Shown here piece by piece: positions 1-47,783 of a stretch of 47,783 nt of DNA. The stretch lies in IMG/VR virus record IMGVR_UViG_3300001201_000001, positions 1 to 47,783 of that record. One strand, written 5' to 3'. Positions within the stretch are counted from its first letter, which is position 1. Each line of letters opens with the position of its first letter. The position numbers and the translations under genes were made by a program. The notes under the pieces were generated by a model. That model was not told the origin of the DNA and made no database searches. It was given only the letters and a program-made list of their open reading frames with translations. The stretch is from a virus.

Positions 1-49
1 GGATGTCGCGGGCCATTTCGAGTCGGGTAAATTGATTGTTGGCGTGGTG
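1..49. repeat. 49-bp terminal direct repeat, identical to 47735..47783 (circular or circularly permuted genome, or assembly overlap)
   Basis: GGATGTCGCGGGCCATTTCGAGTCGGGTAAATTGATTGTTGGCGTGGTG is present at both window ends in the same orientation, 49/49 identical. Confidence 0.95.
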
Positions 50-154
50 CTTTGATAGCTTTCCAGTTCCGATCCAACGGGGATAAACACCCTGTCTCAT
101 CTTCAACTCTCGGTTCAATTCCTTCACGGTTTCTTTTCGGGATAGATTTCTCAT
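1..154 (-). CDS. hypothetical protein; N-terminal part of an 80-aa ORF that crosses the window ends and continues at 47734
   Basis: ATG 154-152 overlaps the TGA of the upstream gene (ATGA). MRNLSRKETVKELNRELKMRQGVYPRWIGTGKLSKHHANNQFTRLEMARDI stays open to position 1 and joins in frame with 47734..47646. It is too short in each piece to appear in the ORF track. Confidence 0.6.
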   Translation of the reverse strand, partial: MRNLSRKETVKELNRELKMRQGVYPRWIGTGKLSKHHANNQFTRLEMARDI

Positions 155-747
155 AGTTCGGGCCAGTTGGCTTTTAAGTATTCATAATAGTCGCCCAGTA
201 ACTGGTCGGCTTTTTCCGAAGTGTCGTCAGATTGTGACGCGACATTGTAGCCGTCGATGATGTCCCGAAGACCTTGGCCTATTTCTTCCGATTTGAAGTA
301 GTGAAGGACCGCAACGAAGTAGCGCTCCCAATATGGAGTTTCGTCCGCCGTTCCTTCTATTTCCGAATCGGTCGCGTCTTCGCGTTGAAGGATAAGACCG
401 AGCGGGCTGGTGGGGATCGCGTTGTAAGTCTTCGCCCGTATTTCACCAGCTACGGCGGCGGCGGTTGGTGTGATCCGATGCAAGGCGTAACGGTTCGGCC
501 AGTTCTTGTGAAGTAGTTTGTCGATTTCCTTGCCAAGTCTTTGAACAGTTGCCTCGTCGATGTCGATCCAAAGCGTTCGCTCGTTTGTCTTGGTCAGGAA
601 CGCGATGGCTTCGCGTTCGCCGATGTAGTTCATCAATACCCAGGCGGTGTATTTTATCCAACCGGCCTGTTCGGTTATACCCCCGTCGTGAAGATTTCGG
701 GTCACAACGGAAAGGGGAAGGATTAAGTCGATTTGTGTGGGTTTCAT
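151..747 (-). CDS. hypothetical protein
   Basis: 198-aa ORF. Its ATG overlaps the stop of the upstream gene (ATGA at 744-747). No motif recognised. Confidence 0.75.
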   Translation of the reverse strand: MKPTQIDLILPLSVVTRNLHDGGITEQAGWIKYTAWVLMNYIGEREAIAFLTKTNERTLWIDIDEATVQRLGKEIDKLLHKNWPNRYALHRITPTAAAVAGEIRAKTYNAIPTSPLGLILQREDATDSEIEGTADETPYWERYFVAVLHYFKSEEIGQGLRDIIDGYNVASQSDDTSEKADQLLGDYYEYLKANWPEL

Positions 748-1307
748 TGGTTTGTGTTTTTTGGTTGGTTGTCTTGCGCTTGGCGCTTGCCGTAGGTTTG
801 GGTGGTGTAGTGAATCAGTCGGCCGGTCCAGCTGGTGTACTTGTCACACCCGCCAGGAAAGAACCAGCTTTTAAAGTCTTCAACGGTTTGGAATCCATCG
901 TTGAAAATAAGGCGGCGCATCTCCCACTTATCCAATACAACGCCGTCAACCTTGATGGTCAAGGTGGCTGCGCCTGGTGAATAACCTATTACGATCTTCT
1001 GAACGCTGACCACCGGAACGGCTGGCGCAAATTTGAACTTAGGCCCGTACATCGGACCGGTCGCGGGTTGGAACTCGAGCCGGTCGTGCCACCGTTCTTT
1101 TCCCTTGAATTCCCGCATGGTATGAATCTTAGGCCGAAGGTTGTCCGGGATAATTTTCTCCGCGCTGCCTTGTGATTGGGCGGCGATAAGGAGGGATGTA
1201 GCCTCTTCGGATGTTATCAGACCAGCGGACAAGTAGCCCAAGAGAATCTTGGGGACAAAGTGGGTAGGTGTCCCGTCCTTTAGTTTGGTAGTGAATTTTG
1301 CAATCAT
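744..1307 (-). CDS. hypothetical protein, possibly ASCH/PUA-like fold
   Basis: 187 aa. The pattern KIHTMRE..RW..VDG..NDGF..DF..WF..GRLIHYT resembles small ASCH-like phage proteins. The ATG directly abuts the AATCAATTCGAC box. Confidence 0.6.
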   Translation of the reverse strand: MIAKFTTKLKDGTPTHFVPKILLGYLSAGLITSEEATSLLIAAQSQGSAEKIIPDNLRPKIHTMREFKGKERWHDRLEFQPATGPMYGPKFKFAPAVPVVSVQKIVIGYSPGAATLTIKVDGVVLDKWEMRRLIFNDGFQTVEDFKSWFFPGGCDKYTSWTGRLIHYTTQTYGKRQAQDNQPKNTNQ

Positions 1308-1319
1308 GTCGAATTGATT
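1308..1319 (-). promoter_or_regulatory. start-proximal box AATCAATTCGAC
   Basis: + strand GTCGAATTGATT; 0 nt spacer to ATG 1307. Confidence 0.7.
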
Positions 1320-1460
1320 TTTTTGGTGATGTCTTTCGCTGGTTTCTTATCCGTCGAAAGTGCGCTCGTGCTTCCCGATTCCGGCGGCGGTGGGCTCGGT
1401 ATTGAATCCATTCCCGCCGCAGGTAACTGGCCAGCACGAGCGCGATGATGATGGCCACCA

Positions 1461-1937
1461 TTAAGCCTCCGCCGTTTTCTTCGCGGCAACGGTTCCAGTC
1501 GCGGTGGATTTCTTCGGACGGCCGACCTTTTTGACGACGGCACCGCCATCGGGTTCGCCGGGATCCTGCGGCGTTCCTCCCTTAGCGGCGTTTTTCATTT
1601 CGTCGATTTGGTCGAGGAGGTTGGTTTGGCCTTCGCCTTTCGCGATGTCTTCGCCAGCATTTTCGCGGCGGCGGCGGTCAACGTCAGCGAATAGCACGTC
1701 GCAGCATTTGTCGAATGTTTCCATGTACGCCTCCCGAAGTTCGGCGCGGTCGGCTTCCACGTCATTCAACATGGAGGAGGTGACCTTCAACGAGAAGGAA
1801 CCGTTGGGGGCGGCCTTGCTTCCGCCGAAGGTCATCGGACCGGTGATAAACTTTTCCTTGCCTTGGATTTCGAGCGGCGTATTGATTGCCCGGCGTTCCT
1901 GCTCTTTGGTGATTTGAATGTCGAAGTTGTTGGACAT
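1461..1937 (-). CDS. hypothetical protein with a basic AT-hook-like C-terminal tail
   Basis: Start moved to ATG 1937; the ORF-track TTG 2027 extension runs through the leader. 158 aa with a GRPKK motif near the C-terminus. Confidence 0.7.
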   Translation of the reverse strand: MSNNFDIQITKEQERRAINTPLEIQGKEKFITGPMTFGGSKAAPNGSFSLKVTSSMLNDVEADRAELREAYMETFDKCCDVLFADVDRRRRENAGEDIAKGEGQTNLLDQIDEMKNAAKGGTPQDPGEPDGGAVVKKVGRPKKSTATGTVAAKKTAEA

Positions 1938-2001
1938 TGGTGAATTGGTTAAAAAGGATGAATGAAATGACCCGGCCAGCGTGGTCGGATCGGAGTGATT
2001 T

Positions 2002-2253
2002 TTATTGGTCGTCTTCGATTTTTTCAACGTAGTTGTCGGTGATCGTGTCGATTTGACTTTTTACCGCCATTCGGACGATGTAGGTAGTCACGCCATAAGC
2101 AACCCACCAGGGCGCGAACCAAACAAATATCGCGGTGAAGTAAAACGCGGTGGACGAGGCTCCGGATGCCAAAGCCAGGAGGGTCATCGTTATCGGCCAA
2201 TCATCAAAGGCGCGGCGTATCGCGGCTTTTCGTTGTGGTGTCTCGGTAGGCAT
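2002..2253 (-). CDS. small membrane protein with 2 TM helices (holin-like topology, function unknown)
   Basis: 83 aa from ATG 2253, which is preceded by the box. Hydrophobic segments ITMTLLALASGASSTAFYFTAIF and FAPWWVAYGVTTYIV, followed by a charged C-terminus. Confidence 0.65.
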   Translation of the reverse strand: MPTETPQRKAAIRRAFDDWPITMTLLALASGASSTAFYFTAIFVWFAPWWVAYGVTTYIVRMAVKSQIDTITDNYVEKIEDDQ

Positions 2254-2257
2254 TGTT

Positions 2258-2269
2258 GTCGAATTGATT
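2258..2269 (-). promoter_or_regulatory. start-proximal box AATCAATTCGAC
   Basis: GTCGAATTGATT on + strand; 4 nt spacer to ATG 2253. Confidence 0.7.
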
Positions 2270-2276
2270 GAAGTGA

Positions 2277-3020
2277 TTAAAGTAATTCCATCTGCGTCCC
2301 CTTGGTCATCCGGTTCTGCGCGATGTTGAAGTAGTGCGTTGATAATTCCCAGCCGATGTAGGTGAACCCCATCGCGGCCGCGCAACGGATCGACGCGCCG
2401 TAACCGACGAAAGGGTCGCAGATAACCGTCTCGGGTTTCCCGCTGGTGTAGTCCCGGTATAGGGATTTGTAAAGTGCTGGCGGCTTTTCGTTGGGGTGTT
2501 GAATTTGGGCGGGGTGGACGCGGGTGGTTCGTATGACGCTGAACGGGCGCTTGCCTTCAAATTCGTACCGGCCTTTGGTGCAGTAGAGTATCAGTTCGTG
2601 CTGCGGTGCCGGGCATCCCTTCAAGTCTCCCATCCCGTGTAGGTTCTTATCCCATACAATCTCGTAAACCAGGGTGAAGCCAGCGGCGCGGGCGGCGGCT
2701 TGGAAGACGGCCGCAACATCCCAACGGTAAAAGATGAACAGGCGACCGCCAGGCTTTAGGATTCGGTAGGCTTCATCAAGCCATCCGACGAACGGCGCGT
2801 CGTCGTTCAGTATCTTCTCCAACGGTCCCCGGTTGCACCGGTGGTTACTTTGGAAGTCGATCCCATAAGGCGGGTCGACGGGCATCAAGTCTACGGAATC
2901 GGATGGAATTGACGGAAGACCAACGACGGGGTCAAGGCAGTCCGCGTTGATAAATTTACTTTTCACGGCGGGCGCGTTTAATTTCTGCCAGGCCGACTGC
3001 AGTGGTGGCGTTGGTAGCAA
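2277..3020 (-). CDS. DNA methyltransferase, beta-class N6-adenine/N4-cytosine (N6_N4_Mtase family), orphan
   Basis: DPPYG (motif IV) precedes FVGYGAS (motif I, FxGxG) near the C-terminus. No restriction enzyme nearby. An in-frame GTG at 2966 would cut the overlap with the upstream gene from 65 to 11 nt. Confidence 0.8.
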   Translation of the reverse strand: MLPTPPLQSAWQKLNAPAVKSKFINADCLDPVVGLPSIPSDSVDLMPVDPPYGIDFQSNHRCNRGPLEKILNDDAPFVGWLDEAYRILKPGGRLFIFYRWDVAAVFQAAARAAGFTLVYEIVWDKNLHGMGDLKGCPAPQHELILYCTKGRYEFEGKRPFSVIRTTRVHPAQIQHPNEKPPALYKSLYRDYTSGKPETVICDPFVGYGASIRCAAAMGFTYIGWELSTHYFNIAQNRMTKGTQMELL

Positions 3021-3321
3021 TGACGGGAATCCCCAAATCGAGGGCGAGGTTGGCTTCGATAATCATTCCGGCGCTAACGGTGTGGCCATAGAGCCGGATG
3101 ATGTCCACCGCTCCGGACTTGATCAGCGCTTCGTTGTTAGCCATCCCCCGGGCGCGTTGTTTGGGGTCGTCATCATCAAGGACGCGAAGGTCTACGAGGT
3201 AAGGGGCAAACGGGACGACGTGCGGCTCGGTCGTGTTGACCTGGCGGACGATAGCCTCGACGCGCTTGATGTTGGCGGAAACGTCCCCGCCGATGGGGTG
3301 TGCGATGTAAGCGATTAACAT
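2956..3321 (-). CDS. possible nucleoside 2-deoxyribosyltransferase-like (DUF4406-like) protein
   Basis: 121 aa. N-terminal YIAHPIGGD and C-terminal VSAGMIIEANLALDLGIPV resemble the Rossmann-like deoxyribosyltransferase/Rcl fold with a catalytic Glu. Confidence 0.45.
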   Translation of the reverse strand: MLIAYIAHPIGGDVSANIKRVEAIVRQVNTTEPHVVPFAPYLVDLRVLDDDDPKQRARGMANNEALIKSGAVDIIRLYGHTVSAGMIIEANLALDLGIPVIATNATTAVGLAEIKRARREK

Positions 3322-3325
3322 GATT

Positions 3326-3613
3326 CTATTTTTTTGCCTGTTTGTCCGAGATTCGCTTCCAATCAGGCGAAAACGCTAAAGCCGTTTCCTCCGTCACGCA
3401 ATGCGGCGCAGCCCTTTTAAACAATTCACCCTCGAAGGACGACCACCCGCCGTCTTTTCTTCTTTCCGTTTCGTATTCTTCGGAGGATAATGGTCGGAAA
3501 GTGTCACCAGTCCTAGCCAGTATTTTCATGATGTTCTGCGCGATGACTTCGACTTCGTTTTTTTGTTCGAGGCTATTCATCGGAAACCTGTTTTTAAAAT
3601 CAGATGGTGTCAT
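3326..3613 (-). CDS. hypothetical protein
   Basis: 95-aa ORF; ATG 3613 is preceded by a one-mismatch copy of the box. Confidence 0.7.
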   Translation of the reverse strand: MTPSDFKNRFPMNSLEQKNEVEVIAQNIMKILARTGDTFRPLSSEEYETERRKDGGWSSFEGELFKRAAPHCVTEETALAFSPDWKRISDKQAKK

Positions 3614-3617
3614 AATT

Positions 3618-3629
3618 GTCGAATTTATT
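3618..3629 (-). promoter_or_regulatory. start-proximal box, variant AATAAATTCGAC
   Basis: GTCGAATTTATT on + strand; 4 nt spacer to ATG 3613. Confidence 0.55.
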
Positions 3630-3637
3630 GAGTTTGA

Positions 3638-4609
3638 TTATTCACCGGCTTCCCGGCGTGTTTGTAGATCGGCCTGGCTCTTGATGTGGTTGGCCATCAG
3701 TTCCGCCGCGTCCTTGGTGTTGATGAAGGTGTCGGATTCCATTCGGACGTTCGGGCGGGCCGACCGTTCAAACGGGTCACCCTTCGCGGCCAGGTGGTCG
3801 TTGTAGATTTTGTTGGCCGACCATTCGCTGCGGTCGTCAAACATTGTGGAGAACATCGTGTACAAAGTCGCGTAGTCGATGTTAAAAGTTCGGTTGGTCG
3901 CGGTGTCCTGACCGCTTGCCAGGTTGAGGACCATCTTCACCTGAGCCAACGTCAGGCTGGGGAAGTCCTTGATGATCGCCGCCGCCAGTTCCCGAACCAA
4001 CGCCGGGGTGATGTCCGACCGCTTCCCGAACTTCAACAGGAACAACTCGACCATCTTGGCAATCAATGCCTCGGCCTTGGTGTCGCCTTTGTAGGCACGA
4101 AGGGAAACCATCGTCACCGACCGGAAGCGTTCACAGTCTTCCCACGTTCGCGGGCGGATGGAAGTATCGAAGGCGAACTCTTTGGCTTCGTAAGCGGCAA
4201 GCGCCGGGCCGATGTCGAAGCGTTGCCGTCCGATGATCCCCCGAAGGCGCTCGAGGTCTTCGTCGTCAGCTTCGGCAACCAACGCGCCAAACCGATAAAA
4301 GAACTGGGAATCGATTCCCATCATCCGCTTCCGGTTCGGGGTCATCTTTTCGGTGGTGACCGTCTTGGTGATGATCGCGCCAGGCTTGCCGTCTTCATCG
4401 ACTTCACGCATCGGAACCATCAACGGCTTGCCAAGGATTCCAACCCGGGGGTTTCCGTCTTCATCCAGCGGGGTGTGTAGAACAGGCTCCTCCTTTTCCG
4501 TGGTGATCGTTCCGGCGTGGCCGCGAAGATGTTCCAAGATGTCCCGGCCACGTTGCGGGACTTCGGCCAAGGTAAGCGGCTGGTCGTATGCGGTTAATTG
4601 CTGGCTCAT
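3638..4609 (-). CDS. hypothetical protein of the replication module
   Basis: 323-aa ORF starting 3 nt after the stop of the initiator gene; no motif recognised. Confidence 0.75.
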   Translation of the reverse strand: MSQQLTAYDQPLTLAEVPQRGRDILEHLRGHAGTITTEKEEPVLHTPLDEDGNPRVGILGKPLMVPMREVDEDGKPGAIITKTVTTEKMTPNRKRMMGIDSQFFYRFGALVAEADDEDLERLRGIIGRQRFDIGPALAAYEAKEFAFDTSIRPRTWEDCERFRSVTMVSLRAYKGDTKAEALIAKMVELFLLKFGKRSDITPALVRELAAAIIKDFPSLTLAQVKMVLNLASGQDTATNRTFNIDYATLYTMFSTMFDDRSEWSANKIYNDHLAAKGDPFERSARPNVRMESDTFINTKDAAELMANHIKSQADLQTRREAGE

Positions 4610-4611
4610 GA

Positions 4612-5583
4612 TTAGAAGTTTGCGAGGGTGTCGAATTGTTGGGCGGATTCCGTGTCCGGTACATATCCGCCGCCGCTTGCTTCAGCGGCTTTGGCATCGA
4701 TGAAGATTTGCGCGAACTTCGGGTCATCCTTGGCCATCCGAGCCGCGTCCAAGTATCCCTCGGCTTTTGATCCGAACAATGTGGAAGGGCGAACCCATAC
4801 CCGGGACTTTGGTTTGTCGTTCCATTCGAAGACCTTCATCGTGACCATGTCCTTCAAATGGTCGACGGTGTACTTGCGCTTTAGTAGGGAAATAATTCCG
4901 GCGCGGTTTTTTTTCCCGCCGGGCATATCCTGACGGGCGAAGTCGCGGCCCGCGATGGTGTTCAAAAATATCAACACCTCGTCGGCTTCGGCATTGCGGT
5001 CAACCGCGCTTTTCTTTTTCGCGGAATTTTTTCTTTTTCCCGGAGACGCTGTCGCGTCAGAATCATCGAAGAGGGAAGACTGGCCAGCGCCGCCGTCGTG
5101 GTTTACCACGATGCCCGACACGGTTCCTTCTTCCTCTTTATATTCTTCTTTATGGTATTCTTCTTTATATGTCGGATTTAAATCCGAGCCAACTCGGATT
5201 TGATTCCGACCTGTTTCGGATTTAAATCCGAGTTTAGTCGGATTTAAATCCGAGTTTTCCCGGTAGTTGGCGTTGTTCCATTGCTTCGCGTATTCGCTGA
5301 CAACGTGGACGAGGTCTTTCGTTCCATGCTTTTCAAGCATAACCAGCCCCTTTTTTTCAAGGCTTCGGTAGATTCGGTACATGGTGTCCACCTTGGTCGT
5401 GACGATGGGAAGATTTGAACAGGCCATCGGCTTCGCGGCGAAGTAGTAAATGCGGCCACCGATGACGATGGATTCGGCCCAGTTGGATAGTCGGGTAAAG
5501 AACCAAAAAACAGCGGCTTCGCTTTGGGTCAGATTGTGACGCAACGCGAACACCTGGTCGATGTAGAGGGTGCGTTGGATCAT
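4612..5583 (-). CDS. replication initiator, DnaD-like with a phage C-terminal domain (Phg_2220_C/TIGR02220-like)
   Basis: The C-terminal segment VLIFLNTIAGRDFAR..LLKRKYTVDHLKDMVTMKVFEWNDKPKSRVWVRPSTLFGSKAEGYLD matches the conserved phage replication-protein C-terminus. The N-terminus is wHTH-like. The start is set at ATG 5583 because the ORF-track GTG 5703 extension crosses a terminator hairpin. The iteron array lies in the interdomain linker. Confidence 0.7.
   Translation of the reverse strand: MIQRTLYIDQVFALRHNLTQSEAAVFWFFTRLSNWAESIVIGGRIYYFAAKPMACSNLPIVTTKVDTMYRIYRSLEKKGLVMLEKHGTKDLVHVVSEYAKQWNNANYRENSDLNPTKLGFKSETGRNQIRVGSDLNPTYKEEYHKEEYKEEEGTVSGIVVNHDGGAGQSSLFDDSDATASPGKRKNSAKKKSAVDRNAEADEVLIFLNTIAGRDFARQDMPGGKKNRAGIISLLKRKYTVDHLKDMVTMKVFEWNDKPKSRVWVRPSTLFGSKAEGYLDAARMAKDDPKFAQIFIDAKAAEASGGGYVPDTESAQQFDTLANF
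5141..5168. repeat. two AT-rich 13-mers (TATTCTTCTTTAT) 15 bp apart; possible DNA unwinding element
   Basis: 5141-5153 and 5156-5168 are identical and lie within an AT-rich stretch (5125-5171) directly flanking the iterons. Confidence 0.5.
5172..5253. repeat. iteron array: four 16-bp palindromes TCGGATTTAAATCCGA at exact 22-bp spacing (putative origin of replication)
   Basis: Copies at 5172-5187, 5194-5209 (TCGGATTTGATTCCGA, 2 mismatches), 5216-5231 and 5238-5253; three are perfect palindromes. The array sits inside the initiator gene. Confidence 0.7.
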
Positions 5584-5611
5584 TTGAAGTAGATAAATTT
5601 CATGATTGTTG

Positions 5612-5664
5612 TTTGTAAAATTGAAGAACCCGCAGCGAACGGGTGAGAGCGTTCGTGCGGGTTC
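5612..5664 (-). terminator. rho-independent terminator candidate
   Basis: Stem GAACCCGCA/TGCGGGTTC (5626-5634/5656-5664) plus inner stem CGAACG/CGTTCG, followed on the coding strand by TTCAATTTTAC. It lies downstream of the 5775..6263 gene. Confidence 0.6.
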
Positions 5665-5774
5665 GTGGGTTTGGTAGCCACCCAGGTCGTGCAAGCCTCT
5701 CACCGCTTGGACGATCTGTATCGTGACACGAATATAGTCCTAAGACCGGACCCGCGCAAGACGTAGCGGCTTTT

Positions 5775-6263
5775 TTAAAAGTAGACGACTTCGCCACCTT
5801 CACCCGGCCAGGGGATTTTTGCGCCCGTGTATTGGATCACCCAACGGTGGGCGCGGTCCATCATCGCGCTGAAGTCGTGGCGTTTCATCGCCGAAGACTT
5901 CACGGTTGGGTCAAGATATTCGACGGCCATCGGTTCGCCGTCTTCGCCGTAGATGTACCGGGCATCTTTCCCCCACACCAACTCGAGCAGACCGTAGTGA
6001 AGATCCAGCCGGTGTTTGTAATCTTCCGGGTGAAGATGATCCCAGCCGAGGTGATGGTGAAGGATTTCGGCAAGGAACGGGATGAACGTCCCCATCCAGT
6101 ACCCGTTTTGGGACTTGGACCGAAGGGTGTCGGACCGCATCGCCACCAGCGTCACCGGCTGGCCTTTGAATTGGTCGTTGATCGTTTCGATCATTCCCTC
6201 CGGCCATTGGTGAACGTTGTCGGTTTTGTTCCATACCCCGGTGAAGTAGATACGTTTAGCCAT
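5775..6263 (-). CDS. hypothetical protein, weak NinB/Orf-like recombination-mediator signature
   Basis: 162 aa; LRSKSQNGYWMG resembles the RSxxQNxxxW motif of lambda NinB-type proteins. Confidence 0.4.
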   Translation of the reverse strand: MAKRIYFTGVWNKTDNVHQWPEGMIETINDQFKGQPVTLVAMRSDTLRSKSQNGYWMGTFIPFLAEILHHHLGWDHLHPEDYKHRLDLHYGLLELVWGKDARYIYGEDGEPMAVEYLDPTVKSSAMKRHDFSAMMDRAHRWVIQYTGAKIPWPGEGGEVVYF

Positions 6264-6267
6264 TGGT

Positions 6268-6627
6268 TCAAAAAGGTAAGTCGTCGTTCATGTCTTCCAT
6301 CGTGACCGGTGTTTGTCCTGGTATCAATCGAAGACGAACAAGGCGCAGAATGTATTTTGTCAACCAAGGCCCGTCGGGGTTGATGTCCGGGTATTCATCT
6401 TTATCCCATTTGAACGCGACCTCGTACCAAACCCCGGAGGTCTTCGCTAATTGGATAAGGTCGTCGTCAAGTTCAACGGCTGTGAACATCGCCTCGGACA
6501 TCAGTTCAAATACTTCGGGACCAATGCCCCAACGTTGAAGAACATCGGTGACAATCATCCCTTTGTGATTCCAAAGGGCGAGGCCGCTTTCTTGTCTTGG
6601 TTCTAAAAATATGTTTGCTACTATCAT
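6268..6627 (-). CDS. hypothetical protein
   Basis: 119-aa ORF; ATG 6627 is preceded by the box. Confidence 0.7.
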   Translation of the reverse strand: MIVANIFLEPRQESGLALWNHKGMIVTDVLQRWGIGPEVFELMSEAMFTAVELDDDLIQLAKTSGVWYEVAFKWDKDEYPDINPDGPWLTKYILRLVRLRLIPGQTPVTMEDMNDDLPF

Positions 6628-6631
6628 TTAT

Positions 6632-6643
6632 GTCGAATTGATG
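6632..6643 (-). promoter_or_regulatory. start-proximal box (TTCACCCCC)ATCAATTCGAC
   Basis: GTCGAATTGATG on + strand; 4 nt spacer to ATG 6627. Confidence 0.7.
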
Positions 6644-6652
6644 GGGGTGAAT

Positions 6653-6973
6653 TTATTCGGGGAAGATTTGACGGATGGCCATGTTGTAGGCTTGCATGGA
6701 TTCCCAAAGGGTGACGCTGTCCGTTTCGGCCTGGTAGAACAGGTGGCCAGTCCACCACACAAAGACCGAATCGGTCGGGGTGTCGGTGGTCCGCCGTTGG
6801 TAATAGATGTCGATGGGTATGCCGTCAACATCAAGGCCGGGGGTTTTGTAGATGAAGGCCGCGCAACCACCGACCGTCAGGCTGTCGGCAAATCCTGACG
6901 TTTTGCAGTCGAATGACTGGGCGAACACCAGGAGCGGGAAGACGATGGCGGCGATGGTTGCTCGGAATTTCAT
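6653..6973 (-). CDS. small secreted protein (signal peptide)
   Basis: Start set at ATG 6973. The N-terminus MKFRATIAAIVFPLLVFAQS is a typical Sec signal. 106 aa. Confidence 0.65.
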   Translation of the reverse strand: MKFRATIAAIVFPLLVFAQSFDCKTSGFADSLTVGGCAAFIYKTPGLDVDGIPIDIYYQRRTTDTPTDSVFVWWTGHLFYQAETDSVTLWESMQAYNMAIRQIFPE

Positions 6974-7004
6974 GGGGTTGGATTGTGCTGGCCAGGTGGC
7001 CGGG

Positions 7005-7658
7005 TTATTTGATGTGGTTGACGACACCGTTCTCGTCAGGCTCTCCCCACTTTCGTTTGGTGTTGATCAAGTGTTTACGCTTGGCGGCGCTTAACAGTTG
7101 GGGCATGGTCAGCTTTGCCCGTCTTGCCGCTTGGATCAGTAGGATAAATGCGTCGGCATATTCCAAGGCATCGAAGGGGGCGGCAATAAGTTCGTCCACC
7201 TCTTGACGAAGGTGATGAAGTGGGGGAACAGGATCGCCGGCACCGCCAAAAGTCTTGTCGGCGAACGCGGTGATTTCACTTTGGAAGGCTTGCCATTCGT
7301 CCAGTTGCTCGTCGAAGTCTTCGGGTCGGTAGTCCTCCAAGGTTTCCAATATAGCCGAACGGTCAGGATGATCGTCAGGGACCAGGGTGGCCAGTTGGTT
7401 CACCCGGCGGTGATACATCCCGAACATAACGATCACGCTCTCGGTGTCTTCGATGTGTCTCCGGACGGCGTGGTATCTGTCGTGAAGTTCCAGCGCGATG
7501 TTGCGAATGATTGTCGTCTGCTTATCGGTAATGGTCACCTTTTTCGGCTGGTCCGGTAGTAGGTCAACGTAAGCCTCGAGGAGATTCCTGGTGTTTGAAT
7601 TTGGTGGGATAGACTGGCGCAGTTTATGCAAGGCCATTCCTATTTCGATGTTTTCCAT
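7005..7658 (-). CDS. protein with a C-terminal MazG-like/DUF550-like nucleotide pyrophosphohydrolase domain
   Basis: 217 aa; LHHLRQEVDEL..EYADAFILLIQAARRA..INTKRKWGEPDENGVVNH resembles all-alpha MazG/DUF550 domains. Confidence 0.5.
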   Translation of the reverse strand: MENIEIGMALHKLRQSIPPNSNTRNLLEAYVDLLPDQPKKVTITDKQTTIIRNIALELHDRYHAVRRHIEDTESVIVMFGMYHRRVNQLATLVPDDHPDRSAILETLEDYRPEDFDEQLDEWQAFQSEITAFADKTFGGAGDPVPPLHHLRQEVDELIAAPFDALEYADAFILLIQAARRAKLTMPQLLSAAKRKHLINTKRKWGEPDENGVVNHIK

Positions 7659-7662
7659 CTTG

Positions 7663-7674
7663 GTCGAATTGATT
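7663..7674 (-). promoter_or_regulatory. start-proximal box AATCAATTCGAC
   Basis: GTCGAATTGATT on + strand; 4 nt spacer to ATG 7658. Confidence 0.7.
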
Positions 7675-7685
7675 GGTGTGAATAA

Positions 7686-8456
7686 TTACGCGGGAACGGG
7701 TTCGCCCCAGCGCTTTAGTTTGGCGGCTTCGATGTTGGCGGTGATTTCTTCCAACCTGGCCACCGCTTCCTCGAGTCGGCCTTCCATCTGTTTGATGAAC
7801 GGCTCGTCGCGGGGGATCAACATCCAGGCGATGCGGTCGCGGGGGTCATCAAAGTCCGGGTGATAGGAAAAGAACAGGGTCGCGTCGGTTTCGGCTACCC
7901 AGCACTGGTGTTGCGTTTGCAGCCAGTATTTGTGTTCGATTTTTTTCAGGTCGTCCGGCTTTTGCATTTCTAGGAATTGCGTGTGGACGTTCGGCATATA
8001 GGGCGCTTTGCCTTCGACGGTGTAGTTCATGGAACGAATCAAGCCGTCCGGCGTGGAGCCGTGGTAGTCGCCACGAAGTAGGAATTCCTGGTCGTCACCG
8101 TAGTCGGTCACATCGTAGCCAGTCATTTCAATCAGTATCTTCATCGCCGGGACTTCGTGACGATGGCCCCAGGCCATTTCTTTCGTCGTCACCCGGGGTA
8201 TCTTCGCGCCCTTCCGTTGGGCTATCTTCTTTCGGATGTAGGTATCGGCACCCTTGGCGTAAGAGTTGCCCAGCTTCGTGGTGAAGAACGGGGAAATGGC
8301 GGAAGACGTGAAGCGGCCGCGCCGTTTCTCTCGCCATTCGGCCTCGCGTTCTGCGCGTATTCGGGCCAGCGATGCGGCGGCGAAGGCTTGCGGGTTGTCC
8401 GCCATAGCCTCCGCCGTCGTCATCAGTTGGAACCCGTTAAGGTTTTCCAATGCCAT
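7686..8456 (-). CDS. YqaJ-like (lambda Exo-type, PD-(D/E)XK) recombination exonuclease
   Basis: 256 aa with RRGRFTSS, WGHRHEVPA, STPDG, EGKAP and YWLQTQHQ motifs in the YqaJ order. Confidence 0.75.
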   Translation of the reverse strand: MALENLNGFQLMTTAEAMADNPQAFAAASLARIRAEREAEWREKRRGRFTSSAISPFFTTKLGNSYAKGADTYIRKKIAQRKGAKIPRVTTKEMAWGHRHEVPAMKILIEMTGYDVTDYGDDQEFLLRGDYHGSTPDGLIRSMNYTVEGKAPYMPNVHTQFLEMQKPDDLKKIEHKYWLQTQHQCWVAETDATLFFSYHPDFDDPRDRIAWMLIPRDEPFIKQMEGRLEEAVARLEEITANIEAAKLKRWGEPVPA

Positions 8457-8459
8457 CGG

Positions 8460-9044
8460 TTAGGCTTCGGTAACCTTCACGTTGGAATCGACCTCGACCT
8501 CGGTGCCGTCTTCGTCGTCATCAAGGAACACGAACAAGGAGAAGGTCTTCATTTCGTTCGCGCCCGCCGTCTTGCAGGTCAGTTCCACATCGGAATCGAT
8601 GGGAGCGCCGATCTTCAAAAGCTCGACCGCGTTCATGGATCCGGTCAGGCGAATCCCGTCAAGGGTATCAACGACCGCGCAGAGAATCTTCTTTTTGTCA
8701 CCTACGAGGGTGCCGTCGTTCGCGGCCTTCGCGTCTTCCAACTGGCGACCGGACAACTCTTTGAAGATGTTCGTCCACCCCCGGAAGATTCCCCGGATGA
8801 TGTCACCTGGCGTGGCTTCCCAGTAGGCGCTGGTGATGAGTTGCGCGTCCTTGGTGCTTTTCTTTGCCAGCTTCAACAGCCGCTCTTTGCGAACGCGGAG
8901 CGCGTCCTTGGTTACACCGACACCGGTGATGATACCGCTATCGAATTGGAGGCCGGTGTCTTTGCCGTCCTGGTTCGCCAGGTTCTTGATGGCCTTGGCG
9001 GTTTCGGTGTCAGCGGTTTTGGTTTTCTTCGTCTTGTCAGACAT
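8460..9044 (-). CDS. hypothetical protein; candidate single-strand annealing or ssDNA-binding partner of the exonuclease
   Basis: 194 aa. It ends 3 nt before the exonuclease ATG, the position bet holds before exo in lambda. It has its own hairpin-plus-leader cassette and an acidic DDDEDG patch near the C-terminus. No known SSAP motif recognised. Confidence 0.35.
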   Translation of the reverse strand: MSDKTKKTKTADTETAKAIKNLANQDGKDTGLQFDSGIITGVGVTKDALRVRKERLLKLAKKSTKDAQLITSAYWEATPGDIIRGIFRGWTNIFKELSGRQLEDAKAANDGTLVGDKKKILCAVVDTLDGIRLTGSMNAVELLKIGAPIDSDVELTCKTAGANEMKTFSLFVFLDDDEDGTEVEVDSNVKVTEA

Positions 9045-9056
9045 ATCGAATTGATT
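9045..9056 (-). promoter_or_regulatory. start-proximal box AATCAATTCGAT
   Basis: ATCGAATTGATT on + strand; 0 nt spacer to ATG 9044. Confidence 0.65.
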
Positions 9057-9075
9057 AAAAAAGGGTGATTAAAAT

Positions 9076-9099
9076 GGAAGCGCCAATCGCGGCGCGTCC
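9076..9099 (-). terminator. conserved hairpin (terminator-like), copy A
   Basis: GCGCC/GGCGC stem plus 3 outer pairs. The core CGCCAATCGCGGCGCGTC is identical to 16247-16264. It is followed on the coding strand by TTCCATTTTAATCACCC. Confidence 0.5.
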
Positions 9100-9103
9100 G
9101 GGT

Positions 9104-9901
9104 TTAGCGATGGCAAAAAACGCCACAGCTTTTCTGTTCTTCGCCGCTGTCGTAAAATTCAGACAGATCGCCGATTAGGTTCATTTTTTCAGTCGCTATG
9201 AATTGCCGAAGGGGGGGCATATTCGACCGGATTCGGTAGTACTTGTTTCGGTTGTCTTGAATGTATTCCTCAAGGGCTTGGACCTCTTGAATTTCATCCA
9301 GTGCCAGGTGAACCATTGCCGCGAATTCTTTCTTGCTTTTGAACGGGCAATACTTACAACCGCCCCGGCTCATGTATGCCGGAAAGTCGGGAAGCAATCC
9401 AAGCGGCTCGAGTAATTCCTTGCAATCTTCGCGGTCGAGTTCGTCTTCAACTAGCGGATACTTGTAGGCGATGTTCTTCCCCATTTCAAGGTTTCCGATT
9501 CGGTCTTCGTCTTCGTCAGCGTTCAAACCGATCAACAAATCGCACTCACCTTGCCGTTGCAGGAATAGGTCGATGGGGATCACTTTGAAAAGCGCGGTGC
9601 AAAATCTTCGCCGAGCGGATGGCATAAACTTTCGGTAGATAATGTAGTCCGTCAGGTTGTCAACTTTTTCCGTTCCGACCGTTACGTTGGCTTTAATCTT
9701 GACCAGTTTGAAGTCGCCGTCGTGGTATTCGGTCAGCATCTTCTCGACGTATTCCAGGCGTTCATACATTCGATCATGCTCCCCGCCAGTATCGCAAAAG
9801 ATAGCGGTCGCGCCTTTTCCGTAAAGGACACACATCGCGGTGGATTCTACACCTCCGGAGAAACTGATAAACTTCGGCCTTGCGTCGTTACTGGTCTTCA
9901 C
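9104..9901 (-). CDS. PAPS-reductase-like / DndC-like PP-loop ATP pyrophosphatase
   Basis: The GTG 9901 start overlaps the TGA of the upstream gene (GTGA). PP-loop SFSGGVEST and C-terminal Cys pairs CKYC and CGVFC. The ORF-track extension to 10267 overlaps the 9898..10203 gene and looks non-coding. Confidence 0.7.
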   Translation of the reverse strand: MKTSNDARPKFISFSGGVESTAMCVLYGKGATAIFCDTGGEHDRMYERLEYVEKMLTEYHDGDFKLVKIKANVTVGTEKVDNLTDYIIYRKFMPSARRRFCTALFKVIPIDLFLQRQGECDLLIGLNADEDEDRIGNLEMGKNIAYKYPLVEDELDREDCKELLEPLGLLPDFPAYMSRGGCKYCPFKSKKEFAAMVHLALDEIQEVQALEEYIQDNRNKYYRIRSNMPPLRQFIATEKMNLIGDLSEFYDSGEEQKSCGVFCHR

Positions 9902-10203
9902 TTTTGATGTTTGTCGAGGGCTGTTTTCAAGTCCTTCAGTTCCTGAATTTCTTCGCGGATGGTGTCTTCCAAGATACAAAGAAAGTGATTGAAAGCGGCG
10001 GATCGGTTCGGCCGTTTCGTCAGTAATTCCTTCGCGTCTTGCCATTCGACGAGGAGCGCTTTGGTGTCCGGGTGGAGTTGAATCTTTCCGATTTCTTCCC
10101 AGCGGTCCGTCTGTTTGAAGACGCGCTCCTCGAGGGTGTCGGTGGGGTTTACTAATTCCGGGTTGCTTCCGGGGCGGATGACGTTGTTGATGTCGATGGC
10201 CAT
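9898..10203 (-). CDS. hypothetical protein
   Basis: 101-aa ORF; its leader ATCATCACCCCCACAATCCCCC is a degenerate version of the box. Confidence 0.7.
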   Translation of the reverse strand: MAIDINNVIRPGSNPELVNPTDTLEERVFKQTDRWEEIGKIQLHPDTKALLVEWQDAKELLTKRPNRSAAFNHFLCILEDTIREEIQELKDLKTALDKHQK

Positions 10204-10236
10204 AATGGGGGATTGTGGGGGTGATGATAATGGTGA

Positions 10237-10713
10237 CTATTCGGCGGATGGTTCCACTATCGGCCAAACAAAGGCGGAAGTGTTGCCATGTTCGGCGCGG
10301 TGTTTACGAAGCGCGGTAGCGGCGGACCAACCGGCATCGGTCAGGGTGACGTGGCCATAGTTTTCCGTTGCCTGGGCGCTGTTCTTTTGGTGAAGGATGT
10401 CCCCGGATTCCATCGGTTCGTGTTCGTGGATCGTCAGAAAACCAGCCTCGGCCAAGTCCTGGACACAATCCCAGTCGTCGTGCTTTAGCTGTTCACCGCC
10501 GTCCCGGAGTCGTGTTCCGTACTTGTCACCAAACCCCGCGCCGAGACGACGGGAGGCAAGCCGCCAGTTGTGTCGGTGAGTTCGCATATGGGGGTTCGGG
10601 GAAAGTTTGAACCGGCCGGTGTCGGTGACTTTGGTTTCAACGTATAGAAACGTGGTCCGGTGATCTTTGCCGAACTGGTCGGGCTTGATGAAGTTGGGGG
10701 AAGGGTGTGACAT
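10237..10713 (-). CDS. hypothetical protein (possible winged-helix segment)
   Basis: 158-aa ORF; DWDCVQDLAEAGFLTI..VTLTDAG is wHTH-like; weak. Confidence 0.65.
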   Translation of the reverse strand: MSHPSPNFIKPDQFGKDHRTTFLYVETKVTDTGRFKLSPNPHMRTHRHNWRLASRRLGAGFGDKYGTRLRDGGEQLKHDDWDCVQDLAEAGFLTIHEHEPMESGDILHQKNSAQATENYGHVTLTDAGWSAATALRKHRAEHGNTSAFVWPIVEPSAE

Positions 10714-10717
10714 CGTT

Positions 10718-10729
10718 GTCGAATTGATG
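10718..10729 (-). promoter_or_regulatory. start-proximal box (ATCACCCCC)ATCAATTCGAC
   Basis: GTCGAATTGATG on + strand; 4 nt spacer to ATG 10713. Confidence 0.7.
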
Positions 10730-10752
10730 GGGGTGATAATGATGGGTGTGGT

Positions 10753-11109
10753 TTAGTTACCAAATTGGCGAAACATGATCAACAGTTCGTCGTCGTTAGG
10801 CCGGAAGTTTTTGAACCATGTCCGCGCCTTGTTTAGTTGGCGGTTATTCCGAAGGGATTCCAAGTCCCCGTCTTTTTCAATTGAACTATTAGGGCCGGTA
10901 TTGTACGCACCTTTCGAGGGATAGTCGGAGAGGTCATCGCCTTCGGTGTATTCGCGTTTGTAGCCTATTTCCGTTTCGTTTCCCCGGATTCGCAACTTTG
11001 CGAAGGCGCGGGTCTTGGTGACCCTTTGGATGGTGATGATGCTAATGATTCTACCGCTGTAGTGGTCGCGCCGTGTTATCCGGTCGCCTACTTGAAGTTG
11101 CTTTTTCAT
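10753..11109 (-). CDS. hypothetical protein
   Basis: 118 aa from ATG 11109; the ORF-track extension to 11322 reads through a hairpin and the box. Confidence 0.7.
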   Translation of the reverse strand: MKKQLQVGDRITRRDHYSGRIISIITIQRVTKTRAFAKLRIRGNETEIGYKREYTEGDDLSDYPSKGAYNTGPNSSIEKDGDLESLRNNRQLNKARTWFKNFRPNDDELLIMFRQFGN

Positions 11110-11112
11110 GGT

Positions 11113-11124
11113 GTCGAATTGAAA
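11113..11124 (-). promoter_or_regulatory. start-proximal box (TTCATCC)TTTCAATTCGAC
   Basis: GTCGAATTGAAA on + strand; 3 nt spacer to ATG 11109. Confidence 0.7.
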
Positions 11125-11132
11125 AGGATGAA

Positions 11133-11156
11133 GGGGCCGACCGATTGACCGGCCCC
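11133..11156 (-). terminator. GC-rich hairpin (terminator-like, poor U tract)
   Basis: Stem GGGGCCG/CGGCCCC (11133-11139/11150-11156), followed on the coding strand by TTCATCCTTTTC. Confidence 0.45.
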
Positions 11157-11164
11157 GGATTGGT

Positions 11165-11437
11165 TTAGTTGTTGTGATAGTCTTCGTAGCCGTCCCAGTC
11201 GTCATCTTCCGGCGACGCTTGGAACTCGATGGCTTCGATGATCTCCTCGTCGGTCGGTGCCAGTTCGCCGGACACCAGGGACACGTCAAGGATTTCGATT
11301 TCGTCACCGGTGTCACATTCATCCGGCCGACCGTACTGGTCAGTAGATGCCGGATGTCCGGCGGTGAAGTTGTACTCGACGAAGACGATGGATTCGGTGT
11401 CTTCGATTTCGATGGCTAGTTCGGCGGTGTGATACAT
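11165..11437 (-). CDS. very acidic small protein (DNA-mimic / anti-restriction candidate)
   Basis: 90 aa from ATG 11437, with 27 Asp+Glu against 1 Arg and 0 Lys; lies in the early block. Confidence 0.6.
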   Translation of the reverse strand: MYHTAELAIEIEDTESIVFVEYNFTAGHPASTDQYGRPDECDTGDEIEILDVSLVSGELAPTDEEIIEAIEFQASPEDDDWDGYEDYHNN

Positions 11438-11441
11438 GGGG

Positions 11442-11453
11442 GTCGAATTGATG
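11442..11453 (-). promoter_or_regulatory. start-proximal box (ATCACCCCC)ATCAATTCGAC
   Basis: GTCGAATTGATG on + strand; 4 nt spacer to ATG 11437. Confidence 0.7.
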
Positions 11454-11481
11454 GGGGTGATGAAGATGGAAGCGGGCCGAA

Positions 11482-11688
11482 TTATTCGGCGGGGCAAGGA
11501 GCGCCAAGGGTGGCCAGGACGAACATCGTCACCTCTTCGCCAAAGACTTCATCCATTTCGGCGATGCCGTAGGTCATGGTTTCTTTTCCCCAACGTTCGG
11601 TACAAAGGAGGACGAAGTTGGTGCCATCGGTGAAGATGCAGGTGGTGTGTTCGTTGATCTTTACGGCGGGGATTGAAGTGGCAGTCAT
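11482..11688 (-). CDS. hypothetical protein
   Basis: 68 aa from ATG 11688; preceded by repeat cassette R1. Confidence 0.6.
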   Translation of the reverse strand: MTATSIPAVKINEHTTCIFTDGTNFVLLCTERWGKETMTYGIAEMDEVFGEEVTMFVLATLGAPCPAE

Positions 11689-11819
11689 GGTTGTCGAATT
11701 GATTGGGACGGTGTCCCGTTGTTGATGCTTCAAAGATACACCCCGCAGGGGTAACGAGCAAGTGTTGCGGGGGTATTCGTTCTTTTTAGTGGGGGTTGTG
11801 CGTAAACTTTAACTTTTGG
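11689..11819 (-). repeat. non-coding cassette R1 (promoter plus conserved leader); paralog of 12806..12938
   Basis: 120 of 134 aligned positions are identical to R2 (hand alignment), including a 29-nt identical block GGGGGTTGTGCGTAAACTTTAACTTTTGG. Confidence 0.85.
11693..11704 (-). promoter_or_regulatory. start-proximal box AATCAATTCGAC (inside R1)
   Basis: GTCGAATTGATT on + strand; 4 nt spacer to ATG 11688. Confidence 0.7.
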
Positions 11820-11823
11820 CACG

Positions 11824-11857
11824 AAAAAAGCGCCCCCGGACGTGTTGCCGGGGGCGC
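11824..11857 (-). terminator. rho-independent terminator
   Basis: 10-bp stem GCGCCCCCGG/CCGGGGGCGC (11830-11839/11848-11857), followed on the coding strand by TTTTTT. It lies 32 nt downstream of the 11889 stop. Confidence 0.8.
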
Positions 11858-11888
11858 TTCGGTGAGGCTGGTGATAGGTCGGTCGGGA

Positions 11889-12413
11889 CTAAAACGGAAT
11901 GTCGTTGTAGTTGTCGGCCGTTGATTTGATGGCCAGCGCGACGTGGTCCGGGAATTGCTTCACCAGTTCCGGCGATTCGATCACTTCGATGATTTCAAAG
12001 CACTCCTCGAGGTTAGGGTGGCTGGTGTTCATCGGCACGACGTAGTGCGCGGCGGTGGTGCCTTCGGTCTTTCGGTCGCAGTAGAAACCGACGAAGGGAT
12101 GGCCAGCAGGTGCGGTGGCCACCACAATCGTCCCGGGGATGATCTTGACGGTAGTGGTCGGCGTGGACCAGTTGCGGTGAAGGGAAAGGGTCGGAAGCGG
12201 ATGAAGCCCGGCAACTTCGACACCAGTAACCCAAAACGTCGGGTCGGAGTACTGTCCCCGGTCGTCATCAAAGGCGGGGAAGTTTACGGTAACAATTCCG
12301 AGTTCGGGATGGTCAGCGTTCGGCGCGACATCGGTGACTTCACCCTCGCCGTATTGTTGGGCGTAGACGGTCGTGCCGACTTGGAAGGGGTGGGGGAAAT
12401 TAGTGGAAGACAT
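11889..12413 (-). CDS. hypothetical protein
   Basis: 174-aa ORF; ATG 12413 is preceded by the box. Confidence 0.7.
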   Translation of the reverse strand: MSSTNFPHPFQVGTTVYAQQYGEGEVTDVAPNADHPELGIVTVNFPAFDDDRGQYSDPTFWVTGVEVAGLHPLPTLSLHRNWSTPTTTVKIIPGTIVVATAPAGHPFVGFYCDRKTEGTTAAHYVVPMNTSHPNLEECFEIIEVIESPELVKQFPDHVALAIKSTADNYNDIPF

Positions 12414-12418
12414 AAAGG

Positions 12419-12430
12419 GTCGAATTGAAA
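12419..12430 (-). promoter_or_regulatory. start-proximal box (TTCATCC)TTTCAATTCGAC
   Basis: GTCGAATTGAAA on + strand; 5 nt spacer to ATG 12413. Confidence 0.7.
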
Positions 12431-12438
12431 AGGATGAA

Positions 12439-12466
12439 GCGCCGGGCGAAGTCGATCACCCGGCGC
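12439..12466 (-). terminator. GC-rich hairpin (terminator-like, poor U tract)
   Basis: 8-bp stem GCGCCGGG/CCCGGCGC (12439-12446/12459-12466), followed by TTCATCCTTTTC on the coding strand. Confidence 0.5.
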
Positions 12467-12481
12467 GGATGATGTTGATGA

Positions 12482-12805
12482 TTAAACCAGGCGGGCGGCG
12501 GCGAAGGAACGGTAACCGTTGGCGGCGCGGTCGAAGTAGCGAACGTACAGCGGGCTGTAGTTGCCGCCGGTTCCTTTCGGACGCTTATCGGCCGGGATGG
12601 TTTCGATGTCGGTGGTTCCGGTCGCGGGGCGAAGGCTTCCGTCTTTCTTGATGTAGGTGAAGGACACCTCGCCGGTGGCCAGTTGCGCCTTTAGCTTGAT
12701 GACTTTCCAAGCGCGGCGGAAGGCGGCGGATAAGTCGAGGCCGGTTTTGCGAAGTGCCTGGGCTAAGGTGGCGACGGCGGAGCGGATTTGGTTGGGCGTT
12801 TTCAT
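12482..12805 (-). CDS. DUF2693-like (SH3-barrel) phage protein
   Basis: 107 aa from ATG 12805; FTYIKKDGSLRPATGT..YVRYFD..GYRSF resembles the DUF2693 family common in Bacteroidota phages and elements. Confidence 0.5.
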   Translation of the reverse strand: MKTPNQIRSAVATLAQALRKTGLDLSAAFRRAWKVIKLKAQLATGEVSFTYIKKDGSLRPATGTTDIETIPADKRPKGTGGNYSPLYVRYFDRAANGYRSFAAARLV

Positions 12806-12938
12806 GGTTGTCGAATTGATTGGTACGGTGTCCCGTTGTTGTTGATGCTTCAAAGATACGCCCCGCAAGGGTAACGCGCAAGCGTTTCGGGGGTCATCAT
12901 TCTTTTAATGGGGGTTGTGCGTAAACTTTAACTTTTGG
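12806..12938 (-). repeat. non-coding cassette R2 (promoter plus conserved leader); paralog of 11689..11819
   Basis: See R1. The genes downstream of the two copies show no recognisable sequence similarity. Confidence 0.85.
12810..12821 (-). promoter_or_regulatory. start-proximal box AATCAATTCGAC (inside R2)
   Basis: GTCGAATTGATT on + strand; 4 nt spacer to ATG 12805. Confidence 0.7.
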
Positions 12939-12943
12939 ACCAC

Positions 12944-12976
12944 AAAAAAAGCCGCGACACCTTGCGGAATCGCGGC
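12944..12976 (-). terminator. rho-independent terminator
   Basis: Stem GCCGCGA/TCGCGGC (12951-12957/12970-12976), followed by TTTTTTT on the coding strand; downstream of the 13005 stop. Confidence 0.75.
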
Positions 12977-13004
12977 CTCGATGGGTCAGTATAAACTTAG
13001 GGGT

Positions 13005-13589
13005 TTACAAGACCGACCCGTTTCGGTGACTGGTGAAGAACAAATTCACATAGTCAAGGTCCGGCGCGTTCTCCCGTAAGTACGCCAGCCATTCGTGGTT
13101 TGCTTCCCCCGCCTTCGTGAAGACCGTGGCCTCGTATGCCTCTTGCGTTTCGTTTACGTTGCCGGTCTTCGGGTCGCGGAAGTAGAACGATTCGATGGGG
13201 ATCGTCTTTTTTTCTTCCCCGTGTGGTTGGAGGTAATACTTGTTGGAAGCGTCGGCCAATTTCGCCTCGATGTCTTGGACGGTCTTTCGGACCAGCCTGG
13301 CCGGGACGAAGTGAAAAACGACACCGGACAAATGCTCCGGGATGTCGTCTTTTATCCGTCGTCCTTTTTGTCCCCAGTCGGCCACGACAATCGCCTGGAC
13401 TTGTTGGCCATAATCCACCCGGGACAAACGGACATCATACCAAAGGGAAAAGACGGAACAGGCCAACCCAACACAACAGACGACGAGGACAACGGTGGAC
13501 CAGTCGTCCGTCTTGGTGTGGGTGATGTAACCAGCGATGCCGGTGATGGTCCAGGAGACGTAGTGCCAGGGGTTAAACGAAGTCATCAT
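13005..13589 (-). CDS. membrane protein (2 N-terminal TM helices plus a soluble C-terminal domain)
   Basis: 194 aa; hydrophobic segments VSWTITGIAGYI and VVLVVCCVGLACSVFSLW. Confidence 0.7.
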   Translation of the reverse strand: MMTSFNPWHYVSWTITGIAGYITHTKTDDWSTVVLVVCCVGLACSVFSLWYDVRLSRVDYGQQVQAIVVADWGQKGRRIKDDIPEHLSGVVFHFVPARLVRKTVQDIEAKLADASNKYYLQPHGEEKKTIPIESFYFRDPKTGNVNETQEAYEATVFTKAGEANHEWLAYLRENAPDLDYVNLFFTSHRNGSVL

Positions 13590-14094
13590 AACGGCGGTGC
13601 TTTGTGTGGGTGTGATAAGCGAAGGCGGCGGTCGCGCTGAAGCTGGCCATGAAGATCAAGGCGTAACCCCAGGGCGCTGATGCCTTGATGAAGGTGGCGA
13701 AGTCGATCAAGACCACGTAAAGGAAATAGATGATCACCGACGCGACCGCCATGCCGATGATGATGATGGCCGCGTAGCCAACGTTGTCCCAGTCGATGGG
13801 TTCGCGTTCCGGTTCCGGCGGTTGCGGTGCGGGGATGGTGATATACTGGTGAACGGTTGGGGCTTGCGGCGCGGCGTGAACGATAACCGGGCCAGGGGTG
13901 GCCATCGCCGTCGGCATCCCGGCCCCCGTCTTCATCTTTACGCGGCGAACTATTCCGTCTTCGTAAGATGTCAACCCTTCCCCGTTAACGTACTTATTCC
14001 AAGCGTCGTATTCCTCTTCCGTTAGCTTGGCACCGCGCCCCCCTATGACGGCGGGGTCGATGTATCGGGTGGTATAATATGAACCGTCTCGCAT
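13573..14094 (-). CDS. membrane protein (soluble N-terminus, Pro-rich linker, C-terminal TM helices)
   Basis: 173 aa; GYAAIIIIGMAVASVIIYFLYVVLI and WGYALIFMASFSATAAFAY; 17-nt overlap with the next gene. Confidence 0.7.
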   Translation of the reverse strand: MRDGSYYTTRYIDPAVIGGRGAKLTEEEYDAWNKYVNGEGLTSYEDGIVRRVKMKTGAGMPTAMATPGPVIVHAAPQAPTVHQYITIPAPQPPEPEREPIDWDNVGYAAIIIIGMAVASVIIYFLYVVLIDFATFIKASAPWGYALIFMASFSATAAFAYHTHTKHRRYDDFV

Positions 14095-14148
14095 GGTGGT
14101 AAAATTTTAAAATTTAAAGTGGATGGCCTCCCCTACCCTTCATCCTTG

Positions 14149-14538
14149 TTAAAGGTCAAAGTCAATAAATACGGGGCTTTTTTGCCCCCCTTCCCCCAGT
14201 AGGGGAGGGGTTTGGGGGTCTTCTCCGTTGGTTTCAGGGGGTCTTGCGATGGTGGTCTTTTTCTCCCCGTTTCGGTAGTGTATCACCAGCCCGCCGCCAT
14301 CCTGTTCTTTTCCGTATTCTACCTCTTCCCACTCCCCCGGCTCGACCGGTCCGGTCTTTACCCGCTGGCGGGGCTTCGGGGGGGGTGTTGTTGCGGATCG
14401 GATTTCTTTCGGGTGGTCACCATCGTCATCATCATCCAAGGGCAGAATGTATTCCGCCGCGTCAAGTTCCGGGATGTAGATGAAGCCGCACCAATATCCG
14501 ATTTCGATGGCGATGCTTCGGAGCCAGTCGTAGAACAT
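14149..14538 (-). CDS. hypothetical protein (hydrophobic N-terminus, acidic and Pro-rich)
   Basis: 129-aa ORF; TAATG overlap with the upstream gene at 14536-14540. Confidence 0.65.
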   Translation of the reverse strand: MFYDWLRSIAIEIGYWCGFIYIPELDAAEYILPLDDDDDGDHPKEIRSATTPPPKPRQRVKTGPVEPGEWEEVEYGKEQDGGGLVIHYRNGEKKTTIARPPETNGEDPQTPPLLGEGGQKSPVFIDFDL

Positions 14539-15425
14539 TAGCGGATTTCTTGACGGATGACGGTCAGGATTGCGGAAGGGACGAAGACGAGGCCGATGAT
14601 TTCAGCGCCGCAACCGATGAAGGACCAGCCCGGGAAAAGTAGAACGCCGTGGATCGTTAACTGGTAGGCACCGAAGACGAAGGCGAATAAGTTGGCCCCT
14701 TCGTCGTCCTTGTTTCGGATGAAGTTCACGAACCCGGATAGTCCGACAATGATGCCAACAACGCCGAACGCGATGGCCGAACCCGTCCGAATGGCTTCGG
14801 GTTTGTCGTCCAAATGCGTCCACCAGTTAAGACAACAGGCAACGAAATCGGCCAAAAGCACGACGGACAAACCGACCATGATGACCGTCCGACCGGCAAC
14901 GATGTCGGCCAAGGGCTTCACCTTTTTCGGTTCGGCGTGAGTGGCCAATCGCGTTTGTTCCTTTTTCGCCTTCGTCTTTTTGGCTTTGAACTTCGGGTCA
15001 GGATCAACGGCCGGGTGGATGATCGCGGGATGGGATGGGATGTAGATCGTCTCCTCGCCTTGGTCGTGCGTATGCTTTGGGAACGTTCCCGCGACTTTCT
15101 TGGCTGCCCCCCCGAAGTCCTTCGCGGCTTCGGTCAGGGTGGCCATCGCGTCGGATGCGGCCGCGTCTGCTTTGGCGTAATTCATGGAAGCGCGAACCTC
15201 CTCCGGCGTTGGCCATCCCATGACGGACGCGATGGTTTCGGTGTAGGGGTCTTTCACCCCGCGCTGAACGGTGGCCGGATCCACCCCGGCGGCGGTCCAA
15301 TCTTCGGGTTTGCGCTCGAGGCTGTACTTGATGGCTTGCGCCAGTTGTTTCGGATTTCGTCCGGGTTTGTCCGTCCGCAGACCGACGAGACGCGCTGCGT
15401 CTTTGATGGTAATGGTGGGAATCAT
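14538..15425 (-). CDS. membrane-anchored protein: N-terminal HTH-like segment plus 4 C-terminal TM helices
   Basis: 295 aa. The N-terminus TIKDAARLVGL resembles MerR/excisionase-type HTH starts. The C-terminal ~120 aa carry four hydrophobic helices. Confidence 0.6.
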   Translation of the reverse strand: MIPTITIKDAARLVGLRTDKPGRNPKQLAQAIKYSLERKPEDWTAAGVDPATVQRGVKDPYTETIASVMGWPTPEEVRASMNYAKADAAASDAMATLTEAAKDFGGAAKKVAGTFPKHTHDQGEETIYIPSHPAIIHPAVDPDPKFKAKKTKAKKEQTRLATHAEPKKVKPLADIVAGRTVIMVGLSVVLLADFVACCLNWWTHLDDKPEAIRTGSAIAFGVVGIIVGLSGFVNFIRNKDDEGANLFAFVFGAYQLTIHGVLLFPGWSFIGCGAEIIGLVFVPSAILTVIRQEIR

Positions 15426-15427
15426 TG

Positions 15428-15439
15428 TCGAATTGATTT
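15428..15439 (-). promoter_or_regulatory. start-proximal box AATCAATTCGAC
   Basis: GTCGAATTGATT on + strand; 2 nt spacer to ATG 15425. Confidence 0.7.
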
Positions 15440-15515
15440 TGTCCTATGTTGATACAAAACTAAGGTTTTCGGACGAAAGTGGAAAACATTCAATCAATTC
15501 CGGTAGATTTGACCC

Positions 15516-15527
15516 GTCGAATTGATG
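15516..15527 (-). promoter_or_regulatory. orphan copy of the box, partner of an inverted repeat
   Basis: GTCGAATTGATG. GAATTGAT (15519-15526) is the inverted repeat of ATCAATTC (15493-15500). No long ORF follows, only a 9-codon mini-ORF (15460-15489). Confidence 0.5.
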
Positions 15528-15606
15528 AACCTGGGGCAATGCCTCGGGGGATGTCAGGTAAGCCCGCGCCCGCGTTGATCGGTGTCGCGGGCTTTGCTTT
15601 TGGTGC

Positions 15607-15643
15607 AAAAAACAACCCCCCGCAACCAACGAAGGCGCGAGGG
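15607..15643 (-). terminator. rho-independent terminator
   Basis: 8-bp stem 15616-15623/15636-15643 (one G-U pair on the coding strand), followed by TTGTTTTTTG; downstream of the 15682 stop. Confidence 0.65.
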
Positions 15644-15681
15644 GCTACAACTTACTGATCATGCGTTTTCACGCGGGTCAC

Positions 15682-16206
15682 TTAGGCGGCGGCGGCGGGC
15701 GCTTCGATTTCGGTGACCAGCTTGGTGACCTTGGCCTTGGTCGCAATCTTCAGGGACTTGTCTTTGGTGCCGAACAAAGCGCGACCCTCTTCGTAAAGTT
15801 CGCGGGCGGAAGCTACGACGGTGAGGGCGTTGATGACGATCCCGTAGGCTTTGGGGACCAGGCCGAAGGCATCCTCGATAAGTTGTTCCGCTTCGTCGTC
15901 CTTAAGGTCTAGGACTTCGGTGAAATTCCGGTGGATGTCGTTGGACTCCTCGAGGGTGGTGTCCTTGATTTCTTCCCACGCTTCCGCCGCGACGGTCACG
16001 ATGTTACCCTGGGCAATAAGGGCAGGGATGATGCGGAACAACGCGAAGTAGTCGCGCTCCTTGATGACGGCCAGGATGTCAACGACGAACGTGACCAGGA
16101 TGGAAACGATGAGGTTGACGTTGACGATGCCAAGGGTGCCGTTGGCCTGACGCGCTTGCAATAGTTGCGGGCGAAGGTCCAAGGACTTGAGGTGAATGAC
16201 TTTCAT
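15682..16206 (-). CDS. hypothetical protein with one hydrophobic segment
   Basis: 174-aa ORF; LGIVNVNLIVSILVTFVVDILAVI; has its own hairpin-plus-leader cassette (copy B) and its own terminator. Confidence 0.7.
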   Translation of the reverse strand: MKVIHLKSLDLRPQLLQARQANGTLGIVNVNLIVSILVTFVVDILAVIKERDYFALFRIIPALIAQGNIVTVAAEAWEEIKDTTLEESNDIHRNFTEVLDLKDDEAEQLIEDAFGLVPKAYGIVINALTVVASARELYEEGRALFGTKDKSLKIATKAKVTKLVTEIEAPAAAA

Positions 16207-16241
16207 GGTGAAAGGTTGAATGGTGAAAGGGTGAATGAAAT

Positions 16242-16264
16242 GACAACGCCAATCGCGGCGCGTC
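16242..16264 (-). terminator. conserved hairpin (terminator-like), copy B
   Basis: CGCCAATCGCGGCGCGTC is identical to copy A (9081-9098). It is followed on the coding strand by GTCATTTCATTCACCCTTT. Confidence 0.5.
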
Positions 16265-16267
16265 GGT

Positions 16268-16780
16268 TTATTGTTTGACTCGGGTAAAGGTAACGAAGAT
16301 CGACCCGGGGGCTTTCATTTTGTAATCGTGGAACTGACCAGGTTGGAACCGCATGGTGGCGAATCGTTCAACAACGACCCCATTCACATAGCCCTTTCCT
16401 TTTATTTGGATCGTTTCTTCTATGCAGTCCGGGTGATTATGCCAGCCATACGCGGCGGGCTTTCCTGGCTTAGGTTCAAACTCACAATAGAACACTAGCT
16501 GATCGGGATCATCACAAGGCATCCGGTAAATGAAACAACCCTCTCCCGTTTCGTAACGCATAGGCGTTTCCGGGGTGCTGACGATGTAACTGGCCAGTTC
16601 GTCGAATGTTATCGAACCTCCCTCGGTGAAGGATTGCCGCATGGATTCGATGCGTTCGGCCAGTTCGTCAAGTTGATCCTTTGATGCGTTGTGAATGGCC
16701 AGGACTTCCGGCGGGATGATTGAACCGCCGGAACGACTCAGCCAAATTTTAACCTTGCTCATATTTTCGTAGCTTTTCAA
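16268..16780 (-). CDS. cupin-like domain protein
   Basis: 170 aa. GWHNHPDCIEETIQIKGKG fits cupin motif 1 (HxH..E..G). The start is ambiguous: ATG 16780 or ATG 16762, both overlapping the upstream gene. Confidence 0.5.
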   Translation of the reverse strand: MKSYENMSKVKIWLSRSGGSIIPPEVLAIHNASKDQLDELAERIESMRQSFTEGGSITFDELASYIVSTPETPMRYETGEGCFIYRMPCDDPDQLVFYCEFEPKPGKPAAYGWHNHPDCIEETIQIKGKGYVNGVVVERFATMRFQPGQFHDYKMKAPGSIFVTFTRVKQ

Positions 16781-17159
16781 TTAGTTCACGTTCGCGCTTT
16801 TCGATTTCGACAACTTTGGCGTTTAGCTTTAAAAGGTCGTCAAGAATCCGGTCGCGTTCGGATGTTGTTTCAGTCAGTTCCTGTTGGACTCCGGAAAGTT
16901 CCGCAATCTTCATCGCCAAATCGCCCCGGGCTTTTGCAAGTTCATCGTGGACATCGGTGAAGTTCCGGTACAGTTCCGCAATCTTCGTGCTTTGTTCGTC
17001 GATCAAACCGGTGTAGGCTTTGTGAATCCGACGTACCTGGCCAGCCCGCGCCCATATTACTATGAACGGTGCGACGATGATTGTCAAGATGATGCCGCCT
17101 AATAATTTAGCAGCCCCGGGGTGTTCGACCAGGTATTTAAAAAATTCTTGTAATTCCAT
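16749..17159 (-). CDS. N-terminally membrane-anchored coiled-coil protein (i-spanin-like architecture, function unknown)
   Basis: 136 aa; TM segment LLGGIILTIIVAPFIVIWA followed by a long heptad-rich helical region. Confidence 0.55.
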   Translation of the reverse strand: MELQEFFKYLVEHPGAAKLLGGIILTIIVAPFIVIWARAGQVRRIHKAYTGLIDEQSTKIAELYRNFTDVHDELAKARGDLAMKIAELSGVQQELTETTSERDRILDDLLKLNAKVVEIEKRERELIEKLRKYEQG

Positions 17160-17197
17160 GAGTAGGGGGGGATGACATTTAATTAAATCCGTTATTC

Positions 17198-20100
17198 TTA
17201 CTTTATCTTGACCAGTCGAATATATGACCCTTCAAAAACTTGAAGGTTGTGGCTAGTGCCAGCAAATGCGGAAGCGTTGAAAGTCATCGTGCCGCCGTTT
17301 GAAAACTTGGCGATTCCTTCCCTTATCAATACATTTTTGCCCGGCAACGTGTGGGCGTTTTGTGCGCTAAAAAATTGTGTACTTCCAAAGTCGTCTATTT
17401 GGTGTTGGTACTGGTCAATTTCACCCTGGGCAATTTCGGTCAGCCCGCCCCAAGTGTCATTTGTTGCATCCAGGATCATGCTGAAATTTTCGATACTTGT
17501 GGAACTTACGCTCGATCCAAAGTTGAAGAACAACTCGACTTTGTAGGTTCCCGCATCTATTCCCGTTATGGCCATTCCCGGGATCGCTTGTGGCGTTGTT
17601 CCCGTGACCGTCAAGGATGTCAGGTTGAAGAGTCCGAAGTATTCCTTCGGCTGTCTTACCCATTCCACGTCGCCATCAATATCCACCGTCGCCGTTGAAG
17701 GTTCCGAAGGCCGCTCGCTTGGCCAAACTTCATAAAAGTCAGTAGGGCCGTCATCAAAGAAGAACCGCCATTTTGAAGCCTCCCAGTTCAGTCGCATATC
17801 ATTAAACGAACCATTAACAAAAATTTCATTCCCGCGATAATCGGCGGAAGTGAAGCTGGAGCCATGACCGACAAGAAGGCCTACTTCATCGCTGACTCCG
17901 GCGCTGCTCATATAGTTGCGAAGTTTAAAATAATTGAAGCCCGAGCCATCGTATGAATAAAATCCATTTCGGTATTCACCCGCCGCCGCGTGTCCAATTT
18001 CCAGACGTGTGTCAAATGAAGCGCTTCCCGGGTAACTAAAACCACGAACGTCGGTATTGATGGGGACTGCCACATCCCCCCCGTCTTCGATTCCATTTCC
18101 GTCTGCGGTTGCCGGATCACCTTGAATACCCTGCGGACCGGTCGGGCCTTCAGGACCGGTGGCACCTTGTATTCCTTGCGAACCATCCGCCCCGGTCGGG
18201 CCTTGTGGACCAGCATCACCCTGCGGGCCTTGTGGCCCCGTGGCCCCTTGTGGACCTTGTAATCCTTCATCACCCCGAACACCGCGCAAATGGATCATGC
18301 TGATATTGGTAGACGGGTGTATCGTACCGTTGCCCGATGTTGTACTTATCCGCCTGTTTAGTATTTCGATGTAGTCGTTAGCGGCCAAGGTTTTGACCAT
18401 GAAAAAAGCAACTTGGTTATTATTGGCTCCGGAATTTGCGCGAACGTACCCCCCGCGAAATTGCGCGTCTTCAACATCTGTCCCATTTATGCGGATGCTG
18501 ACATTTGAAGTCAGTCGGTAGTTTGCGGTCGTTCCGGTGTAGTTTATTGATCCCGTGATTGCATAGTTTCCAGGCTCGTCCACATATATCCGGGAGTTGT
18601 CGGTTGTGGTACTATGCGTGAAGGGGGAAGAGGTAACCTCCGAAACGTCAAAATTTATAGGGGTGTCAGATGTTCCGTTTGCGGATTGCCCCCCCGTAGA
18701 CCTTAGTTGAATTATAGGCATCGGAACGACGGCACCCGTTCCATCTATTCCCGCCGGACCTTGCGGACCAGGATCACCCTGCGGACCTTGTGGCCCGTCA
18801 GCACCGGCTGGGCCTTGTGCGCCATCCGCGCCCGCTGGTCCCGTTGGTCCCGTTGCGCCATCCGCTCCGGCCGGGCCTTGTGCGCCAGGATCACCCTGCG
18901 GACCTTGTGCGCCAGGATCACCCTGCGGACCTTGTGGACCAGGATCACCCTGCGGACCTTGTGCGCCATCATTTCCGGCTACACCTTGAGGACCGGCTGG
19001 CCCTGGTGTGGTGGCAATGTTTTCGAGGTCTATTCTTAAGGCTGTGATGCTGTCACGTAGTTCCGTGTCGTCATAAGCCTCCGCCTTCAAAGGTTGCCAC
19101 CCGGAGTTTGTGGTTCCGCCCGTCTCCTTGATGAAAGCGAACTCGTCAGGGTTCGTTGCGTTGATGTTGATGAAGACCGTTCCAGGAGGAGCGCCTACAT
19201 TATTTCGCGGGTCAATAACACCCCACCGGTAATATCTTGTTGCTTCATCAACGTAGAACCGATTGGCCGCGTGGTCGTCAGATGTTGGATTGTCCAAGCC
19301 GATAATCTTCCGCCCGCCTATATTTATATCAATGTCGAAGGTGTCCGAAGTGTATGAAATACCTCCCAAATTATTCCTGAAAACGATATCCCCCGTAAGT
19401 CCGGGTTCGTCGTTGAAGTCAAGCAATCCGCCTCTGACATGAAGGCCTTCTATTCGGGATGATTCTTGCCGGGCATCGTTAAAGTCAATAAATAACTTTG
19501 CCCCCGCGAGACTGGTTCCAACTGTTGATAAGTTCTGCACTTCCGTATTACTTAGGCGGCTTTCATAAACCGCGACCTTCAGCATATTCCGGTCGAACGG
19601 TCTTTGATTTCCCGAATAGATGAAGTTGCCAATAACCGCCTCGTTAATTTGGGTATGTGAAAAGTCCAAGGCGGAAGATGCCCGCGAGACACCATCTATA
19701 TAAATTCGGCCACCAGTTGCATCGAATGATGCGACGACGCGATGAACCCCCGCCCCGGTGTTTGTAGAGTTGAGCGGTGTAGTCATTGCATCACCACCCA
19801 ACGCAAGAACAAACCGGCCGTTGCTTCCTTCATTGAAGTAGAAACTTATTCCGTCAGCTACCCCAAAGTTTGTCGCGCTGTTAAATATCCGGGGGAAGGT
19901 TTGAACCGCCGCGTTACCCGAATACTCCAGTACTATCGTTCCGCCTTGCCCAACATCAAGGTCACGCGGGGCGATGTTGATGTGTTGTGACCCGGAGAAA
20001 GTGTAGCCGGTTTCGTCTTGGTTCCATGCCGATAATGCGTCCTGGCCTTCGATCAAATCCTCAGTGCCATCGTAAGAAATTGGAAGGCCCGCGACGGTTG

Positions 20101-22921
20101 TTTCTATCCCACCGTAAACGTGCGCGGTTGTTGTCGCTACTTCATCTTTGACCGTAATCGTCTCGGCGATGTCGGCAACATAAAGGGGGGCATTGAAAGC
20201 GGGAAGGATATAAATTTTATTATTCACGACGGCCATCGACCCGCCGCGAACAGGTGGAAGGTTGCTACTTACTTGGCGGAATGAATTGTCCACGCTATTC
20301 ACAACGATCCCCTTATCCGCCCGCATAGGGGCAAAATACACCAGGCTCCCAATCTTTGCGGATCCGAGGCAATATTGGTCATTGCTTCCATTTGGTGTGT
20401 GTTCAAGATTATGGGGAACGCTAAAAAATTCTTTTTCGACGGTATCGAACCACACCAGTAAATCCGTATTAAATGGAACGAACCGAATGAACCTCCCGTC
20501 AAGAGTGGCACCATGAAAGTAACCAACGGGCTCAGGACCGGACGCGGCTGCAGGGTGTACGTATTCACCGATGACAGCCCCTGTCTTTACATCAATCTCG
20601 AGGAGTTTCGTTGAAGCCCTTGGATAAAGCCACAAACTTTTTGCGGTATATCCGCCGCCAAGGAAAGAACGAACGCCGAGGCTTATTCCCGATATACCTG
20701 ACAAGTCCGTTGTTCCAATCGTGTCAGCTTCGGTGTCCAGCCATTTCAACTCCGTGGCGTTGTGGGGAATGGCGAACATCTTGTTCTCATTGTTCACCAT
20801 GACCGCACCGTTGAAAGCGTCGTCACCGTAGTCGTTGAAGGTCGGGTATTCGGCAACCAGGGACATCGTATCACCAGGACCACCCGGGTCTATTTTTAGC
20901 AGCGGACCTGACCACGACGGTATCAAATAAAGATATTCGTCATCGTGAACGATGCCGTTGAATTTATCCCGTAATCGTCCGGGCGTTTCAACGTTTTCAT
21001 ATTGAACGTGCAAGGTGTCAAATTCGCGGGTTAGGACATCCATCCGAAAGACAGCGTCGGCATCTTGTGGCGCTCCAAAAATGTACCGCCCTTTTGATGT
21101 CATCCCTAAAAAAGCCTCGCCAGTTACTACTCCGCCAGTCGGTATTTCAATAGGTGAAAAATTAAGATTTTCAAGATTTGCAGCGCGGAATGTAGAACCA
21201 AATCCATCCGATCCAATTTCGTCATATCTCACATATTGATCATCCGGCCCGGTTTCGCCTTGTGGACCTTGTTCGCCTTGTGGACCGTCTTGGCCTATTG
21301 GCCCGGCTGGTCCCGTAGAGCCAGCGGGTCCAGTGTCCCCTTGTGGCCCGGTCGGTCCTGTAGGCCCGGTTGCTCCCGTTGCGCCATCTGTCCCGTCTTG
21401 GCCTGGCGCTCCCGCCAATCCCTGCGGGCCGGTTGATCCTTGCAACCCTTGCGGACCGGTCGGCCCTTCTAAGCTGTCGATAAAATCCTGGACGGTGCCG
21501 GAGTTCCCCGCGTTCAACCATACCTGATACGCACTTTCGCCATCGTTCCCGGCTGGCCCGTCGTTCCCGGCGGGACCAGTCGCTCCAGTATTCCCTTGCA
21601 GACCTTGGCTCCCTTGTGGTCCAACAGGACCAGCATCCCCCTGCGGACCAGCGGGACCAGTCGCGCCCGTATTGCCGGTTGTCCCTTGTGGACCGGCCGG
21701 GCCTACTTCCCCCTGTGGACCAGTTGGACCAGCGGGACCATCTACCCCTTGTATTCCTTGCGGACCAGCATCACCCTGCGGACCAGTCGCGCCAGTCGGT
21801 CCCGTCGCGCCAGTAGCACCGTCGGAGCCTTGCGGACCAGCATCACCCTGCGGCCCCGTCGGTCCAGCTGGTCCCTCCGGACCGGCTTCACCTTGCGGGC
21901 CTTGAATACCTTGTGGCCCGGTTGGACCTTCAGGACCGGTTGGGCCATCATCACCCTGCGGACCTTCCGACCCTCTTATCGGTCCAACGTCTAACCATCC
22001 CGAACCCTGCCAAACGTGTCCGTGGCCATTGTCTTCGGTTATATACATTTCACCAACGGCACCGGAATACGGCAAGGGCAAATCTTGCTGAACAGGAACA
22101 GAGCCAACAATAACAACGCCGGACCCCGGTGGTCCTTGCGGACCAGCCGCACCCGTAAGATTTACGCCAGTTGGCCACCCTCCAGCCTTTGGCCCGTATA
22201 TCCGCGTTGCGTTGGTGTCCATCCAAAAATCACCGTCTTCGCCGTCGGAACTGTTTGGCGGTCGATCACCGGAAAGTATCGTCCGGCCATCATCACCGTC
22301 ATCACCGTCAACACCAGGGTTACCCTGCGGACCAGCTTCGCGCTGAATCCATTGGCCGTCATCCCGGAACAATATCCCGGTGCTTCCGTAAAGCACAACG
22401 TCACCCTCGCGGGGCGATTCGATGTTTATCGTGTCTCCTTGACTTGGAATGGCGTAGACAGTTCCCCCGCCCCTATTTGCCATTATGACGGCATTGTGTC
22501 CGAGAATCATTCCCTGTAGTTCGGCGGTTATCAATCCGTTTGCCTCCGGAACTACGGGGATGAAGTTGTTGGGTAAAGGTTCCCAAACTTGCCCTCGTCC
22601 TGACGGCTTAGATGCGAACCCGTTACCGCTATAACGAAGGGTAACAGGAACCCGCGACGAGTTCCCCGAACCAGCAACCGTCACGACGAACATCCGTCCT
22701 CCGGCATCAATAAACCGGTCACCTACTTCAACGTTGGAAGCCCGCCAGCTTTGATAGTATACGTCCTTCCATTCCTTCAACGTGCCGGTATATGTACCGC
22801 CTCCATTATCATCAAAGCCGCTGGCAACCGCGACCGCGACGTTAGAAACCCCGAGGGTGTCTTGACCAAATGCGCAAATAGTAGCCAGCACAAAGGCCAG
22901 CAAAAAGGTAAATCGTTTCAT
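17198..22921 (-). CDS. giant collagen-repeat fibre protein (1,907 aa) with a Sec-type N-terminal signal sequence, LamG-like and C1q-like regions
   Basis: [20 protein letters not shown] at the N-terminus. There are four long Gly-X-Y blocks. A Concanavalin/LamG-like segment spans roughly aa 990-1130. The fibre motif [20 protein letters not shown] is present. It is the last gene of the tail module. Confidence 0.8.
18113..18283 (-). repeat. collagen-like Gly-X-Y block D (aa 1547-1603)
   Basis: [16 protein letters not shown]...GIQGDP. Confidence 0.9.
18734..19003 (-). repeat. collagen-like Gly-X-Y block C (aa 1307-1396)
   Basis: [22 protein letters not shown]...GIDGTG, with internal GPQGDPGAQ repeats. 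Confidence 0.9.
21239..21466 (-). repeat. collagen-like Gly-X-Y block B (aa 486-561)
   Basis: [13 protein letters not shown]...GETGPD; separated from block A by the linker [24 protein letters not shown]. Confidence 0.9.
21533..21973 (-). repeat. collagen-like Gly-X-Y block A (aa 317-463)
   Basis: Uninterrupted GXY triplets, [19 protein letters not shown]...GNDGES. Confidence 0.9.
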
Positions 22922-22930
22922 GATTGTGGT

Positions 22931-23719
22931 TTAACGTGTTAGAAGTATAGCGAACCCGTCGAGAGCGCCAATAGCGGTCCAAGTGTTTGTAACCTGGCCA
23001 GCCGATGCAATGGTTTCGGTCCGGGTGATGTTCCGCTCTTGTTTTGGCCATTCGAGAATTTCATTGGTCCCGGTGTCTTTGATTTGTGCGATGGCGCGGT
23101 CAGTTGGATCGCCTTCGTTCTCATTGGCCACCGTGAAGGCGAATGTGTTGCCATTGGTAGCGGACGAACCAACCGCCGCGAAGATGTCGATCACGCGCCA
23201 GCTACAACCAACCGGGATGGTCATCGTGTAGCTTCCGTTGGATCCTGACAGCGTTGGAGCCGTCCCGTTAAATTCTACATCAACAGAAATACCCGGACGG
23301 GTAAGGGTCACACGGCCGACCGTTCCACTTCCACCAGTTGAAAGGTTTCGGATGGCGGTCGAATTTAGCCGGTCATCATCGGCCAGGGTTTCGAGTGCGG
23401 CGACTAATTGTCCCGGGGTCGTATATCCGCCGCCGCCAACGGACGCTCCGCTTTCGATTGCCGTCACACGACCGTCAGGCCCGACCGTTACCGTGGCGTT
23501 GGTGTAGGTTCCGGGCGTTACCGTAGTGTTCGCCAATCCTGGGTTCGGGTATTCACCAGTTAACACCCCGCCAGCCGGTCCCGTAGGTTCCCCCGCATCA
23601 AGCGCGGCCACTTCGGTTTGTAATGCGAAGGAGTCGATTTGATCGTGTTGGGATTCGACGGAGGCAACACCCCCGCCCGTGACTTGCGCCTTTAGTTGCG
23701 CTCTTGTTCTTTGTGCCAT
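22931..23719 (-). CDS. tail fibre protein
   Basis: 262 aa; GVLTGEYPNPGLANTTVTPGTYTNATVTVGPDGRVTAIESG matches the common tail-fibre motif (L.G.YP.P..v..G.Yt...vTVd..GRVt). Confidence 0.6.
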   Translation of the reverse strand: MAQRTRAQLKAQVTGGGVASVESQHDQIDSFALQTEVAALDAGEPTGPAGGVLTGEYPNPGLANTTVTPGTYTNATVTVGPDGRVTAIESGASVGGGGYTTPGQLVAALETLADDDRLNSTAIRNLSTGGSGTVGRVTLTRPGISVDVEFNGTAPTLSGSNGSYTMTIPVGCSWRVIDIFAAVGSSATNGNTFAFTVANENEGDPTDRAIAQIKDTGTNEILEWPKQERNITRTETIASAGQVTNTWTAIGALDGFAILLTR

Positions 23720-23728
23720 TGCTAAAAG

Positions 23729-25153
23729 TTAGTTTGTTGGTTCGTCCCATACGAGGGTGCCGTCCCATGTTCCATAATTCCAACCCCGCAACACTTCCGG
23801 CTCGGGAAGGTTAAGGACGAAGGTTTGCGATTCTTGCAAGATACCACAGCCAGCGGTCAGGAAGACCAGCTTTGCCGCGAACCAGTTGGAAGCGTCCACC
23901 GATATTCCCGCGTTGATTTGCGCGGCCGTGTAGCTTCCCTGGCGTGTGAACATCCCACCTTCGATCATAAAGTACACCTCGACGGTGGACCCGGTCAACG
24001 CCAAACCTGTCAAGGTCGTGTCGGTGATTTCGGTGATCTTCGGCGCGGTAAATCCGAAGGGTGTCCCGGTGTGTACGAAATACCGCTCGGAGTATACATC
24101 AAAGAATAGGTCACCCGCTACCGCATCCCGAACTCGTGTCGTGTCCGGGCTTGTGGATAGGTGGGTGATTTGTAGGACATTAAACGAACCGGTTGGCCCC
24201 GCGCCCAAATCTATCACCCCGTTCACCGCGATGTGATCGCCAACGATTCCGTAGGTGCCAAGGTTGTCCAGGTTGTTGACAAACTCGCTAATTCCAAGAA
24301 CGCGGTTTGTGGTGTACCGAACACTTAGGCATTCGTTACCGGTCGGGACGTTGATGGTCGCGCCCGGGTTGCTTAGGGTGGTGACGACCGTATCGGTTCG
24401 GAACACGAACTCGGCCACCGCCAGCCGTCCGTATTCTTCCCAGTTCAGATTTTCAAGGCTGAAGCGTTGACAATCGTAAACTTCGCCAAGATGGTGAACC
24501 CGTTTGTTGTGGTGCTGGTGGATCGTCCGAAGAACGTCGGCGAGGTATTCGGGGACCAGGTACTCGAAGTTGTATTGCTTCCACGTCGTAACCCGCAGCG
24601 GTATTTCCACACCATTCTTAACCTTCACCTCTTGGTCAACCGGATAGGTCGGCTTTCCGATGTCGGTGGCCATCCACACGTAGTTCCGGTACGGGTAGGC
24701 GTAATCAATCACCCCATCACGGTATCGAATTGGTTCGTTATGCCACCATTCGACCTTGACCATTTCGGACACGTCGGCCACCATGCAAAACGTGTCCGTC
24801 TCCCACGTTTGGGCTCCGTCTGACATCTTGGCATGATATAGACCTTCGGCCCAAACACCCGGAAGCGCAACCGTCCCGAGGTATCGGATCGTGTCCGTTT
24901 CATCGCCAGTAATAACAGACAAACCCGTCGCCCGCATATCGGCCAGGACATTACGAACCTCTCCGGTTTCTTCCCGGATGATTTCGAAGCGCGATATGTC
25001 AAAAGGCGAACGGTCCCGAACCAGTTGGAACGGATAGAAATAGCCAACCTCAACGGGTAGCCGGTATTTTTTACCCCGGACGTATTCGCGCCGGTGGTGT
25101 ATCATTCGGGGGTTGGTAGTCCACCCCATGACGTTCATGTTAATCCGTTCCAT
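23729..25153 (-). CDS. tail-tip/baseplate structural protein (assigned by position)
   Basis: 474-aa ORF between the distal tail protein and the fibre genes. Confidence 0.5.
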   Translation of the reverse strand: MERINMNVMGWTTNPRMIHHRREYVRGKKYRLPVEVGYFYPFQLVRDRSPFDISRFEIIREETGEVRNVLADMRATGLSVITGDETDTIRYLGTVALPGVWAEGLYHAKMSDGAQTWETDTFCMVADVSEMVKVEWWHNEPIRYRDGVIDYAYPYRNYVWMATDIGKPTYPVDQEVKVKNGVEIPLRVTTWKQYNFEYLVPEYLADVLRTIHQHHNKRVHHLGEVYDCQRFSLENLNWEEYGRLAVAEFVFRTDTVVTTLSNPGATINVPTGNECLSVRYTTNRVLGISEFVNNLDNLGTYGIVGDHIAVNGVIDLGAGPTGSFNVLQITHLSTSPDTTRVRDAVAGDLFFDVYSERYFVHTGTPFGFTAPKITEITDTTLTGLALTGSTVEVYFMIEGGMFTRQGSYTAAQINAGISVDASNWFAAKLVFLTAGCGILQESQTFVLNLPEPEVLRGWNYGTWDGTLVWDEPTN

Positions 25154-27329
25154 GTCTGAGGGTGGTTGTTGTGATTTTGCTAATCATGTTCTTCGAAATG
25201 TTTGCCGGAAGGCCACCGCCGAGGTCAGTGACCACCAGGCTATTCGGTGAAAAGTTCGGGCCGAGCGGGGCTTCGATTTCTTGCGTTCTACTTCGGCGGA
25301 CTGACCTGGCCGTGGCGGATTCGCCGTTGATCAGTAGTTCACCTCCAGGCATATTATCAAGGTAGTACTGGGCGTGAAGTGTAGGGAAGGCCAGCGCGCC
25401 GTTTTGGGACACCAGGAAACCGGGAACCTGTTCCTCTATGACGATCAATTGGCCATCGGCATCTTCACGGCAAGCCAAGACGAAGACCGTCTCTTTGGAA
25501 AAGGCCGAAGGTTGTGACAGCGCCAGTTGTAGATCGGTAACGAATCGGCTGGTGATGCGGTCCTCTTTGCCGGTTTCGTCAACGTACCCGGAAGTGATGA
25601 CGATGTCTTGGCCATCGAAGGCGACGCTGGTATCATTAGCCCACCCGAAAACGATCCGGCCAGGCAGTCGGCTTTTGTCGTATTCGTAGACGTTGGTGGC
25701 AAAGGTCCAAGGCCGTCCAGTGAACGGGTCAAAGGTTTGGCGAAGATCGGCTCCCACCACCGGTTGCCCGTCGTTGTAGGTCTGGCCATTCTCGAAGAAC
25801 CTGGCCGCTTCGATTCGGTAGCGCCCCTGGTCATCAATGAAGGGCTCGGCTTGGAAGGCAAAGCGCCAAAGGTCGAGGAGGTCTTTCATCTTGAAAGGTA
25901 GCCGCGTGACTGGCGTGTCGTAGCTGGCAGCTAAGATATTACCGGCGGGGACCAGGACGTATTCGATGCGGGGCCGTCCGGTGATGGGGTTGGCGGCGGC
26001 GTAGAATAGTTGGCTGTGTTCTTCCGTCGCTTCAAAGGTTGCCGGTGTCCCCATTTCGGTCAGCATTGACGACACGGTGGAAGCCATCGACAACGTGTCC
26101 GGGATCGTTATCAATTCACCAGCGGCGCGGAAAATGTTGAACAGGTCGGAATCCCATCGCATCCACCAACCCACCTGGGTCCATTCCGAAGCCGCCAAGG
26201 GAACCTGAAACATTGCACCAGCCGGAAGCGATGGCGCGGCGATGAACTGGCCGGAGTGATCGTAGGGTCCGCCCTCTTCGTACCGGCCAAACCTGTTCGT
26301 TACGCGAGTGGCCACCGACGGGATGATGTTGTCGATGTCGTACCGGCGGACACGTTTGAAGGACATCCCGGACGCGAATTGGTCACCGCTTGGAATCAAT
26401 TCGGTCGGTTCACCGTCGAAGCTGTTCTCGTCGGTCAGTACGCGGCCGTAAGCGGTCATTTGGTAGAACCGAACCTCGTCACCGTTTTCGGCCACCAGCC
26501 GCCGCCATCCACCAACGGTCACCTCGTTCGTTCCCGCTGTCCCTTCCGGTGTTTGATACGGTCCGAGGCTGTAGAAAGTTGGCCCGTCCGGTTCTTGCGT
26601 GTTGGTGTCAGGATCAAATTCACCCTGCCCGAAGGTGAAGTCTAAAAGATAGGCACCATCTGACCGGCGGAAGGTAGGGACGCTGGGGTTGGTGAACCCG
26701 GCGAAGAAATAGACCCCGCTGACATCTACGGCCACGTTTGGATCGTAAGGGACATAACCCACACGGAACGGATTCCGTGACCAAAACAAATCCCCGAAGG
26801 TGATCGAATTGAAGAACGTGACCGGCTCGACCTGGCGTTGCCAATAGTTCCCCGGTTGGATGTTGGTGACAAACTTCGACCCTAAAAGGTACACCTGTAG
26901 GACGGGGTATTTTGTGTAGCTGACAGTCCGCTGTTCCGCGCCAAGTTCTAGGAGGTTGTATTCGGTGTCGAGGTTGGCTTGGTATTCGGTGTACCGGTCG
27001 TTGACAATCAAGCTGACCTCGACGTGTTTTTCGTCTTCGTTGATCCGGCAATCTGTCTTGGCGAACTTTCCGGCGAAGAACATCACCTCCGCGCCGTCGA
27101 TGATTTCAAAGATGTCCAAGTAGTACCGGCGGGCAATGCTTCCCCCTTGCACGTCTTCGTAACCGTTGCCCCTGGTCAGCGTGAACGGTTCCGAAATTGA
27201 CGGACGGAAGTAACGCGAATCGCCCTCCGGCGCTTCGTCGCGCTGGTGGGCGTTGGTGTAGATGGGTTCAATCTTCCGACCATCACCATCGTCAATCCGC
27301 AAATAAAAAACGTAGTCGCCCTCTATCAT
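25140..27329 (-). CDS. distal tail structural protein (assigned by position)
   Basis: 729-aa ORF; its ATG overlaps the tape measure stop (ATGA). Confidence 0.5.
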   Translation of the reverse strand: MIEGDYVFYLRIDDGDGRKIEPIYTNAHQRDEAPEGDSRYFRPSISEPFTLTRGNGYEDVQGGSIARRYYLDIFEIIDGAEVMFFAGKFAKTDCRINEDEKHVEVSLIVNDRYTEYQANLDTEYNLLELGAEQRTVSYTKYPVLQVYLLGSKFVTNIQPGNYWQRQVEPVTFFNSITFGDLFWSRNPFRVGYVPYDPNVAVDVSGVYFFAGFTNPSVPTFRRSDGAYLLDFTFGQGEFDPDTNTQEPDGPTFYSLGPYQTPEGTAGTNEVTVGGWRRLVAENGDEVRFYQMTAYGRVLTDENSFDGEPTELIPSGDQFASGMSFKRVRRYDIDNIIPSVATRVTNRFGRYEEGGPYDHSGQFIAAPSLPAGAMFQVPLAASEWTQVGWWMRWDSDLFNIFRAAGELITIPDTLSMASTVSSMLTEMGTPATFEATEEHSQLFYAAANPITGRPRIEYVLVPAGNILAASYDTPVTRLPFKMKDLLDLWRFAFQAEPFIDDQGRYRIEAARFFENGQTYNDGQPVVGADLRQTFDPFTGRPWTFATNVYEYDKSRLPGRIVFGWANDTSVAFDGQDIVITSGYVDETGKEDRITSRFVTDLQLALSQPSAFSKETVFVLACREDADGQLIVIEEQVPGFLVSQNGALAFPTLHAQYYLDNMPGGELLINGESATARSVRRSRTQEIEAPLGPNFSPNSLVVTDLGGGLPANISKNMISKITTTTLRHGTD

Positions 27330-30300
27330 TCCACGTAGGTCGTTGTGGTCCAGCCTTGCGTCACGACGCGCTGGCCCTTGTGATTCCGGCTTTCCCTTAC
27401 CGAAGTATTTCCCCGGATCCCCGAAAGGATTCGGTTGGTGCTGGTCATATCCACCTCCGTCGTGTTGTGGATAATGGCGGGGTCTTCACCGCCCGCCAGT
27501 AGTTCGCGGGCAATATAGACATCATCGAAGGAGCCTTTATTGAACAGGTCGGTGATGGCCTTGATCTTCGGACCGTTCGCCTTCATCGCTTTCCGGCTCC
27601 AAATGCTTAGACCTTCATCCTTTTCCGCGTACCGGGCCTTGCCTTTCTTGGTCCGCCCGAGGTAGATGTCGTCACCTTTTTCGTGACTGGTTCCGTAGTC
27701 CAAGGTTTCGAAGTTACCCTTGGAATTGTTCTCCCTGGCCAGCTTGCCCGCTTTGATCTTACCCGCGACGAAGCTACCAAACATCAAGGCGACGGCGGGA
27801 ATGGCCGCGAATATGGGAAGCTCGGCGAATATCTTGGAAACGGCGGTGATCAAGTTGCCCGCCTGTTGTGCGGTTTGAATTCGCCGTTGTGCTTTGTCCG
27901 CCTTTTTCTGACGTTCCAACGCCTCCTCCTGTAGCTTCTTTTCACGTTCAACCTTTTGCCGTGCCGTTTCCACGTTGGCAGCATCCCCGGCGGCTTGCGC
28001 GGCTAGTTCCGCTTGGAGCGCGTCGTTGGCGTTTTGTACGCGGGTGTTGGCGTTTTGTACGCCTTGGTCCGCTAGTTGCTTTTGAAGGTTGAAGACATCC
28101 AAGATTTGCGACTTGACGAAGTCGAATGCACCCTTTAGCGCGGCCAGTTGGTCCCCGCTTATTTCGATGCCAAGCTGCGCCAGTAGACCCTTTCCCTTTT
28201 CGGGGTTTTCGATCTTGGATATTTCGGCCTGGATGCCCTTGATGCGGTTCCGGTATGTTTCCACCACCGTATCGGATAGATTGCCCTCCTCCTCGGTGTT
28301 GATGTCGATGACAGCCTGAAGGCGGGCGGCTTCGGCGGTTAGTCGGTCCTTGGTCTTTTGGGCCTCGGTCCGTTTGTTCAGGTCCAAGATGGAAGCGTCG
28401 AGCGCGGCCTGTTCATCGAAGTCCTGCAACCGGCTTTCTATCCGCGCTTTCTTCGCGGCTTCGTCGGCCTTCCGTTGGGCTTCGGCATCGGCCAGGCGTT
28501 TAGCGGCGGCGGCGGCTTCGGCATCTTCCAAGTCAGCGGCGGCGCTGTTCAATTCTTGCACCGCGCTTTTGCGGTCCCGAACGATTTCCAAGAGACGGCC
28601 TTCGATGATCTCGGACAACCCGAGACTCCGAATCTTTTGGTTAAGCCGGACGGCATCACTTTCGCCAATCAGTTCGTTCGCGTCAACCTGAATGCCCGTG
28701 AACTTTTGGATGGTTTCGATTTGCTTGGCGAAGGACCGATCAGACAACGCGAGGGTTTCATCAAGTAGGGCGCGACGTTCCGCGAACGTGTTCCGGTCGT
28801 CAGCAATGAGCCGCTCGTTGATGGTCTTTTGGTTGTCGAATCCATCAATCAAGATATCCAAGTCCCGCTCGAGTCGATCCTGACGAAGTTCCGCCCGCGT
28901 TCGCTCGTTATCCCGAACCGCCAGGGTTGCATCGCGTTCGGCTTGCGCGACGGCTTGGTAGGCCGCGAGTTGCTGGTCCAGTAGGTCTTCGATCTGTTCA
29001 CCGTTGGCCCGGCGCAGTCCTATTTCTTGGTTTATCGTTGATAAGTTGTTCCGGGCAATTTGGGCCTCTAGCTTGGAACGCTTCTCCAAAGCCACCCGCG
29101 CCTGTTCAGCGGCTGTTTCCCGTTCTTGGAAGGACTTGGTAGTGTCGTCAGCAATGGAACGCGCCAGCCCTTCCGCTGTGGCCAGCGATTCGACGGACTT
29201 TTGAAGGTTGCGGTTGGCGGTCCTTACCGATTTCTTCGTCTGTTCTAACTTGATGAACGCGGCCGCTTCTTTCGTCAGTTCTTCGGTCGTCTCCCGGATG
29301 GCGTTGGCCAGGTCGCTTTGTTGTTGCGCGTCCAGTCCGGTGATGGCCTGGTTCACGGCAGCGAACGCATCCGTCCCCGCTTCTTTCAAAGCCTTCAGGT
29401 CGCGGTTCCAGAGTGCCTTCAACGCTTTGCCGATGGCCAGACCCAAAGGAATCACCGCCGTCATCCGGTTAATCAAGTTCTTCAAGATCGCTTCGCCCAA
29501 ATTTTTCAACGCCCCGAGGGGATCATCAAAGGCATCACCCAACGCACCGGCCACCGCGTCGGCAACGTCCACCAGTTGCGACATCCCAGCGTTAACCAAT
29601 CCGGTCACCTTGGTCATCAACTTCGCCCCCTTTTCCGAACGGGTGAAGGCGTTGAACAGCGCGCCAAGGCCAGCCACCAGCGCGGCAACGAACAACACGA
29701 CCGGGTTGGCCAGTAGTGCTTTGAACGCTGTCCGCATACCACGAACGCCACCGACCACCTGACCAGCGGCCCCCGGGAAACCTCCCATTTCATCGACCGC
29801 CGCCTTGATGTCTTCTTTGTAGTTGCCTACGTTGCGCGACGTTACGCCCAGCGATTTGTCCTGCGCCTTCAGGTTGTCGTTGATTTCGTTGATCCTGGCC
29901 ACCAACGCCTGGCCCGCTTTGGTGTTTTGTACTTCGGCCTCGGTCAGCTTCTTATACCGAATCTTTAGGATCGACATCTCGGCCGACAACCGGTCATAGC
30001 TTCCGACTTTGTTGGCGTTCAACTTTGCCTCGAGGGTGGCCAGCCGGTTCGCTTCACGTTGGGACAACGACAACGCCTTCAACTTTTTGCCGGTATCGGT
30101 CAGGCTTACTTGGTATTTGATGTAGTTCTTCGCCAGCTTGTCCGCTGCCTTCGCTTGTTCAAATACCAGGTCGGTCTGTTCGCTGGTGGCCGCGCCCAGT
30201 CCGTCCGTGGCTTTCTTCAACCCGGCCGCGTCTTCTTTGACACCCTTCAACAGCTTCGCATATTCCGCACGAAGGGCTTCCAGTTCCTTTCGGACCTGTT

Positions 30301-30361
30301 CAAGTACGCCGTCGTTTTCGACCATCTGACTGGTCTTGATCGGGTTGTTATTGTTAGCCAT
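27326..30361 (-). CDS. tape measure protein
   Basis: 1,011 aa, long helical A/K/E/Q/L-rich sequence with hydrophobic segments VVLFVAALVAGLGALF and LPIFAAIPAVALMFGSFVAG; canonical position. Confidence 0.8.
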   Translation of the reverse strand: MANNNNPIKTSQMVENDGVLEQVRKELEALRAEYAKLLKGVKEDAAGLKKATDGLGAATSEQTDLVFEQAKAADKLAKNYIKYQVSLTDTGKKLKALSLSQREANRLATLEAKLNANKVGSYDRLSAEMSILKIRYKKLTEAEVQNTKAGQALVARINEINDNLKAQDKSLGVTSRNVGNYKEDIKAAVDEMGGFPGAAGQVVGGVRGMRTAFKALLANPVVLFVAALVAGLGALFNAFTRSEKGAKLMTKVTGLVNAGMSQLVDVADAVAGALGDAFDDPLGALKNLGEAILKNLINRMTAVIPLGLAIGKALKALWNRDLKALKEAGTDAFAAVNQAITGLDAQQQSDLANAIRETTEELTKEAAAFIKLEQTKKSVRTANRNLQKSVESLATAEGLARSIADDTTKSFQERETAAEQARVALEKRSKLEAQIARNNLSTINQEIGLRRANGEQIEDLLDQQLAAYQAVAQAERDATLAVRDNERTRAELRQDRLERDLDILIDGFDNQKTINERLIADDRNTFAERRALLDETLALSDRSFAKQIETIQKFTGIQVDANELIGESDAVRLNQKIRSLGLSEIIEGRLLEIVRDRKSAVQELNSAAADLEDAEAAAAAKRLADAEAQRKADEAAKKARIESRLQDFDEQAALDASILDLNKRTEAQKTKDRLTAEAARLQAVIDINTEEEGNLSDTVVETYRNRIKGIQAEISKIENPEKGKGLLAQLGIEISGDQLAALKGAFDFVKSQILDVFNLQKQLADQGVQNANTRVQNANDALQAELAAQAAGDAANVETARQKVEREKKLQEEALERQKKADKAQRRIQTAQQAGNLITAVSKIFAELPIFAAIPAVALMFGSFVAGKIKAGKLARENNSKGNFETLDYGTSHEKGDDIYLGRTKKGKARYAEKDEGLSIWSRKAMKANGPKIKAITDLFNKGSFDDVYIARELLAGGEDPAIIHNTTEVDMTSTNRILSGIRGNTSVRESRNHKGQRVVTQGWTTTTYVE

Positions 30362-30367
30362 TCCGGT

Positions 30368-31144
30368 CTACTTTTTTGTTTGCGCTTTCACCCTGGCCTG
30401 AAGGATATCCGCATTGGTGTAATATTCCATGATGGTCAGCGTCTTCGCGTCGCGTCCTATCATTTCGCTAATGTGGGCAACGGTTCGTTCGTAGACCCGC
30501 TTCATCACCGCCTCGACCCCATTGGTCCCGGTGAACTTCGAGGGCTTGTGGAATTGCATCAACCCGTCATCGATTTCATCAATCGCAGCCACCATTGCGG
30601 CCGGTTCTTGTTCTGACATCACCCCCCGGATGATCGTCCGGCTCCGTTCCATCATCCGGTGATTTAATTCGGCTTGTTTCGCGTTGGCCATCATCTTCGG
30701 GAAGTGGAGCGTTAGGTCACGTTCGGCGTTTTTTTTTACCGCGTTGATGATGGTCGATATAATCCGGGCCGTCAAACCAGCACGACCGAAGGCAGTCGTC
30801 AACCTGGCCACATTGTCCGGGCTAAAGTCCGTCAGTTCTTCGCCGTCGATGGTGTTGATTAAGTAGACAAAGGCGGCAGTCTTCGGGGAGACGTTGTTGA
30901 TGACGAAGTACAAATTTTGCCGAATGTTGGCCACTTCGGTTTCGTATTCGGCGAACATCTTCTTTTTGACAAACTTCCCCATCCTGACCAGGTGGCCGTC
31001 GAAGGCCTCCATGTCGGAACCAATTCCGGCCTCTATTGCTAGTTGCTGGTTGAACATTTGGAACCGATGGATTGGCATTTCTTCGATGTCCCCGTCGTGG
31101 TATTCGATGATCATCCCTTTTAGTTTCACGGTCTTCATAGGCAA
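30368..31144 (-). CDS. possible tail assembly chaperone (assigned by position)
   Basis: 258-aa ORF immediately upstream of the tape measure gene; no room for a frameshift extension. Confidence 0.35.
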   Translation of the reverse strand: MPMKTVKLKGMIIEYHDGDIEEMPIHRFQMFNQQLAIEAGIGSDMEAFDGHLVRMGKFVKKKMFAEYETEVANIRQNLYFVINNVSPKTAAFVYLINTIDGEELTDFSPDNVARLTTAFGRAGLTARIISTIINAVKKNAERDLTLHFPKMMANAKQAELNHRMMERSRTIIRGVMSEQEPAAMVAAIDEIDDGLMQFHKPSKFTGTNGVEAVMKRVYERTVAHISEMIGRDAKTLTIMEYYTNADILQARVKAQTKK

Positions 31145-31716
31145 CGGTCGGCTTGGTAAGTGATGACGGTGTTAATGCGGAAACATCCATAAGGACGCTG
31201 CGCAAACATCGACTGCAAATTGGTGTAATCGTAACCCCGGTAAACTTCCGGGACGCGGTCAAATGTTCCCGCGATTGACATCCCGACGACGGAAGTATTA
31301 AGAATGGCCAGCACCGACGCTTTCACGTTTTCGACTGACATCCCGTCACTTCCATCATCGAAGACATCCCGGAAGTCAAACCACACAACTAAACCAGCCT
31401 CGAACCGGATCCGGGGTGCCGATCCTTGCGGGGATAGATATTCCTGACGGCCAACAACGTCGAAAAACGAGAACGAACCCAAACGGTCGTCCGGTAGTAG
31501 CCCCAGGTATTCATTATCCGCGCCAGTATTGCCCCCTTTACCGACGAACACCGCCGGGACATAGTTCCGGTAGCTGTCATCGACGGCGATGGCTTCACAA
31601 CGCCCGTATGCGGTCCGCAACCAATCAAGGCCGGAGGACAATTCCACCAGCAACGGATCGAGGGCCGCGTCGATCAACTTCGGGTCGGTGAATGTTTGGC
31701 GGTTGCGTATTGTCAT
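31135..31716 (-). CDS. possible major tail tube protein (assigned by position)
   Basis: 193-aa ORF upstream of the chaperone-position gene. Confidence 0.35.
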   Translation of the reverse strand: MTIRNRQTFTDPKLIDAALDPLLVELSSGLDWLRTAYGRCEAIAVDDSYRNYVPAVFVGKGGNTGADNEYLGLLPDDRLGSFSFFDVVGRQEYLSPQGSAPRIRFEAGLVVWFDFRDVFDDGSDGMSVENVKASVLAILNTSVVGMSIAGTFDRVPEVYRGYDYTNLQSMFAQRPYGCFRINTVITYQADRCL

Positions 31717-32156
31717 TTGGTTAGTCGTTTTCGGATTTCATCCTGTAAATCGTCACAAATCAAGTCCCGGGCTTCGGCCAGGCTTTCATCGGTTAGGCCG
31801 AAGATGTCCGGCCCGTACTTGCGCTCTAGCTTATCGGCCTTTTCGTCCCGGCTAAAGATGCCGAAGAACGTCGAGCCGTAGTGTATCGTGAACCCGTCGT
31901 AAAAGTCCCCGGTGTCTTCCAAGGTGACGCGGTCCGTCGGCTGTCCTTTGATCGTTTTGATCTTGATCGTTAGCGGCCGGTATTCGGGGAATATCTTATC
32001 ACCCGCGCCGTCGATGCCTTTGGCCAACTGGTCCTGGGTGTTTAGGTCCAAGATTTCCGGCTCGAACTTCCGCACTTGGTCCAACACGATCCGGTCGAGG
32101 TTGTCTTCGACATCCTTCACGTTTGCAATCAGTCGATCAAGCGCGGCTAGGCTCAT
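31713..32156 (-). CDS. head-tail joining / neck protein candidate
   Basis: 147-aa ORF, ATGA-coupled on both sides within the morphogenesis operon. Confidence 0.4.
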   Translation of the reverse strand: MSLAALDRLIANVKDVEDNLDRIVLDQVRKFEPEILDLNTQDQLAKGIDGAGDKIFPEYRPLTIKIKTIKGQPTDRVTLEDTGDFYDGFTIHYGSTFFGIFSRDEKADKLERKYGPDIFGLTDESLAEARDLICDDLQDEIRKRLTK

Positions 32157-33355
32157 GTGGTTCCGTATTCTACGCCATTACTTCGACACGGTAAACACAC
32201 CGCATCGATGGCCGATTCGTCGAAGGCTATCCTTTTGAGGGCTTTGTCGTATTCGTGGCGAAGACCGGAAGCCCTTCCCATCGCTTCGCCGTGTAGGTCA
32301 TAATTCACCTGGGCCTTGTCGGTCCCGGCGTTGTGTCGGTTGGTGCGGGCGCTACTGTTCCACACGTACTCGGTCAGCAACTTCAACGCGACCCCCTTGG
32401 CGACCGCATCCGCAAAGTGCCGACGCTGTTCAACTAGGAATTCGGTATAGTCGCAACGGACGGCGGCTTTGAAGTTTAGACCATATCCGACGGACGTAGT
32501 CACCCCTTCGGTCAATCGTTCACCGGCGGGGATGCCACCCTCGAAGCCGGACACCCGAAGGAACCGCCCAACGGGGAAGCGTCGGCCATCGCTGGCGCTT
32601 AGTGATCGGCCAGCGAGGTCGTTTTGGTTGTAAGCCACGAACCAGGTCGGACCGGCGGTGATGGTCCAGTCCAAGGTGATCCACTTCGTTCCACCAGCAT
32701 CATCGGCCGTCGTGACAACTTCGATGGTTTCCACCGGTGCAGCGGGTCGATCTGACCGCCAAAGTTCCAAGGTGAACGTCTCGGCCTGTTCCATGCGGAC
32801 ACCGACGGCAATCAAGTCGGCCACCAGGCTCTCGGATTGCGGAAGGAACAACACACGGCCGACCACCTTGGCGCGGTTCGTGTCGGCTGCGGCTTCCAAG
32901 TTTTGCGGAAAGATCACCGACCGGCTGAGGAGGTTCTTTGCCGTCCGGTTCATTTCCTTCATCGTGAGCCAGTCGTTAACCACTTGGATGATGCCTTGGT
33001 CCACACGTTCGCGGAGCCAATCGTTGAAGCCGTCGAAGACATCCCAGTCGTCAGAACCGTCGGCCGGGACCGCGCTGGTGGTCTTGTTCGCTTTCCATTT
33101 CTTGCCGCCGTTGACCACGATGGTCCCGAGCAAAAATTCCCCCGCCGCCCAGTCAGGGTAAGCGAAGGAGGAAAAGTCAGGCGCAAGACCGGCCAAACTG
33201 TTCAACGTCATCAAGGGGTGCTGCACGTCAAACCGAAGGCCGGAAGAACTGGCCAAGAGGTCCGGGTCGATGATGTCAACGCCACCGGGGTCCGGGTTTT
33301 GATTGAATCCAACCAACCCGGCAAAAGCGGCAACGATGTCTGTAGTTTTGAACAT
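32153..33355 (-). CDS. virion structural protein, function unknown
   Basis: 400-aa ORF; first gene after the capsid-gene terminator. Confidence 0.5.
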   Translation of the reverse strand: MFKTTDIVAAFAGLVGFNQNPDPGGVDIIDPDLLASSSGLRFDVQHPLMTLNSLAGLAPDFSSFAYPDWAAGEFLLGTIVVNGGKKWKANKTTSAVPADGSDDWDVFDGFNDWLRERVDQGIIQVVNDWLTMKEMNRTAKNLLSRSVIFPQNLEAAADTNRAKVVGRVLFLPQSESLVADLIAVGVRMEQAETFTLELWRSDRPAAPVETIEVVTTADDAGGTKWITLDWTITAGPTWFVAYNQNDLAGRSLSASDGRRFPVGRFLRVSGFEGGIPAGERLTEGVTTSVGYGLNFKAAVRCDYTEFLVEQRRHFADAVAKGVALKLLTEYVWNSSARTNRHNAGTDKAQVNYDLHGEAMGRASGLRHEYDKALKRIAFDESAIDAVCLPCRSNGVEYGTT

Positions 33356-33364
33356 GGTCTATAA

Positions 33365-33400
33365 TTAAAAGGGGACCGGCCCGAATCGGAACCGGCCCCC
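33365..33400 (-). terminator. rho-independent terminator after the major capsid gene
   Basis: 9-bp stem 33371-33379/33392-33400 (one G-U pair on the coding strand), followed by TTTTAA; 30 nt downstream of the 33430 stop. Confidence 0.75.
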
Positions 33401-33429
33401 CGTTTTCACTCCTATCACAGAGCCTCTTT

Positions 33430-34476
33430 TTACGCCGTGGCCAGGTCGAAGCCGATGACCGGCGACGGGATCGTGGCGCGGTCGCTGTTCCACTTCGTAA
33501 CCCAGGCAATATCGACGGCGAAGTCGAAGGCTTGCTGGACGGTACGGGTCAGGTTAGACGACACGTTGGCGTTGCCGCTGACATCGACGGCCTTCGTGTA
33601 GCCGTAGGTGCCGAACTCAATACCGAGGCCGGGCATCACAATCGTCCCCCATTCGTGTCCGTCCGGGAGGGTCGTGCGGAAAAGGCTGTCGGGTTCAACC
33701 CGCGTCAGCATACCGAGGGTGCCGGGCGCGATGGCGTAACCGGTCGCGGCTTTGTCGGCAGCGTTGGCGATGGCGTTGGAAAAGTGGTAATCCTTCCCCA
33801 TGAACTGGAGGGTCTTGTTCTCCGTGTTGAAGTCGGAGAAGCCTTCCATGCGACGAAGGACGGCCAGGAATCCCTGGTTACCCAGGATGTCCATCTGCAT
33901 CCCGTCGAAGTCGTTGCTGTTCATCATCGGCTCGAGGTCCGCTTGGATGTACGACTCTTTCAGGTTGGCGGCGGTTTCGCTGACGACGTTGGCGGCGAAG
34001 GTGTGGCCACCGGTGACTTCGGCGATGACTTGCGTCTTGGCCGCGTCGATGGCGGTCCGGGCGGAGCCTTCGATGGCGCTGGTCATCTTCACCAGCATCG
34101 CGTTCATCTTACCATTGAAGTCCTGCTGGTAGTCCACGTCGTTCGTGAAGTGCTGGCGGGGGTACATGGTGAAGCCGTAGGCGAAGGTGGTCCAGGTGAC
34201 CGTGTAGAAGCCGGACGTGTTCTCGTCGTCCGCAATCACCAGGGGACGGTTGGACCGGATGGTCACGTCCTTGTAGTTGATGTACGGAATCTTCACGTCG
34301 CGCCCCATAGATAGGGCGGCTTTCTGACGAAGATCGTCGGTGATGAATGAACCGATGCCGTTGGTCTGCTTTTGGAAGACATCAAGACAACCGGCCCGCA
34401 TAGGGCGGAACTCGTTGGAGCCGAAAGTGGGACTTTGGGCGCGAAATTCCTGCGCAAGCGTTGCGATAAGTGACAT
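33430..34476 (-). CDS. major capsid protein
   Basis: 348 aa. It follows the scaffold gene, is followed by a strong terminator, and has its own leader with a degenerate box (TTCATCTTTTAAATCTGAC, 4 nt spacer). Confidence 0.65.
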   Translation of the reverse strand: MSLIATLAQEFRAQSPTFGSNEFRPMRAGCLDVFQKQTNGIGSFITDDLRQKAALSMGRDVKIPYINYKDVTIRSNRPLVIADDENTSGFYTVTWTTFAYGFTMYPRQHFTNDVDYQQDFNGKMNAMLVKMTSAIEGSARTAIDAAKTQVIAEVTGGHTFAANVVSETAANLKESYIQADLEPMMNSNDFDGMQMDILGNQGFLAVLRRMEGFSDFNTENKTLQFMGKDYHFSNAIANAADKAATGYAIAPGTLGMLTRVEPDSLFRTTLPDGHEWGTIVMPGLGIEFGTYGYTKAVDVSGNANVSSNLTRTVQQAFDFAVDIAWVTKWNSDRATIPSPVIGFDLATA

Positions 34477-34540
34477 AGTAGTCAGATTTAAAAGATGAAA
34501 TAAGAACCTCGCGGGGCTGTCCTATTGCCCGGCCCTTTTG

Positions 34541-35509
34541 TTATTGGATTGGAAGATCACCGACCGAGTTCTCGGCGTAGATCGCGTCGAACTTGTCCTG
34601 GTAGTCTTTGTGGTTGGTGGCTATGCCTTGGTCCCGAAGATGCGCGTCGATGGCTTTGTTGGCTTCGACCCGTGTGGTCGCGTTCAACGTTAGCACACCT
34701 CCGCCGGATCCGCCGCCGCCTTGGTTGCCGGTTGCGGGGGCTTTGGTTCCTCCGCCCGGCTGTTTCTCGGCTGTTTGCCAAAGGTCCGCCATCACCTGAC
34801 CGGCAAGGTCTTCGACCGTCATCGGGTTGTTCAGGTTGTTCGGGTTGTTGACGACGTGGCCATTCGCGTCGATCAATCGGAGGACTTCTTTGGTTCCGGT
34901 AGCCGTGGCGACGGTTTCGATGCGTCGGCCGTACTTTGCAAGCGCGTTGGCCATCCGGGTTTCGGCCAGTTCGTTGTAGACCTTTTCGTCCAGTCCGTTC
35001 TTCCGTTGCTTACCGCTGGCGGCGGATCGCCATTGGTTGCCGAATTGCAGACCGGTAAAGGTTTCGTCCTTAGCCTTCAGCGCTTCCCCATGTGCGGTTT
35101 CCTTTTCCGTCAGTTGGGTTTGAAGCTGACCGACACGGTTCTCCGCGTCCGCCAGCTTGCGCTCTACTTCGGCCAAGGCGTTACGGCTGGCGCTGTCGCC
35201 ACCTTTGGCTAGTTCCTTAGTCAGTCGGTCCACTTCGGCCTGTAGTGTCGCGGTTTGGGCTTCCCCGCCGGTCTTGGCGGCTAGTTCCTTGGTTACGCGG
35301 GCAACGTAGTCGTAGTATTTCTCGCCCTGGTTCTTGTCGATCCCGGACGCGGCTTTAACGGATTCCTCTATCCGTCCGGCAGTTTCACCGATTCGTTGCG
35401 CGATGACGGCGTTTTCGTCGTTGCGGGAAAGTGTCTCGAGGGCGCTGACTTGTTCGTCGGTCAACGTGGCCAGGATTCCCTGGGCTTTGATTACGGCTGC
35501 GGTTAGCAT
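34541..35509 (-). CDS. scaffolding protein
   Basis: 322 aa, predominantly helical/coiled-coil, A/E/K/Q/L-rich, immediately upstream of the capsid gene. Confidence 0.55.
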   Translation of the reverse strand: MLTAAVIKAQGILATLTDEQVSALETLSRNDENAVIAQRIGETAGRIEESVKAASGIDKNQGEKYYDYVARVTKELAAKTGGEAQTATLQAEVDRLTKELAKGGDSASRNALAEVERKLADAENRVGQLQTQLTEKETAHGEALKAKDETFTGLQFGNQWRSAASGKQRKNGLDEKVYNELAETRMANALAKYGRRIETVATATGTKEVLRLIDANGHVVNNPNNLNNPMTVEDLAGQVMADLWQTAEKQPGGGTKAPATGNQGGGGSGGGVLTLNATTRVEANKAIDAHLRDQGIATNHKDYQDKFDAIYAENSVGDLPIQ

Positions 35510-35560
35510 AGCTGTTTAATTGTGGGGGGTTGTGATAGGAATGTGGCCTCCGTTTCCGGT

Positions 35561-36070
35561 TTAGCCTTGGATTTTTCGGAACTTCATCACCCGCTTCCGG
35601 GCCAGCTTCGTCTTCTCGTCGTAGTCATCGAAGGGGAAGGGTTTCAGTCCCGGGGCCAAGTGATCCACCGTAAGAACGGTCAGGCCGGTCCCTTTGTGGT
35701 TCTTGATGAATTGCGGCCAGCTTCGGCGGTTGACCGTGTGGGTGAACGGCTTACCCATCGGTTCACCGGTTTCTGTGTCGAAGGTGATGGCCTCAACCGT
35801 CAGGCGGCTGTATTCTTTGTCGATGGCGGAAACTTCCGGCTCCTTCGGATCATCTTCCGTCTTCGGCGCGGCGGGTTCCTTCGGCGCGACGGGGATCGCT
35901 TTAAAGGCGGCGATGATGTCCTCCTCGTCATCCGGGTAAAGACTTAGGAGGTCACCTTTGACCGTTGCCGACGTAACCCCGAGGGTTTCATCGGTTAGGA
36001 TTTCGGCGAAGGTCTTGCCGCCGTTTTCGTACTTCTCTTTGATAGCGTCGAGGCGCTCTTGCTTTTTCAT
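35561..36070 (-). CDS. hypothetical protein (head module)
   Basis: 169-aa ORF between the portal and scaffold genes. Confidence 0.65.
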   Translation of the reverse strand: MKKQERLDAIKEKYENGGKTFAEILTDETLGVTSATVKGDLLSLYPDDEEDIIAAFKAIPVAPKEPAAPKTEDDPKEPEVSAIDKEYSRLTVEAITFDTETGEPMGKPFTHTVNRRSWPQFIKNHKGTGLTVLTVDHLAPGLKPFPFDDYDEKTKLARKRVMKFRKIQG

Positions 36071-36088
36071 TGGTAAGCGGTTGAATGA

Positions 36089-38104
36089 TTAAAAGTTTTC
36101 GCCTTCCGGTGGTGGTCCCGGGGGCGCTGGTTCTGTTTCGGATTGCAAGGTGATCGGCTTCCGCACCCCGCCAGTTTCGGACCAATCGCCGGACACTTCC
36201 GTCCCAGCGGGTGGAAGACCTAACGCCTGGCGGAAACTGTTCTCGTCGGCCTGTTGAGGTGTGATGGCCCCGGCGCGAACGGCCACACCGTAAGCATCAA
36301 CGCGGGCCTTTGTTTTGACTTCTTCGGAAACGTCAACGTCACCACCTTCACCGTCAGGATCCGGCTCGGCTTCCACTTCCGGCATCACTTCCATCGCGTA
36401 CCCCTTCAGGGATTCGTAGACGGCACGAACGCGGGCGGAAAATTCCAAGGCCAGCCCGAAGGTTGTGACGGGTCCGTTTTCACGTTCAAACCTGGCTAGC
36501 AACGAGGAGAAGTTGGCTTTGATGGAATAGTCGATCAAGGACAACGCGCCGTCGTCCTTTAGTTCTTTGGCCTGGTCCGTTGATAGGTGTCGGCATGGTT
36601 CCAAGTTGACCAGGAACCGCATCCGCTCCAACATTTCGGAATCATGCCGGTACTTCGTGTCGATGAACTGGTCCTCGAGGGTGTCCAAGACGTAGGCGCT
36701 GGCGTTCTTTTCCCGGGCGGCGTGGTAGGCTTCGAGTAGCATTTCCGCCGTGACGATGTAGTACTGGGTGCCGTAGTTCGTGACAAATTCGGCGATGGCA
36801 TCAACGCCGTAACGAAGGCGGGCAATCGTAGACTCGAGCCAGTTTTGCGGATGTTCGAGGTTAGGCTTCAAAGTCATCAGCGCGGTCGTCCCCGCTTCAA
36901 ATAGCGACTGCACCTGTTTCTCGTTGATCGGCTGGCCGTCCTTGGATTCCATGCTGTTCCCGGTGATGGCCATAAATATCCGCTGGGCGGTCTGTTGATT
37001 GTCTTCGCTGTTGAACTTCAACAGGTCAACGCCCGGCTCGATCAAAGCGGCGGGGTTCCGAAGGTCCGCCATTTCGTTATCACCGCTGGGGGGATCGACC
37101 AAGATGGTCGTACCTGGCCCGGCAAATTCGCCGGGGTTGGAACACTTCGGACACTTCACCATCCCCCCAGTCCGGGGGTTCACCAAGCCGTCGTTGCTGT
37201 TCATGTCCCGCATGATACCCATGTGGCAATATGCCTCCCGGTCGATGTCCTGGTGGTTGCAGTTGGACTTGTAACCAGTCCACACCGGGTAACCCGCGTA
37301 CATCTTGTGGTGCCGCGCAAATACGACATCTTTCAACAAGTGATCAAGTTCGCCCAGTTGAATCGACACGGGGCTGCGGCGTTCAAATCCGTCACCATTC
37401 AGGGACGTTTGCCAAAAGTGCTGGACCGGACAATATCCGAGGTCGTGTTCGTTGGCGGTGATGACATCCCCCACCATGCCGGTCTTGGCATCTAAGGAAT
37501 AAACCGCGTACTCATCAACGTCATAAACGGCGAGGGTCCGCTTTTCATCATCACCATAAAAGGCGACCCAGTTGAATACGCCATCAACTTCATCGAAGTC
37601 AACGACACGATCAACCGGAAGAAAATAGTAGTAAGGCTCCGGCCGTTCGGTCACCTGTTCCGCCGGAAGGTCCACAACGATCAACGAATTAAACGCCGTC
37701 CGCATCGCCTGGGCGCTTTGCTTCCGCCATTTCTGTCCGCCGCCGATGGTGTTCCAGTATTCTTGGTAATCGGCCTCGAGGCTTTCGTTGGTGAACTCCC
37801 GACGGATGACGGGGTCGCGGCCGTCGTAGACCTTTTCCAAGGCGGAAAATATCTCGTCGGTCAGGGAAACGGTCGGGACGGGGACACGAAGCAAAGCGCA
37901 GAACTTTCTGAACTTGGCCTCGGTCGGCAAGATGGAAGCGATAAAATCAAGAAAAGACCCCGGCACCTTGTGGTGTGGAGTCTGTATCACATCAACGCGG
38001 GTGTGAAGCCCGACGCGGCGCTGGTGTTCAGCTGCCCGCTTGATCTTCGTCCGGTTCTTCCCCCCGGACACGATCTCCTTGATTTGTTGCGGCGTTCTTG
38101 GCAT
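36089..38104 (-). CDS. portal protein
   Basis: 671 aa; size and position downstream of the terminase and upstream of scaffold/capsid; acidic, Pro-rich C-terminus. Confidence 0.6.
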   Translation of the reverse strand: MPRTPQQIKEIVSGGKNRTKIKRAAEHQRRVGLHTRVDVIQTPHHKVPGSFLDFIASILPTEAKFRKFCALLRVPVPTVSLTDEIFSALEKVYDGRDPVIRREFTNESLEADYQEYWNTIGGGQKWRKQSAQAMRTAFNSLIVVDLPAEQVTERPEPYYYFLPVDRVVDFDEVDGVFNWVAFYGDDEKRTLAVYDVDEYAVYSLDAKTGMVGDVITANEHDLGYCPVQHFWQTSLNGDGFERRSPVSIQLGELDHLLKDVVFARHHKMYAGYPVWTGYKSNCNHQDIDREAYCHMGIMRDMNSNDGLVNPRTGGMVKCPKCSNPGEFAGPGTTILVDPPSGDNEMADLRNPAALIEPGVDLLKFNSEDNQQTAQRIFMAITGNSMESKDGQPINEKQVQSLFEAGTTALMTLKPNLEHPQNWLESTIARLRYGVDAIAEFVTNYGTQYYIVTAEMLLEAYHAAREKNASAYVLDTLEDQFIDTKYRHDSEMLERMRFLVNLEPCRHLSTDQAKELKDDGALSLIDYSIKANFSSLLARFERENGPVTTFGLALEFSARVRAVYESLKGYAMEVMPEVEAEPDPDGEGGDVDVSEEVKTKARVDAYGVAVRAGAITPQQADENSFRQALGLPPAGTEVSGDWSETGGVRKPITLQSETEPAPPGPPPEGENF

Positions 38105-38257
38105 CGTCTGTTTTGGCTTCCGTTGATTTGGATGAACGCGCCCGCGTCTTGGCTTTCAATTTCCAGCCCCCGTTGTTCCGCATCGAAATGATGCGACGGG
38201 CGTGGTCTTCGTCCAAGACGCGGTCGGCGTACATCGGGTGAACTATCGTAAGTTTCA

Positions 38258-38902
38258 CTAAGCGACGGGGTTGGCCAGGTCCGCGAAGGCGTTGAAGTCA
38301 GCGGGCTTGACGATGATGAACTTATCGGACCAGTCCTCGAGGTAGGTCCAGTTGACGGGGTTGTAGTCAACGCCTTCCAAACCGCCGAACACCTTATCAC
38401 CGACGCGGAAACCGTAGGCCGGGATCGGGTAGTATTCGGTAGGGTTGGCGGGGTCGTCACAAAGACAGCCGATGTTGCCGCTTTTGTCGATGAGGTAGTG
38501 TCCCATCTTTTCGCACGTCCACCCCTTCAGTTGCGCGATGGTGTCCTGCTTTTGTTGCAAGAACTTACCGGACCAAGGTGAAGGCTCGGAACCAAGGGGG
38601 ATCGGGATCCCGCCCAGGGTCAGGTTACCACCACCGTATTCACGGGCGGCACCGGCTTCGTTTTCCGGTTCTTGGATGAGGGGGGTCATGACGATTTTGG
38701 AACCATCGGCAGCGGCCAGGAGCGGAGTCCAAGATGCCAATGCGGTGATCGGCGTGGCGGCTACAAATTTATTTTTGGTTCCGTCGGCCTGTTGTAGCCG
38801 TTGCCCGGCGATTTTGGCCAGTTGATCCATCTGCTCGATGCAGTCGTGAATCGTTACGTCATTGAGGGCCGCGCTTGGCGGACAGTCGCAAATTCTACCC
38901 AT
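38258..38902 (-). CDS. hypothetical protein (between terminase and portal)
   Basis: 214-aa ORF with its own AT-rich upstream region. Confidence 0.65.
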   Translation of the reverse strand: MGRICDCPPSAALNDVTIHDCIEQMDQLAKIAGQRLQQADGTKNKFVAATPITALASWTPLLAAADGSKIVMTPLIQEPENEAGAAREYGGGNLTLGGIPIPLGSEPSPWSGKFLQQKQDTIAQLKGWTCEKMGHYLIDKSGNIGCLCDDPANPTEYYPIPAYGFRVGDKVFGGLEGVDYNPVNWTYLEDWSDKFIIVKPADFNAFADLANPVA

Positions 38903-38956
38903 TGTCTAGGATAATTTTCGCGGCCTTGCCTTTCGAGCCACTGTTTATGATGATTG

Positions 38957-38964
38957 CAAATATA
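38957..38964 (-). promoter_or_regulatory. Bacteroidota-type -7 promoter element candidate (TATATTTG = TAnnTTTG)
   Basis: CAAATATA on + strand, in the AT-rich 99-nt gap between terL and the 38902 gene; no clear TTTG -33 box. Confidence 0.3.
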
Positions 38965-39001
38965 ACAACGAATTAGGGAATTTATTGGACGGGTCATAAT
39001 T

Positions 39002-40453
39002 CTAGTTGTAAACCCCGGCCTGTTGACGGTCGAAATGATGATAACAAGCGTACCCCGTCAGGTCAATATATTCATCATGTGCGGCCTTTGGATATCCGCA
39101 CATTTGGGACAGATACCGCTCGTTCCAAGTCCCCCGAACCAGCACAACCTTACCCGCGTGAATCTTCGGCGCGGCCACCGTTGCCCGTCCCTCCTTGCCG
39201 GACGCGACCATTCGGCCCTTGATTTCGACCGGGGAAAGTGTCCGGCTTTTTGCTTTCATCAGTTGCCTCATCGACTTACCGGATGCCTTCGGCTCGTACC
39301 TGACGCGGGACCGGGGGCCGAGTCCGTGTAGCTTGGCAATTTCAACGGTTCGGTCAAGGCATTCGGTAATTTCCATATAAGCATCGGTGGCCAGCGCGAT
39401 GTATAGCGTGTTGGTCATAGGCGAATAACCAGCCACCAGGAACCCGGTCGGGTCGTTCTTCGTGTTTTCGGTGTAGGCACCATCTACCCACAAATCCCAC
39501 ACCACCGACGCGGGGACTTCTTTGGCTTCGCAAAATTGGAACCATGCCCGCTTGATTTTATTACCCTCGGGCGATGTCGGGTTTTGCTGTTGTAGGCTTT
39601 CAAACATCGACGCATCCAACCGGCGGAAGGCTTCCAACTTGGCGAGGTTGTGTTTGACCGGCCACAACGCCTCGCCCGTCTCCCGGGGGTCGTCCGGGTG
39701 GGTGTAGTGTGGCTCCTTGATGGCGGCAAACTTCACGACTTCCCACTCGTCCGGCTCCCGTTCCAACAACCGCCCGGCCAAGTCGTCTTCGTGCCATCGG
39801 GTCATAATGAGAATCACCTTGGAATCATTATGCAGACGGGTTTGGATGACCGACGTGTACCAATTCCAAATGACCTCCCGCGTCCGTGGGCTTTCCGCTT
39901 CGATGTAATCCTTGATCGGGTCGTCAATGATGGCCAGGTCTACCGAACGACCGGATAAGCCACCGCGAACACCTACGGACTTCACGCCGCCGTTTTGCTG
40001 GTTCTTGAATTCCTTGGTTTTACCCTTGATCGTGGTCCCGGGGAAGACGGCCTGAAAGTCTACCGTTTCCGCCATGTCCTTCACCCGACCGGCAAAGCTG
40101 TCGGCAAGGTCGGCCGAATAGGACGCGATGACCGTTTTCCACGTCGGGTACTTACCAAGACAGAACGCCGGGGTCATCACCGAGGCCAGTTCACTTTTAC
40201 CGTGTTGCGGCGGAACGAACAGCATCATCTTCTTACGATTGGGATCGGCAAGGAATCCCTGGATGGTGTTCGCTATCGCTTCGTGGTGCCAGTTGGCCCG
40301 GTACTTTTTGTTGTTGTATTCGGCGAAGGCCAGGAGGTTACCCCGGTTCGCTTTTCGCCGTAGCTGTTCCCGCTTCAGTCGTAGCTTCCGACGTAGTACA
40401 TCACTCCCCCGGTCCTTCCGTTCTACTTTCTCCGCCGCTTCCTTTCGCTGCAT
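39002..40453 (-). CDS. terL: terminase large subunit
   Basis: 483 aa; Walker A-like PPQHGKSE, Walker B-like VDLAIIDDP, MTRWHEDDL motif, C-terminal nuclease-sized domain. Confidence 0.9.
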   Translation of the reverse strand: MQRKEAAEKVERKDRGSDVLRRKLRLKREQLRRKANRGNLLAFAEYNNKKYRANWHHEAIANTIQGFLADPNRKKMMLFVPPQHGKSELASVMTPAFCLGKYPTWKTVIASYSADLADSFAGRVKDMAETVDFQAVFPGTTIKGKTKEFKNQQNGGVKSVGVRGGLSGRSVDLAIIDDPIKDYIEAESPRTREVIWNWYTSVIQTRLHNDSKVILIMTRWHEDDLAGRLLEREPDEWEVVKFAAIKEPHYTHPDDPRETGEALWPVKHNLAKLEAFRRLDASMFESLQQQNPTSPEGNKIKRAWFQFCEAKEVPASVVWDLWVDGAYTENTKNDPTGFLVAGYSPMTNTLYIALATDAYMEITECLDRTVEIAKLHGLGPRSRVRYEPKASGKSMRQLMKAKSRTLSPVEIKGRMVASGKEGRATVAAPKIHAGKVVLVRGTWNERYLSQMCGYPKAAHDEYIDLTGYACYHHFDRQQAGVYN

Positions 40454-40919
40454 CTTGTTCGGTTTTTAATGTGGTGGACTGGTCCAAGCGTTCCAACTCT
40501 TCCACGATTTCCGCGTCCGTGAAGTCTTCCAATTCCTTCGCCTTTTCATCGTTGGACCAGGACATCAAGTTAATGGCTTGCGTCGGCCGTCCGTGAACAC
40601 GATCCAACAACGCCTCGAGGGTAGTCATTCGACCAGCGGAAATATCTGACCGGATCGCGCTGGCCACCATGACCATCCAAGCCGGGGCGCGAACATCCCC
40701 CGCGATGTCCTTCAACTGTTTCAAAGTCATCTCGAGCATCCGGTTAATGAATTGGACCTTTTCCGCCAGCGGCACCGCTTCACGGATGTCGATATTCATC
40801 TCCGCGCAGAGATTGCGCAGGACGTTTCGCGGCCGTCCGTTTGGGTTGCCACTTTCCCCGGGCTTCCAAACCCAGGGCTCCAAATGATCCGCCCGCGTGT
40901 CCCTACTCTCCTCCGCCAT
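40401..40919 (-). CDS. terminase small subunit candidate
   Basis: 172 aa; WKPGESGNPNGRPRN motif typical of DUF5681-type small terminases; directly upstream of terL with a 53-nt overlap. Confidence 0.55.
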   Translation of the reverse strand: MAEESRDTRADHLEPWVWKPGESGNPNGRPRNVLRNLCAEMNIDIREAVPLAEKVQFINRMLEMTLKQLKDIAGDVRAPAWMVMVASAIRSDISAGRMTTLEALLDRVHGRPTQAINLMSWSNDEKAKELEDFTDAEIVEELERLDQSTTLKTEQDAAKGSGGESRTEGPGE

Positions 40920-42507
40920 CTGTCGCCTGTTTATCGCCTGTTAGTTCCGGCATCGTCCAAGACTGACCGGTGATGTCTTCCCCATTGCGGGTGATCGAAT
41001 ACGGGCGGGCCGTTTCTTCCATGTAGGCAACCCACCGGCAAACGATCACATCGCAATAGTTCGGGGACAATTCAACACCATAACAGTCCCGACCGTTTCG
41101 CTCGGCTGACATCAGCGTTGTCCCGGATCCAAGGAACGGGTCTAACACCGTCCCACCAGGCGGACACGACGAAAGTATTATCCGATCCATCAAAGCCATC
41201 GGCTTCGGGCTGGCGTGGCCATGTCGTTCGTCACCGATGGGAGCGGTGAAGTGCCACACGTCGTTCATGTTGTCGTGGGTGTTGTTGAAGTACCCCCGGG
41301 TGCCATAGAATTCGTGTTTGATGCGGTCGTGTTCCGTCTTGATCGATTGGTATTCACGACCGAAGGCGGCGGTGTCCTTATCGAAGGCACCCGACCCGGC
41401 GGCGGCTTCGCGGAGGGCTTTGTAATGCTTCGCGGGAATGGGGACAAATTGGGACTTGGTGAACCAATGGGAATACATTCCGACCCCGGTGATTTCCTTG
41501 ATCTCTTTCGGACCCCATCCAAGTTTGTCGGCTTGCGCTTTCAAATAGGACCGCACCGGCTCCCAGCCTTCGTAATAGTTGTCGGCGTTGTTGTTGAATC
41601 CTTGGACCCCCATCATAAAAAACAACAGGTGCTCGGTGGCGCGGGCGAATGATCGGGTGTGTTCGCTGTTCTGTCCCTGGCCTACGCCTTTATCCCATGT
41701 GATCCAATTCCGAAACGTGGCCTGGTCGTGTTCCCGTAGTGGTTTGAAGATGTCCTGGTAAAAATCCATAAGCGGCTCCTCGTAGCCGAATACGTAGACG
41801 GAGCCGACATCCGACAACCTTGGACCAGCCAGGCCAAACCAGTCGCGGTTGAATTGCAAGAGGTCGTCTTGGTTTTGGTTGTCGTTCAGGATGCCTTCGC
41901 GTTCTTTCTTTGCCCCGTATGGCGGGTCCGTGGCAAGGAGGTCGATTTCGTCGATGTCCCCGAGTAGATTGTGGAAGACACCAGCGCAAACGCTATCCCC
42001 ACAAATCAAGCGGTGGCCATTCAGGTGATACACGTCTCCTTCCTTGGTGATCGCTTCCGCCTTGACTTCGGGCGCGACGCTTTCCGCCTTCGGCGCGTTG
42101 TCATCCGGCCAGTCGAGCGCGATGTCCCATCCTTCCAAATCTATCGGGTCGAAGTCTTTGACCAGGTTAGCCCCGTTCCAGTTGAGGTTCATCGCAGCCG
42201 TGGCGTTATCGGCCAGCGCCCCCACTTTGAAGCGCGGGTCTTCCGGTCCTTCGATGTCATCCCTGACCACCACCACGTACTCGTCGCCCTTGGTGTGAAC
42301 GTATCGGATCGGCGCGTCGCGGGCTTCCGCCTCTTGGAGGGATTTGTTCCCGGCAATCATCGTCCCGTCAGCGGCGGCAACACCGGAGCGCAAGTAGCCG
42401 ACTTCATCCATCGTTTCGCCAATCTTGGCGTTTCCTTTGGCGGTCCCGGCGTTGTAGTTGTTGGGGTCTTGCTTGAGTTTGGGGTCGGTCTTTTTAGTCT
42501 TAGCCAT
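40903..42507 (-). CDS. DNA methyltransferase, beta-class N6A/N4C, with an N-terminal extension of about 200 aa (possibly a degenerate ParB-like domain)
   Basis: TDPPYG (motif IV) precedes DPFLGSGTT (motif I). The N-terminal segment MIAGNKSLQEA resembles the ParB GxxR region. No restriction enzyme nearby. Confidence 0.8.
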   Translation of the reverse strand: MAKTKKTDPKLKQDPNNYNAGTAKGNAKIGETMDEVGYLRSGVAAADGTMIAGNKSLQEAEARDAPIRYVHTKGDEYVVVVRDDIEGPEDPRFKVGALADNATAAMNLNWNGANLVKDFDPIDLEGWDIALDWPDDNAPKAESVAPEVKAEAITKEGDVYHLNGHRLICGDSVCAGVFHNLLGDIDEIDLLATDPPYGAKKEREGILNDNQNQDDLLQFNRDWFGLAGPRLSDVGSVYVFGYEEPLMDFYQDIFKPLREHDQATFRNWITWDKGVGQGQNSEHTRSFARATEHLLFFMMGVQGFNNNADNYYEGWEPVRSYLKAQADKLGWGPKEIKEITGVGMYSHWFTKSQFVPIPAKHYKALREAAAGSGAFDKDTAAFGREYQSIKTEHDRIKHEFYGTRGYFNNTHDNMNDVWHFTAPIGDERHGHASPKPMALMDRIILSSCPPGGTVLDPFLGSGTTLMSAERNGRDCYGVELSPNYCDVIVCRWVAYMEETARPYSITRNGEDITGQSWTMPELTGDKQATDGGGE

Positions 42508-42513
42508 CGTGGT

Positions 42514-42855
42514 CTAGTTTGGGTTTCCGTGGTGAATCTTTTGAACGATGCCGATTTTCTTGGTGAAGTTGAAGAACTCCGGACGGGCTACCAACGGCGG
42601 GCGGGCGCTGGTCCACATCACACACTTCGAATCGGCTCGAATCATTACCGTCGGATCGACCTCTTTGGCATATTCCGTAATCATTTGAAAAGCCTGACGC
42701 GCTTGGACTGTTCCCCGTGGAACCATCACCAGGACAGTCCACTCCTTCGTGTCCGTCGTTTTCTTGATGAGGTCTTGGTCGTCCGGTCTTAATTTAGTGC
42801 CGTCAGCAAAGTCGAATTTGTTACCGAACAAGTCGGTTAAGGTGGCGAGGGCCAT
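42514..42855 (-). CDS. hypothetical protein
   Basis: 113-aa ORF. Confidence 0.65.
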   Translation of the reverse strand: MALATLTDLFGNKFDFADGTKLRPDDQDLIKKTTDTKEWTVLVMVPRGTVQARQAFQMITEYAKEVDPTVMIRADSKCVMWTSARPPLVARPEFFNFTKKIGIVQKIHHGNPN

Positions 42856-42873
42856 GTGATAGAATTGAAATGG

Positions 42874-43410
42874 TTAAACGTTCAACCCCGGGTAATCTTC
42901 CCGGAGTTCTTGGTCGTGTTGGCCTTCGATGAACATCCGGCGGATGCCGATTAAGCGGCTCAATTTGTAAGGGGAAAGGGTGACAGCGTTGGATTGGTTT
43001 CCACCAAACACCCACACGTCGCCGTTGGCTTCGTCGATCCGGGCCAATACCGCAACGTGGCCACCGCCGCCCCGGGTGAAGATGGCCACGTCACCTGCCA
43101 AGGCTTCGTCAACCTTTACCGGCCGTCCGCTTTTGAGCCAGGACTTCGCCAAGGCCGTCGGCCCTTTATTGGTTTCGGGGTCGATGATAATGCAAGCGTC
43201 AAGACCGACGAGTTGCATGAATATCGAACACCATGCAATCTCGCCATCATCGGAAGCCCAACGGAACACCCCCCGGTTATAACTTCGGATCATCCGGAGA
43301 ATCCATTCATTAGACTTCGGCCCCGCCACTTCGCGGTTACCGGCGTACTTCAAAACGTGAAAACAAAGCGCTTCGTTGGCGGCTTCCAAGCCGTTGAACT
43401 GGTCAGACAT
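42874..43410 (-). CDS. endolysin, CHAP/NlpC-P60-like peptidoglycan hydrolase (TIGR02594-like)
   Basis: 178 aa; IAWCSIFM (Cys), GDVAIF, GGGHVAVL (His) and FGGNQSNAV motifs in the family order. Confidence 0.7.
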   Translation of the reverse strand: MSDQFNGLEAANEALCFHVLKYAGNREVAGPKSNEWILRMIRSYNRGVFRWASDDGEIAWCSIFMQLVGLDACIIIDPETNKGPTALAKSWLKSGRPVKVDEALAGDVAIFTRGGGGHVAVLARIDEANGDVWVFGGNQSNAVTLSPYKLSRLIGIRRMFIEGQHDQELREDYPGLNV

Positions 43411-43639
43411 CAGCGGTAATTATTTGAAGACAGTCGTCGCAAAAGTGGACGATGTCGGGTTTGTCATAACGGGCGGCGGCGTGAACATATTCCGACGTTG
43501 ACCGCGCCCAATTGGTATCGCATCCATTGCACCGCGCCTTGCAGTTCCGGCCGCGCACGACCTGTTGAATAAATTCGGGTACGGTCCGGAGGTTGCGTTG
43601 AATCTTGGCGGGGTTGATGGGAAGGTCTTCGGGCTTCAT
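43403..43639 (-). CDS. Cys-rich small protein (zinc-ribbon-like)
   Basis: 78 aa; CKARCNGC and FCDDC pairs. Confidence 0.6.
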   Translation of the reverse strand: MKPEDLPINPAKIQRNLRTVPEFIQQVVRGRNCKARCNGCDTNWARSTSEYVHAAARYDKPDIVHFCDDCLQIITADV

Positions 43640-43869
43640 CGGGAAGGGAAGAACTTGACGATGATGGTGATGACGTGGCTAATGTCAGACAACAACCGGC
43701 CAATGTTTCGGACCAGCGGGCGCGGGTAAGCATCGCGGAACGACCGCCGCCATTTGCGCGTTGTCCTCCGGTCGAGCGTTTCCCAATCGGGTCCGGTAGG
43801 ACGCTCCCTTTTGTAGTATTCTTGCCAGTTCTTCGGTGGCTCGAGGTCTTTACTTTGTCGATCTTCCAT
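43636..43869 (-). CDS. hypothetical protein with a hydrophobic C-terminus
   Basis: Start set at ATG 43869 because the ORF-track start 43899 lies inside the terminator stem. 77 aa. Confidence 0.6.
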   Translation of the reverse strand: MEDRQSKDLEPPKNWQEYYKRERPTGPDWETLDRRTTRKWRRSFRDAYPRPLVRNIGRLLSDISHVITIIVKFFPSR

Positions 43870-43871
43870 GC

Positions 43872-43909
43872 CCAAAGATAAAGAAGCCGCGCCAGTCACC
43901 CGGCGCGGC
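43872..43909 (-). terminator. rho-independent terminator closing the RNA locus
   Basis: 8-bp stem GCCGCGCC/GGCGCGGC (43886-43893/43902-43909), followed by TTCTTTATCTTT on the coding strand. Confidence 0.75.
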
Positions 43910-44330
43910 CCAAATCATAATCCCTATAAACATATACGGGAAGGGCTTAAGATGGCCAGCCGATGCGACTCGACTGACCGGATTAACACCTAAAAACCCA
44001 AATTCTTGAAGTGGCGGGGGAGTACACCCTACTCAACCCCGCAGAATCTACTTCAAAGTTTGCGGGTGCAACCGCGATGCCTTCAACGTTTCCCCGGAGG
44101 GGGCGTGTAGTTCCCGTCCGGTTGGTTTTGATAATGCTGGCGACTGGATTGGTCGCCTTCGTTGAAGGCCATGAGCGCAAGGTAGGAATCGAACCTACAC
44201 CGATAAAGCCGGAACCGCCTTGATCGTGGTGAGACATTAACACCAGGCGAACTCTACCGCAAACCCCCGAACGGGATGACTCGCGCAAGATACCGGGACG
44301 AACCCGGCACAAACAAACAATCATAATCTC
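43910..44330 (-). ncRNA. ORF-free, GC-hairpin-rich structured RNA locus (class unknown)
   Basis: About 420 nt between an AT-rich promoter-like region and a terminator. It has a long-range 10-bp helix (44160-44169 with 44079-44088) and an 11-bp bulged hairpin (44014-44042). Further hairpins are GGCGAC/GTCGCC and CCGGA/TCCGG. The only ORF (113 aa) has a junk-like composition. Confidence 0.55.
44174..44286 (-). ncRNA. tRNA-like element (113 nt); not a canonical tRNA
   Basis: Perfect T-arm GTAGG-TTCGATT-CCTAC (44182-44198). The 7-bp acceptor pairing is GCGCGAG (44280-44286) with CTTGCGC (44175-44181), and U8 is present. The span is about 37 nt too long, with a 9-nt anticodon-like loop and no canonical D-loop. 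Confidence 0.45.
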
Positions 44331-44375
44331 ATGAAAAAAAGACGACCTAAAAAATAATCTTTGATGTCATGGGAC

Positions 44376-44390
44376 TTTGATGGGATCAAA
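44376..44390. promoter_or_regulatory. inverted repeat TTTGAT-GGG-ATCAAA (operator-like) upstream of the RNA locus
   Basis: Further TTTGAT/ATCAAA half-sites at 44360-44365 and 44411-44416. Confidence 0.3.
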
Positions 44391-44493
44391 TAAATCTATC
44401 TCTGTGTAAGATCAAACCCCGGCGTTCCGGGTATTTGCTTTCGTTTGACTTCGTGAAGATAGGGGGAATTTTAACGGGTGCCAAATCCGTCAG

Positions 44494-44835
44494 CTACATC
44501 GCGTCAACGATGGGGACCGGCGTATCATTCCACACCAGGCAAACGCCCCCCATCCGAAGGTGTTCGGCGTAAAGATTGCGGACCTTTTTCATGGTCAAAT
44601 CCATGTCGGGGTATTGCGCTTTGTCGTTGGCTAGGATGCGGTCCCAGTCCTTGATGTCCTTCGGGATAATCCACTCGCCTATCGGTTCGCCTTCAAATTC
44701 CCGGTACATCCCGGACCCCGCCCGCTTGCCACACTTCGGGCAAGTGATGAACATGGGGGAGGTTCCTTCGTCTCGGTGTTCGGTCGGTAGCTTGTGGCCA
44801 TCGACGCAGGTGTATTGGTTTCTAAGTAGTGCCAT
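44494..44835 (-). CDS. hypothetical protein (possible zinc ribbon)
   Basis: 113 aa; CVDGH and CPKC pairs. Confidence 0.65.
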   Translation of the reverse strand: MALLRNQYTCVDGHKLPTEHRDEGTSPMFITCPKCGKRAGSGMYREFEGEPIGEWIIPKDIKDWDRILANDKAQYPDMDLTMKKVRNLYAEHLRMGGVCLVWNDTPVPIVDAM

Positions 44836-44844
44836 CGTTTCGAA

Positions 44845-45144
44845 TTATTTATTGGTGTAGTAAGCGGCGGCGGCGCTTCGGATTTGTAGTTGCCGCTGGT
44901 GGGTGAGTTCGTCTGTTTCTGCCTGGTAAAGTTCCGCCGTCTTGCGAACCCCTTTCAGGGTTGGCCACCATTTTCCGGGACCACGATGAAGGTCGGAAAC
45001 GAATCCGTCCCGCTTTAGTCCGGCGAGTGCATTTCTGACGACGGGAAGTTTCAGTCCCGTCCAGAGGACGATCAAGGTCACGTCATGACTTCGGGTGGTG
45101 GCCGCAAGGCTGGCCAGGATAACACGTTGCGCGTCGGTGATCAT
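44845..45144 (-). CDS. winged-helix DNA-binding protein candidate
   Basis: Start set at ATG 45144 (ATGA overlap with the upstream stop). ITDAQRVILASLA...LPVVRNALAGLKRDGFV is MarR-like wHTH. 99 aa. Confidence 0.5.
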   Translation of the reverse strand: MITDAQRVILASLAATTRSHDVTLIVLWTGLKLPVVRNALAGLKRDGFVSDLHRGPGKWWPTLKGVRKTAELYQAETDELTHQRQLQIRSAAAAYYTNK

Positions 45145-45485
45145 TCGTTTGGAAATTGTTCCCACAATTCACGCTCGGCGGTGATGTGTAGGATCATTGC
45201 GTAATTGGTGCCGGGCTTTACTGTCGCGTAGATGTCTTCGTGGTATCGTACCCGATGGTGCTTTTCCATTTCGGTAAAAAACTGGCGCAACTTGTAAGCG
45301 GACTCCCATCCGTTCTTTTCGTTCACGCCCAAACGGACAGTGACTCGTTCGGTGACTTCGGGGATTTGAATACCGCCGCCAAATTGCCTCCGGAATGGTT
45401 CTTGTTCGTAGTCGGTTTGTATGTGTTCAATTCCCGGAAGAAAGTCCCGGCGCTGAAGGGCTTGAAATATATCCGGCTTGTTCAT
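45141..45485 (-). CDS. hypothetical protein
   Basis: 114-aa ORF, ATGA-coupled at both ends. Confidence 0.7.
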   Translation of the reverse strand: MNKPDIFQALQRRDFLPGIEHIQTDYEQEPFRRQFGGGIQIPEVTERVTVRLGVNEKNGWESAYKLRQFFTEMEKHHRVRYHEDIYATVKPGTNYAMILHITAERELWEQFPNE

Positions 45486-45961
45486 CGGTTCGGTGTTATG
45501 ACAACCCGAGTCGTCCGCTTGATGTGTGGATCGTCGTCATTGATAGTGAACGATTTGAATTGGTTCCCGGCTTCGTAAGCATCCGGGAAGATGAACCGTC
45601 GGCTGAAGGTGACGACGATATCTTCGTGCTTCATTTTTACCGGCCACCTACGAAGCCATGACGCGGGGAAGTGTTGGAGTTTAAAGTGGTCCCACCAGGT
45701 CGCGGGGTTTTCGGTGTGAACTTTGGCCTCTTCTTTTTTCACTTCGGCCAGCAGTTCACCTTTGACCCGTAGGACGTAGTTACGGAAAACGGTCCCGCCA
45801 ATGACCGGTATTCCCGCAAATCCGTTGCGGCCTTGGTTTTCAAAAATCCATTTTTGTACCTGTTCGGGATTAAATTCTTGCTCAAATTCAAATTTCACGT
45901 TTTCCAGGACGACTTCGTTAATGGTTCTCGTCAAGTCTTCTCGGCTATGATAGTTGGACAT
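45482..45961 (-). CDS. hypothetical protein
   Basis: 159 aa from ATG 45961; the ORF-track extension to 46096 covers an intergenic hairpin region. Confidence 0.65.
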   Translation of the reverse strand: MSNYHSREDLTRTINEVVLENVKFEFEQEFNPEQVQKWIFENQGRNGFAGIPVIGGTVFRNYVLRVKGELLAEVKKEEAKVHTENPATWWDHFKLQHFPASWLRRWPVKMKHEDIVVTFSRRFIFPDAYEAGNQFKSFTINDDDPHIKRTTRVVITPNR

Positions 45962-46002
45962 TGTTAAAGATTTGTGATGTGATAGGATTCCGAGCGGGGT
46001 CA

Positions 46003-46039
46003 GTGGCCGATTTCCTTTTGCAAGGCTTCCCCCGGCCAC
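46003..46039 (-). other. bipartite hairpin with a GNRA (GCAA) tetraloop in a 174-nt intergenic gap
   Basis: Outer stem GTGGCCG/CGGCCAC (46003-46009/46033-46039); inner stem CCTT/AAGG around GCAA on the coding strand. Confidence 0.5.
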
Positions 46040-46135
46040 CTTCCCTGAAAAACTCGGATTATTTTTTGCGGATGCGGATGGAGTCGTTAAGCGCATAGAA
46101 GCCCGCTAAGGCCATAACTCCTAGCGCCAAGTATG

Positions 46136-46564
46136 TCAACCCTCCCATTCTTCCATAATTTCACCAGGCGGGCGGCGCTGGCCACTCCAGCGGGATAACG
46201 CGACGGCCGCAAGGTGTAAGGTTTCAAATTTAAAGGAACGGCGGTCAGTTCCTTCGATGTCCCTGACGACAACGCCGGAGCCATCGTCTTCCCGGATCAG
46301 TCCGCAAAGACCATGAGCCGGGGCGTACCGAAGGATTTCATATTGATCGTGCCAATGCTTTCCGGTGTGGCCGGAATCCCATCCGAGGCTAATGTCATCG
46401 ATGAAGCATTTGACCGCGTCGTCATTTCGGAAGTCTTCCCAGTCACCTTTGGGATGAAACACCACGTAGGGGTTCGCGCCGTAGGTCGTTTTGACCACCC
46501 CCATTTGTTCGTCGCGGGTGACCAATAGGCCGGGGCTGATAAATTGTTTCGTCAGTTCAATCAT
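46136..46564 (-). CDS. hypothetical protein
   Basis: 142-aa ORF; ATGA overlap with the upstream gene. Confidence 0.7.
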   Translation of the reverse strand: MIELTKQFISPGLLVTRDEQMGVVKTTYGANPYVVFHPKGDWEDFRNDDAVKCFIDDISLGWDSGHTGKHWHDQYEILRYAPAHGLCGLIREDDGSGVVVRDIEGTDRRSFKFETLHLAAVALSRWSGQRRPPGEIMEEWEG

Positions 46565-47649
46565 TTCGATTTTGATTTAAGTCGTTTTTTAAAGTCTTTC
46601 TCCCGCGCCTTTTTTTCGGCGGCGGCGATTCGGTCGGCCTTCATTCTCACGATGTCAGCAATCACATCGGAGACGGTTCGATATACGACGAGGGTGGCCG
46701 CGTCTCGGCTGTGTTCGTTGTTCCCGCGCTTGGCGGGGAATCCACACCAGTCTTCGAACTGGACTGCGGTGGACTTCGTGGCGTATGGGATAGCGCTAAG
46801 TTTGCGGAGCGTTTTGATCGTCTTCCCCTTGATGGTCGTCTCTTTGTAGGCTTTCTTCCGGGAAGATGGCGCGACTTCAAAAACAGGAACACCGCTGTCG
46901 TGTAGTTTCTTGATCAAGTATTTCCCGGCGGCTTGGTTTTCGCCAACATTGCGGCTACTTTTAAACTGGCTCCGGACGATGGTGGCCATGTCTTCAAAGT
47001 TCATCTTTCCCCGCATGACCTGGGTGATGGCCCACTTGCATTTTTGCCAAGCGTTGAAGCTGACGGAATCCAAGGCGGGGTTTTCTACGACGGCCACCGC
47101 ACGGTTGAGGTCCGTCGATTCGCAGACCCACTTGATGACGCTGTCGAAGTCGGACGTGTACAGGGTCAGGTGTCCGGTCGCGGGGACGTACCTGGCCACC
47201 CCCATCGTTATCCAAGATGGATCGAAGCCAATCAAGATATCGCGGTCCGGTGTGTTTGAGTCTACCATAGTTGGGGAATTGGGTGGCCGAAATATAACCA
47301 CATTAGGAAAAGGATGAAGCCCGCGCCGAGGTGTTGTTGTAGATCGTAGATGAACCAGGTGTAAGGGATGGCGAACAACAACGCTGTGGATTCGCTTTTC
47401 GTGTTTCCTAGCGTTCCGAAGACGAAGACAAGCGAAGGGGATGGGGATCAAGAAACCTGGGACCGATTCGTTTATTTCCTTCATCCGGCGGGGCATCTTA
47501 TTCGTGATTCCGGTTTTGGATAGGAACAGCAGGGGGAAGTGGAGGCAGTTGTAAACCGTGTCCCGGCGGTTCAACAACTTCGCGGCCTGGCGGTCTTTCT
47601 TATTTAGCCAGCGGCCGAACTTGGTGGTCTTTCTCTTGCGGCGCTTCAT
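46561..47649 (-). CDS. two-domain nuclease candidate: N-terminal GIY-YIG-like (T5orf172-like) plus C-terminal RuvC-like resolvase domain
   Basis: 362 aa. The N-terminal segment LFLSKTGITNKMPRRMKEINESVPG..ARKHEKRIH is T5orf172-like. The C-terminal segments ILIGFDPSWITMGVA, VVENP and NEHSRDAATL fit RuvC-type carboxylate motifs. Confidence 0.5.
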   Translation of the reverse strand: MKRRKRKTTKFGRWLNKKDRQAAKLLNRRDTVYNCLHFPLLFLSKTGITNKMPRRMKEINESVPGFLIPIPFACLRLRNARKHEKRIHSVVVRHPLHLVHLRSTTTPRRGLHPFPNVVIFRPPNSPTMVDSNTPDRDILIGFDPSWITMGVARYVPATGHLTLYTSDFDSVIKWVCESTDLNRAVAVVENPALDSVSFNAWQKCKWAITQVMRGKMNFEDMATIVRSQFKSSRNVGENQAAGKYLIKKLHDSGVPVFEVAPSSRKKAYKETTIKGKTIKTLRKLSAIPYATKSTAVQFEDWCGFPAKRGNNEHSRDAATLVVYRTVSDVIADIVRMKADRIAAAEKKAREKDFKKRLKSKSK

Positions 47650-47783
47650 ATATCCAAGCGGGTTTGCGTGGCCTTCACTTTCTTGGCGTGTCGGTCGATG
47701 ATGGCCTGGTATTCTTTGTCCGTCATTTCGGTCAGGATGTCGCGGGCCATTTCGAGTCGGGTAAATTGATTGTTGGCGTGGTG
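47646..47783 (-). CDS. hypothetical protein; C-terminal part of the ORF that crosses the window ends (47735..47783 duplicates 1..49)
   Basis: The sequence LTEMTDKEYQAIIDRHAKKVKATQTRLDI-stop follows in frame from position 1. TGA 47646-47648 overlaps ATG 47649-47647 of the next gene. Confidence 0.6.
   Translation of the reverse strand, partial: HHANNQFTRLEMARDILTEMTDKEYQAIIDRHAKKVKATQTRLDI
47735..47783. repeat. 49-bp terminal direct repeat, identical to 1..49
   Basis: See the first feature. Confidence 0.95.

Follow-up and report, generated by a model that had tools for sequence, protein, structure and literature searches.

A conserved box at the start codons of 13 non-structural genes of a siphovirus, most likely a shared translation switch

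In the window, a stretch of 47,783 nucleotides that represents a complete siphovirus of 47.7 kb, 13 non-structural genes are preceded by a repeated box directly in front of their start codons, and this box is most likely a shared translation switch for these genes. The sequence TCAATTCGA occurs in 14 exact copies, every one on the coding strand and in a single orientation (TCGAATTGA in the plus-strand form), while shuffled sequences contain on average 0.68 copies and at most 2. The initial annotation had reported at least 13 copies in one orientation, and 13 of the 14 are indeed located within 1309-15525. The fourteenth, which had been missed, is placed within a tail gene at 26804-26812; this single intragenic copy is not conserved in the related phage discussed below and is therefore probably due to chance. 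No copy was found on the opposite strand.

Twelve exact copies and one copy with a single mismatch lie in intergenic gaps that measure 23-256 nt, each 0-5 nt before an ATG. The exact copies precede the ATGs that had been annotated earlier, with spacings of 0 (two copies), 1, 3, 4 (seven copies) and 5 nt, and the mismatched copy 4 nt before ATG 3613 and an orphan copy at 15516-15527 were also located as described. Under a model in which each box is free to sit anywhere within its own intergenic gap, the probability that all 13 fall 0-5 nt from the ATG is P ~1e-12. All boxed genes begin with ATG, the boxes span about -14 to -5 relative to the AUG, and the spacers between box and ATG are unrelated to each other in sequence. 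The consensus is 5'-(A/U)(U)CAAUUCGA(C/U)-3', and the copies are the following:

15516-15527, minus strand: orphan copy without a start codon
15427..15436, minus strand: box TCAATTCGAC, 1 nt before ATG 15425, which opens the first gene (295 aa, no assigned function) behind promoter P1; the relative is identical (100%) from TTAGTTTTG up to the ATG
12810..12819, minus strand: box 4 nt before ATG 12805, the first gene behind P2 (12482-12805, a small WYL_2 / Sm-like beta-barrel protein)
12419..12428, minus strand: box 5 nt before ATG 12413, with a strong hairpin (12439-12466, -25.8 kcal/mol, z -4.9) and a TTCATCC box upstream; the relative carries two additional boxed genes inserted at this junction
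11693..11702, minus strand: box 4 nt before ATG 11688, the first gene behind P3
11442..11451, minus strand: box 4 nt before ATG 11437, with ATCACCCCC directly 5'
11113..11122, minus strand: box 3 nt before ATG 11109, with a hairpin (11133-11156) and a TTCATCC box upstream
10718..10727, minus strand: box 4 nt before ATG 10713, in a gap of 39 nt
9045..9054, minus strand: box variant ending in CGAT, 0 nt before ATG 9044; variant and spacing are both identical in the relative
7663..7672, minus strand: box 4 nt before ATG 7658 (dATP/dGTP pyrophosphohydrolase), in an intercistronic gap of 27 nt
6632..6641, minus strand: box 4 nt before ATG 6627, in a gap of 25 nt; retained in the relative in front of an unrelated replacement gene
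3618..3627, minus strand: one-mismatch box TAAATTCGAC, 4 nt before ATG 3613, in a gap of 24 nt; a consensus box in the relative
2258..2267, minus strand: box 4 nt before ATG 2253, in a gap of 23 nt
1308..1317, minus strand: box 0 nt before ATG 1307

The comparison with a related phage that the initial annotation had proposed shows that the core of the box is under strong purifying selection. The two genomes, which are the only carriers of the box, share ~78% nucleotide identity, and across 12 orthologous pairs the core CAATTCGAY has 1 substitution in 108 positions, compared to 7 of 24 (29%) in the 2 nt 5' of the core and 101 of 240 (42%) in the 20 nt upstream (P ~7e-11 for the core at a background rate of 22%). 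The single variant is a C to U change at the last position, and the A positions are no more constant than those with C, U or G. The spacing distribution in the relative matches that of the window, with a peak at 4 nt, and the copies with spacings of 0 and 1 nt are conserved in both phages. The box is also kept where the downstream gene has been replaced or inserted, and the insertions, deletions and replacements that separate the two phages start at, or no more than ~12 nt from, the box or start codon. The parts of 44-60% relatives that were sampled contain no box-like repeat, and a Croceibacter phage has no comparable repeat.

The structural proteins match those of phages of Bacteroidota only, suggesting a Bacteroidota-type host. 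An SD-like 4-mer at -20 to -4 is present in only 1 of 50 genes, in line with the earlier statement that the genome has no Shine-Dalgarno (SD) sequences, and this absence is explained by the host lineage, as SD sequences are not used by the ribosomes of Bacteroidota (PMC7797042). The initiation regions of the non-box genes are A-rich and G-poor. Known initiation determinants in Bacteroidia are single adenines, of which those at -6 and -12 act positively in F. johnsoniae (PMC6847099); at its modal spacing the box places an A on both of these positions, and an A is frequent at -3. Three of the box copies follow, at a distance of 25-38 nt, predicted promoters of the Bacteroidia type (TAnnTTTG, in the forms TTG-N20-TATCTTTG and TAGTTTTG), which in turn lie behind intrinsic terminators:

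15607..15644, minus strand: intrinsic terminator (hairpin and T-run) before the P1 region, at the end of the upstream operon
15455..15462, minus strand: -7 box TAGTTTTG of P1, with a predicted leader of ~25 nt that contains the box
12944..12979, minus strand: intrinsic terminator (hairpin and T7) ahead of P2
12851..12882, minus strand: P2, TTG-N20-TATCTTTG, with the spacer palindrome ACCCTTGCGGGG and a predicted leader of ~40 nt in which a short hairpin (12822-12835) is followed by the box
11824..11857, minus strand: intrinsic terminator (hairpin and T6) ahead of P3
11731..11762, minus strand: P3, a duplicate of the P2 module, with a leader hairpin (11705-11717) followed by the box

P2 and P3 arose by recent duplication of a ~130-nt module. 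In four aligned copies the order is terminator, TTG-N20-TATCTTTG, leader hairpin, box and ATG, and the stems of the leader hairpins differ in sequence between the phages with preserved pairing. Another four box copies occupy gaps of 23-27 nt directly 3' of the upstream stop codon, and both box and AUG are predicted to be unpaired in 13/13 start-adjacent copies. The upstream promoters, the copies in the short gaps and the predicted lack of pairing all suggest that the box is not the promoter, but an element of the mRNA at the ribosome-binding position, and we consider it probable that it acts at initiation.

Being placed in 5' leaders and intercistronic spacers, such a start-associated mRNA element would cover the stretch that the 30S subunit must occupy, which is the place of the SD sequence in other bacteria. 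The initial annotation had offered an SD-independent initiation element and the common operator of a repressor or RNA-processing factor as two of its readings. An mRNA element in the initiation region is supported, and the interpretation as a whole is supported in part. A class-specific operator fits better than a general enhancer, because highly expressed structural genes and the sampled parts of more distant relatives have no such box, and its 9-nt core shows practically no variation. In this view, a single trans-acting factor with sequence specificity would control the whole gene class through the box as a shared translational operator. The leading candidate for this factor is a putative phage RNA of ~88 nt, encoded on the strand opposite the orphan copy. 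The orphan had been listed as an oddity, but it may encode the trans-acting partner. The single-stranded 5' end GUCGAAUUGAU of the candidate RNA would be the exact complement of the box, and a duplex of 9-12 bp immediately in front of the AUG could keep ribosomes from loading or target the mRNA for cleavage, resulting in a coordinated shut-off or dosing of genes for replication, recombination and nucleotide metabolism. Both the action on translation and repression as its direction are what we infer from this arrangement, and the complete statement, a start-associated operator read by a small RNA, falls somewhat short of an even chance. As an analogue, the start-associated sequence (SAS/ESAS) of cluster K mycobacteriophages comes closest to the box. 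The features proposed for the small RNA are:

15504..15511, plus strand: Bacteroidia-type -7 box TAGATTTG upstream of G15516
15516..15603, plus strand: putative small RNA of ~88 nt, deduced from the sequence
15562..15603, plus strand: hairpin GCCCGCG...CGCGGGC followed by UUUGCUUUUGG, intrinsic-terminator-like

Nucleotides 1-11 of the putative RNA are the reverse complement of the orphan copy. In the predicted fold, nucleotides 1-7 are single-stranded and followed by two stem-loops, with an MFE of -38 kcal/mol and a z of about -2 in both phages. The predicted duplexes between seed and target have energies of -12 to -19 kcal/mol at the 13 boxed starts and -7.7 kcal/mol or weaker at all other starts, which separates the targets cleanly from the rest. 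However, this complementarity is automatic because the candidate derives from the reverse strand of one of the boxes, and what truly supports the RNA is a single -7 box together with one terminator-like hairpin and one compensatory pair. The distance from TAGATTTG to G15516, the first anti-box base, is 4 nt in the window and 5 nt in the relative, which agrees with transcription starting 4-5 nt after the -7 box in Bacteroidia (PMC6847099). The hairpin reads GGCCGCG...CGCGGCC in the relative, a compensatory change from C-G to G-C, and is followed by a U-tract in the plus orientation only. The conservation of the mRNA stops exactly at the predicted first base of the putative RNA, that of the RNA 5' end stops at nucleotide 11, which is the length of the box, and the C to U variant of the core could still form a G.U pair with nucleotide 1. 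A short ORF in the putative RNA has no conserved start (ATG versus ATC). A precedent is the Bacteroides sRNA GibS, which targets translation-initiation regions with a single-stranded 5' seed, and canonical Bacteroides sRNAs have a mapped start and an intrinsic terminator (PMC7366714).

Several observations speak against the small RNA. The TAGATTTG box has a G at the first variable position, in conflict with the refined consensus TAHHTTTG, and lacks a clear -33 element. A second plus-strand TAnnTTTG at 6610-6617, 14 nt from another box copy, is not conserved, which indicates that chance -7 boxes near the copies do occur. The sequence CAAAAG..AAAG, read here as the U-tract, recurs after the P2 and P3 terminators without a preceding plus-strand hairpin, so that its conservation may have another cause. 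Alternatively, a DNA operator could be formed by the orphan together with its partial inverted repeat. Moreover, a promoter back-to-back with the early promoter would make the RNA present early, and a simple late shut-off is then less obvious. The small RNA as partner of the box is proposed tentatively.

The same mRNA operator may instead be read by a protein, such as a translational repressor or activator, or a sequence-specific endoribonuclease, of phage or host, similar to T4 RegA or RegB acting on early mRNAs. All evidence for a start-coupled, class-specific mRNA element applies equally here, an invariant 9-mer suits a sequence-specific protein, the early gene 12482-12805 has a fold used in nucleic-acid binding, and about 25 early proteins are unannotated. 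We nevertheless consider it unlikely, as RegA, RegB, KH, S1, RRM or other RNA-binding families were not detected among the window's proteins, and a protein alone would not explain the conserved copy without a start codon beside the early promoter, nor the well-spaced -7 box and orientation-specific terminator on the opposite strand. Rather less likely is an intrinsic, SD-independent recruitment signal read directly by the host 30S through bS1, the mRNA channel or an exposed rRNA segment. The box does occupy the SD position in a lineage whose ribosomes do not use SD (PMC7797042), it is G-poor and predicted to be unpaired, its adenines are suitably placed, and look-alikes precede some other genes. 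On the other hand, the most highly expressed genes (capsid, scaffold and tail) have no box, the 44-60% relatives and the Croceibacter phage lack a comparable repeat as sampled, all bases of the core are equally invariant although Bacteroidia determinants are single adenines rather than a 9-nt word (PMC6847099), and the orphan is left unexplained. For pairing with 16S rRNA, the only match noted is one of 7 nt, between UCAAUUC and GAAUUGA in the region of E. coli 912-918 (the 907R primer site); this segment is buried, and chance alone would produce a match of such length.

At the DNA level, the boxes could be stoperators, where a phage repressor on an asymmetric 10-mer blocks transcription initiation and elongation depending on orientation. 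Asymmetric sites with one orientation relative to transcription in short intergenic spaces are the layout of L5-type stoperators in cluster A mycobacteriophages (PMC9283540), two copies flank the early promoter, and an inverted repeat TTCATCAATTC-N19-GAATTGATTGAA upstream of P1, which includes the orphan, is a possible true operator. We judge this improbable, since a roadblock would have no need for a distance of 0-5 nt to the ATG where the gap extends to as much as 256 nt, the sites are limited to the non-structural module, and HTH, repressor or integrase genes were not found among the window's genes. The third reading of the initial annotation, a promoter giving leaderless mRNAs, is disfavoured. 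In this reading host RNA polymerase, together with a phage factor, would recognise the box as a promoter or promoter core and start at or next to the ATG, which we regard as very unlikely. While TCAATTCG fits four of the six near-invariant positions of the -7 box TAnnTTTG, it has mismatches at A-11 and T-6. At spacing 4, a start that follows the 4-5-nt rule (PMC6847099) would fall 1-2 nt before the ATG, each boxed gene starts with ATG, and several copies directly 3' of GC-rich hairpins have a terminator-promoter look, but the conserved copies with spacings of 0 (CGACATG and CGATATG) and 1 would start inside or past the ATG. Moreover, a full -7 box is already present 25-38 nt upstream of three copies, conservation is lacking at -33, and the second box described below is positioned relative to the ATG and not to the main box. 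No gene for an RNA polymerase or sigma factor was found in the window, and leaders shorter than 10 nt make up only about 3.7% in B. thetaiotaomicron (PMC7366714). The least probable explanation is that the box has no role in expression, but is a recombination hot-spot or scar at mobile-cassette borders kept alike by gene conversion. The rearrangements near the boxes and the duplicated P2/P3 module would fit, yet conversion alone does not account for a sharp 9-nt block of identity with 29-42% flanking divergence at 12 loci, nor for the fixed distance to the ATG with unrelated spacers, and cassette shuffling is a known consequence of shared regulatory elements rather than an alternative to them.

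In addition to the proposed translational operator, the initial annotation had described a second box and degenerate versions of the main box. The second box, [AT]TCA[CT]CC, is real in that 11 of its 43 coding-strand copies are intergenic, although intergenic sequence is 6% of the genome, and it begins 22-25 nt before the ATG regardless of the spacing of the main box. It is, however, looser than the main box and lost in the relative at some orthologous sites, and the sequence at 6651 is TTCACCCCC rather than the annotated ATCACCCCC. Its positions are:

6645..6651, minus strand: second box, example, starting 22-25 nt before the ATG
7682, 9069, 10225, 10737, 11132, 11461 and 12438: first positions of further second boxes

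As for the degenerate versions, matches in register at 6 or more of 9 positions, of the form AAAnTnGAC-N4-ATG, precede 9 of 37 non-box genes compared to a background of 9.7%. These versions, annotated earlier in front of the capsid, scaffold and other genes, are marginal, the capsid-gene version is weak and not kept in the relative, and the box is absent from structural genes with intergenic gaps. Such in-register resemblances would suit a graded, ribosome-read signal. A likeness of the box portion TCACCCCC to the anti-SD strand had also been remarked in the initial annotation.

The window contains 14 copies of the 9-mer TCGAATTGA, as compared to a mean of 0.68 and a maximum of 2 copies in dinucleotide shuffles of the window. 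All 14 are on the + strand, which is opposite to the coding strand of all genes. Thirteen of the copies lie within 1309-15525, and one (26804) is found within a tail gene. The coding-strand sequence of the repeat is (A/T)TCAATTCGA(C/T), and in the form (A/T)TCAATTCGAC the box contains a single G and no Shine-Dalgarno (SD)-like 4-mer. It is the most abundant 10-mer of the genome (12 copies), slightly ahead of the simple GC repeat CGCCGCCGCC (10 copies) and of collagen-like coding repeats. Twelve exact copies, and one copy with a single mismatch before the ATG at 3613, end 0-5 nt 5' of a start codon, and all of these starts are ATG. Among the exact copies, the spacing is 0 nt in two cases, 4 nt in seven, and 1, 3 and 5 nt in one case each, with a mode of 4, and the gaps that hold the start-adjacent copies range from 23 to 256 nt. 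If the position within the gap were free, the probability that all 13 fall within 0-5 nt of the ATG would be about 1e-12. The start-adjacent copies are all found at 1.3-15.5 kb, within the non-structural region of the genome. The initial annotation had described a repeated, oriented box before start codons, which is confirmed here at exactly the ATGs that it named. Its concern that the box might be as frequent inside coding regions or on the other strand was not borne out: 14/14 copies have one orientation, and the sole intragenic copy (26803-26812, TTCAATTCGAT, in a tail gene of 729 aa) is not kept in the relative and serves as an internal neutral control.

The close relative, Logan contig SRR26831675_1399 (45.5 kb), has 88% portal identity and ~78% nucleotide identity to the window. 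Its non-structural region contains 10 exact copies of TCAATTCGA and several of CAATTCGA(C/T), all on the coding strand and each 0-5 nt from the ATG that follows, with 4 nt again as the most frequent spacing. Across 12 orthologous pairs, the core CAATTCGAY shows 1 substitution in 108 positions, as compared to 7 of 24 in the two nucleotides 5' of the core and 101 of 240 in the next 20 nt (P ~7e-11 for the core at the genome-wide divergence of 22%). The differences in gene content between the two phages begin at the box. The relative has two extra boxed genes at the junction matching window position 12413 and an unrelated gene behind the box matching 6627, and it lacks the window gene 10713. The conservation of the core and the box-bounded gene differences indicate that the box is under strong selection and that it travels with, or defines, the borders of cassettes.

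No other carriers of the box were found in pattern scans of IMG/VR or among the metagenome matches listed. The IMG/VR patterns (box plus ATG, a 16-mer, box pairs, and promoter plus seed) gave only single chance matches or unrelated coding repeats, and the matches listed for the metagenome box-pair scan were tandem repeats of unrelated organisms, with neither a relative nor the window itself among them. A megablast search of the first 20 kb against GenBank phages gave no match, and neither did a protein-seeded scan of IMG/VR with the PAPS-reductase-like gene; three ~45-kb contigs with PAPS-reductase homologs turned out to be unrelated phages and were set aside. The PAPS-reductase-like gene itself (9104-9877, - strand) is box-less and absent at the same place in the relative, and its ORF call, with an upstream TTG start at 10267, is ~130 codons too long as compared to its homologs. 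As to related phages, in which the initial annotation proposed to search for the box, it is carried by the ~78% relative, but in the sampled parts of the relatives with 44% and 60% portal identity and of Croceibacter phage P2559S no comparable repeated word was found.

The window begins and ends with the same 49 nt (1-49 and 47735-47783), and its two ends adjoin each other in the relative, so that it represents a complete genome of 47,734 bp in a circular assembly. Every gene is located on one strand. The siphovirus genes encode a large terminase, portal, scaffold, major capsid protein, tape measure and a 1907-aa collagen-repeat fibre, while the non-structural module contains a YqaJ exonuclease, a replication initiator, a dATP/dGTP pyrophosphohydrolase, two DNA methyltransferases and many genes of unknown function. 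The fibre protein (17198-22921, - strand) has eight collagen triple-helix stretches and a laminin-G/ConA-like domain, and the 15-mer GGTCCGCAGGGTGAT, which rivals the box in k-mer counts, presumably derives from its collagen-like repeats. The portal and capsid proteins match only Bacteroidota phages (31-40% identity), namely Bacteroides phages B40-8 and B124-14 and phages of Parabacteroides, Alistipes, Croceibacter, Flavobacterium and Elizabethkingia. A portal-alignment scan of genome contigs recovered one gut-MAG locus labelled Acutalibacteraceae (33% identity), which was of no help for the host and was set aside. An SD motif is present for only 1 of 50 genes, and the box-less genes have an A-rich, G-poor region at -16 to -10. 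In the Bacteroidia, the anti-SD is sequestered in the ribosome and upstream adenines are used (PMC7797042, PMC13000457, PMC6847099). Given the matches to Bacteroidota phages and this ribosome biology, the absence of SD sequences is a property of the host lineage and not specific to the phage.

Two intergenic regions of ~200 nt, 13004-12806 and 11888-11689, have the same order of elements: terminator, promoter, short hairpin, box, 4 nt and ATG. The terminators are canonical, with a hairpin plus T6-7, and the promoters, TTG-N20-TATCTTTG, fit the Bacteroidia -33/-7 pattern, in which the -7 box TAnnTTTG is placed 4-5 nt from the transcription start (PMC6847099). These predicted promoters, P2 and P3, belong to a duplicated module of ~130 nt that can be aligned as four copies over the two phages (L123 is the relative).

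Copies of the duplicated ~130-nt promoter module
Window 12806-12940, minus strand: copy with P2, upstream of the boxed ATG 12805
Window 11689-11820, minus strand: copy with P3, upstream of the boxed ATG 11688
L123 about 6190-6320: copy in the relative
L123 about 8175-8305: copy in the relative

The stem sequence of the leader hairpin in this module differs between the phages, but the pairing is kept. A palindrome, ACCCCTGCGGGGT, is placed between the TTG (-33) and TATCTTTG (-7) and may be an operator. Directly after the terminators of the module there is a conserved CAAAAGTTAAAGTTT, and a similar CAAAAGCAAAG follows the terminator of P1, the predicted promoter upstream of ATG 15425. The first start-adjacent copy of the box, at 15427-15436, is located behind TAGTTTTG, and this stretch is 100% conserved in the relative. 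The predicted leaders of 25-40 nt are of normal length for Bacteroidia. Four further copies fill gaps of 23-27 nt that start at the stop codon of the upstream gene, such as TAA-tcacttcaa-TCAATTCGAC-aaca-ATG, and these copies precede internal cistrons.

This arrangement disfavours another proposal of the initial annotation, that the box is a promoter that gives nearly leaderless mRNAs. The box matches the -7 box of sigma-ABfr (T-12, A-11, T-8, T-7, T-6, G-5) at 4 of 6 positions, while full, separate -7 boxes are found 25-38 nt upstream of three copies. The spacing-0 copies are kept in both phages, and no usable leaderless start is possible from them, which is incompatible with a Bacteroidia sigma-ABfr promoter. 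No gene for an RNA polymerase or sigma factor was found in scans of the window proteins, and a sigma-70-type promoter scan of the window remained at the background level. In RNA folds, neither the box nor the AUG is paired at any of the 13 start-adjacent copies, several of which are closely preceded by strong hairpins. Together with the promoter and leader layout and the intercistronic copies, the folds point to an accessible mRNA element at the ribosome-binding position, and the box is probably an mRNA element that acts at initiation. In another part of the genome, at 43867-43880 (- strand), only 3 nt (ggc) separate TATCTTTG from the ATG of an ORF (77 aa, 43869-43636), which is called in the relative as well and may be a genuinely leaderless gene.

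In a comparison with the CCUCC core of the 16S 3' tail, the box shows no complementarity, and it was on this ground rejected as a Shine-Dalgarno site. Since the phage has no SD and the host ribosomes ignore it, the reader of the box cannot be the anti-SD. Pairing of the box with other parts of the 16S rRNA was likewise set aside, as the box is not known to match more than 7 nt there, in a buried segment. Several leaders have a looser second box, (A/T)TCA(C/T)CC, starting 22-25 nt before the ATG, which, if anything, resembles the anti-SD strand. Mimicry of the anti-SD tail by ATCACC was set aside, as 6 nt are shared and the second box is poorly conserved. It is also possible that the box is a general enhancer read by the ribosome. 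The modal spacing places the box adenines at -6 and -12, and weak look-alikes are found in register before 9 of 37 other genes as compared to a background of 9.7%. However, the box is absent before the capsid, scaffold and tail genes, the relative has not kept the weak version of the capsid gene, the non-adenine positions are as invariant as the adenines, and the box is limited to a small clade. These observations favour a dedicated factor, and of the readings in the initial annotation, that of a common operator for a translational repressor or RNA-processing factor is the best supported.

Among the window proteins, no repressor, HTH protein or integrase was matched in Pfam, PHROGs or NCBIfam, searches that remote homologs may escape, and scans for RNA-binding proteins identified only one WYL_2 domain. 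This WYL_2/Sm-like SH3 beta-barrel protein (107 aa; 12482-12805, - strand; PF10902, E 2.6e-17) is encoded by the first gene behind P2 and is conserved in the relative. It is the sole candidate protein, and the only early protein with a nucleic-acid-binding-type fold. The host lineage of this Sm-like protein is one without Hfq.

A candidate RNA partner is suggested by the orphan copy of the box at 15516-15527, which has no start codon. On the + strand, the -7 box TAGATTTG (15504-15511) is located 4 nt before G15516, and 5 nt in the relative due to an indel, so that the spacing in both phages is within the 4-5-nt rule; there is no clear -33 element. The predicted transcript of ~88 nt (15516-15603) would start with GUCGAAUUGAU, which is exactly complementary to the box. 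A hairpin ~45 nt further downstream, GCCCGCG...CGCGGGC, is followed by UUUGCUUUUGG, which can be read as a terminator only in the + orientation, and the sequence of the U-tract recurs after other terminators. The hairpin of the relative is GGCCGCG...CGCGGCC, a compensatory change that amounts to one pair across two sequences. In both phages, the candidate RNA is predicted to fold with nt 1-7 free and two stem-loops, at about -38 kcal/mol (z about -2). The window version contains a short ORF, the start codon of which is absent in the relative, and an Rfam search of the window gave no match. The conservation of the mRNA ends exactly at the base facing nt 1 of the RNA, and the conservation of the RNA 5' end ends at nt 11, which is the length of the box. 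The only variant of the core, a change from C to U that both phages have before gene 9044, still permits a G.U pair. These limits of conservation and the G.U-preserving variant fit with pairing. The predicted seed duplexes range from -12 to -19 kcal/mol at the 13 boxed starts and are -7.7 kcal/mol or weaker at every other start. The complementarity between the box and the RNA is automatic, however, since the RNA locus is itself a copy of the box.

A second + strand TAnnTTTG (TATGTTTG, 6610-6617) is found 14 nt before another copy, inside the first codons of gene 6627. It was set aside, since the relative has a different gene at this place and the motif is not conserved, and it indicates that chance -7 boxes occur near copies of the box. 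The orphan copy, with its partial inverted repeat, could instead be a DNA operator. As to the candidate small RNA, we suggest it only tentatively as the partner of the box, because of the automatic complementarity, because there is a lone -7 box, hairpin and compensatory pair in two genomes, and because of other caveats. If it exists, the ~88-nt RNA would be made divergently from the early promoter, and its 5' seed would pair with the invariant, purpose-built box before 13 phage start codons. Such pairing would place the whole module for replication, recombination and nucleotide metabolism under translational control in one step, in a host that does not initiate through SD sequences. It is rather unlikely that a lytic-type Bacteroidota phage runs a self-targeting small-RNA regulon of this kind, with one RNA for 13 of its own starts. 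Nucleotides 31-38 of the candidate RNA (GGGGGAUG, 15546-15553, + strand) can also pair, with one bulge, with the second box CAUCACCCC, which is placed directly 5' of the main box in several leaders, and GGGGAUGUCAGG is 100% conserved between both phages; as G-rich is matched with C-rich, this pairing may be due to chance.

Several known systems share features with the box. In phage T4, RegA recognises degenerate, AU-rich sites, and RegB cleaves the GGAG of SD sites. Similar to the proposed box system, one factor acts there on many early initiation regions for the shut-off of a class of genes, at sites that overlap with the AUG or border on it with variable spacing. The box differs from the degenerate RegA sites in being an invariant 9-mer, and no homolog of RegA or RegB was found for the window proteins in PHROGs and Pfam. 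PeSL cassettes of T4-type phages combine early promoters with stem-loops. As in the case of the box, these repeated regulatory elements flank small accessory genes and are crossover points for the shuffling of cassettes, but the box is placed downstream of promoters, beside the start codon. The c4 antisense RNA of phages P1 and P7 has two target sites in one operon. Both c4 and GibS, a validated Bacteroides sRNA with a 5' seed directed at initiation regions (PMC7366714), resemble the predicted RNA in having their own promoter, an unpaired 5' seed, stem-loops, an intrinsic terminator and targets at or next to start codons. While GibS has a few host targets and pairs imperfectly, the candidate RNA would face 13 identical sites in the phage's own early genes. 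The stoperators of cluster A mycobacteriophages (L5 gp71) are asymmetric 13-mers, more than 20 in number, that are found in promoters and in short intergenic spaces in an orientation locked to the direction of transcription, and they act on DNA via a monomeric HTH repressor, in temperate phages and in both genome arms (PMC9283540). The box is similarly asymmetric, found at the early promoter and in intergenic spaces, and oriented with transcription. Unlike the stoperators, it is tied to start codons, and an HTH repressor and an integrase were not found in the window scans.

In layout, the box comes closest to the SAS/ESAS system of cluster K mycobacteriophages. The SAS is a 13-mer found in 13-19 copies, which have one orientation and end at a distance of 3-9 nt from the start codon that follows. 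These copies are restricted to the non-structural arm, where the genes behind them are unrelated, and some of them have an upstream module of inverted repeat and promoter; the function of the SAS is still undefined (PMC3203893, PMC11373665, PMC12699233). SAS and the box are both short asymmetric words with at least 10 copies per genome in one orientation, positioned a few nucleotides from the start, with ATG preferred, and they are restricted to the non-structural half and kept before unrelated genes. In both systems a subset has an extended upstream module, the ESAS and the P2/P3 module with its palindrome between -33 and -7, which are analogous in layout but not homologous. Each also has one extra copy without a gene start, which here is accompanied by promoter-like and terminator-like signals on the opposite strand. 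[quoted passage not shown] Having no SD complementarity, in a host lineage that is blind to SD, the box is not a reinforced SD. By this comparison it is SAS-like in its positional features, but not a member of the SAS by sequence.

SAS have been unexplained since 2011, and the SD core inside them confuses the picture. The box provides an independent case, in an unrelated phage without SD and in a host lineage that ignores it, and therefore a clean test bed for the choice and regulation of start codons in Bacteroidia and for the role of start-associated repeats. Elements of this kind are known but have no explanation, and the box is a variant of them; the new part is the candidate anti-box RNA, a specific and testable lead. 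If it turned out instead that the box is by itself a strong signal for initiation, it would be of use as an expression part in Bacteroidota. Cluster K1 mycobacteriophages have a single SAS in reverse orientation, which in Mycobacterium phage Anaya (L268, 39871-39883) follows a terminator, within a non-coding gap of 385 nt. Its transcribed-strand sequence is an anti-SAS, CCUCCUAUCC, placed in the loop of a GCGCGG/CCGCGC hairpin, and by analogy with the orphan copy this might hint at the same logic behind the SAS.

Follow-up and report, generated by a model that had tools for sequence, protein, structure and literature searches.

A probable replication origin embedded in the initiator gene of a 47.8-kb phage genome

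Introduction

Why does the gene for a phage replication initiator carry a regularly phased series of palindromes in its middle? The question is raised by positions 5125-5253 of the window, i.e., the whole stretch of 47,783 nucleotides that was analyzed. It represents a circular phage genome of 47.8 kb with every gene on one strand; the structural genes are of the Bacteroidota type. The segment lies within the gene for P0001 (323 aa, 4612-5583, minus strand), which was identified as a phage replication initiator by its match to phrog_428 (6e-17). The palindromes could be a part of the replication origin, they could regulate the gene or serve another transaction of the DNA, or they could be a mere by-product of a repetitive peptide. 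We conclude that 5125-5253 is most likely a theta-type replication origin that is built into the initiator gene.

Results

The array consists of four TCGGA-N6-TCCGA palindromes, none of them assigned to a strand, which start at 5172, 5194, 5216, and 5238, and thus are spaced 22, 22, and 22 bp from start to start. In coding order, iteron 1 (5238-5253) is the perfect palindrome TCGGATTTAAATCCGA and encodes the peptide SDLNP. Iteron 2 (5216-5231), also perfect, is shifted to the next frame and encodes GFKSE. Iteron 3 (5194-5209) has intact half-sites, an altered center (coding strand TCGGAATCAAATCCGA), and the peptide RNQIR. Iteron 4 (5172-5187), again a perfect palindrome, adjoins an A+T-rich tract and encodes SDLNP, followed by a conserved CATAT (PTY). 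Exact copies of TCGGATTTAAATCCGA are therefore present at 5172, 5216, and 5238, while the copy at 5194, TCGGATTTGATTCCGA, has two mismatches. The eight half-sites recur at strict intervals of 11 bp. When up to three mismatches to the palindrome were allowed, five matches were found versus 0.29 expected, and none of 100 shuffled sequences reached five. Tandem Repeats Finder reported a 22-bp array (5171-5254) and a 12-bp array (5131-5170), which are the only such arrays in the genome outside of the collagen-like fibre gene, and no second iteron-like array was found elsewhere in the 47.8 kb. An earlier note on this DNA had described four palindromes at 22-bp phasing that are translated as low-complexity repeats; the positions, the mismatch copy, and the spacing were all reproduced, and the coding-strand sequence of the array, RENSDLNPTKLGFKSETGRNQIRVGSDLNPTYKEEYHKEEYKEEEGT, agrees with the translation. 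The note had also put all sites exactly on one face of the helix. The distance of about two helical turns holds, but the single face does not, because 22 bp are slightly more than two turns and successive sites are thus rotated by roughly 34 degrees.

The A+T-rich tract beside the array (5125-5171, no strand assigned) has a skewed purine/pyrimidine distribution, with 81% pyrimidines on the plus strand, and is a candidate DNA-unwinding element by its composition, duplex stability, and direct repeats. The genome has just two exact copies of the 13-mer TATTCTTCTTTAT, at 5141 and 5156, the starts of which are 15 bp apart, and the tract contains a degenerate third copy of this repeat. The A+T-rich stretch and its two identical 13-mers had been noted before in exactly this form. 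The G+C content of 5125-5174 is 30%, compared to about 55% for the genome, and only 0.37% of all 50-bp windows are as low. The least stable duplex genome-wide is the 40-bp window that starts at 5130 (-43.1 kcal/mol versus a mean of -59.0, sd 3.8). This arrangement recurs in relatives: of 27 related loci, 21 have a direct repeat, mostly with a period of 15, right behind the last iteron and two have one upstream of the array, and the downstream tract is richer in A+T than its own locus in 26 of 27 relatives.

The start of the initiator gene, an ATG at 5583, agrees with the starts of its homologs. The N-terminal domain of P0001 (aa 1-105, 5269-5583, minus strand), the presumed reader of the iterons, was confidently modeled as a winged helix and is homologous to a winged-helix iteron family. 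The conserved residues K64, D66, T67, Y69, and R70 are located within the predicted recognition helix (65-77) and immediately ahead of it, and the wing comprises residues 81-94. A linker (aa 106-190, 5014-5268, minus strand) follows, which is modeled as disordered (pLDDT <50) and the DNA of which consists of the iterons, the A+T-rich tract, and low-complexity sequence downstream. The C-terminal domain (aa 204-278, 4750-4974, minus strand) is the presumed recruiter of the replication machinery and matches Phg_2220_C (PF09524; 2.8e-15) with 56.6 bits versus a Pfam gathering cut-off of 27, while the match of P0001 to NCBIfam TIGR02220 is below the cut-off (40.1 versus 66.65). In line with the earlier proposal, the model and Pfam together place the array in a disordered linker between the winged-helix and Phg_2220_C domains. 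As this part of the protein is modeled as a disordered linker, its DNA would be free to carry the sites.

The note had called this initiator "DnaD-like." A winged-helix N-domain is indeed present, but sequence does not establish the assignment of P0001 to DnaD: P0001 matches neither DnaD_N nor DnaB_2, the C-domain of DnaD, and the label derives from weak hits to winged-helix families together with a weak RepA fold match. Within the family, DnaD_N was matched by one of 14 N-domains (E 0.0019), and the C-domain of one relative gave a weak match to DnaB_2. No Pfam model matched the N-domain of P0001, including Phage_rep_O (PF04492) and RepA_N (PF06970), and its C-domain retrieved nothing in a PDB sequence search. 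The best PDB fold match of the modeled N-domain was the N-domain of plasmid RepA (4pql, 4pt7), a weak match with an E of 2e-3 and a TM of 0.47 on the target.

Directly downstream of the initiator gene is the gene for P0003 (323 aa, 3638-4609, minus strand), an ORFan in the slot where relatives have lambda P or DnaB. It had no match in Pfam, PHROG, or NCBIfam and one homolog among 5.8 billion proteins, and its AF2 model (pLDDT 49) was too poor for a structure search. The about 40 ORFs scanned in the window yielded no helicase, polymerase, or primase, in agreement with the earlier statement, and no helicase loader or homolog of lambda P was recognized. A relative with 58% identity has genes for DnaB and SSB after the initiator gene.

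The origin call of the earlier note was bound to the presence of the palindromes in orthologous genes. Eight relatives were picked by protein similarity alone and were then inspected for the DNA motif, which was present at the same position of the gene in all eight. This outcome speaks strongly against a refutation of the origin call. Between nt 315 and 470 of the gene, seven of them contain three to eight exact copies of TCGGA-N6-TCCGA (Flavobacterium FCL-2, Pseudomonas phiAH14a and LKA5, Pseudoalteromonas Y7, Dartukuta, a Flavobacteriaceae contig, and a Pseudomaricurvus contig). In the remaining one, a contig from a gut phage, a single site is exact and the others are degenerate. The eight thus include Pseudomonas F116-like phages. 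A blastn search with 2.7 kb against 50,697 phage records yielded the array itself as the sole match, in Mannheimia phage 587AP2, in which the array-bearing gene is directly upstream of lambda P. A plasmid search also gave one match, a 29.6-kb Leptotrichia plasmid with the same array; its gene is apparently frameshifted, and the plasmid therefore does not qualify as a clean minimal replicon. A search of viral contigs with the N-domain alone found no relatives. One alignment (A1) was too divergent for a pattern scan, and a narrower one (A2) led to two genome loci only.

At E<=1e-3 the family comprises 776 clusters (50% identity). Judged from the linker peptides, 141 of the 145 best family representatives have iteron-type peptides at residues 96-190; this region accounts for 462 such peptides in total, whereas the remainder of the proteins has 15 and shuffled versions of the linkers have 16. 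The typical layout, to which P0001 conforms, has sites from about 315-335 nt into the gene, followed by CA(T/A)AT and then by direct repeats within an A+T-rich tract. In an alignment of five phages the last site is TCGGATTTAAATCCGA in three, and CATAT follows it in all five. The cassette was found in phages of Bacteroidota and Pseudomonadota, on a plasmid of Fusobacteriota, and in a phage recorded on a Bacillus host, and it is joined to C-domains of the Phg_2220_C type, the lambda O type, the DnaD type, and others. Several of the comparative samples include related sequences, and therefore the counts do not represent independent events.

Discussion

Repeats that are translated might be kept for the sake of the protein, in this case as a linker of SDLNP and GFKSE peptides, and the palindromes in the DNA would then be a by-product. 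The recurrence of SDLNP, SEKNP, and NPTY across the family would fit to this explanation, which is nevertheless extremely improbable. The sites of the family are spread over three reading frames (90, 44, and 14 sites), and one and the same DNA motif is thereby translated into three unrelated peptides, S[DE]xxP, GxxS[DE], and RxxxR, which argues for selection on the DNA rather than on the peptide. The same codons, including TTA, are used in genomes from 29% to 60% G+C. In the DNA alignment of five phages all 40 columns of the half-sites are invariant, in contrast to three of 37 in the upstream flank, one of 15 in the spacers, and nine of 24 in the site centers, and the peptide spacers vary. In addition, the segment is modeled as disordered, and the corresponding origin-encoded segment is dispensable in pSK41 (PMC5703833). 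The degeneration of iteron 3 can also be understood at the DNA level, because a perfect TTTAAA center would introduce an in-frame TAA stop codon in its frame; across the family, none of the 14 sites in this frame is a perfect palindrome. Altogether, the three-frame evidence effectively refutes a protein-repeat linker.

Among the functions that a DNA element could have, autoregulation deserves attention, because it is common among iteron-binding initiators. The palindromes might bind the initiator or another regulator solely as an operator or as a transcriptional roadblock within the gene, and the origin would then be elsewhere. A protein that binds within its own gene could slow the transcription of that gene, and initiator autoregulation has been discussed in connection with pSK639 (PMC5703833). 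The cumulative GC skew does not support an origin at 5.2 kb, as it does not turn there and reaches its extreme near 16-17 kb, where early and late genes meet; with all genes on one strand it is, however, uninformative as an origin test. Against a purely regulatory role, which we regard as unlikely, stand the direct repeats and the A+T-rich composition of the adjoining tract, which here contains the least stable duplex of the genome, the lack of another iteron-like array in the genome, and the fact that the same layout is a proven origin in lambda and pSK41. Moreover, an origin and an autoregulatory site are mutually compatible. Phased dyad repeats occur at centromere-like and pac sites, too, and therefore packaging, recombination, partition, or the binding of a host factor have to be considered as well. 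Such a role is very unlikely, because the array is co-inherited with one DNA-binding domain of the initiator, irrespective of the C-domain, the packaging genes, and the host phylum, and because it is part of the replication module, where its neighbor in relatives is lambda P or DnaB.

A replication origin within the initiator gene is in good agreement with the well-known example of phage lambda, and the earlier view that the layout mirrors lambda ori is corroborated by the position of the iterons in the gene (annotated at nt 348-432 of lambda O, nt 330-411 here) and by the A+T tract, purine-rich in the coding direction, that immediately follows the iterons in both phages. Both also have four dyad-symmetric iterons with A-rich centers about two helical turns apart, and both initiators have two domains, an N-domain for DNA binding and a C-domain for recruitment. 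However, the lambda iterons are 18 bp long with spacings of 20, 24, and 23 bp, compared to 16 bp and 22, 22, and 22 bp here, and the iteron sequences are unrelated (TCGGA-N6-TCCGA versus ATCCCTCAAAACGAGGGA in lambda). Lambda has the helicase loader P, whereas here no homolog of lambda P is present and an ORFan is found downstream. HHpred has assigned the C-terminus of lambda O to Phg_2220_C (PMC5509034), and protein P0029 joins an N-domain of the family (2e-18) to a lambda O C-domain (51% identity, 8e-24). In hhalign comparisons of the family profile with the single lambda O sequence the N-domain gave no signal (probability 0.1%) and the C-domain was not significant (E 0.011, probability 3.8%), and therefore sequence homology to lambda O is not claimed from them.

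An origin within the initiator gene is also seen among the RepA_N initiators (pSK41 Rep; 4pql, 4pt7), to which P0001 is related by a weak fold match only and not by a match to PF06970; in addition, pSK41 is a plasmid of Bacillota, in contrast to a phage with structural genes of the Bacteroidota type. In pSK41 the origin is central in the rep gene, the linker that it encodes can be removed, and the C-domain of Rep is host-specific and recruits primase (PMC5703833). The experimentally tested plasmid pPR9 encodes a hybrid initiator with an HTH_36-type N-domain and the C-domain of pSK41, which shows that an N-domain moves jointly with its origin, in one module of about 500 bp, while the C-domain stays constant (PMC5703833). 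A similar modularity of N-domain and origin is seen in the TCGGA-N6-TCCGA family, although pPR9 is a plasmid and has other iterons. In Francisella phage KIRK, ORF43 combines Phg_2220_C with a peptide repeat in its interior, and according to the published annotation the gene holds a lambda-like origin made up of four iterons and an A+T-rich region (PMC7924643). ORF43 thus resembles P0001 as a phage replication protein with Phg_2220_C and an in-gene origin, a likeness that is taken from the published description of a computational annotation.

For the proposed origin the following mechanism can be envisaged. Dimers of the N-terminal winged helix would bind the four TCGGA-N6-TCCGA dyads, as is suggested by the co-inheritance of N-domain and iterons and by the conserved residues at the predicted recognition helix. 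The A/T-rich centers and the spacing of about two turns would allow the bound DNA to bend or wrap into a nucleoprotein complex, in analogy to the lambda O-some and to pSK41 Rep, and the resulting strain may open the adjacent tract (5125-5171) with its repeats of 15-bp period, for which a low stability was computed. The Phg_2220_C domain, perhaps together with the ORFan P0003, would then bring in helicase and primase of the host, because no helicase, primase, or polymerase was recognized in the phage and because lambda P or DnaB follows the initiator in relatives.

The architecture itself, the classic lambda ori within O and pSK41 rep, is already known, so that nothing is overturned, and this phage is a sound but rather ordinary representative of a large family that has been little described and that occurs in phages of several bacterial phyla. 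In sequence comparison, N-domain, iterons, and unwinding tract act as a single cassette, and the C-domain to which it is attached differs from phage to phage. Somewhat tentatively, we favor the view that a winged-helix N-domain without a Pfam model, three to eight iterons with a near-invariant TCGGA-N6-TCCGA core, and a repeat-bearing unwinding tract constitute a large origin cassette with interchangeable C-domains in at least 776 clusters. As far as could be found, the TCGGA-N6-TCCGA origin cassette seems not to have been described as a family before. An exact-string literature search with seven iteron variants matched no paper, and the genome papers of the Mannheimia phage and phiAH14a do not mention iterons.

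The results yield a precise candidate origin and initiator-binding site for this phage and for hundreds of related phages and prophages. They suggest that one winged-helix domain has kept nearly the same recognition specificity in different bacterial phyla, whereas the domain for recruitment has been exchanged. The locus is a clean case of a protein-coding and a protein-binding code on the same DNA, and the overlap of codons and binding sites leaves a readable signature, as a perfect palindrome is barred from one frame by TAA. For annotation, a rule follows, namely, to look for TCGGA-N6-TCCGA arrays in the linker of initiator genes, the N-domain of which is missing from curated libraries. If true, this one short DNA rule would find the origin in hundreds of phage genomes.

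The Iteron Array and the Adjoining A+T-Rich Tract

The array and the A+T-rich tract at positions 5125-5253 are likely to form an origin of replication, and with slightly greater confidence the palindromes are predicted to be binding sites of the initiator. This view is based on features computed or read from the sequence, i.e., the array and its conservation, constraint at the DNA level, a tract of low duplex stability, the predicted domains of the protein, and a family of modular composition.

The palindrome TCGGATTTAAATCCGA is exactly present at 5172, 5216, and 5238, while TCGGATTTGATTCCGA at 5194 has two changes compared to it, both confined to the center. The start-to-start spacings of the four palindromes are 22/22/22; with sites of 16 bp and spacers of 6 bp, the eight half-sites thus recur every 11 bp. 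With up to three mismatches, five matches to the palindrome were observed where 0.29 would be expected, a count not attained in any of 100 shuffles that preserved dinucleotides. TCGGA-N6-TCCGA with at most one mismatch has 12 matches in the genome versus 3.7 expected, and only the four array sites are exact. One-mismatch copies lie within the C-domain coding region of the initiator (TCGGCTTTTGATCCGA, 4760-4775) and in the gene downstream of the initiator (TCGGATTCCATTCGGA, 3732-3747); chance alone would give about 3.7 such matches in the genome.

The adjoining tract (5125-5171) contains TATTCTTCTTTAT at 5141 and 5156, and no other copy exists in the genome. The G+C content of 5125-5174 is 30%, versus about 55% genome-wide, and no other 40-bp segment of the sequence has a duplex as unstable as the one from 5130 (-43.1 kcal/mol; mean -59.0, sd 3.8). 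Apart from a collagen-like fiber gene, the repeats of the iterons and of the tract are the sole substantial tandem arrays in the genome. The earlier note had described palindromes with 22-bp phasing, including a two-mismatch copy at 5194, and an A+T-rich stretch with two identical 13-mers, and all of these were borne out.

The Initiator and Its Gene Neighborhood

The initiator gene (4612..5583, minus strand) encodes a protein of 323 aa with similarity to phrog_428 "replication initiation protein" (6e-17) and, over residues 204-278, to Phg_2220_C (2.8e-15). An AlphaFold2 model, generated with 24 homologs, has a confident N-domain (residues 1-105, pLDDT about 90) of winged-helix topology (helix 51-57, helix 65-77, beta hairpin 81-94), a region with pLDDT below 50 (residues 106-190), and a helical C-domain. 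Because of the low pLDDT of residues 106-190, the iterons and the A+T-rich tract are predicted to encode a disordered linker, and the proposed location between a wHTH-like N-terminal and a Phg_2220_C C-terminal domain agrees with the modeled parts and the Phg_2220_C match. The family-conserved residues K64, D66, T67, Y69, and R70 are found in and just before the presumed recognition helix. The N-domain was matched by no Pfam or NCBIfam model. In a comparison of the AlphaFold2 model with PDB folds, the N-domain of staphylococcal plasmid RepA ranked first (4pql, 4pt7; E 2e-3), ahead of generic ArsR and MarR winged helices.

The window is a complete assembly in a single contig. Bases 1-49 are repeated at its end (47735-47783), and therefore it represents a circular or circularly permuted phage genome; a 5'-open ORF (46561..47781) crosses the end/start junction. 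Every gene is on the minus strand, and similarity to Bacteroidota phages, e.g., Croceibacter, Flavobacterium, and Bacteroides phages, is seen in the portal and other virion proteins. As the earlier note had stated, no helicase, primase, or polymerase was recognized among about 40 ORFs in PHROGs or Pfam scans. Directly after the initiator gene lies a minus-strand ORFan of 323 aa (3638-4609), which has one homolog among 5.8 billion proteins (71% identity, in the syntenic contig L051), no family match, and an AF2 model with a pLDDT of 49. Because it occupies the position of lambda P or DnaB in relatives, it is a candidate for a novel helicase recruiter. Upstream of the initiator gene, a terminator-like hairpin is present on the minus strand (5644-5628), and the duplex starting at 5582 ranks second in the genome for instability; 5584-5700 probably serves as promoter and leader of the initiator gene itself. 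The early region encodes a dATP/dGTP pyrophosphohydrolase-like domain (7005-7658), a YqaJ/RecE-type exonuclease (7686-8456), a PAPS-reductase-like protein (9104-10267), an N6/N4 DNA methyltransferase (2277-3020), and a nucleoside deoxyribosyltransferase-like DUF7768 protein (2956-3321), and this gene set is syntenic in L051.

Conservation in Related Loci

A sensitive blastn comparison of 2.7 kb around the initiator gene with 50,697 phage records had the array itself as its sole match (82.6% identity over window 5165-5256), in Mannheimia phage vB_MhS_587AP2. There it lies within a gene of 257 aa that immediately precedes a Phage_lambda_P gene (1.8e-47), i.e., at the position of lambda O, and the A+T-rich tract is on the same side as in the window. 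A pattern search of viral contigs for one perfect site and then a second TCGGA yielded 41 loci. In about half, 3-6 exact sites form an array, with spacings that are mostly 21-23 bp, and the others, mostly one near-identical group, have a single exact site with degenerate neighbors; in nearly all 41 the sites fall near residues 105-175 of an ORF that is some 230-350 aa long.

Eight loci were chosen by protein similarity, a sample unbiased towards motif presence. Seven (Flavobacterium FCL-2, Pseudomonas phiAH14a, F116-like LKA5, Pseudoalteromonas Y7, phage Dartukuta, a Flavobacteriaceae contig, and a Pseudomaricurvus contig) contain 3-8 exact TCGGA-N6-TCCGA sites beginning 315-335 nt into the gene, and in the eighth, a contig of a gut phage, a single exact site is accompanied by degenerate copies. 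When N-domain and linker were used as query in a full HMMER search of 1.84 billion representative proteins, the family comprised 776 clusters with E<=1e-3, of which 444 had E<=1e-10. The three possible translations of the motif, S[DE]xxP, [FLIV]GxxS[DE], and R[IMTNKSR]x[FLIV]R, served as a peptide proxy. At least one signature occurs in residues 96-190 of 141 of the 145 best representatives, and at least three in 110; the linkers contain 462 signatures, whereas the remainder of the proteins has 15 and shuffled linkers have 16. Absence of the palindromes from orthologs had been named as an argument against the origin; because of their presence in the protein-chosen loci and the representative linkers, they are not absent. 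Judged from these sequences, the palindromes are a hallmark of the initiator family. The 29.6-kb Leptotrichia wadei plasmid pJMUB3934p2 (Fusobacteriota; L057 3220-3380) encodes the same N-domain and a Phg_2220_C-like end, and it has four TCGGA-A-tract-TCCG(A/T) sites and an A+T-rich tract; between these parts the reading frame is apparently interrupted.

Selection on DNA Versus Peptide

One alternative would be that the translated array is simply a protein repeat. In a DNA alignment of five phages (the window, 79%-identical L051, 58%-identical L052, and the more distant L054 and L055), the invariant columns amount to 40/40 in the half-sites, 3/37 upstream, 1/15 in the spacers, and 9/24 in the site centers. 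Because the spacing of 22 is 1 modulo 3, the frame shifts between successive sites; in 48 distinct ORFs the sites are distributed 90/44/14 over the reading frames and three unrelated peptides result. In one frame a perfect center reads CGG ATT TAA and gives a stop, and perfect palindromes are found at 0/14 sites in this frame, versus 46/90 and 6/44 in the other two. The two-mismatch copy of the window is exactly the site in the stop-giving frame (CGG AAT CAA ATC CGA, RNQIR), and the imperfect iteron is thus the price of an open gene. Identical codons, TCG GAT TTA AAT CCG, occur in genomes of 29% to 60% G+C. This pattern indicates that selection acts on the DNA, not on the peptide. Two other alternatives also assign the palindromes a role as DNA, namely that they are operators only, or that the array serves another DNA transaction. 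Both are far less probable than an origin, which would include the neighboring tract.

In 26 of 27 distinct loci, the 50 nt past the last iteron, in coding direction, exceed the locus in A+T content, and this stretch opens with a conserved CA(T/A)AT. In 21/27 loci the last iteron is followed by a direct repeat of 10 nt or more, with a period of 15 nt in 14 of these 21, compared to 2/27 upstream of the array and 3/27 in shuffled sequence. The repeat sequence depends on the subfamily (ATAAAGAAGAATA in the window, AATCAGGTAACCAGT in F116-like phages), and the two 13-mers of the window are thus the local form of a conserved element. Bacterial unwinding elements carry repeated 13-mers, which the tract repeats recall, and an equivalent function is proposed here. 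Three AATCAGGTAACCAGT-like 15-bp repeats directly past the iterons were found in F116-like Pseudomonas phages and "Bacillus phage" Dartukuta (L045 2986-3031, L044 2936-2980, L047 2948-2992); the Dartukuta initiator is very close to the Pseudomonas ones, and therefore the recorded Bacillus host deserves a check.

Comparison With Known Origins and Proposed Mechanism

The lambda record has four annotated iterons at nt 348-432 of gene O, with spacings of 20/24/23, and then a purine-rich A+T tract, in agreement with the proposed parallel to lambda ori. The window is lambda-like in that its iterons lie at nt 330-411 of the initiator gene and the following tract is 78% purine on the coding strand. 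According to an HHpred analysis (Brezellec et al., 2017; PMC5509034), lambda O has an N-domain of HTH_36 type and a Phg_2220_C domain at its C-terminus, and ori-lambda lies between the two. Our hhalign comparison with the single lambda O sequence gave no significant similarity, and homology to lambda O is therefore treated as literature-based. A further link is the family member P0029, which combines a window-type N-domain (2e-18 to the window protein) with a C-domain 51% identical to that of lambda O (8e-24). The initiator gene is followed by lambda P in the Mannheimia relative, and by DnaB and SSB in L052. In pSK41, the four Rep boxes in the middle of the rep gene are bound by the winged-helix N-domain of Rep, A+T tracts aid bending, the origin-encoded linker is dispensable, and the C-domain recruits primase (PMC5703833). 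A similar in-gene origin has been annotated computationally in a Phg_2220_C protein of Francisella phage KIRK (PMC7924643).

Dimers of the N-domain would bind the dyads, the phased, A/T-centered sites would bend or wrap the DNA, and the adjacent repeat tract would melt, after which the C-domain, possibly together with the downstream ORFan, might recruit the helicase and primase of the host. While the architecture of this origin would be the classic one, the initiator family as such may be undescribed, because seven iteron variants were found in no paper of the openly accessible literature, and the N-domain lacks a Pfam or NCBIfam model. Different C-domains occur in the family (Phg_2220_C, DnaB_2-like, lambda-O type, or unknown), and therefore it seems that the N-domain, the iterons, and the putative unwinding tract travel as one cassette.

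Follow-up and report, generated by a model that had tools for sequence, protein, structure and literature searches.

Phage structured RNAs are poorly charted, and most phage tRNA-like elements are filed as odd tRNAs. Known kinds include phage structured RNAs that are linked to tRNA, and tRNA mimicry. The tRNA cluster of T4 gives rise to stable RNAs (species 1 and 2, rnaC/rnaD), phage RNAs of unknown function that are co-transcribed with tRNAs and released by tRNA-processing nucleases. In E. coli, the trailer of a tRNA transcript yields 3'ETS-leuZ, a functional RNA that ends at the terminator of the operon, and tRNA geometry is known to serve as an RNA maturation signal in eukaryotic and herpesviral RNAs. 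Late transcription in phages offers a further parallel: lambda Q acts at PR'-qut-6S RNA-tR', the HK022 put RNA acts on the polymerase itself, and the tRNA genes of Stx phages lie downstream of PR'. Y RNAs carry the Ro-binding motif GNCGAAN0-1G. A tRNA-like Y RNA whose acceptor stem has 7 bp, which is a major determinant for RNase P, is cut by that enzyme and receives CCA, and phage-borne YrlA RNAs exist (PMC4201824).

Here we examine a gene-free stretch in the genome of an uncultured phage (IMG/VR record IMGVR_UViG_3300001201_000001, positions 1-47,783; "the window" below is this whole stretch of 47,783 nt). Judged from its sequence, it encodes a folded RNA in which a tRNA look-alike, apparently non-decoding, is joined to a structured domain of ~165 nt. 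The RNA shares no sequence similarity with T4 species 1 and 2 (blastn against 50,697 phage records found none outside the tRNA), and it differs from them in being partnered by a single tRNA of the initiator type, or by a degenerate mimic, and in that the RNA itself, which we infer to be ~290 nt long, has its own terminator. The likeness to 3'ETS-leuZ, which is host-encoded, shorter and a known sRNA sponge, would be one of layout only. Short terminated transcripts directly upstream of lysis and packaging genes, where tRNA genes can also sit, are common to this locus and to the late leaders of lambda, Stx phages and HK022, but here no Q-like protein is recognised and there is no sequence relation, and any likeness in antitermination would be one of context.

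The mimics compare in a similar way. YrlA RNAs and this locus both have a tRNA-like module with a consensus T-arm and a 7-bp acceptor that can make a substrate for RNase P as well as for the CCA-adding enzyme, and some YrlA RNAs are phage-borne (PMC4201824). Here, however, there is no Ro60 gene nearby, the Ro-binding motif is absent, Rfam gives no match, and the topology is the opposite one, with the 5' and 3' ends forming the acceptor stem and the long arm capped by a loop. In the tRNA-like domain of tmRNA, too, an acceptor stem and T-arm are present and a long irregular helix stands where the anticodon arm would be, but the module lacks G3-U70, a tag ORF and pseudoknots, and is only 113 nt long. 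GOLLD and ROOL (~580-800 nt) are likewise phage-associated, highly structured and often adjoin tRNAs, whereas the core of this locus is ~165 nt and the Rfam GOLLD and ROOL models gave no match (PMC12286853).

Setting and layout of the locus

At ~47.8 kb, the window represents a complete phage genome: the same 49 nt stand at its start and at its end, and an independent Logan contig (L001) bridges the two ends. Among cultured relatives, phages of Flavobacterium are the closest, with ~41% identity in TerL. All gene-sized ORFs, as judged by coding score, lie on the minus strand and are thus co-oriented. Reading along that strand, a run of small unannotated genes precedes the locus, and two small ORFs, a CHAP/lysozyme-like protein, a DNA methylase, TerS, TerL and structural genes including the portal follow it in that order.

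The interval 43870-44493 had been described as the largest non-coding one in the genome, which holds once a 113-aa ORF at 43983-44324 is discounted. The codon-usage score of this ORF (-0.076 per codon) is below that of all 44 phage genes (mean 0.28, sd 0.10, minimum 0.035), and in L003, a contig from a related phage, the same ATG reads MIVCA-stop and so ends after 5 codons. Because the ORF scores below every gene (44/44) and its frame is broken early in the relative, we reject a protein-coding reading and take the locus to be non-coding; homologs that support translation, which would have counted against an RNA gene, are not what the relative provides.

The RNA locus itself occupies 44347-43874 on the minus strand. 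It is non-coding and strongly structured (folding energy of the whole locus against shuffles, z = -4.4), with an intrinsic terminator at its 3' end, and it is ordered as a leader and hairpin, a "tRNA slot", a variable middle part, a structured 3' domain of ~165 nt and the terminator:

44456-44484, minus strand: candidate sigma-70-type promoter, TTGGCA-17-TATCTT, from a consensus scan
44313-44347, minus strand: conserved leader GGTCGTCTTTTTTTCATGAGATTATGATTGTTTGT, which holds copy 1 of GATTATGATT (44328-44319); matches L003:1-35
44292-44308, minus strand: hairpin 1, GCCGGG-TTCGT-CCCGGT, with a weak U tail, in the minimum-free-energy fold
44174-44286, minus strand: tRNA-like module of 113 nt, from the T-arm/acceptor scan and the fold; positional counterpart of L003:101-173
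44079-44169, minus strand: middle domain, a 10-bp closing helix (44169-44160 / 44088-44079) around two hairpins; z = -4.8
43912-44075, minus strand: conserved 3' domain, from covariance model R1 against L003; z = -3.8
43874-43911, minus strand: predicted intrinsic terminator T2, a stem with a U-rich tail; the ATG of the next ORF is at 43869

The promoter-like site at 44456-44484 directly follows the stop codon of the upstream gene, which also happens to encode 113 aa. A similar site, TTGACA-17-TATCTT, stands after the terminator in L084, a more distant contig discussed below.

Terminator T2 is predicted to consist of a 12-bp GC-rich stem (43911-43884) and a U-rich tail (43885-43874, UUCUUUAUCUUU), that is, of the GC-rich hairpin and U-tract of an intrinsic terminator, placed on the coding strand at the end of the unit. 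It has positional equivalents at 425-454 in L003 and at 4872-4891 in L084. The preliminary description had set the terminator 2 nt from the next ATG; the terminator is there, but its U-tract ends 4 nt before that ATG. Otherwise, the elements that it had listed all lie on the minus strand where it placed them, and its overall proposal of an ORF-free, terminator-bounded RNA locus with a non-canonical tRNA-like module and no known family is supported by ARAGORN, Rfam, the comparison with L003 and the coding score of the ORF.

The tRNA-like module

The module, at 44286-44174, joins a canonical half of a tRNA to an aberrant one. The T-arm called textbook in the preliminary description is found at 44198-44182 (minus strand) as GTAGG-TTCGATT-CCTAC, and it satisfies both G53-C61 and the UUCRA consensus. 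The acceptor pairing of 7 bp with one G-U pair, also described before, joins GCGCGAG (44286-44280) to CTTGCGC (44181-44175), so that a 7-bp acceptor is stacked on a 5-bp T-stem with a UUCRANN loop and G53-C61 (44286-44280 / 44198-44175). The U8 that had been noted is present as T8 at 44279, and the discriminator is T (U) at 44174. Position 3:70 is G-C and CCA is not encoded, in agreement with the earlier statement that G3-U70 and CCA are lacking.

We searched for this combination as a 5-bp T-stem with the loop TTCRANN and, immediately after it, 7 nt able to pair with a stretch that begins 40-125 nt upstream. In the 47.8-kb genome, the tRNA-like module is the one place where a canonical T-arm has a 7-bp acceptor pairing directly after it, and the same pattern was found in 0 of 300 random genomes (composition-matched, first-order Markov, both strands). 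Since the pattern is unique in the genome and absent from the random ones, the resemblance to tRNA is not a product of chance.

The remainder of the module departs from tRNA. The extra 5-bp hairpin reported earlier is real and lies at 44277-44263, in the position of a D-arm. Separate anticodon-like and variable arms had been proposed as well; the arm with the 9-nt loop (44245-44227) is real, but the minimum-free-energy fold merges the two into one long irregular arm with a 9-nt loop (44258-44201). In that fold the module forms a four-way, cloverleaf-like junction of acceptor, 5-bp hairpin, long irregular arm and T-arm, and the module alone has a folding energy of z = -2.1 against shuffles. No standard cloverleaf fits, as the preliminary description had held: there is no 7-nt anticodon loop, the D-loop lacks the G18-G19 spacing, and the module measures 113 nt end to end, against 70-95 nt for a canonical tRNA. 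In this model, the module appears to have lost the decodable anticodon arm and the normal D-arm, which are what decoding needs. It would keep what tRNA-processing enzymes need, a 7-bp acceptor on a 5-bp T-arm within a four-way junction, and may therefore be recognised by RNase P, RNase Z and the CCA-adding enzyme.

These features bear on whether the module could be a functional but non-canonical decoding tRNA, whose 9-nt anticodon loop would serve frameshift or quadruplet decoding, or which would be of a class II or Sec-like type. The perfect acceptor and T-arm fit this idea, as does the identity of the best match in the Rfam tRNA clan (CL00001), tRNA-Sec, and G1-C72, C2-G71, G3-C70 and U73 resemble what we take to be the bacterial glycine acceptor identity set. 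However, the tRNA-Sec match reaches 15.5 bits against a gathering cutoff of 47, and the anticodon loop, D-loop spacing and length just described all speak against it. ARAGORN found no genes in the window by default (tRNA and tmRNA) and none with introns enabled, only junk calls at relaxed 80% thresholds, and nothing in tmRNA mode at the 80% threshold; its mitochondrial mode likewise rejects the module. When Rfam was run on the module alone, tRNA models aligned with the T-arm only (17 nt), and tmRNA models matched the same 17-nt T-arm at 8.5 bits. A canonical tRNA (RF00005) is rejected by every ARAGORN mode run and by the Rfam score, and a canonical tRNA or tmRNA call, which would have made the locus ordinary, was thus obtained from neither program. 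We regard a decoding function as very unlikely.

Rfam 15 gave no gathering-level match across the whole window, with the GOLLD and ROOL models among those searched. The best sub-threshold match, GcvB, reached 21.1 bits against 42 (E = 0.029) and was not reproduced in L003, and we treat it as chance.

Slighter still is the prospect, already largely refuted, that the module is a tRNA-mimic scaffold for a ribonucleoprotein of the YrlA or tmRNA kind, or the remnant of an attP/tRNA integration site. The acceptor and T-arm scan does establish tRNA mimicry, and YrlA RNAs carried by phages are on record (PMC4201824). For YrlA and bacterial Y RNA, however, Rfam gave no match even at E <= 10, GNCGAAN0-1G is absent from 44360-43870, and Pfam reported no domain, hence no TROVE/Ro60, for any of the 40 window proteins scanned. 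For tmRNA, G3-U70, a tag ORF and pseudoknots are all absent, the 3:70 pair being G-C, Rfam has no match to the family beyond the T-arm, and the tmRNA mode of ARAGORN is negative. An attP core derived from a host tRNA is rejected on three counts: neither IMG/VR nor 185,579 species genomes contain an exact match to the 24-nt and 21-nt 3' ends of the module, the scan of the same 40 window proteins gave no integrase domain, and both acceptor strands are present, unlike in an attP core.

Conservation of the locus in related phages

Because the 113-aa protein encoded next to the locus has no homologs beyond the window phage, TerL was chosen as the anchor for finding relatives, and the two nearest (64-65% identity) lie on short Logan contigs. 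One of these, L003, is a phage contig whose terminase is 64% identical to that of the window and whose phage proteins are 37-74% identical. The window locus matches L003:1-445 by nhmmer (E = 4e-17), and both sequence and structure are kept, so that the conservation on which an RNA-gene reading depends is found in this relative.

The leader at 44313-44347 equals L003:1-35 save for a 1-nt T indel (GGTCGTCTTTTTTT(T)CATGAGATTATGATTGTTTGT). In the position of hairpin 1, L003:35-61 has a different sequence, a 12-bp stem with T8 that is predicted to be a strong intrinsic terminator. The slot of the aberrant module is taken in L003 (101-173) by a canonical tRNA-Met(CAT), called by ARAGORN and by Rfam (tRNA, 63.5 bits), which resembles phage tRNA-Met genes among the phage records searched by blastn. 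Its 1:72 mismatch, three G-C pairs at the base of the anticodon stem and A11:U24 are, by the identity rules that we take to be established, hallmarks of an initiator. The homologous 3' domain follows at 260-426 and the terminator at 425-454. Conserved, then, are the 35-nt leader and the 165-nt 3' domain, while the tRNA-like module and the 10-bp helix are not.

That helix had been described as a 10-bp long-range pairing around two hairpins. It is present in the window (44169-44160/44088-44079), in a middle domain with z = -4.8, but it is not conserved: the middle region aligns poorly with L003, where neither strand of that helix is present. The middle domain with its 10-bp helix is specific to the window phage.

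The 3' domain (z = -3.8) behaves differently. R1, a single-sequence covariance model of the window's 3' domain, hits L003:260-426 with 57.5 bits (E ~5e-12 in 2 Mb). The bulged hairpin reported at 44014-44042 is confirmed (44042-44014) and forms part of this domain, whose elements, all on the minus strand, are as follows:

within 43912-44075, minus strand: hairpin GCGGUUGCACCCGC, invariant in L003
44057-44005, minus strand: nested hairpin, with 3 compensatory pairs relative to L003
within 43912-44075, minus strand: blocks ACUUCAAGA and UGGGUUUUUAGGUGUU, invariant in L003
43999-43943, minus strand: long bulged hairpin, with 1 compensatory pair relative to L003
3' of 43943, minus strand: small hairpin with a UGUU loop, with 1 compensatory pair relative to L003
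43922-43913, minus strand: AUUAUGAUU within copy 2 of GATTATGATT, the second copy of the leader motif

Two further blocks of the domain, UAUGUUUA and AUUAUG, are also invariant in L003. Standard pairs occupy all 41 positions in the window, and L003 has them at 40 of 41 (98.8% of cells). Between the two sequences, five pairs change in a compensatory manner, of which three belong to the nested hairpin while the long hairpin and the UGUU hairpin contribute one each, and five more change between wobble and Watson-Crick. Controls in which the partners were slid by 1-3 columns gave 41-55% pairing and no compensatory changes, and 11 of 500 shuffles reached the observed covariation value, a control that is weak with two sequences and an alignment guided by structure. 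This alignment was made by hand, with gaps padded with N; MAFFT alignments misplaced the hairpins and were rejected, and a model-fitted four-row alignment points the same way. Stems that vary with compensation between invariant loops and junctions suggest the typical pattern of a functional RNA, for which the evidence here is good, not conclusive. The 3' domain is a new structured domain without a match among Rfam families.

The genes that flank the locus are unrelated between the window phage and L003, while the structural genes downstream, from the terminase onward, are syntenic, which argues that selection acts on the RNA locus itself. It also weighs on the possibility that the locus amounts to evolutionary debris, in which a tRNA gene and spacer decay between two terminators and the RNA has no function of its own. 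Such decay would account for a module that is not usable as a tRNA, a middle domain that is not conserved and a family that is tiny. It would be expected to break helices at random, however, and the module has kept all its helices whole and a T-loop that still follows the consensus; the leader differs from that of L003 by a single 1-nt indel, and 40 of 41 pairs of the 3' domain are kept, with compensatory changes, although the neighbouring genes have been replaced. We therefore consider this explanation improbable.

The full locus is present in two independent sequences, the window and L003. A possible third member lies in L084/L085, where TerL is 55% identical to that of the window and an intergenic gap upstream of TerS holds a U-rich GG...GG block, a bulged hairpin with covarying stems, a GGGUUUAUGA block and a terminator, with no tRNA. 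Its scores with the covariance models (R1, 16.2 bits; R2, 13.5 bits) correspond to E ~0.2-1 at the scale of all DNA searched, and its membership is borderline and unproven. R1 and R2, run over terminase-anchored loci that total ~2.1 Mb and come from JGI metagenomes, IMG/VR and Logan, found L003 and the borderline L084/L085 but no others. IMG/VR gave nothing in four DNA-pattern scans, and blastn against 50,697 phage records returned nothing outside the tRNA, only the tRNA of L003 being matched. A degenerate two-block pattern gave 19 matches in GTDB, which were discarded as coding sequence or host intergenic repeats, none of them scoring with the covariance models.

Taken at the level of sequence comparison, the locus is non-coding, structured, conserved and covarying, with tRNA-like geometry in one phage, a tRNA in its ortholog, and no known family.

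Processing, late transcription and the origin of the module

We tentatively favour, with a confidence that stops somewhat short of even, a reading in which a small clade of uncultured tailed phages shares the locus as a conserved non-coding transcription unit, lying between the early/middle genes and those for lysis, packaging and structure, and in which the tRNA or tRNA-like module is a processing handle for the structured RNA. Co-transcription, processing and action in trans would all be part of this. The unit would be transcribed as one precursor; the tRNA or tRNA-like module would be cut at its 5' end by RNase P and at its 3' end by RNase Z or RNase E, which would release a structured RNA of ~290 nt with the terminator at its end. 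The single-stranded blocks ACUUCAAGA, UGGGUUUUUAGGUGUU and AUUAUG might then bind a protein or RNA partner in trans (sites complementary to UGGGUUUUUAGGUGUU in the phage genome were not found above chance), while polymerases that read through the terminator would go on into the late genes. We limit the weight given to this reading because the evidence base is two sequences.

It is lowered further by the position of the terminator, which abuts the next ATG and leaves no room for a promoter, an arrangement that a cis-acting leader fits at least as well. On that account, the locus would be the leader of the late operon, transcribed from the promoter after the last early gene and ending at the terminator unless the polymerase is rendered termination-resistant, be it by a phage protein, on the pattern of lambda Q, or by the RNA, on the pattern of HK022 put; the tRNA would be cargo of the leader, like the tRNA genes of Stx phages. 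All genes are co-oriented, and the endolysin-like, methylase, TerS, TerL and portal genes come directly after the locus; with the terminator tail ending 4 nt before the next ATG, a separate promoter has no space. Hairpins and terminator-like sites follow the promoter-like site in series, and UUUAGGUG can pair upstream with CACUUCAAGA or downstream with CAUCUUAA or ACCUAAA, pairings that are mutually exclusive and recall an attenuator. The product of the upstream gene is a small Zn-ribbon protein that resembles, and only weakly, nothing but the Zn ribbons associated with RNA polymerase. The same protein, however, has no significant match to any antiterminator family, and no Q-like or Q-family domain is found among the upstream proteins. 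The terminator stem itself takes part in none of the alternative pairings. The possible homolog in L084 has a promoter-like site of its own after it, as would befit a self-contained unit, and the strong terminator before the tRNA in L003 suggests a separate promoter for the tRNA-RNA unit there. We judge a cis-acting leader possible, though on balance doubtful. It does not exclude a processing handle, and both could hold for the same transcript.

The two readings would differ in what they imply. If the module is a processing handle, bacterial viruses would use tRNA geometry as a maturation signal for another RNA, and the ~165-nt domain would be a new RNA family at the switch from early to late infection. 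If the locus is a cis-acting leader, late transcription in a little-studied group of phages would have a new control point based on RNA.

It is also conceivable, if hardly likely, that an initiator-tRNA gene has been converted into a non-decoding mimic coupled to an effector RNA domain, which would make the locus a new class of phage tRNA-mimic RNA, acting as a scaffold by which tRNA-binding enzymes reach the 3' domain or as a decoy for initiation factors or for the tRNA-targeting nucleases of host defence. Descent of the module from a tRNA-Met of the L003 type was rejected on the basis of sequence, since the local alignment of the two is not significant (40 of 500 shuffles reach its value), and so remodelling from a tRNA would rest on position only. 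We know of no prior description of a true initiator-type tRNA replaced by an acceptor/T-arm-only mimic inside a conserved RNA unit. With a real initiator-type tRNA in one phage, an acceptor/T-arm mimic in the other and an RNA unit that is otherwise conserved, the two phages offer a natural comparison.

Genome ends and close relatives

The window carries a 49-nt direct terminal repeat (positions 1-49 = 47735-47783), and its two ends are bridged by an independent Logan contig, L001; the window is therefore a complete phage genome, circular or circularly permuted. The 90%-identity cluster of its large terminase subunit (TerL) holds two further non-identical members, P0123 and P0124, both encoded in Logan, one of them on a 45,494-nt contig. 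The phages that encode these proteins, as close relatives, should provide informative variants of the RNA locus. A scan for DNA patterns also picked up L098:2100-2350, from a Saprospiraceae MAG; this pattern match arose by chance and lies in the orientation opposite to that of the neighboring genes. This chromosomal intergenic region is dense in GGGTTTATG / TTTTTTGGGG repeats and hairpins, and the repeats may represent a lineage-specific intergenic family.

Sequence elements in and beside the RNA locus

Exactly two copies of GATTATGATT occur genome-wide, at 44328-44319 and at 43922-43913 on the minus strand, and between them they enclose the unit comprising the tRNA-like module and the rest of the RNA. 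Each is in coding-strand orientation and has a GC-rich hairpin 10-20 nt 3' of it. In L003, a phage contig with its own version of the locus, an exact match exists for the first copy only; the second reads AATTATGCC. The repeat may act as a seed or a protein site, or may be a terminator-proximal motif. Directly upstream of the locus is the following gene:

44494-44835, minus strand, 113-aa CxxC...Zn-ribbon protein

Beyond the window's own phage this protein has no homologs, and its sole similarities, which are non-significant, are to the RNA-polymerase-associated Zn ribbons RbpA, RPB9 and RPA12. We regard the protein as a candidate transcription factor acting on the adjoining RNA locus. Within the locus itself, the invariant block (window 43999-43985; L003:337-351) includes a minute frame, start-GGU-UUU-UAG, that begins with UUG in the window and AUG in L003 and would yield M/L-G-F-stop; this frame is probably a coincidence.

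Other intergenic and coding features

An intergenic module of ~85 nt is present twice:

13004-12869, minus strand, first copy
11888-11734, minus strand, second copy

In each copy a strong terminator precedes CCAAAAGTTAAAGTTTACGCACAACCCCCA...AAAAGAA...CTTGC.CGTTACCC, and the module perhaps represents a repeated promoter/5'-UTR element, or else another small RNA. The stretch that runs from the RNA locus, or from where the contig begins, to TerS holds different cargo in the relatives, here the contigs L003 and L002:

L003:1155-5412, SDR, cupin, AdoMet-decarboxylase-like and SET genes, plus two for PAPS reductase
L002:317-1782, two TAGT genes

Both sets look like DNA-hypermodification modules; the window's counterpart at this position is a ParB-less N6/N4 methylase. 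Elsewhere, the window encodes a large collagen-repeat protein, presumably a tail fibre:

17198-22921, minus strand, 1907 aa, eight stretches of collagen triple-helix repeats plus a laminin-G/ConA-like domain
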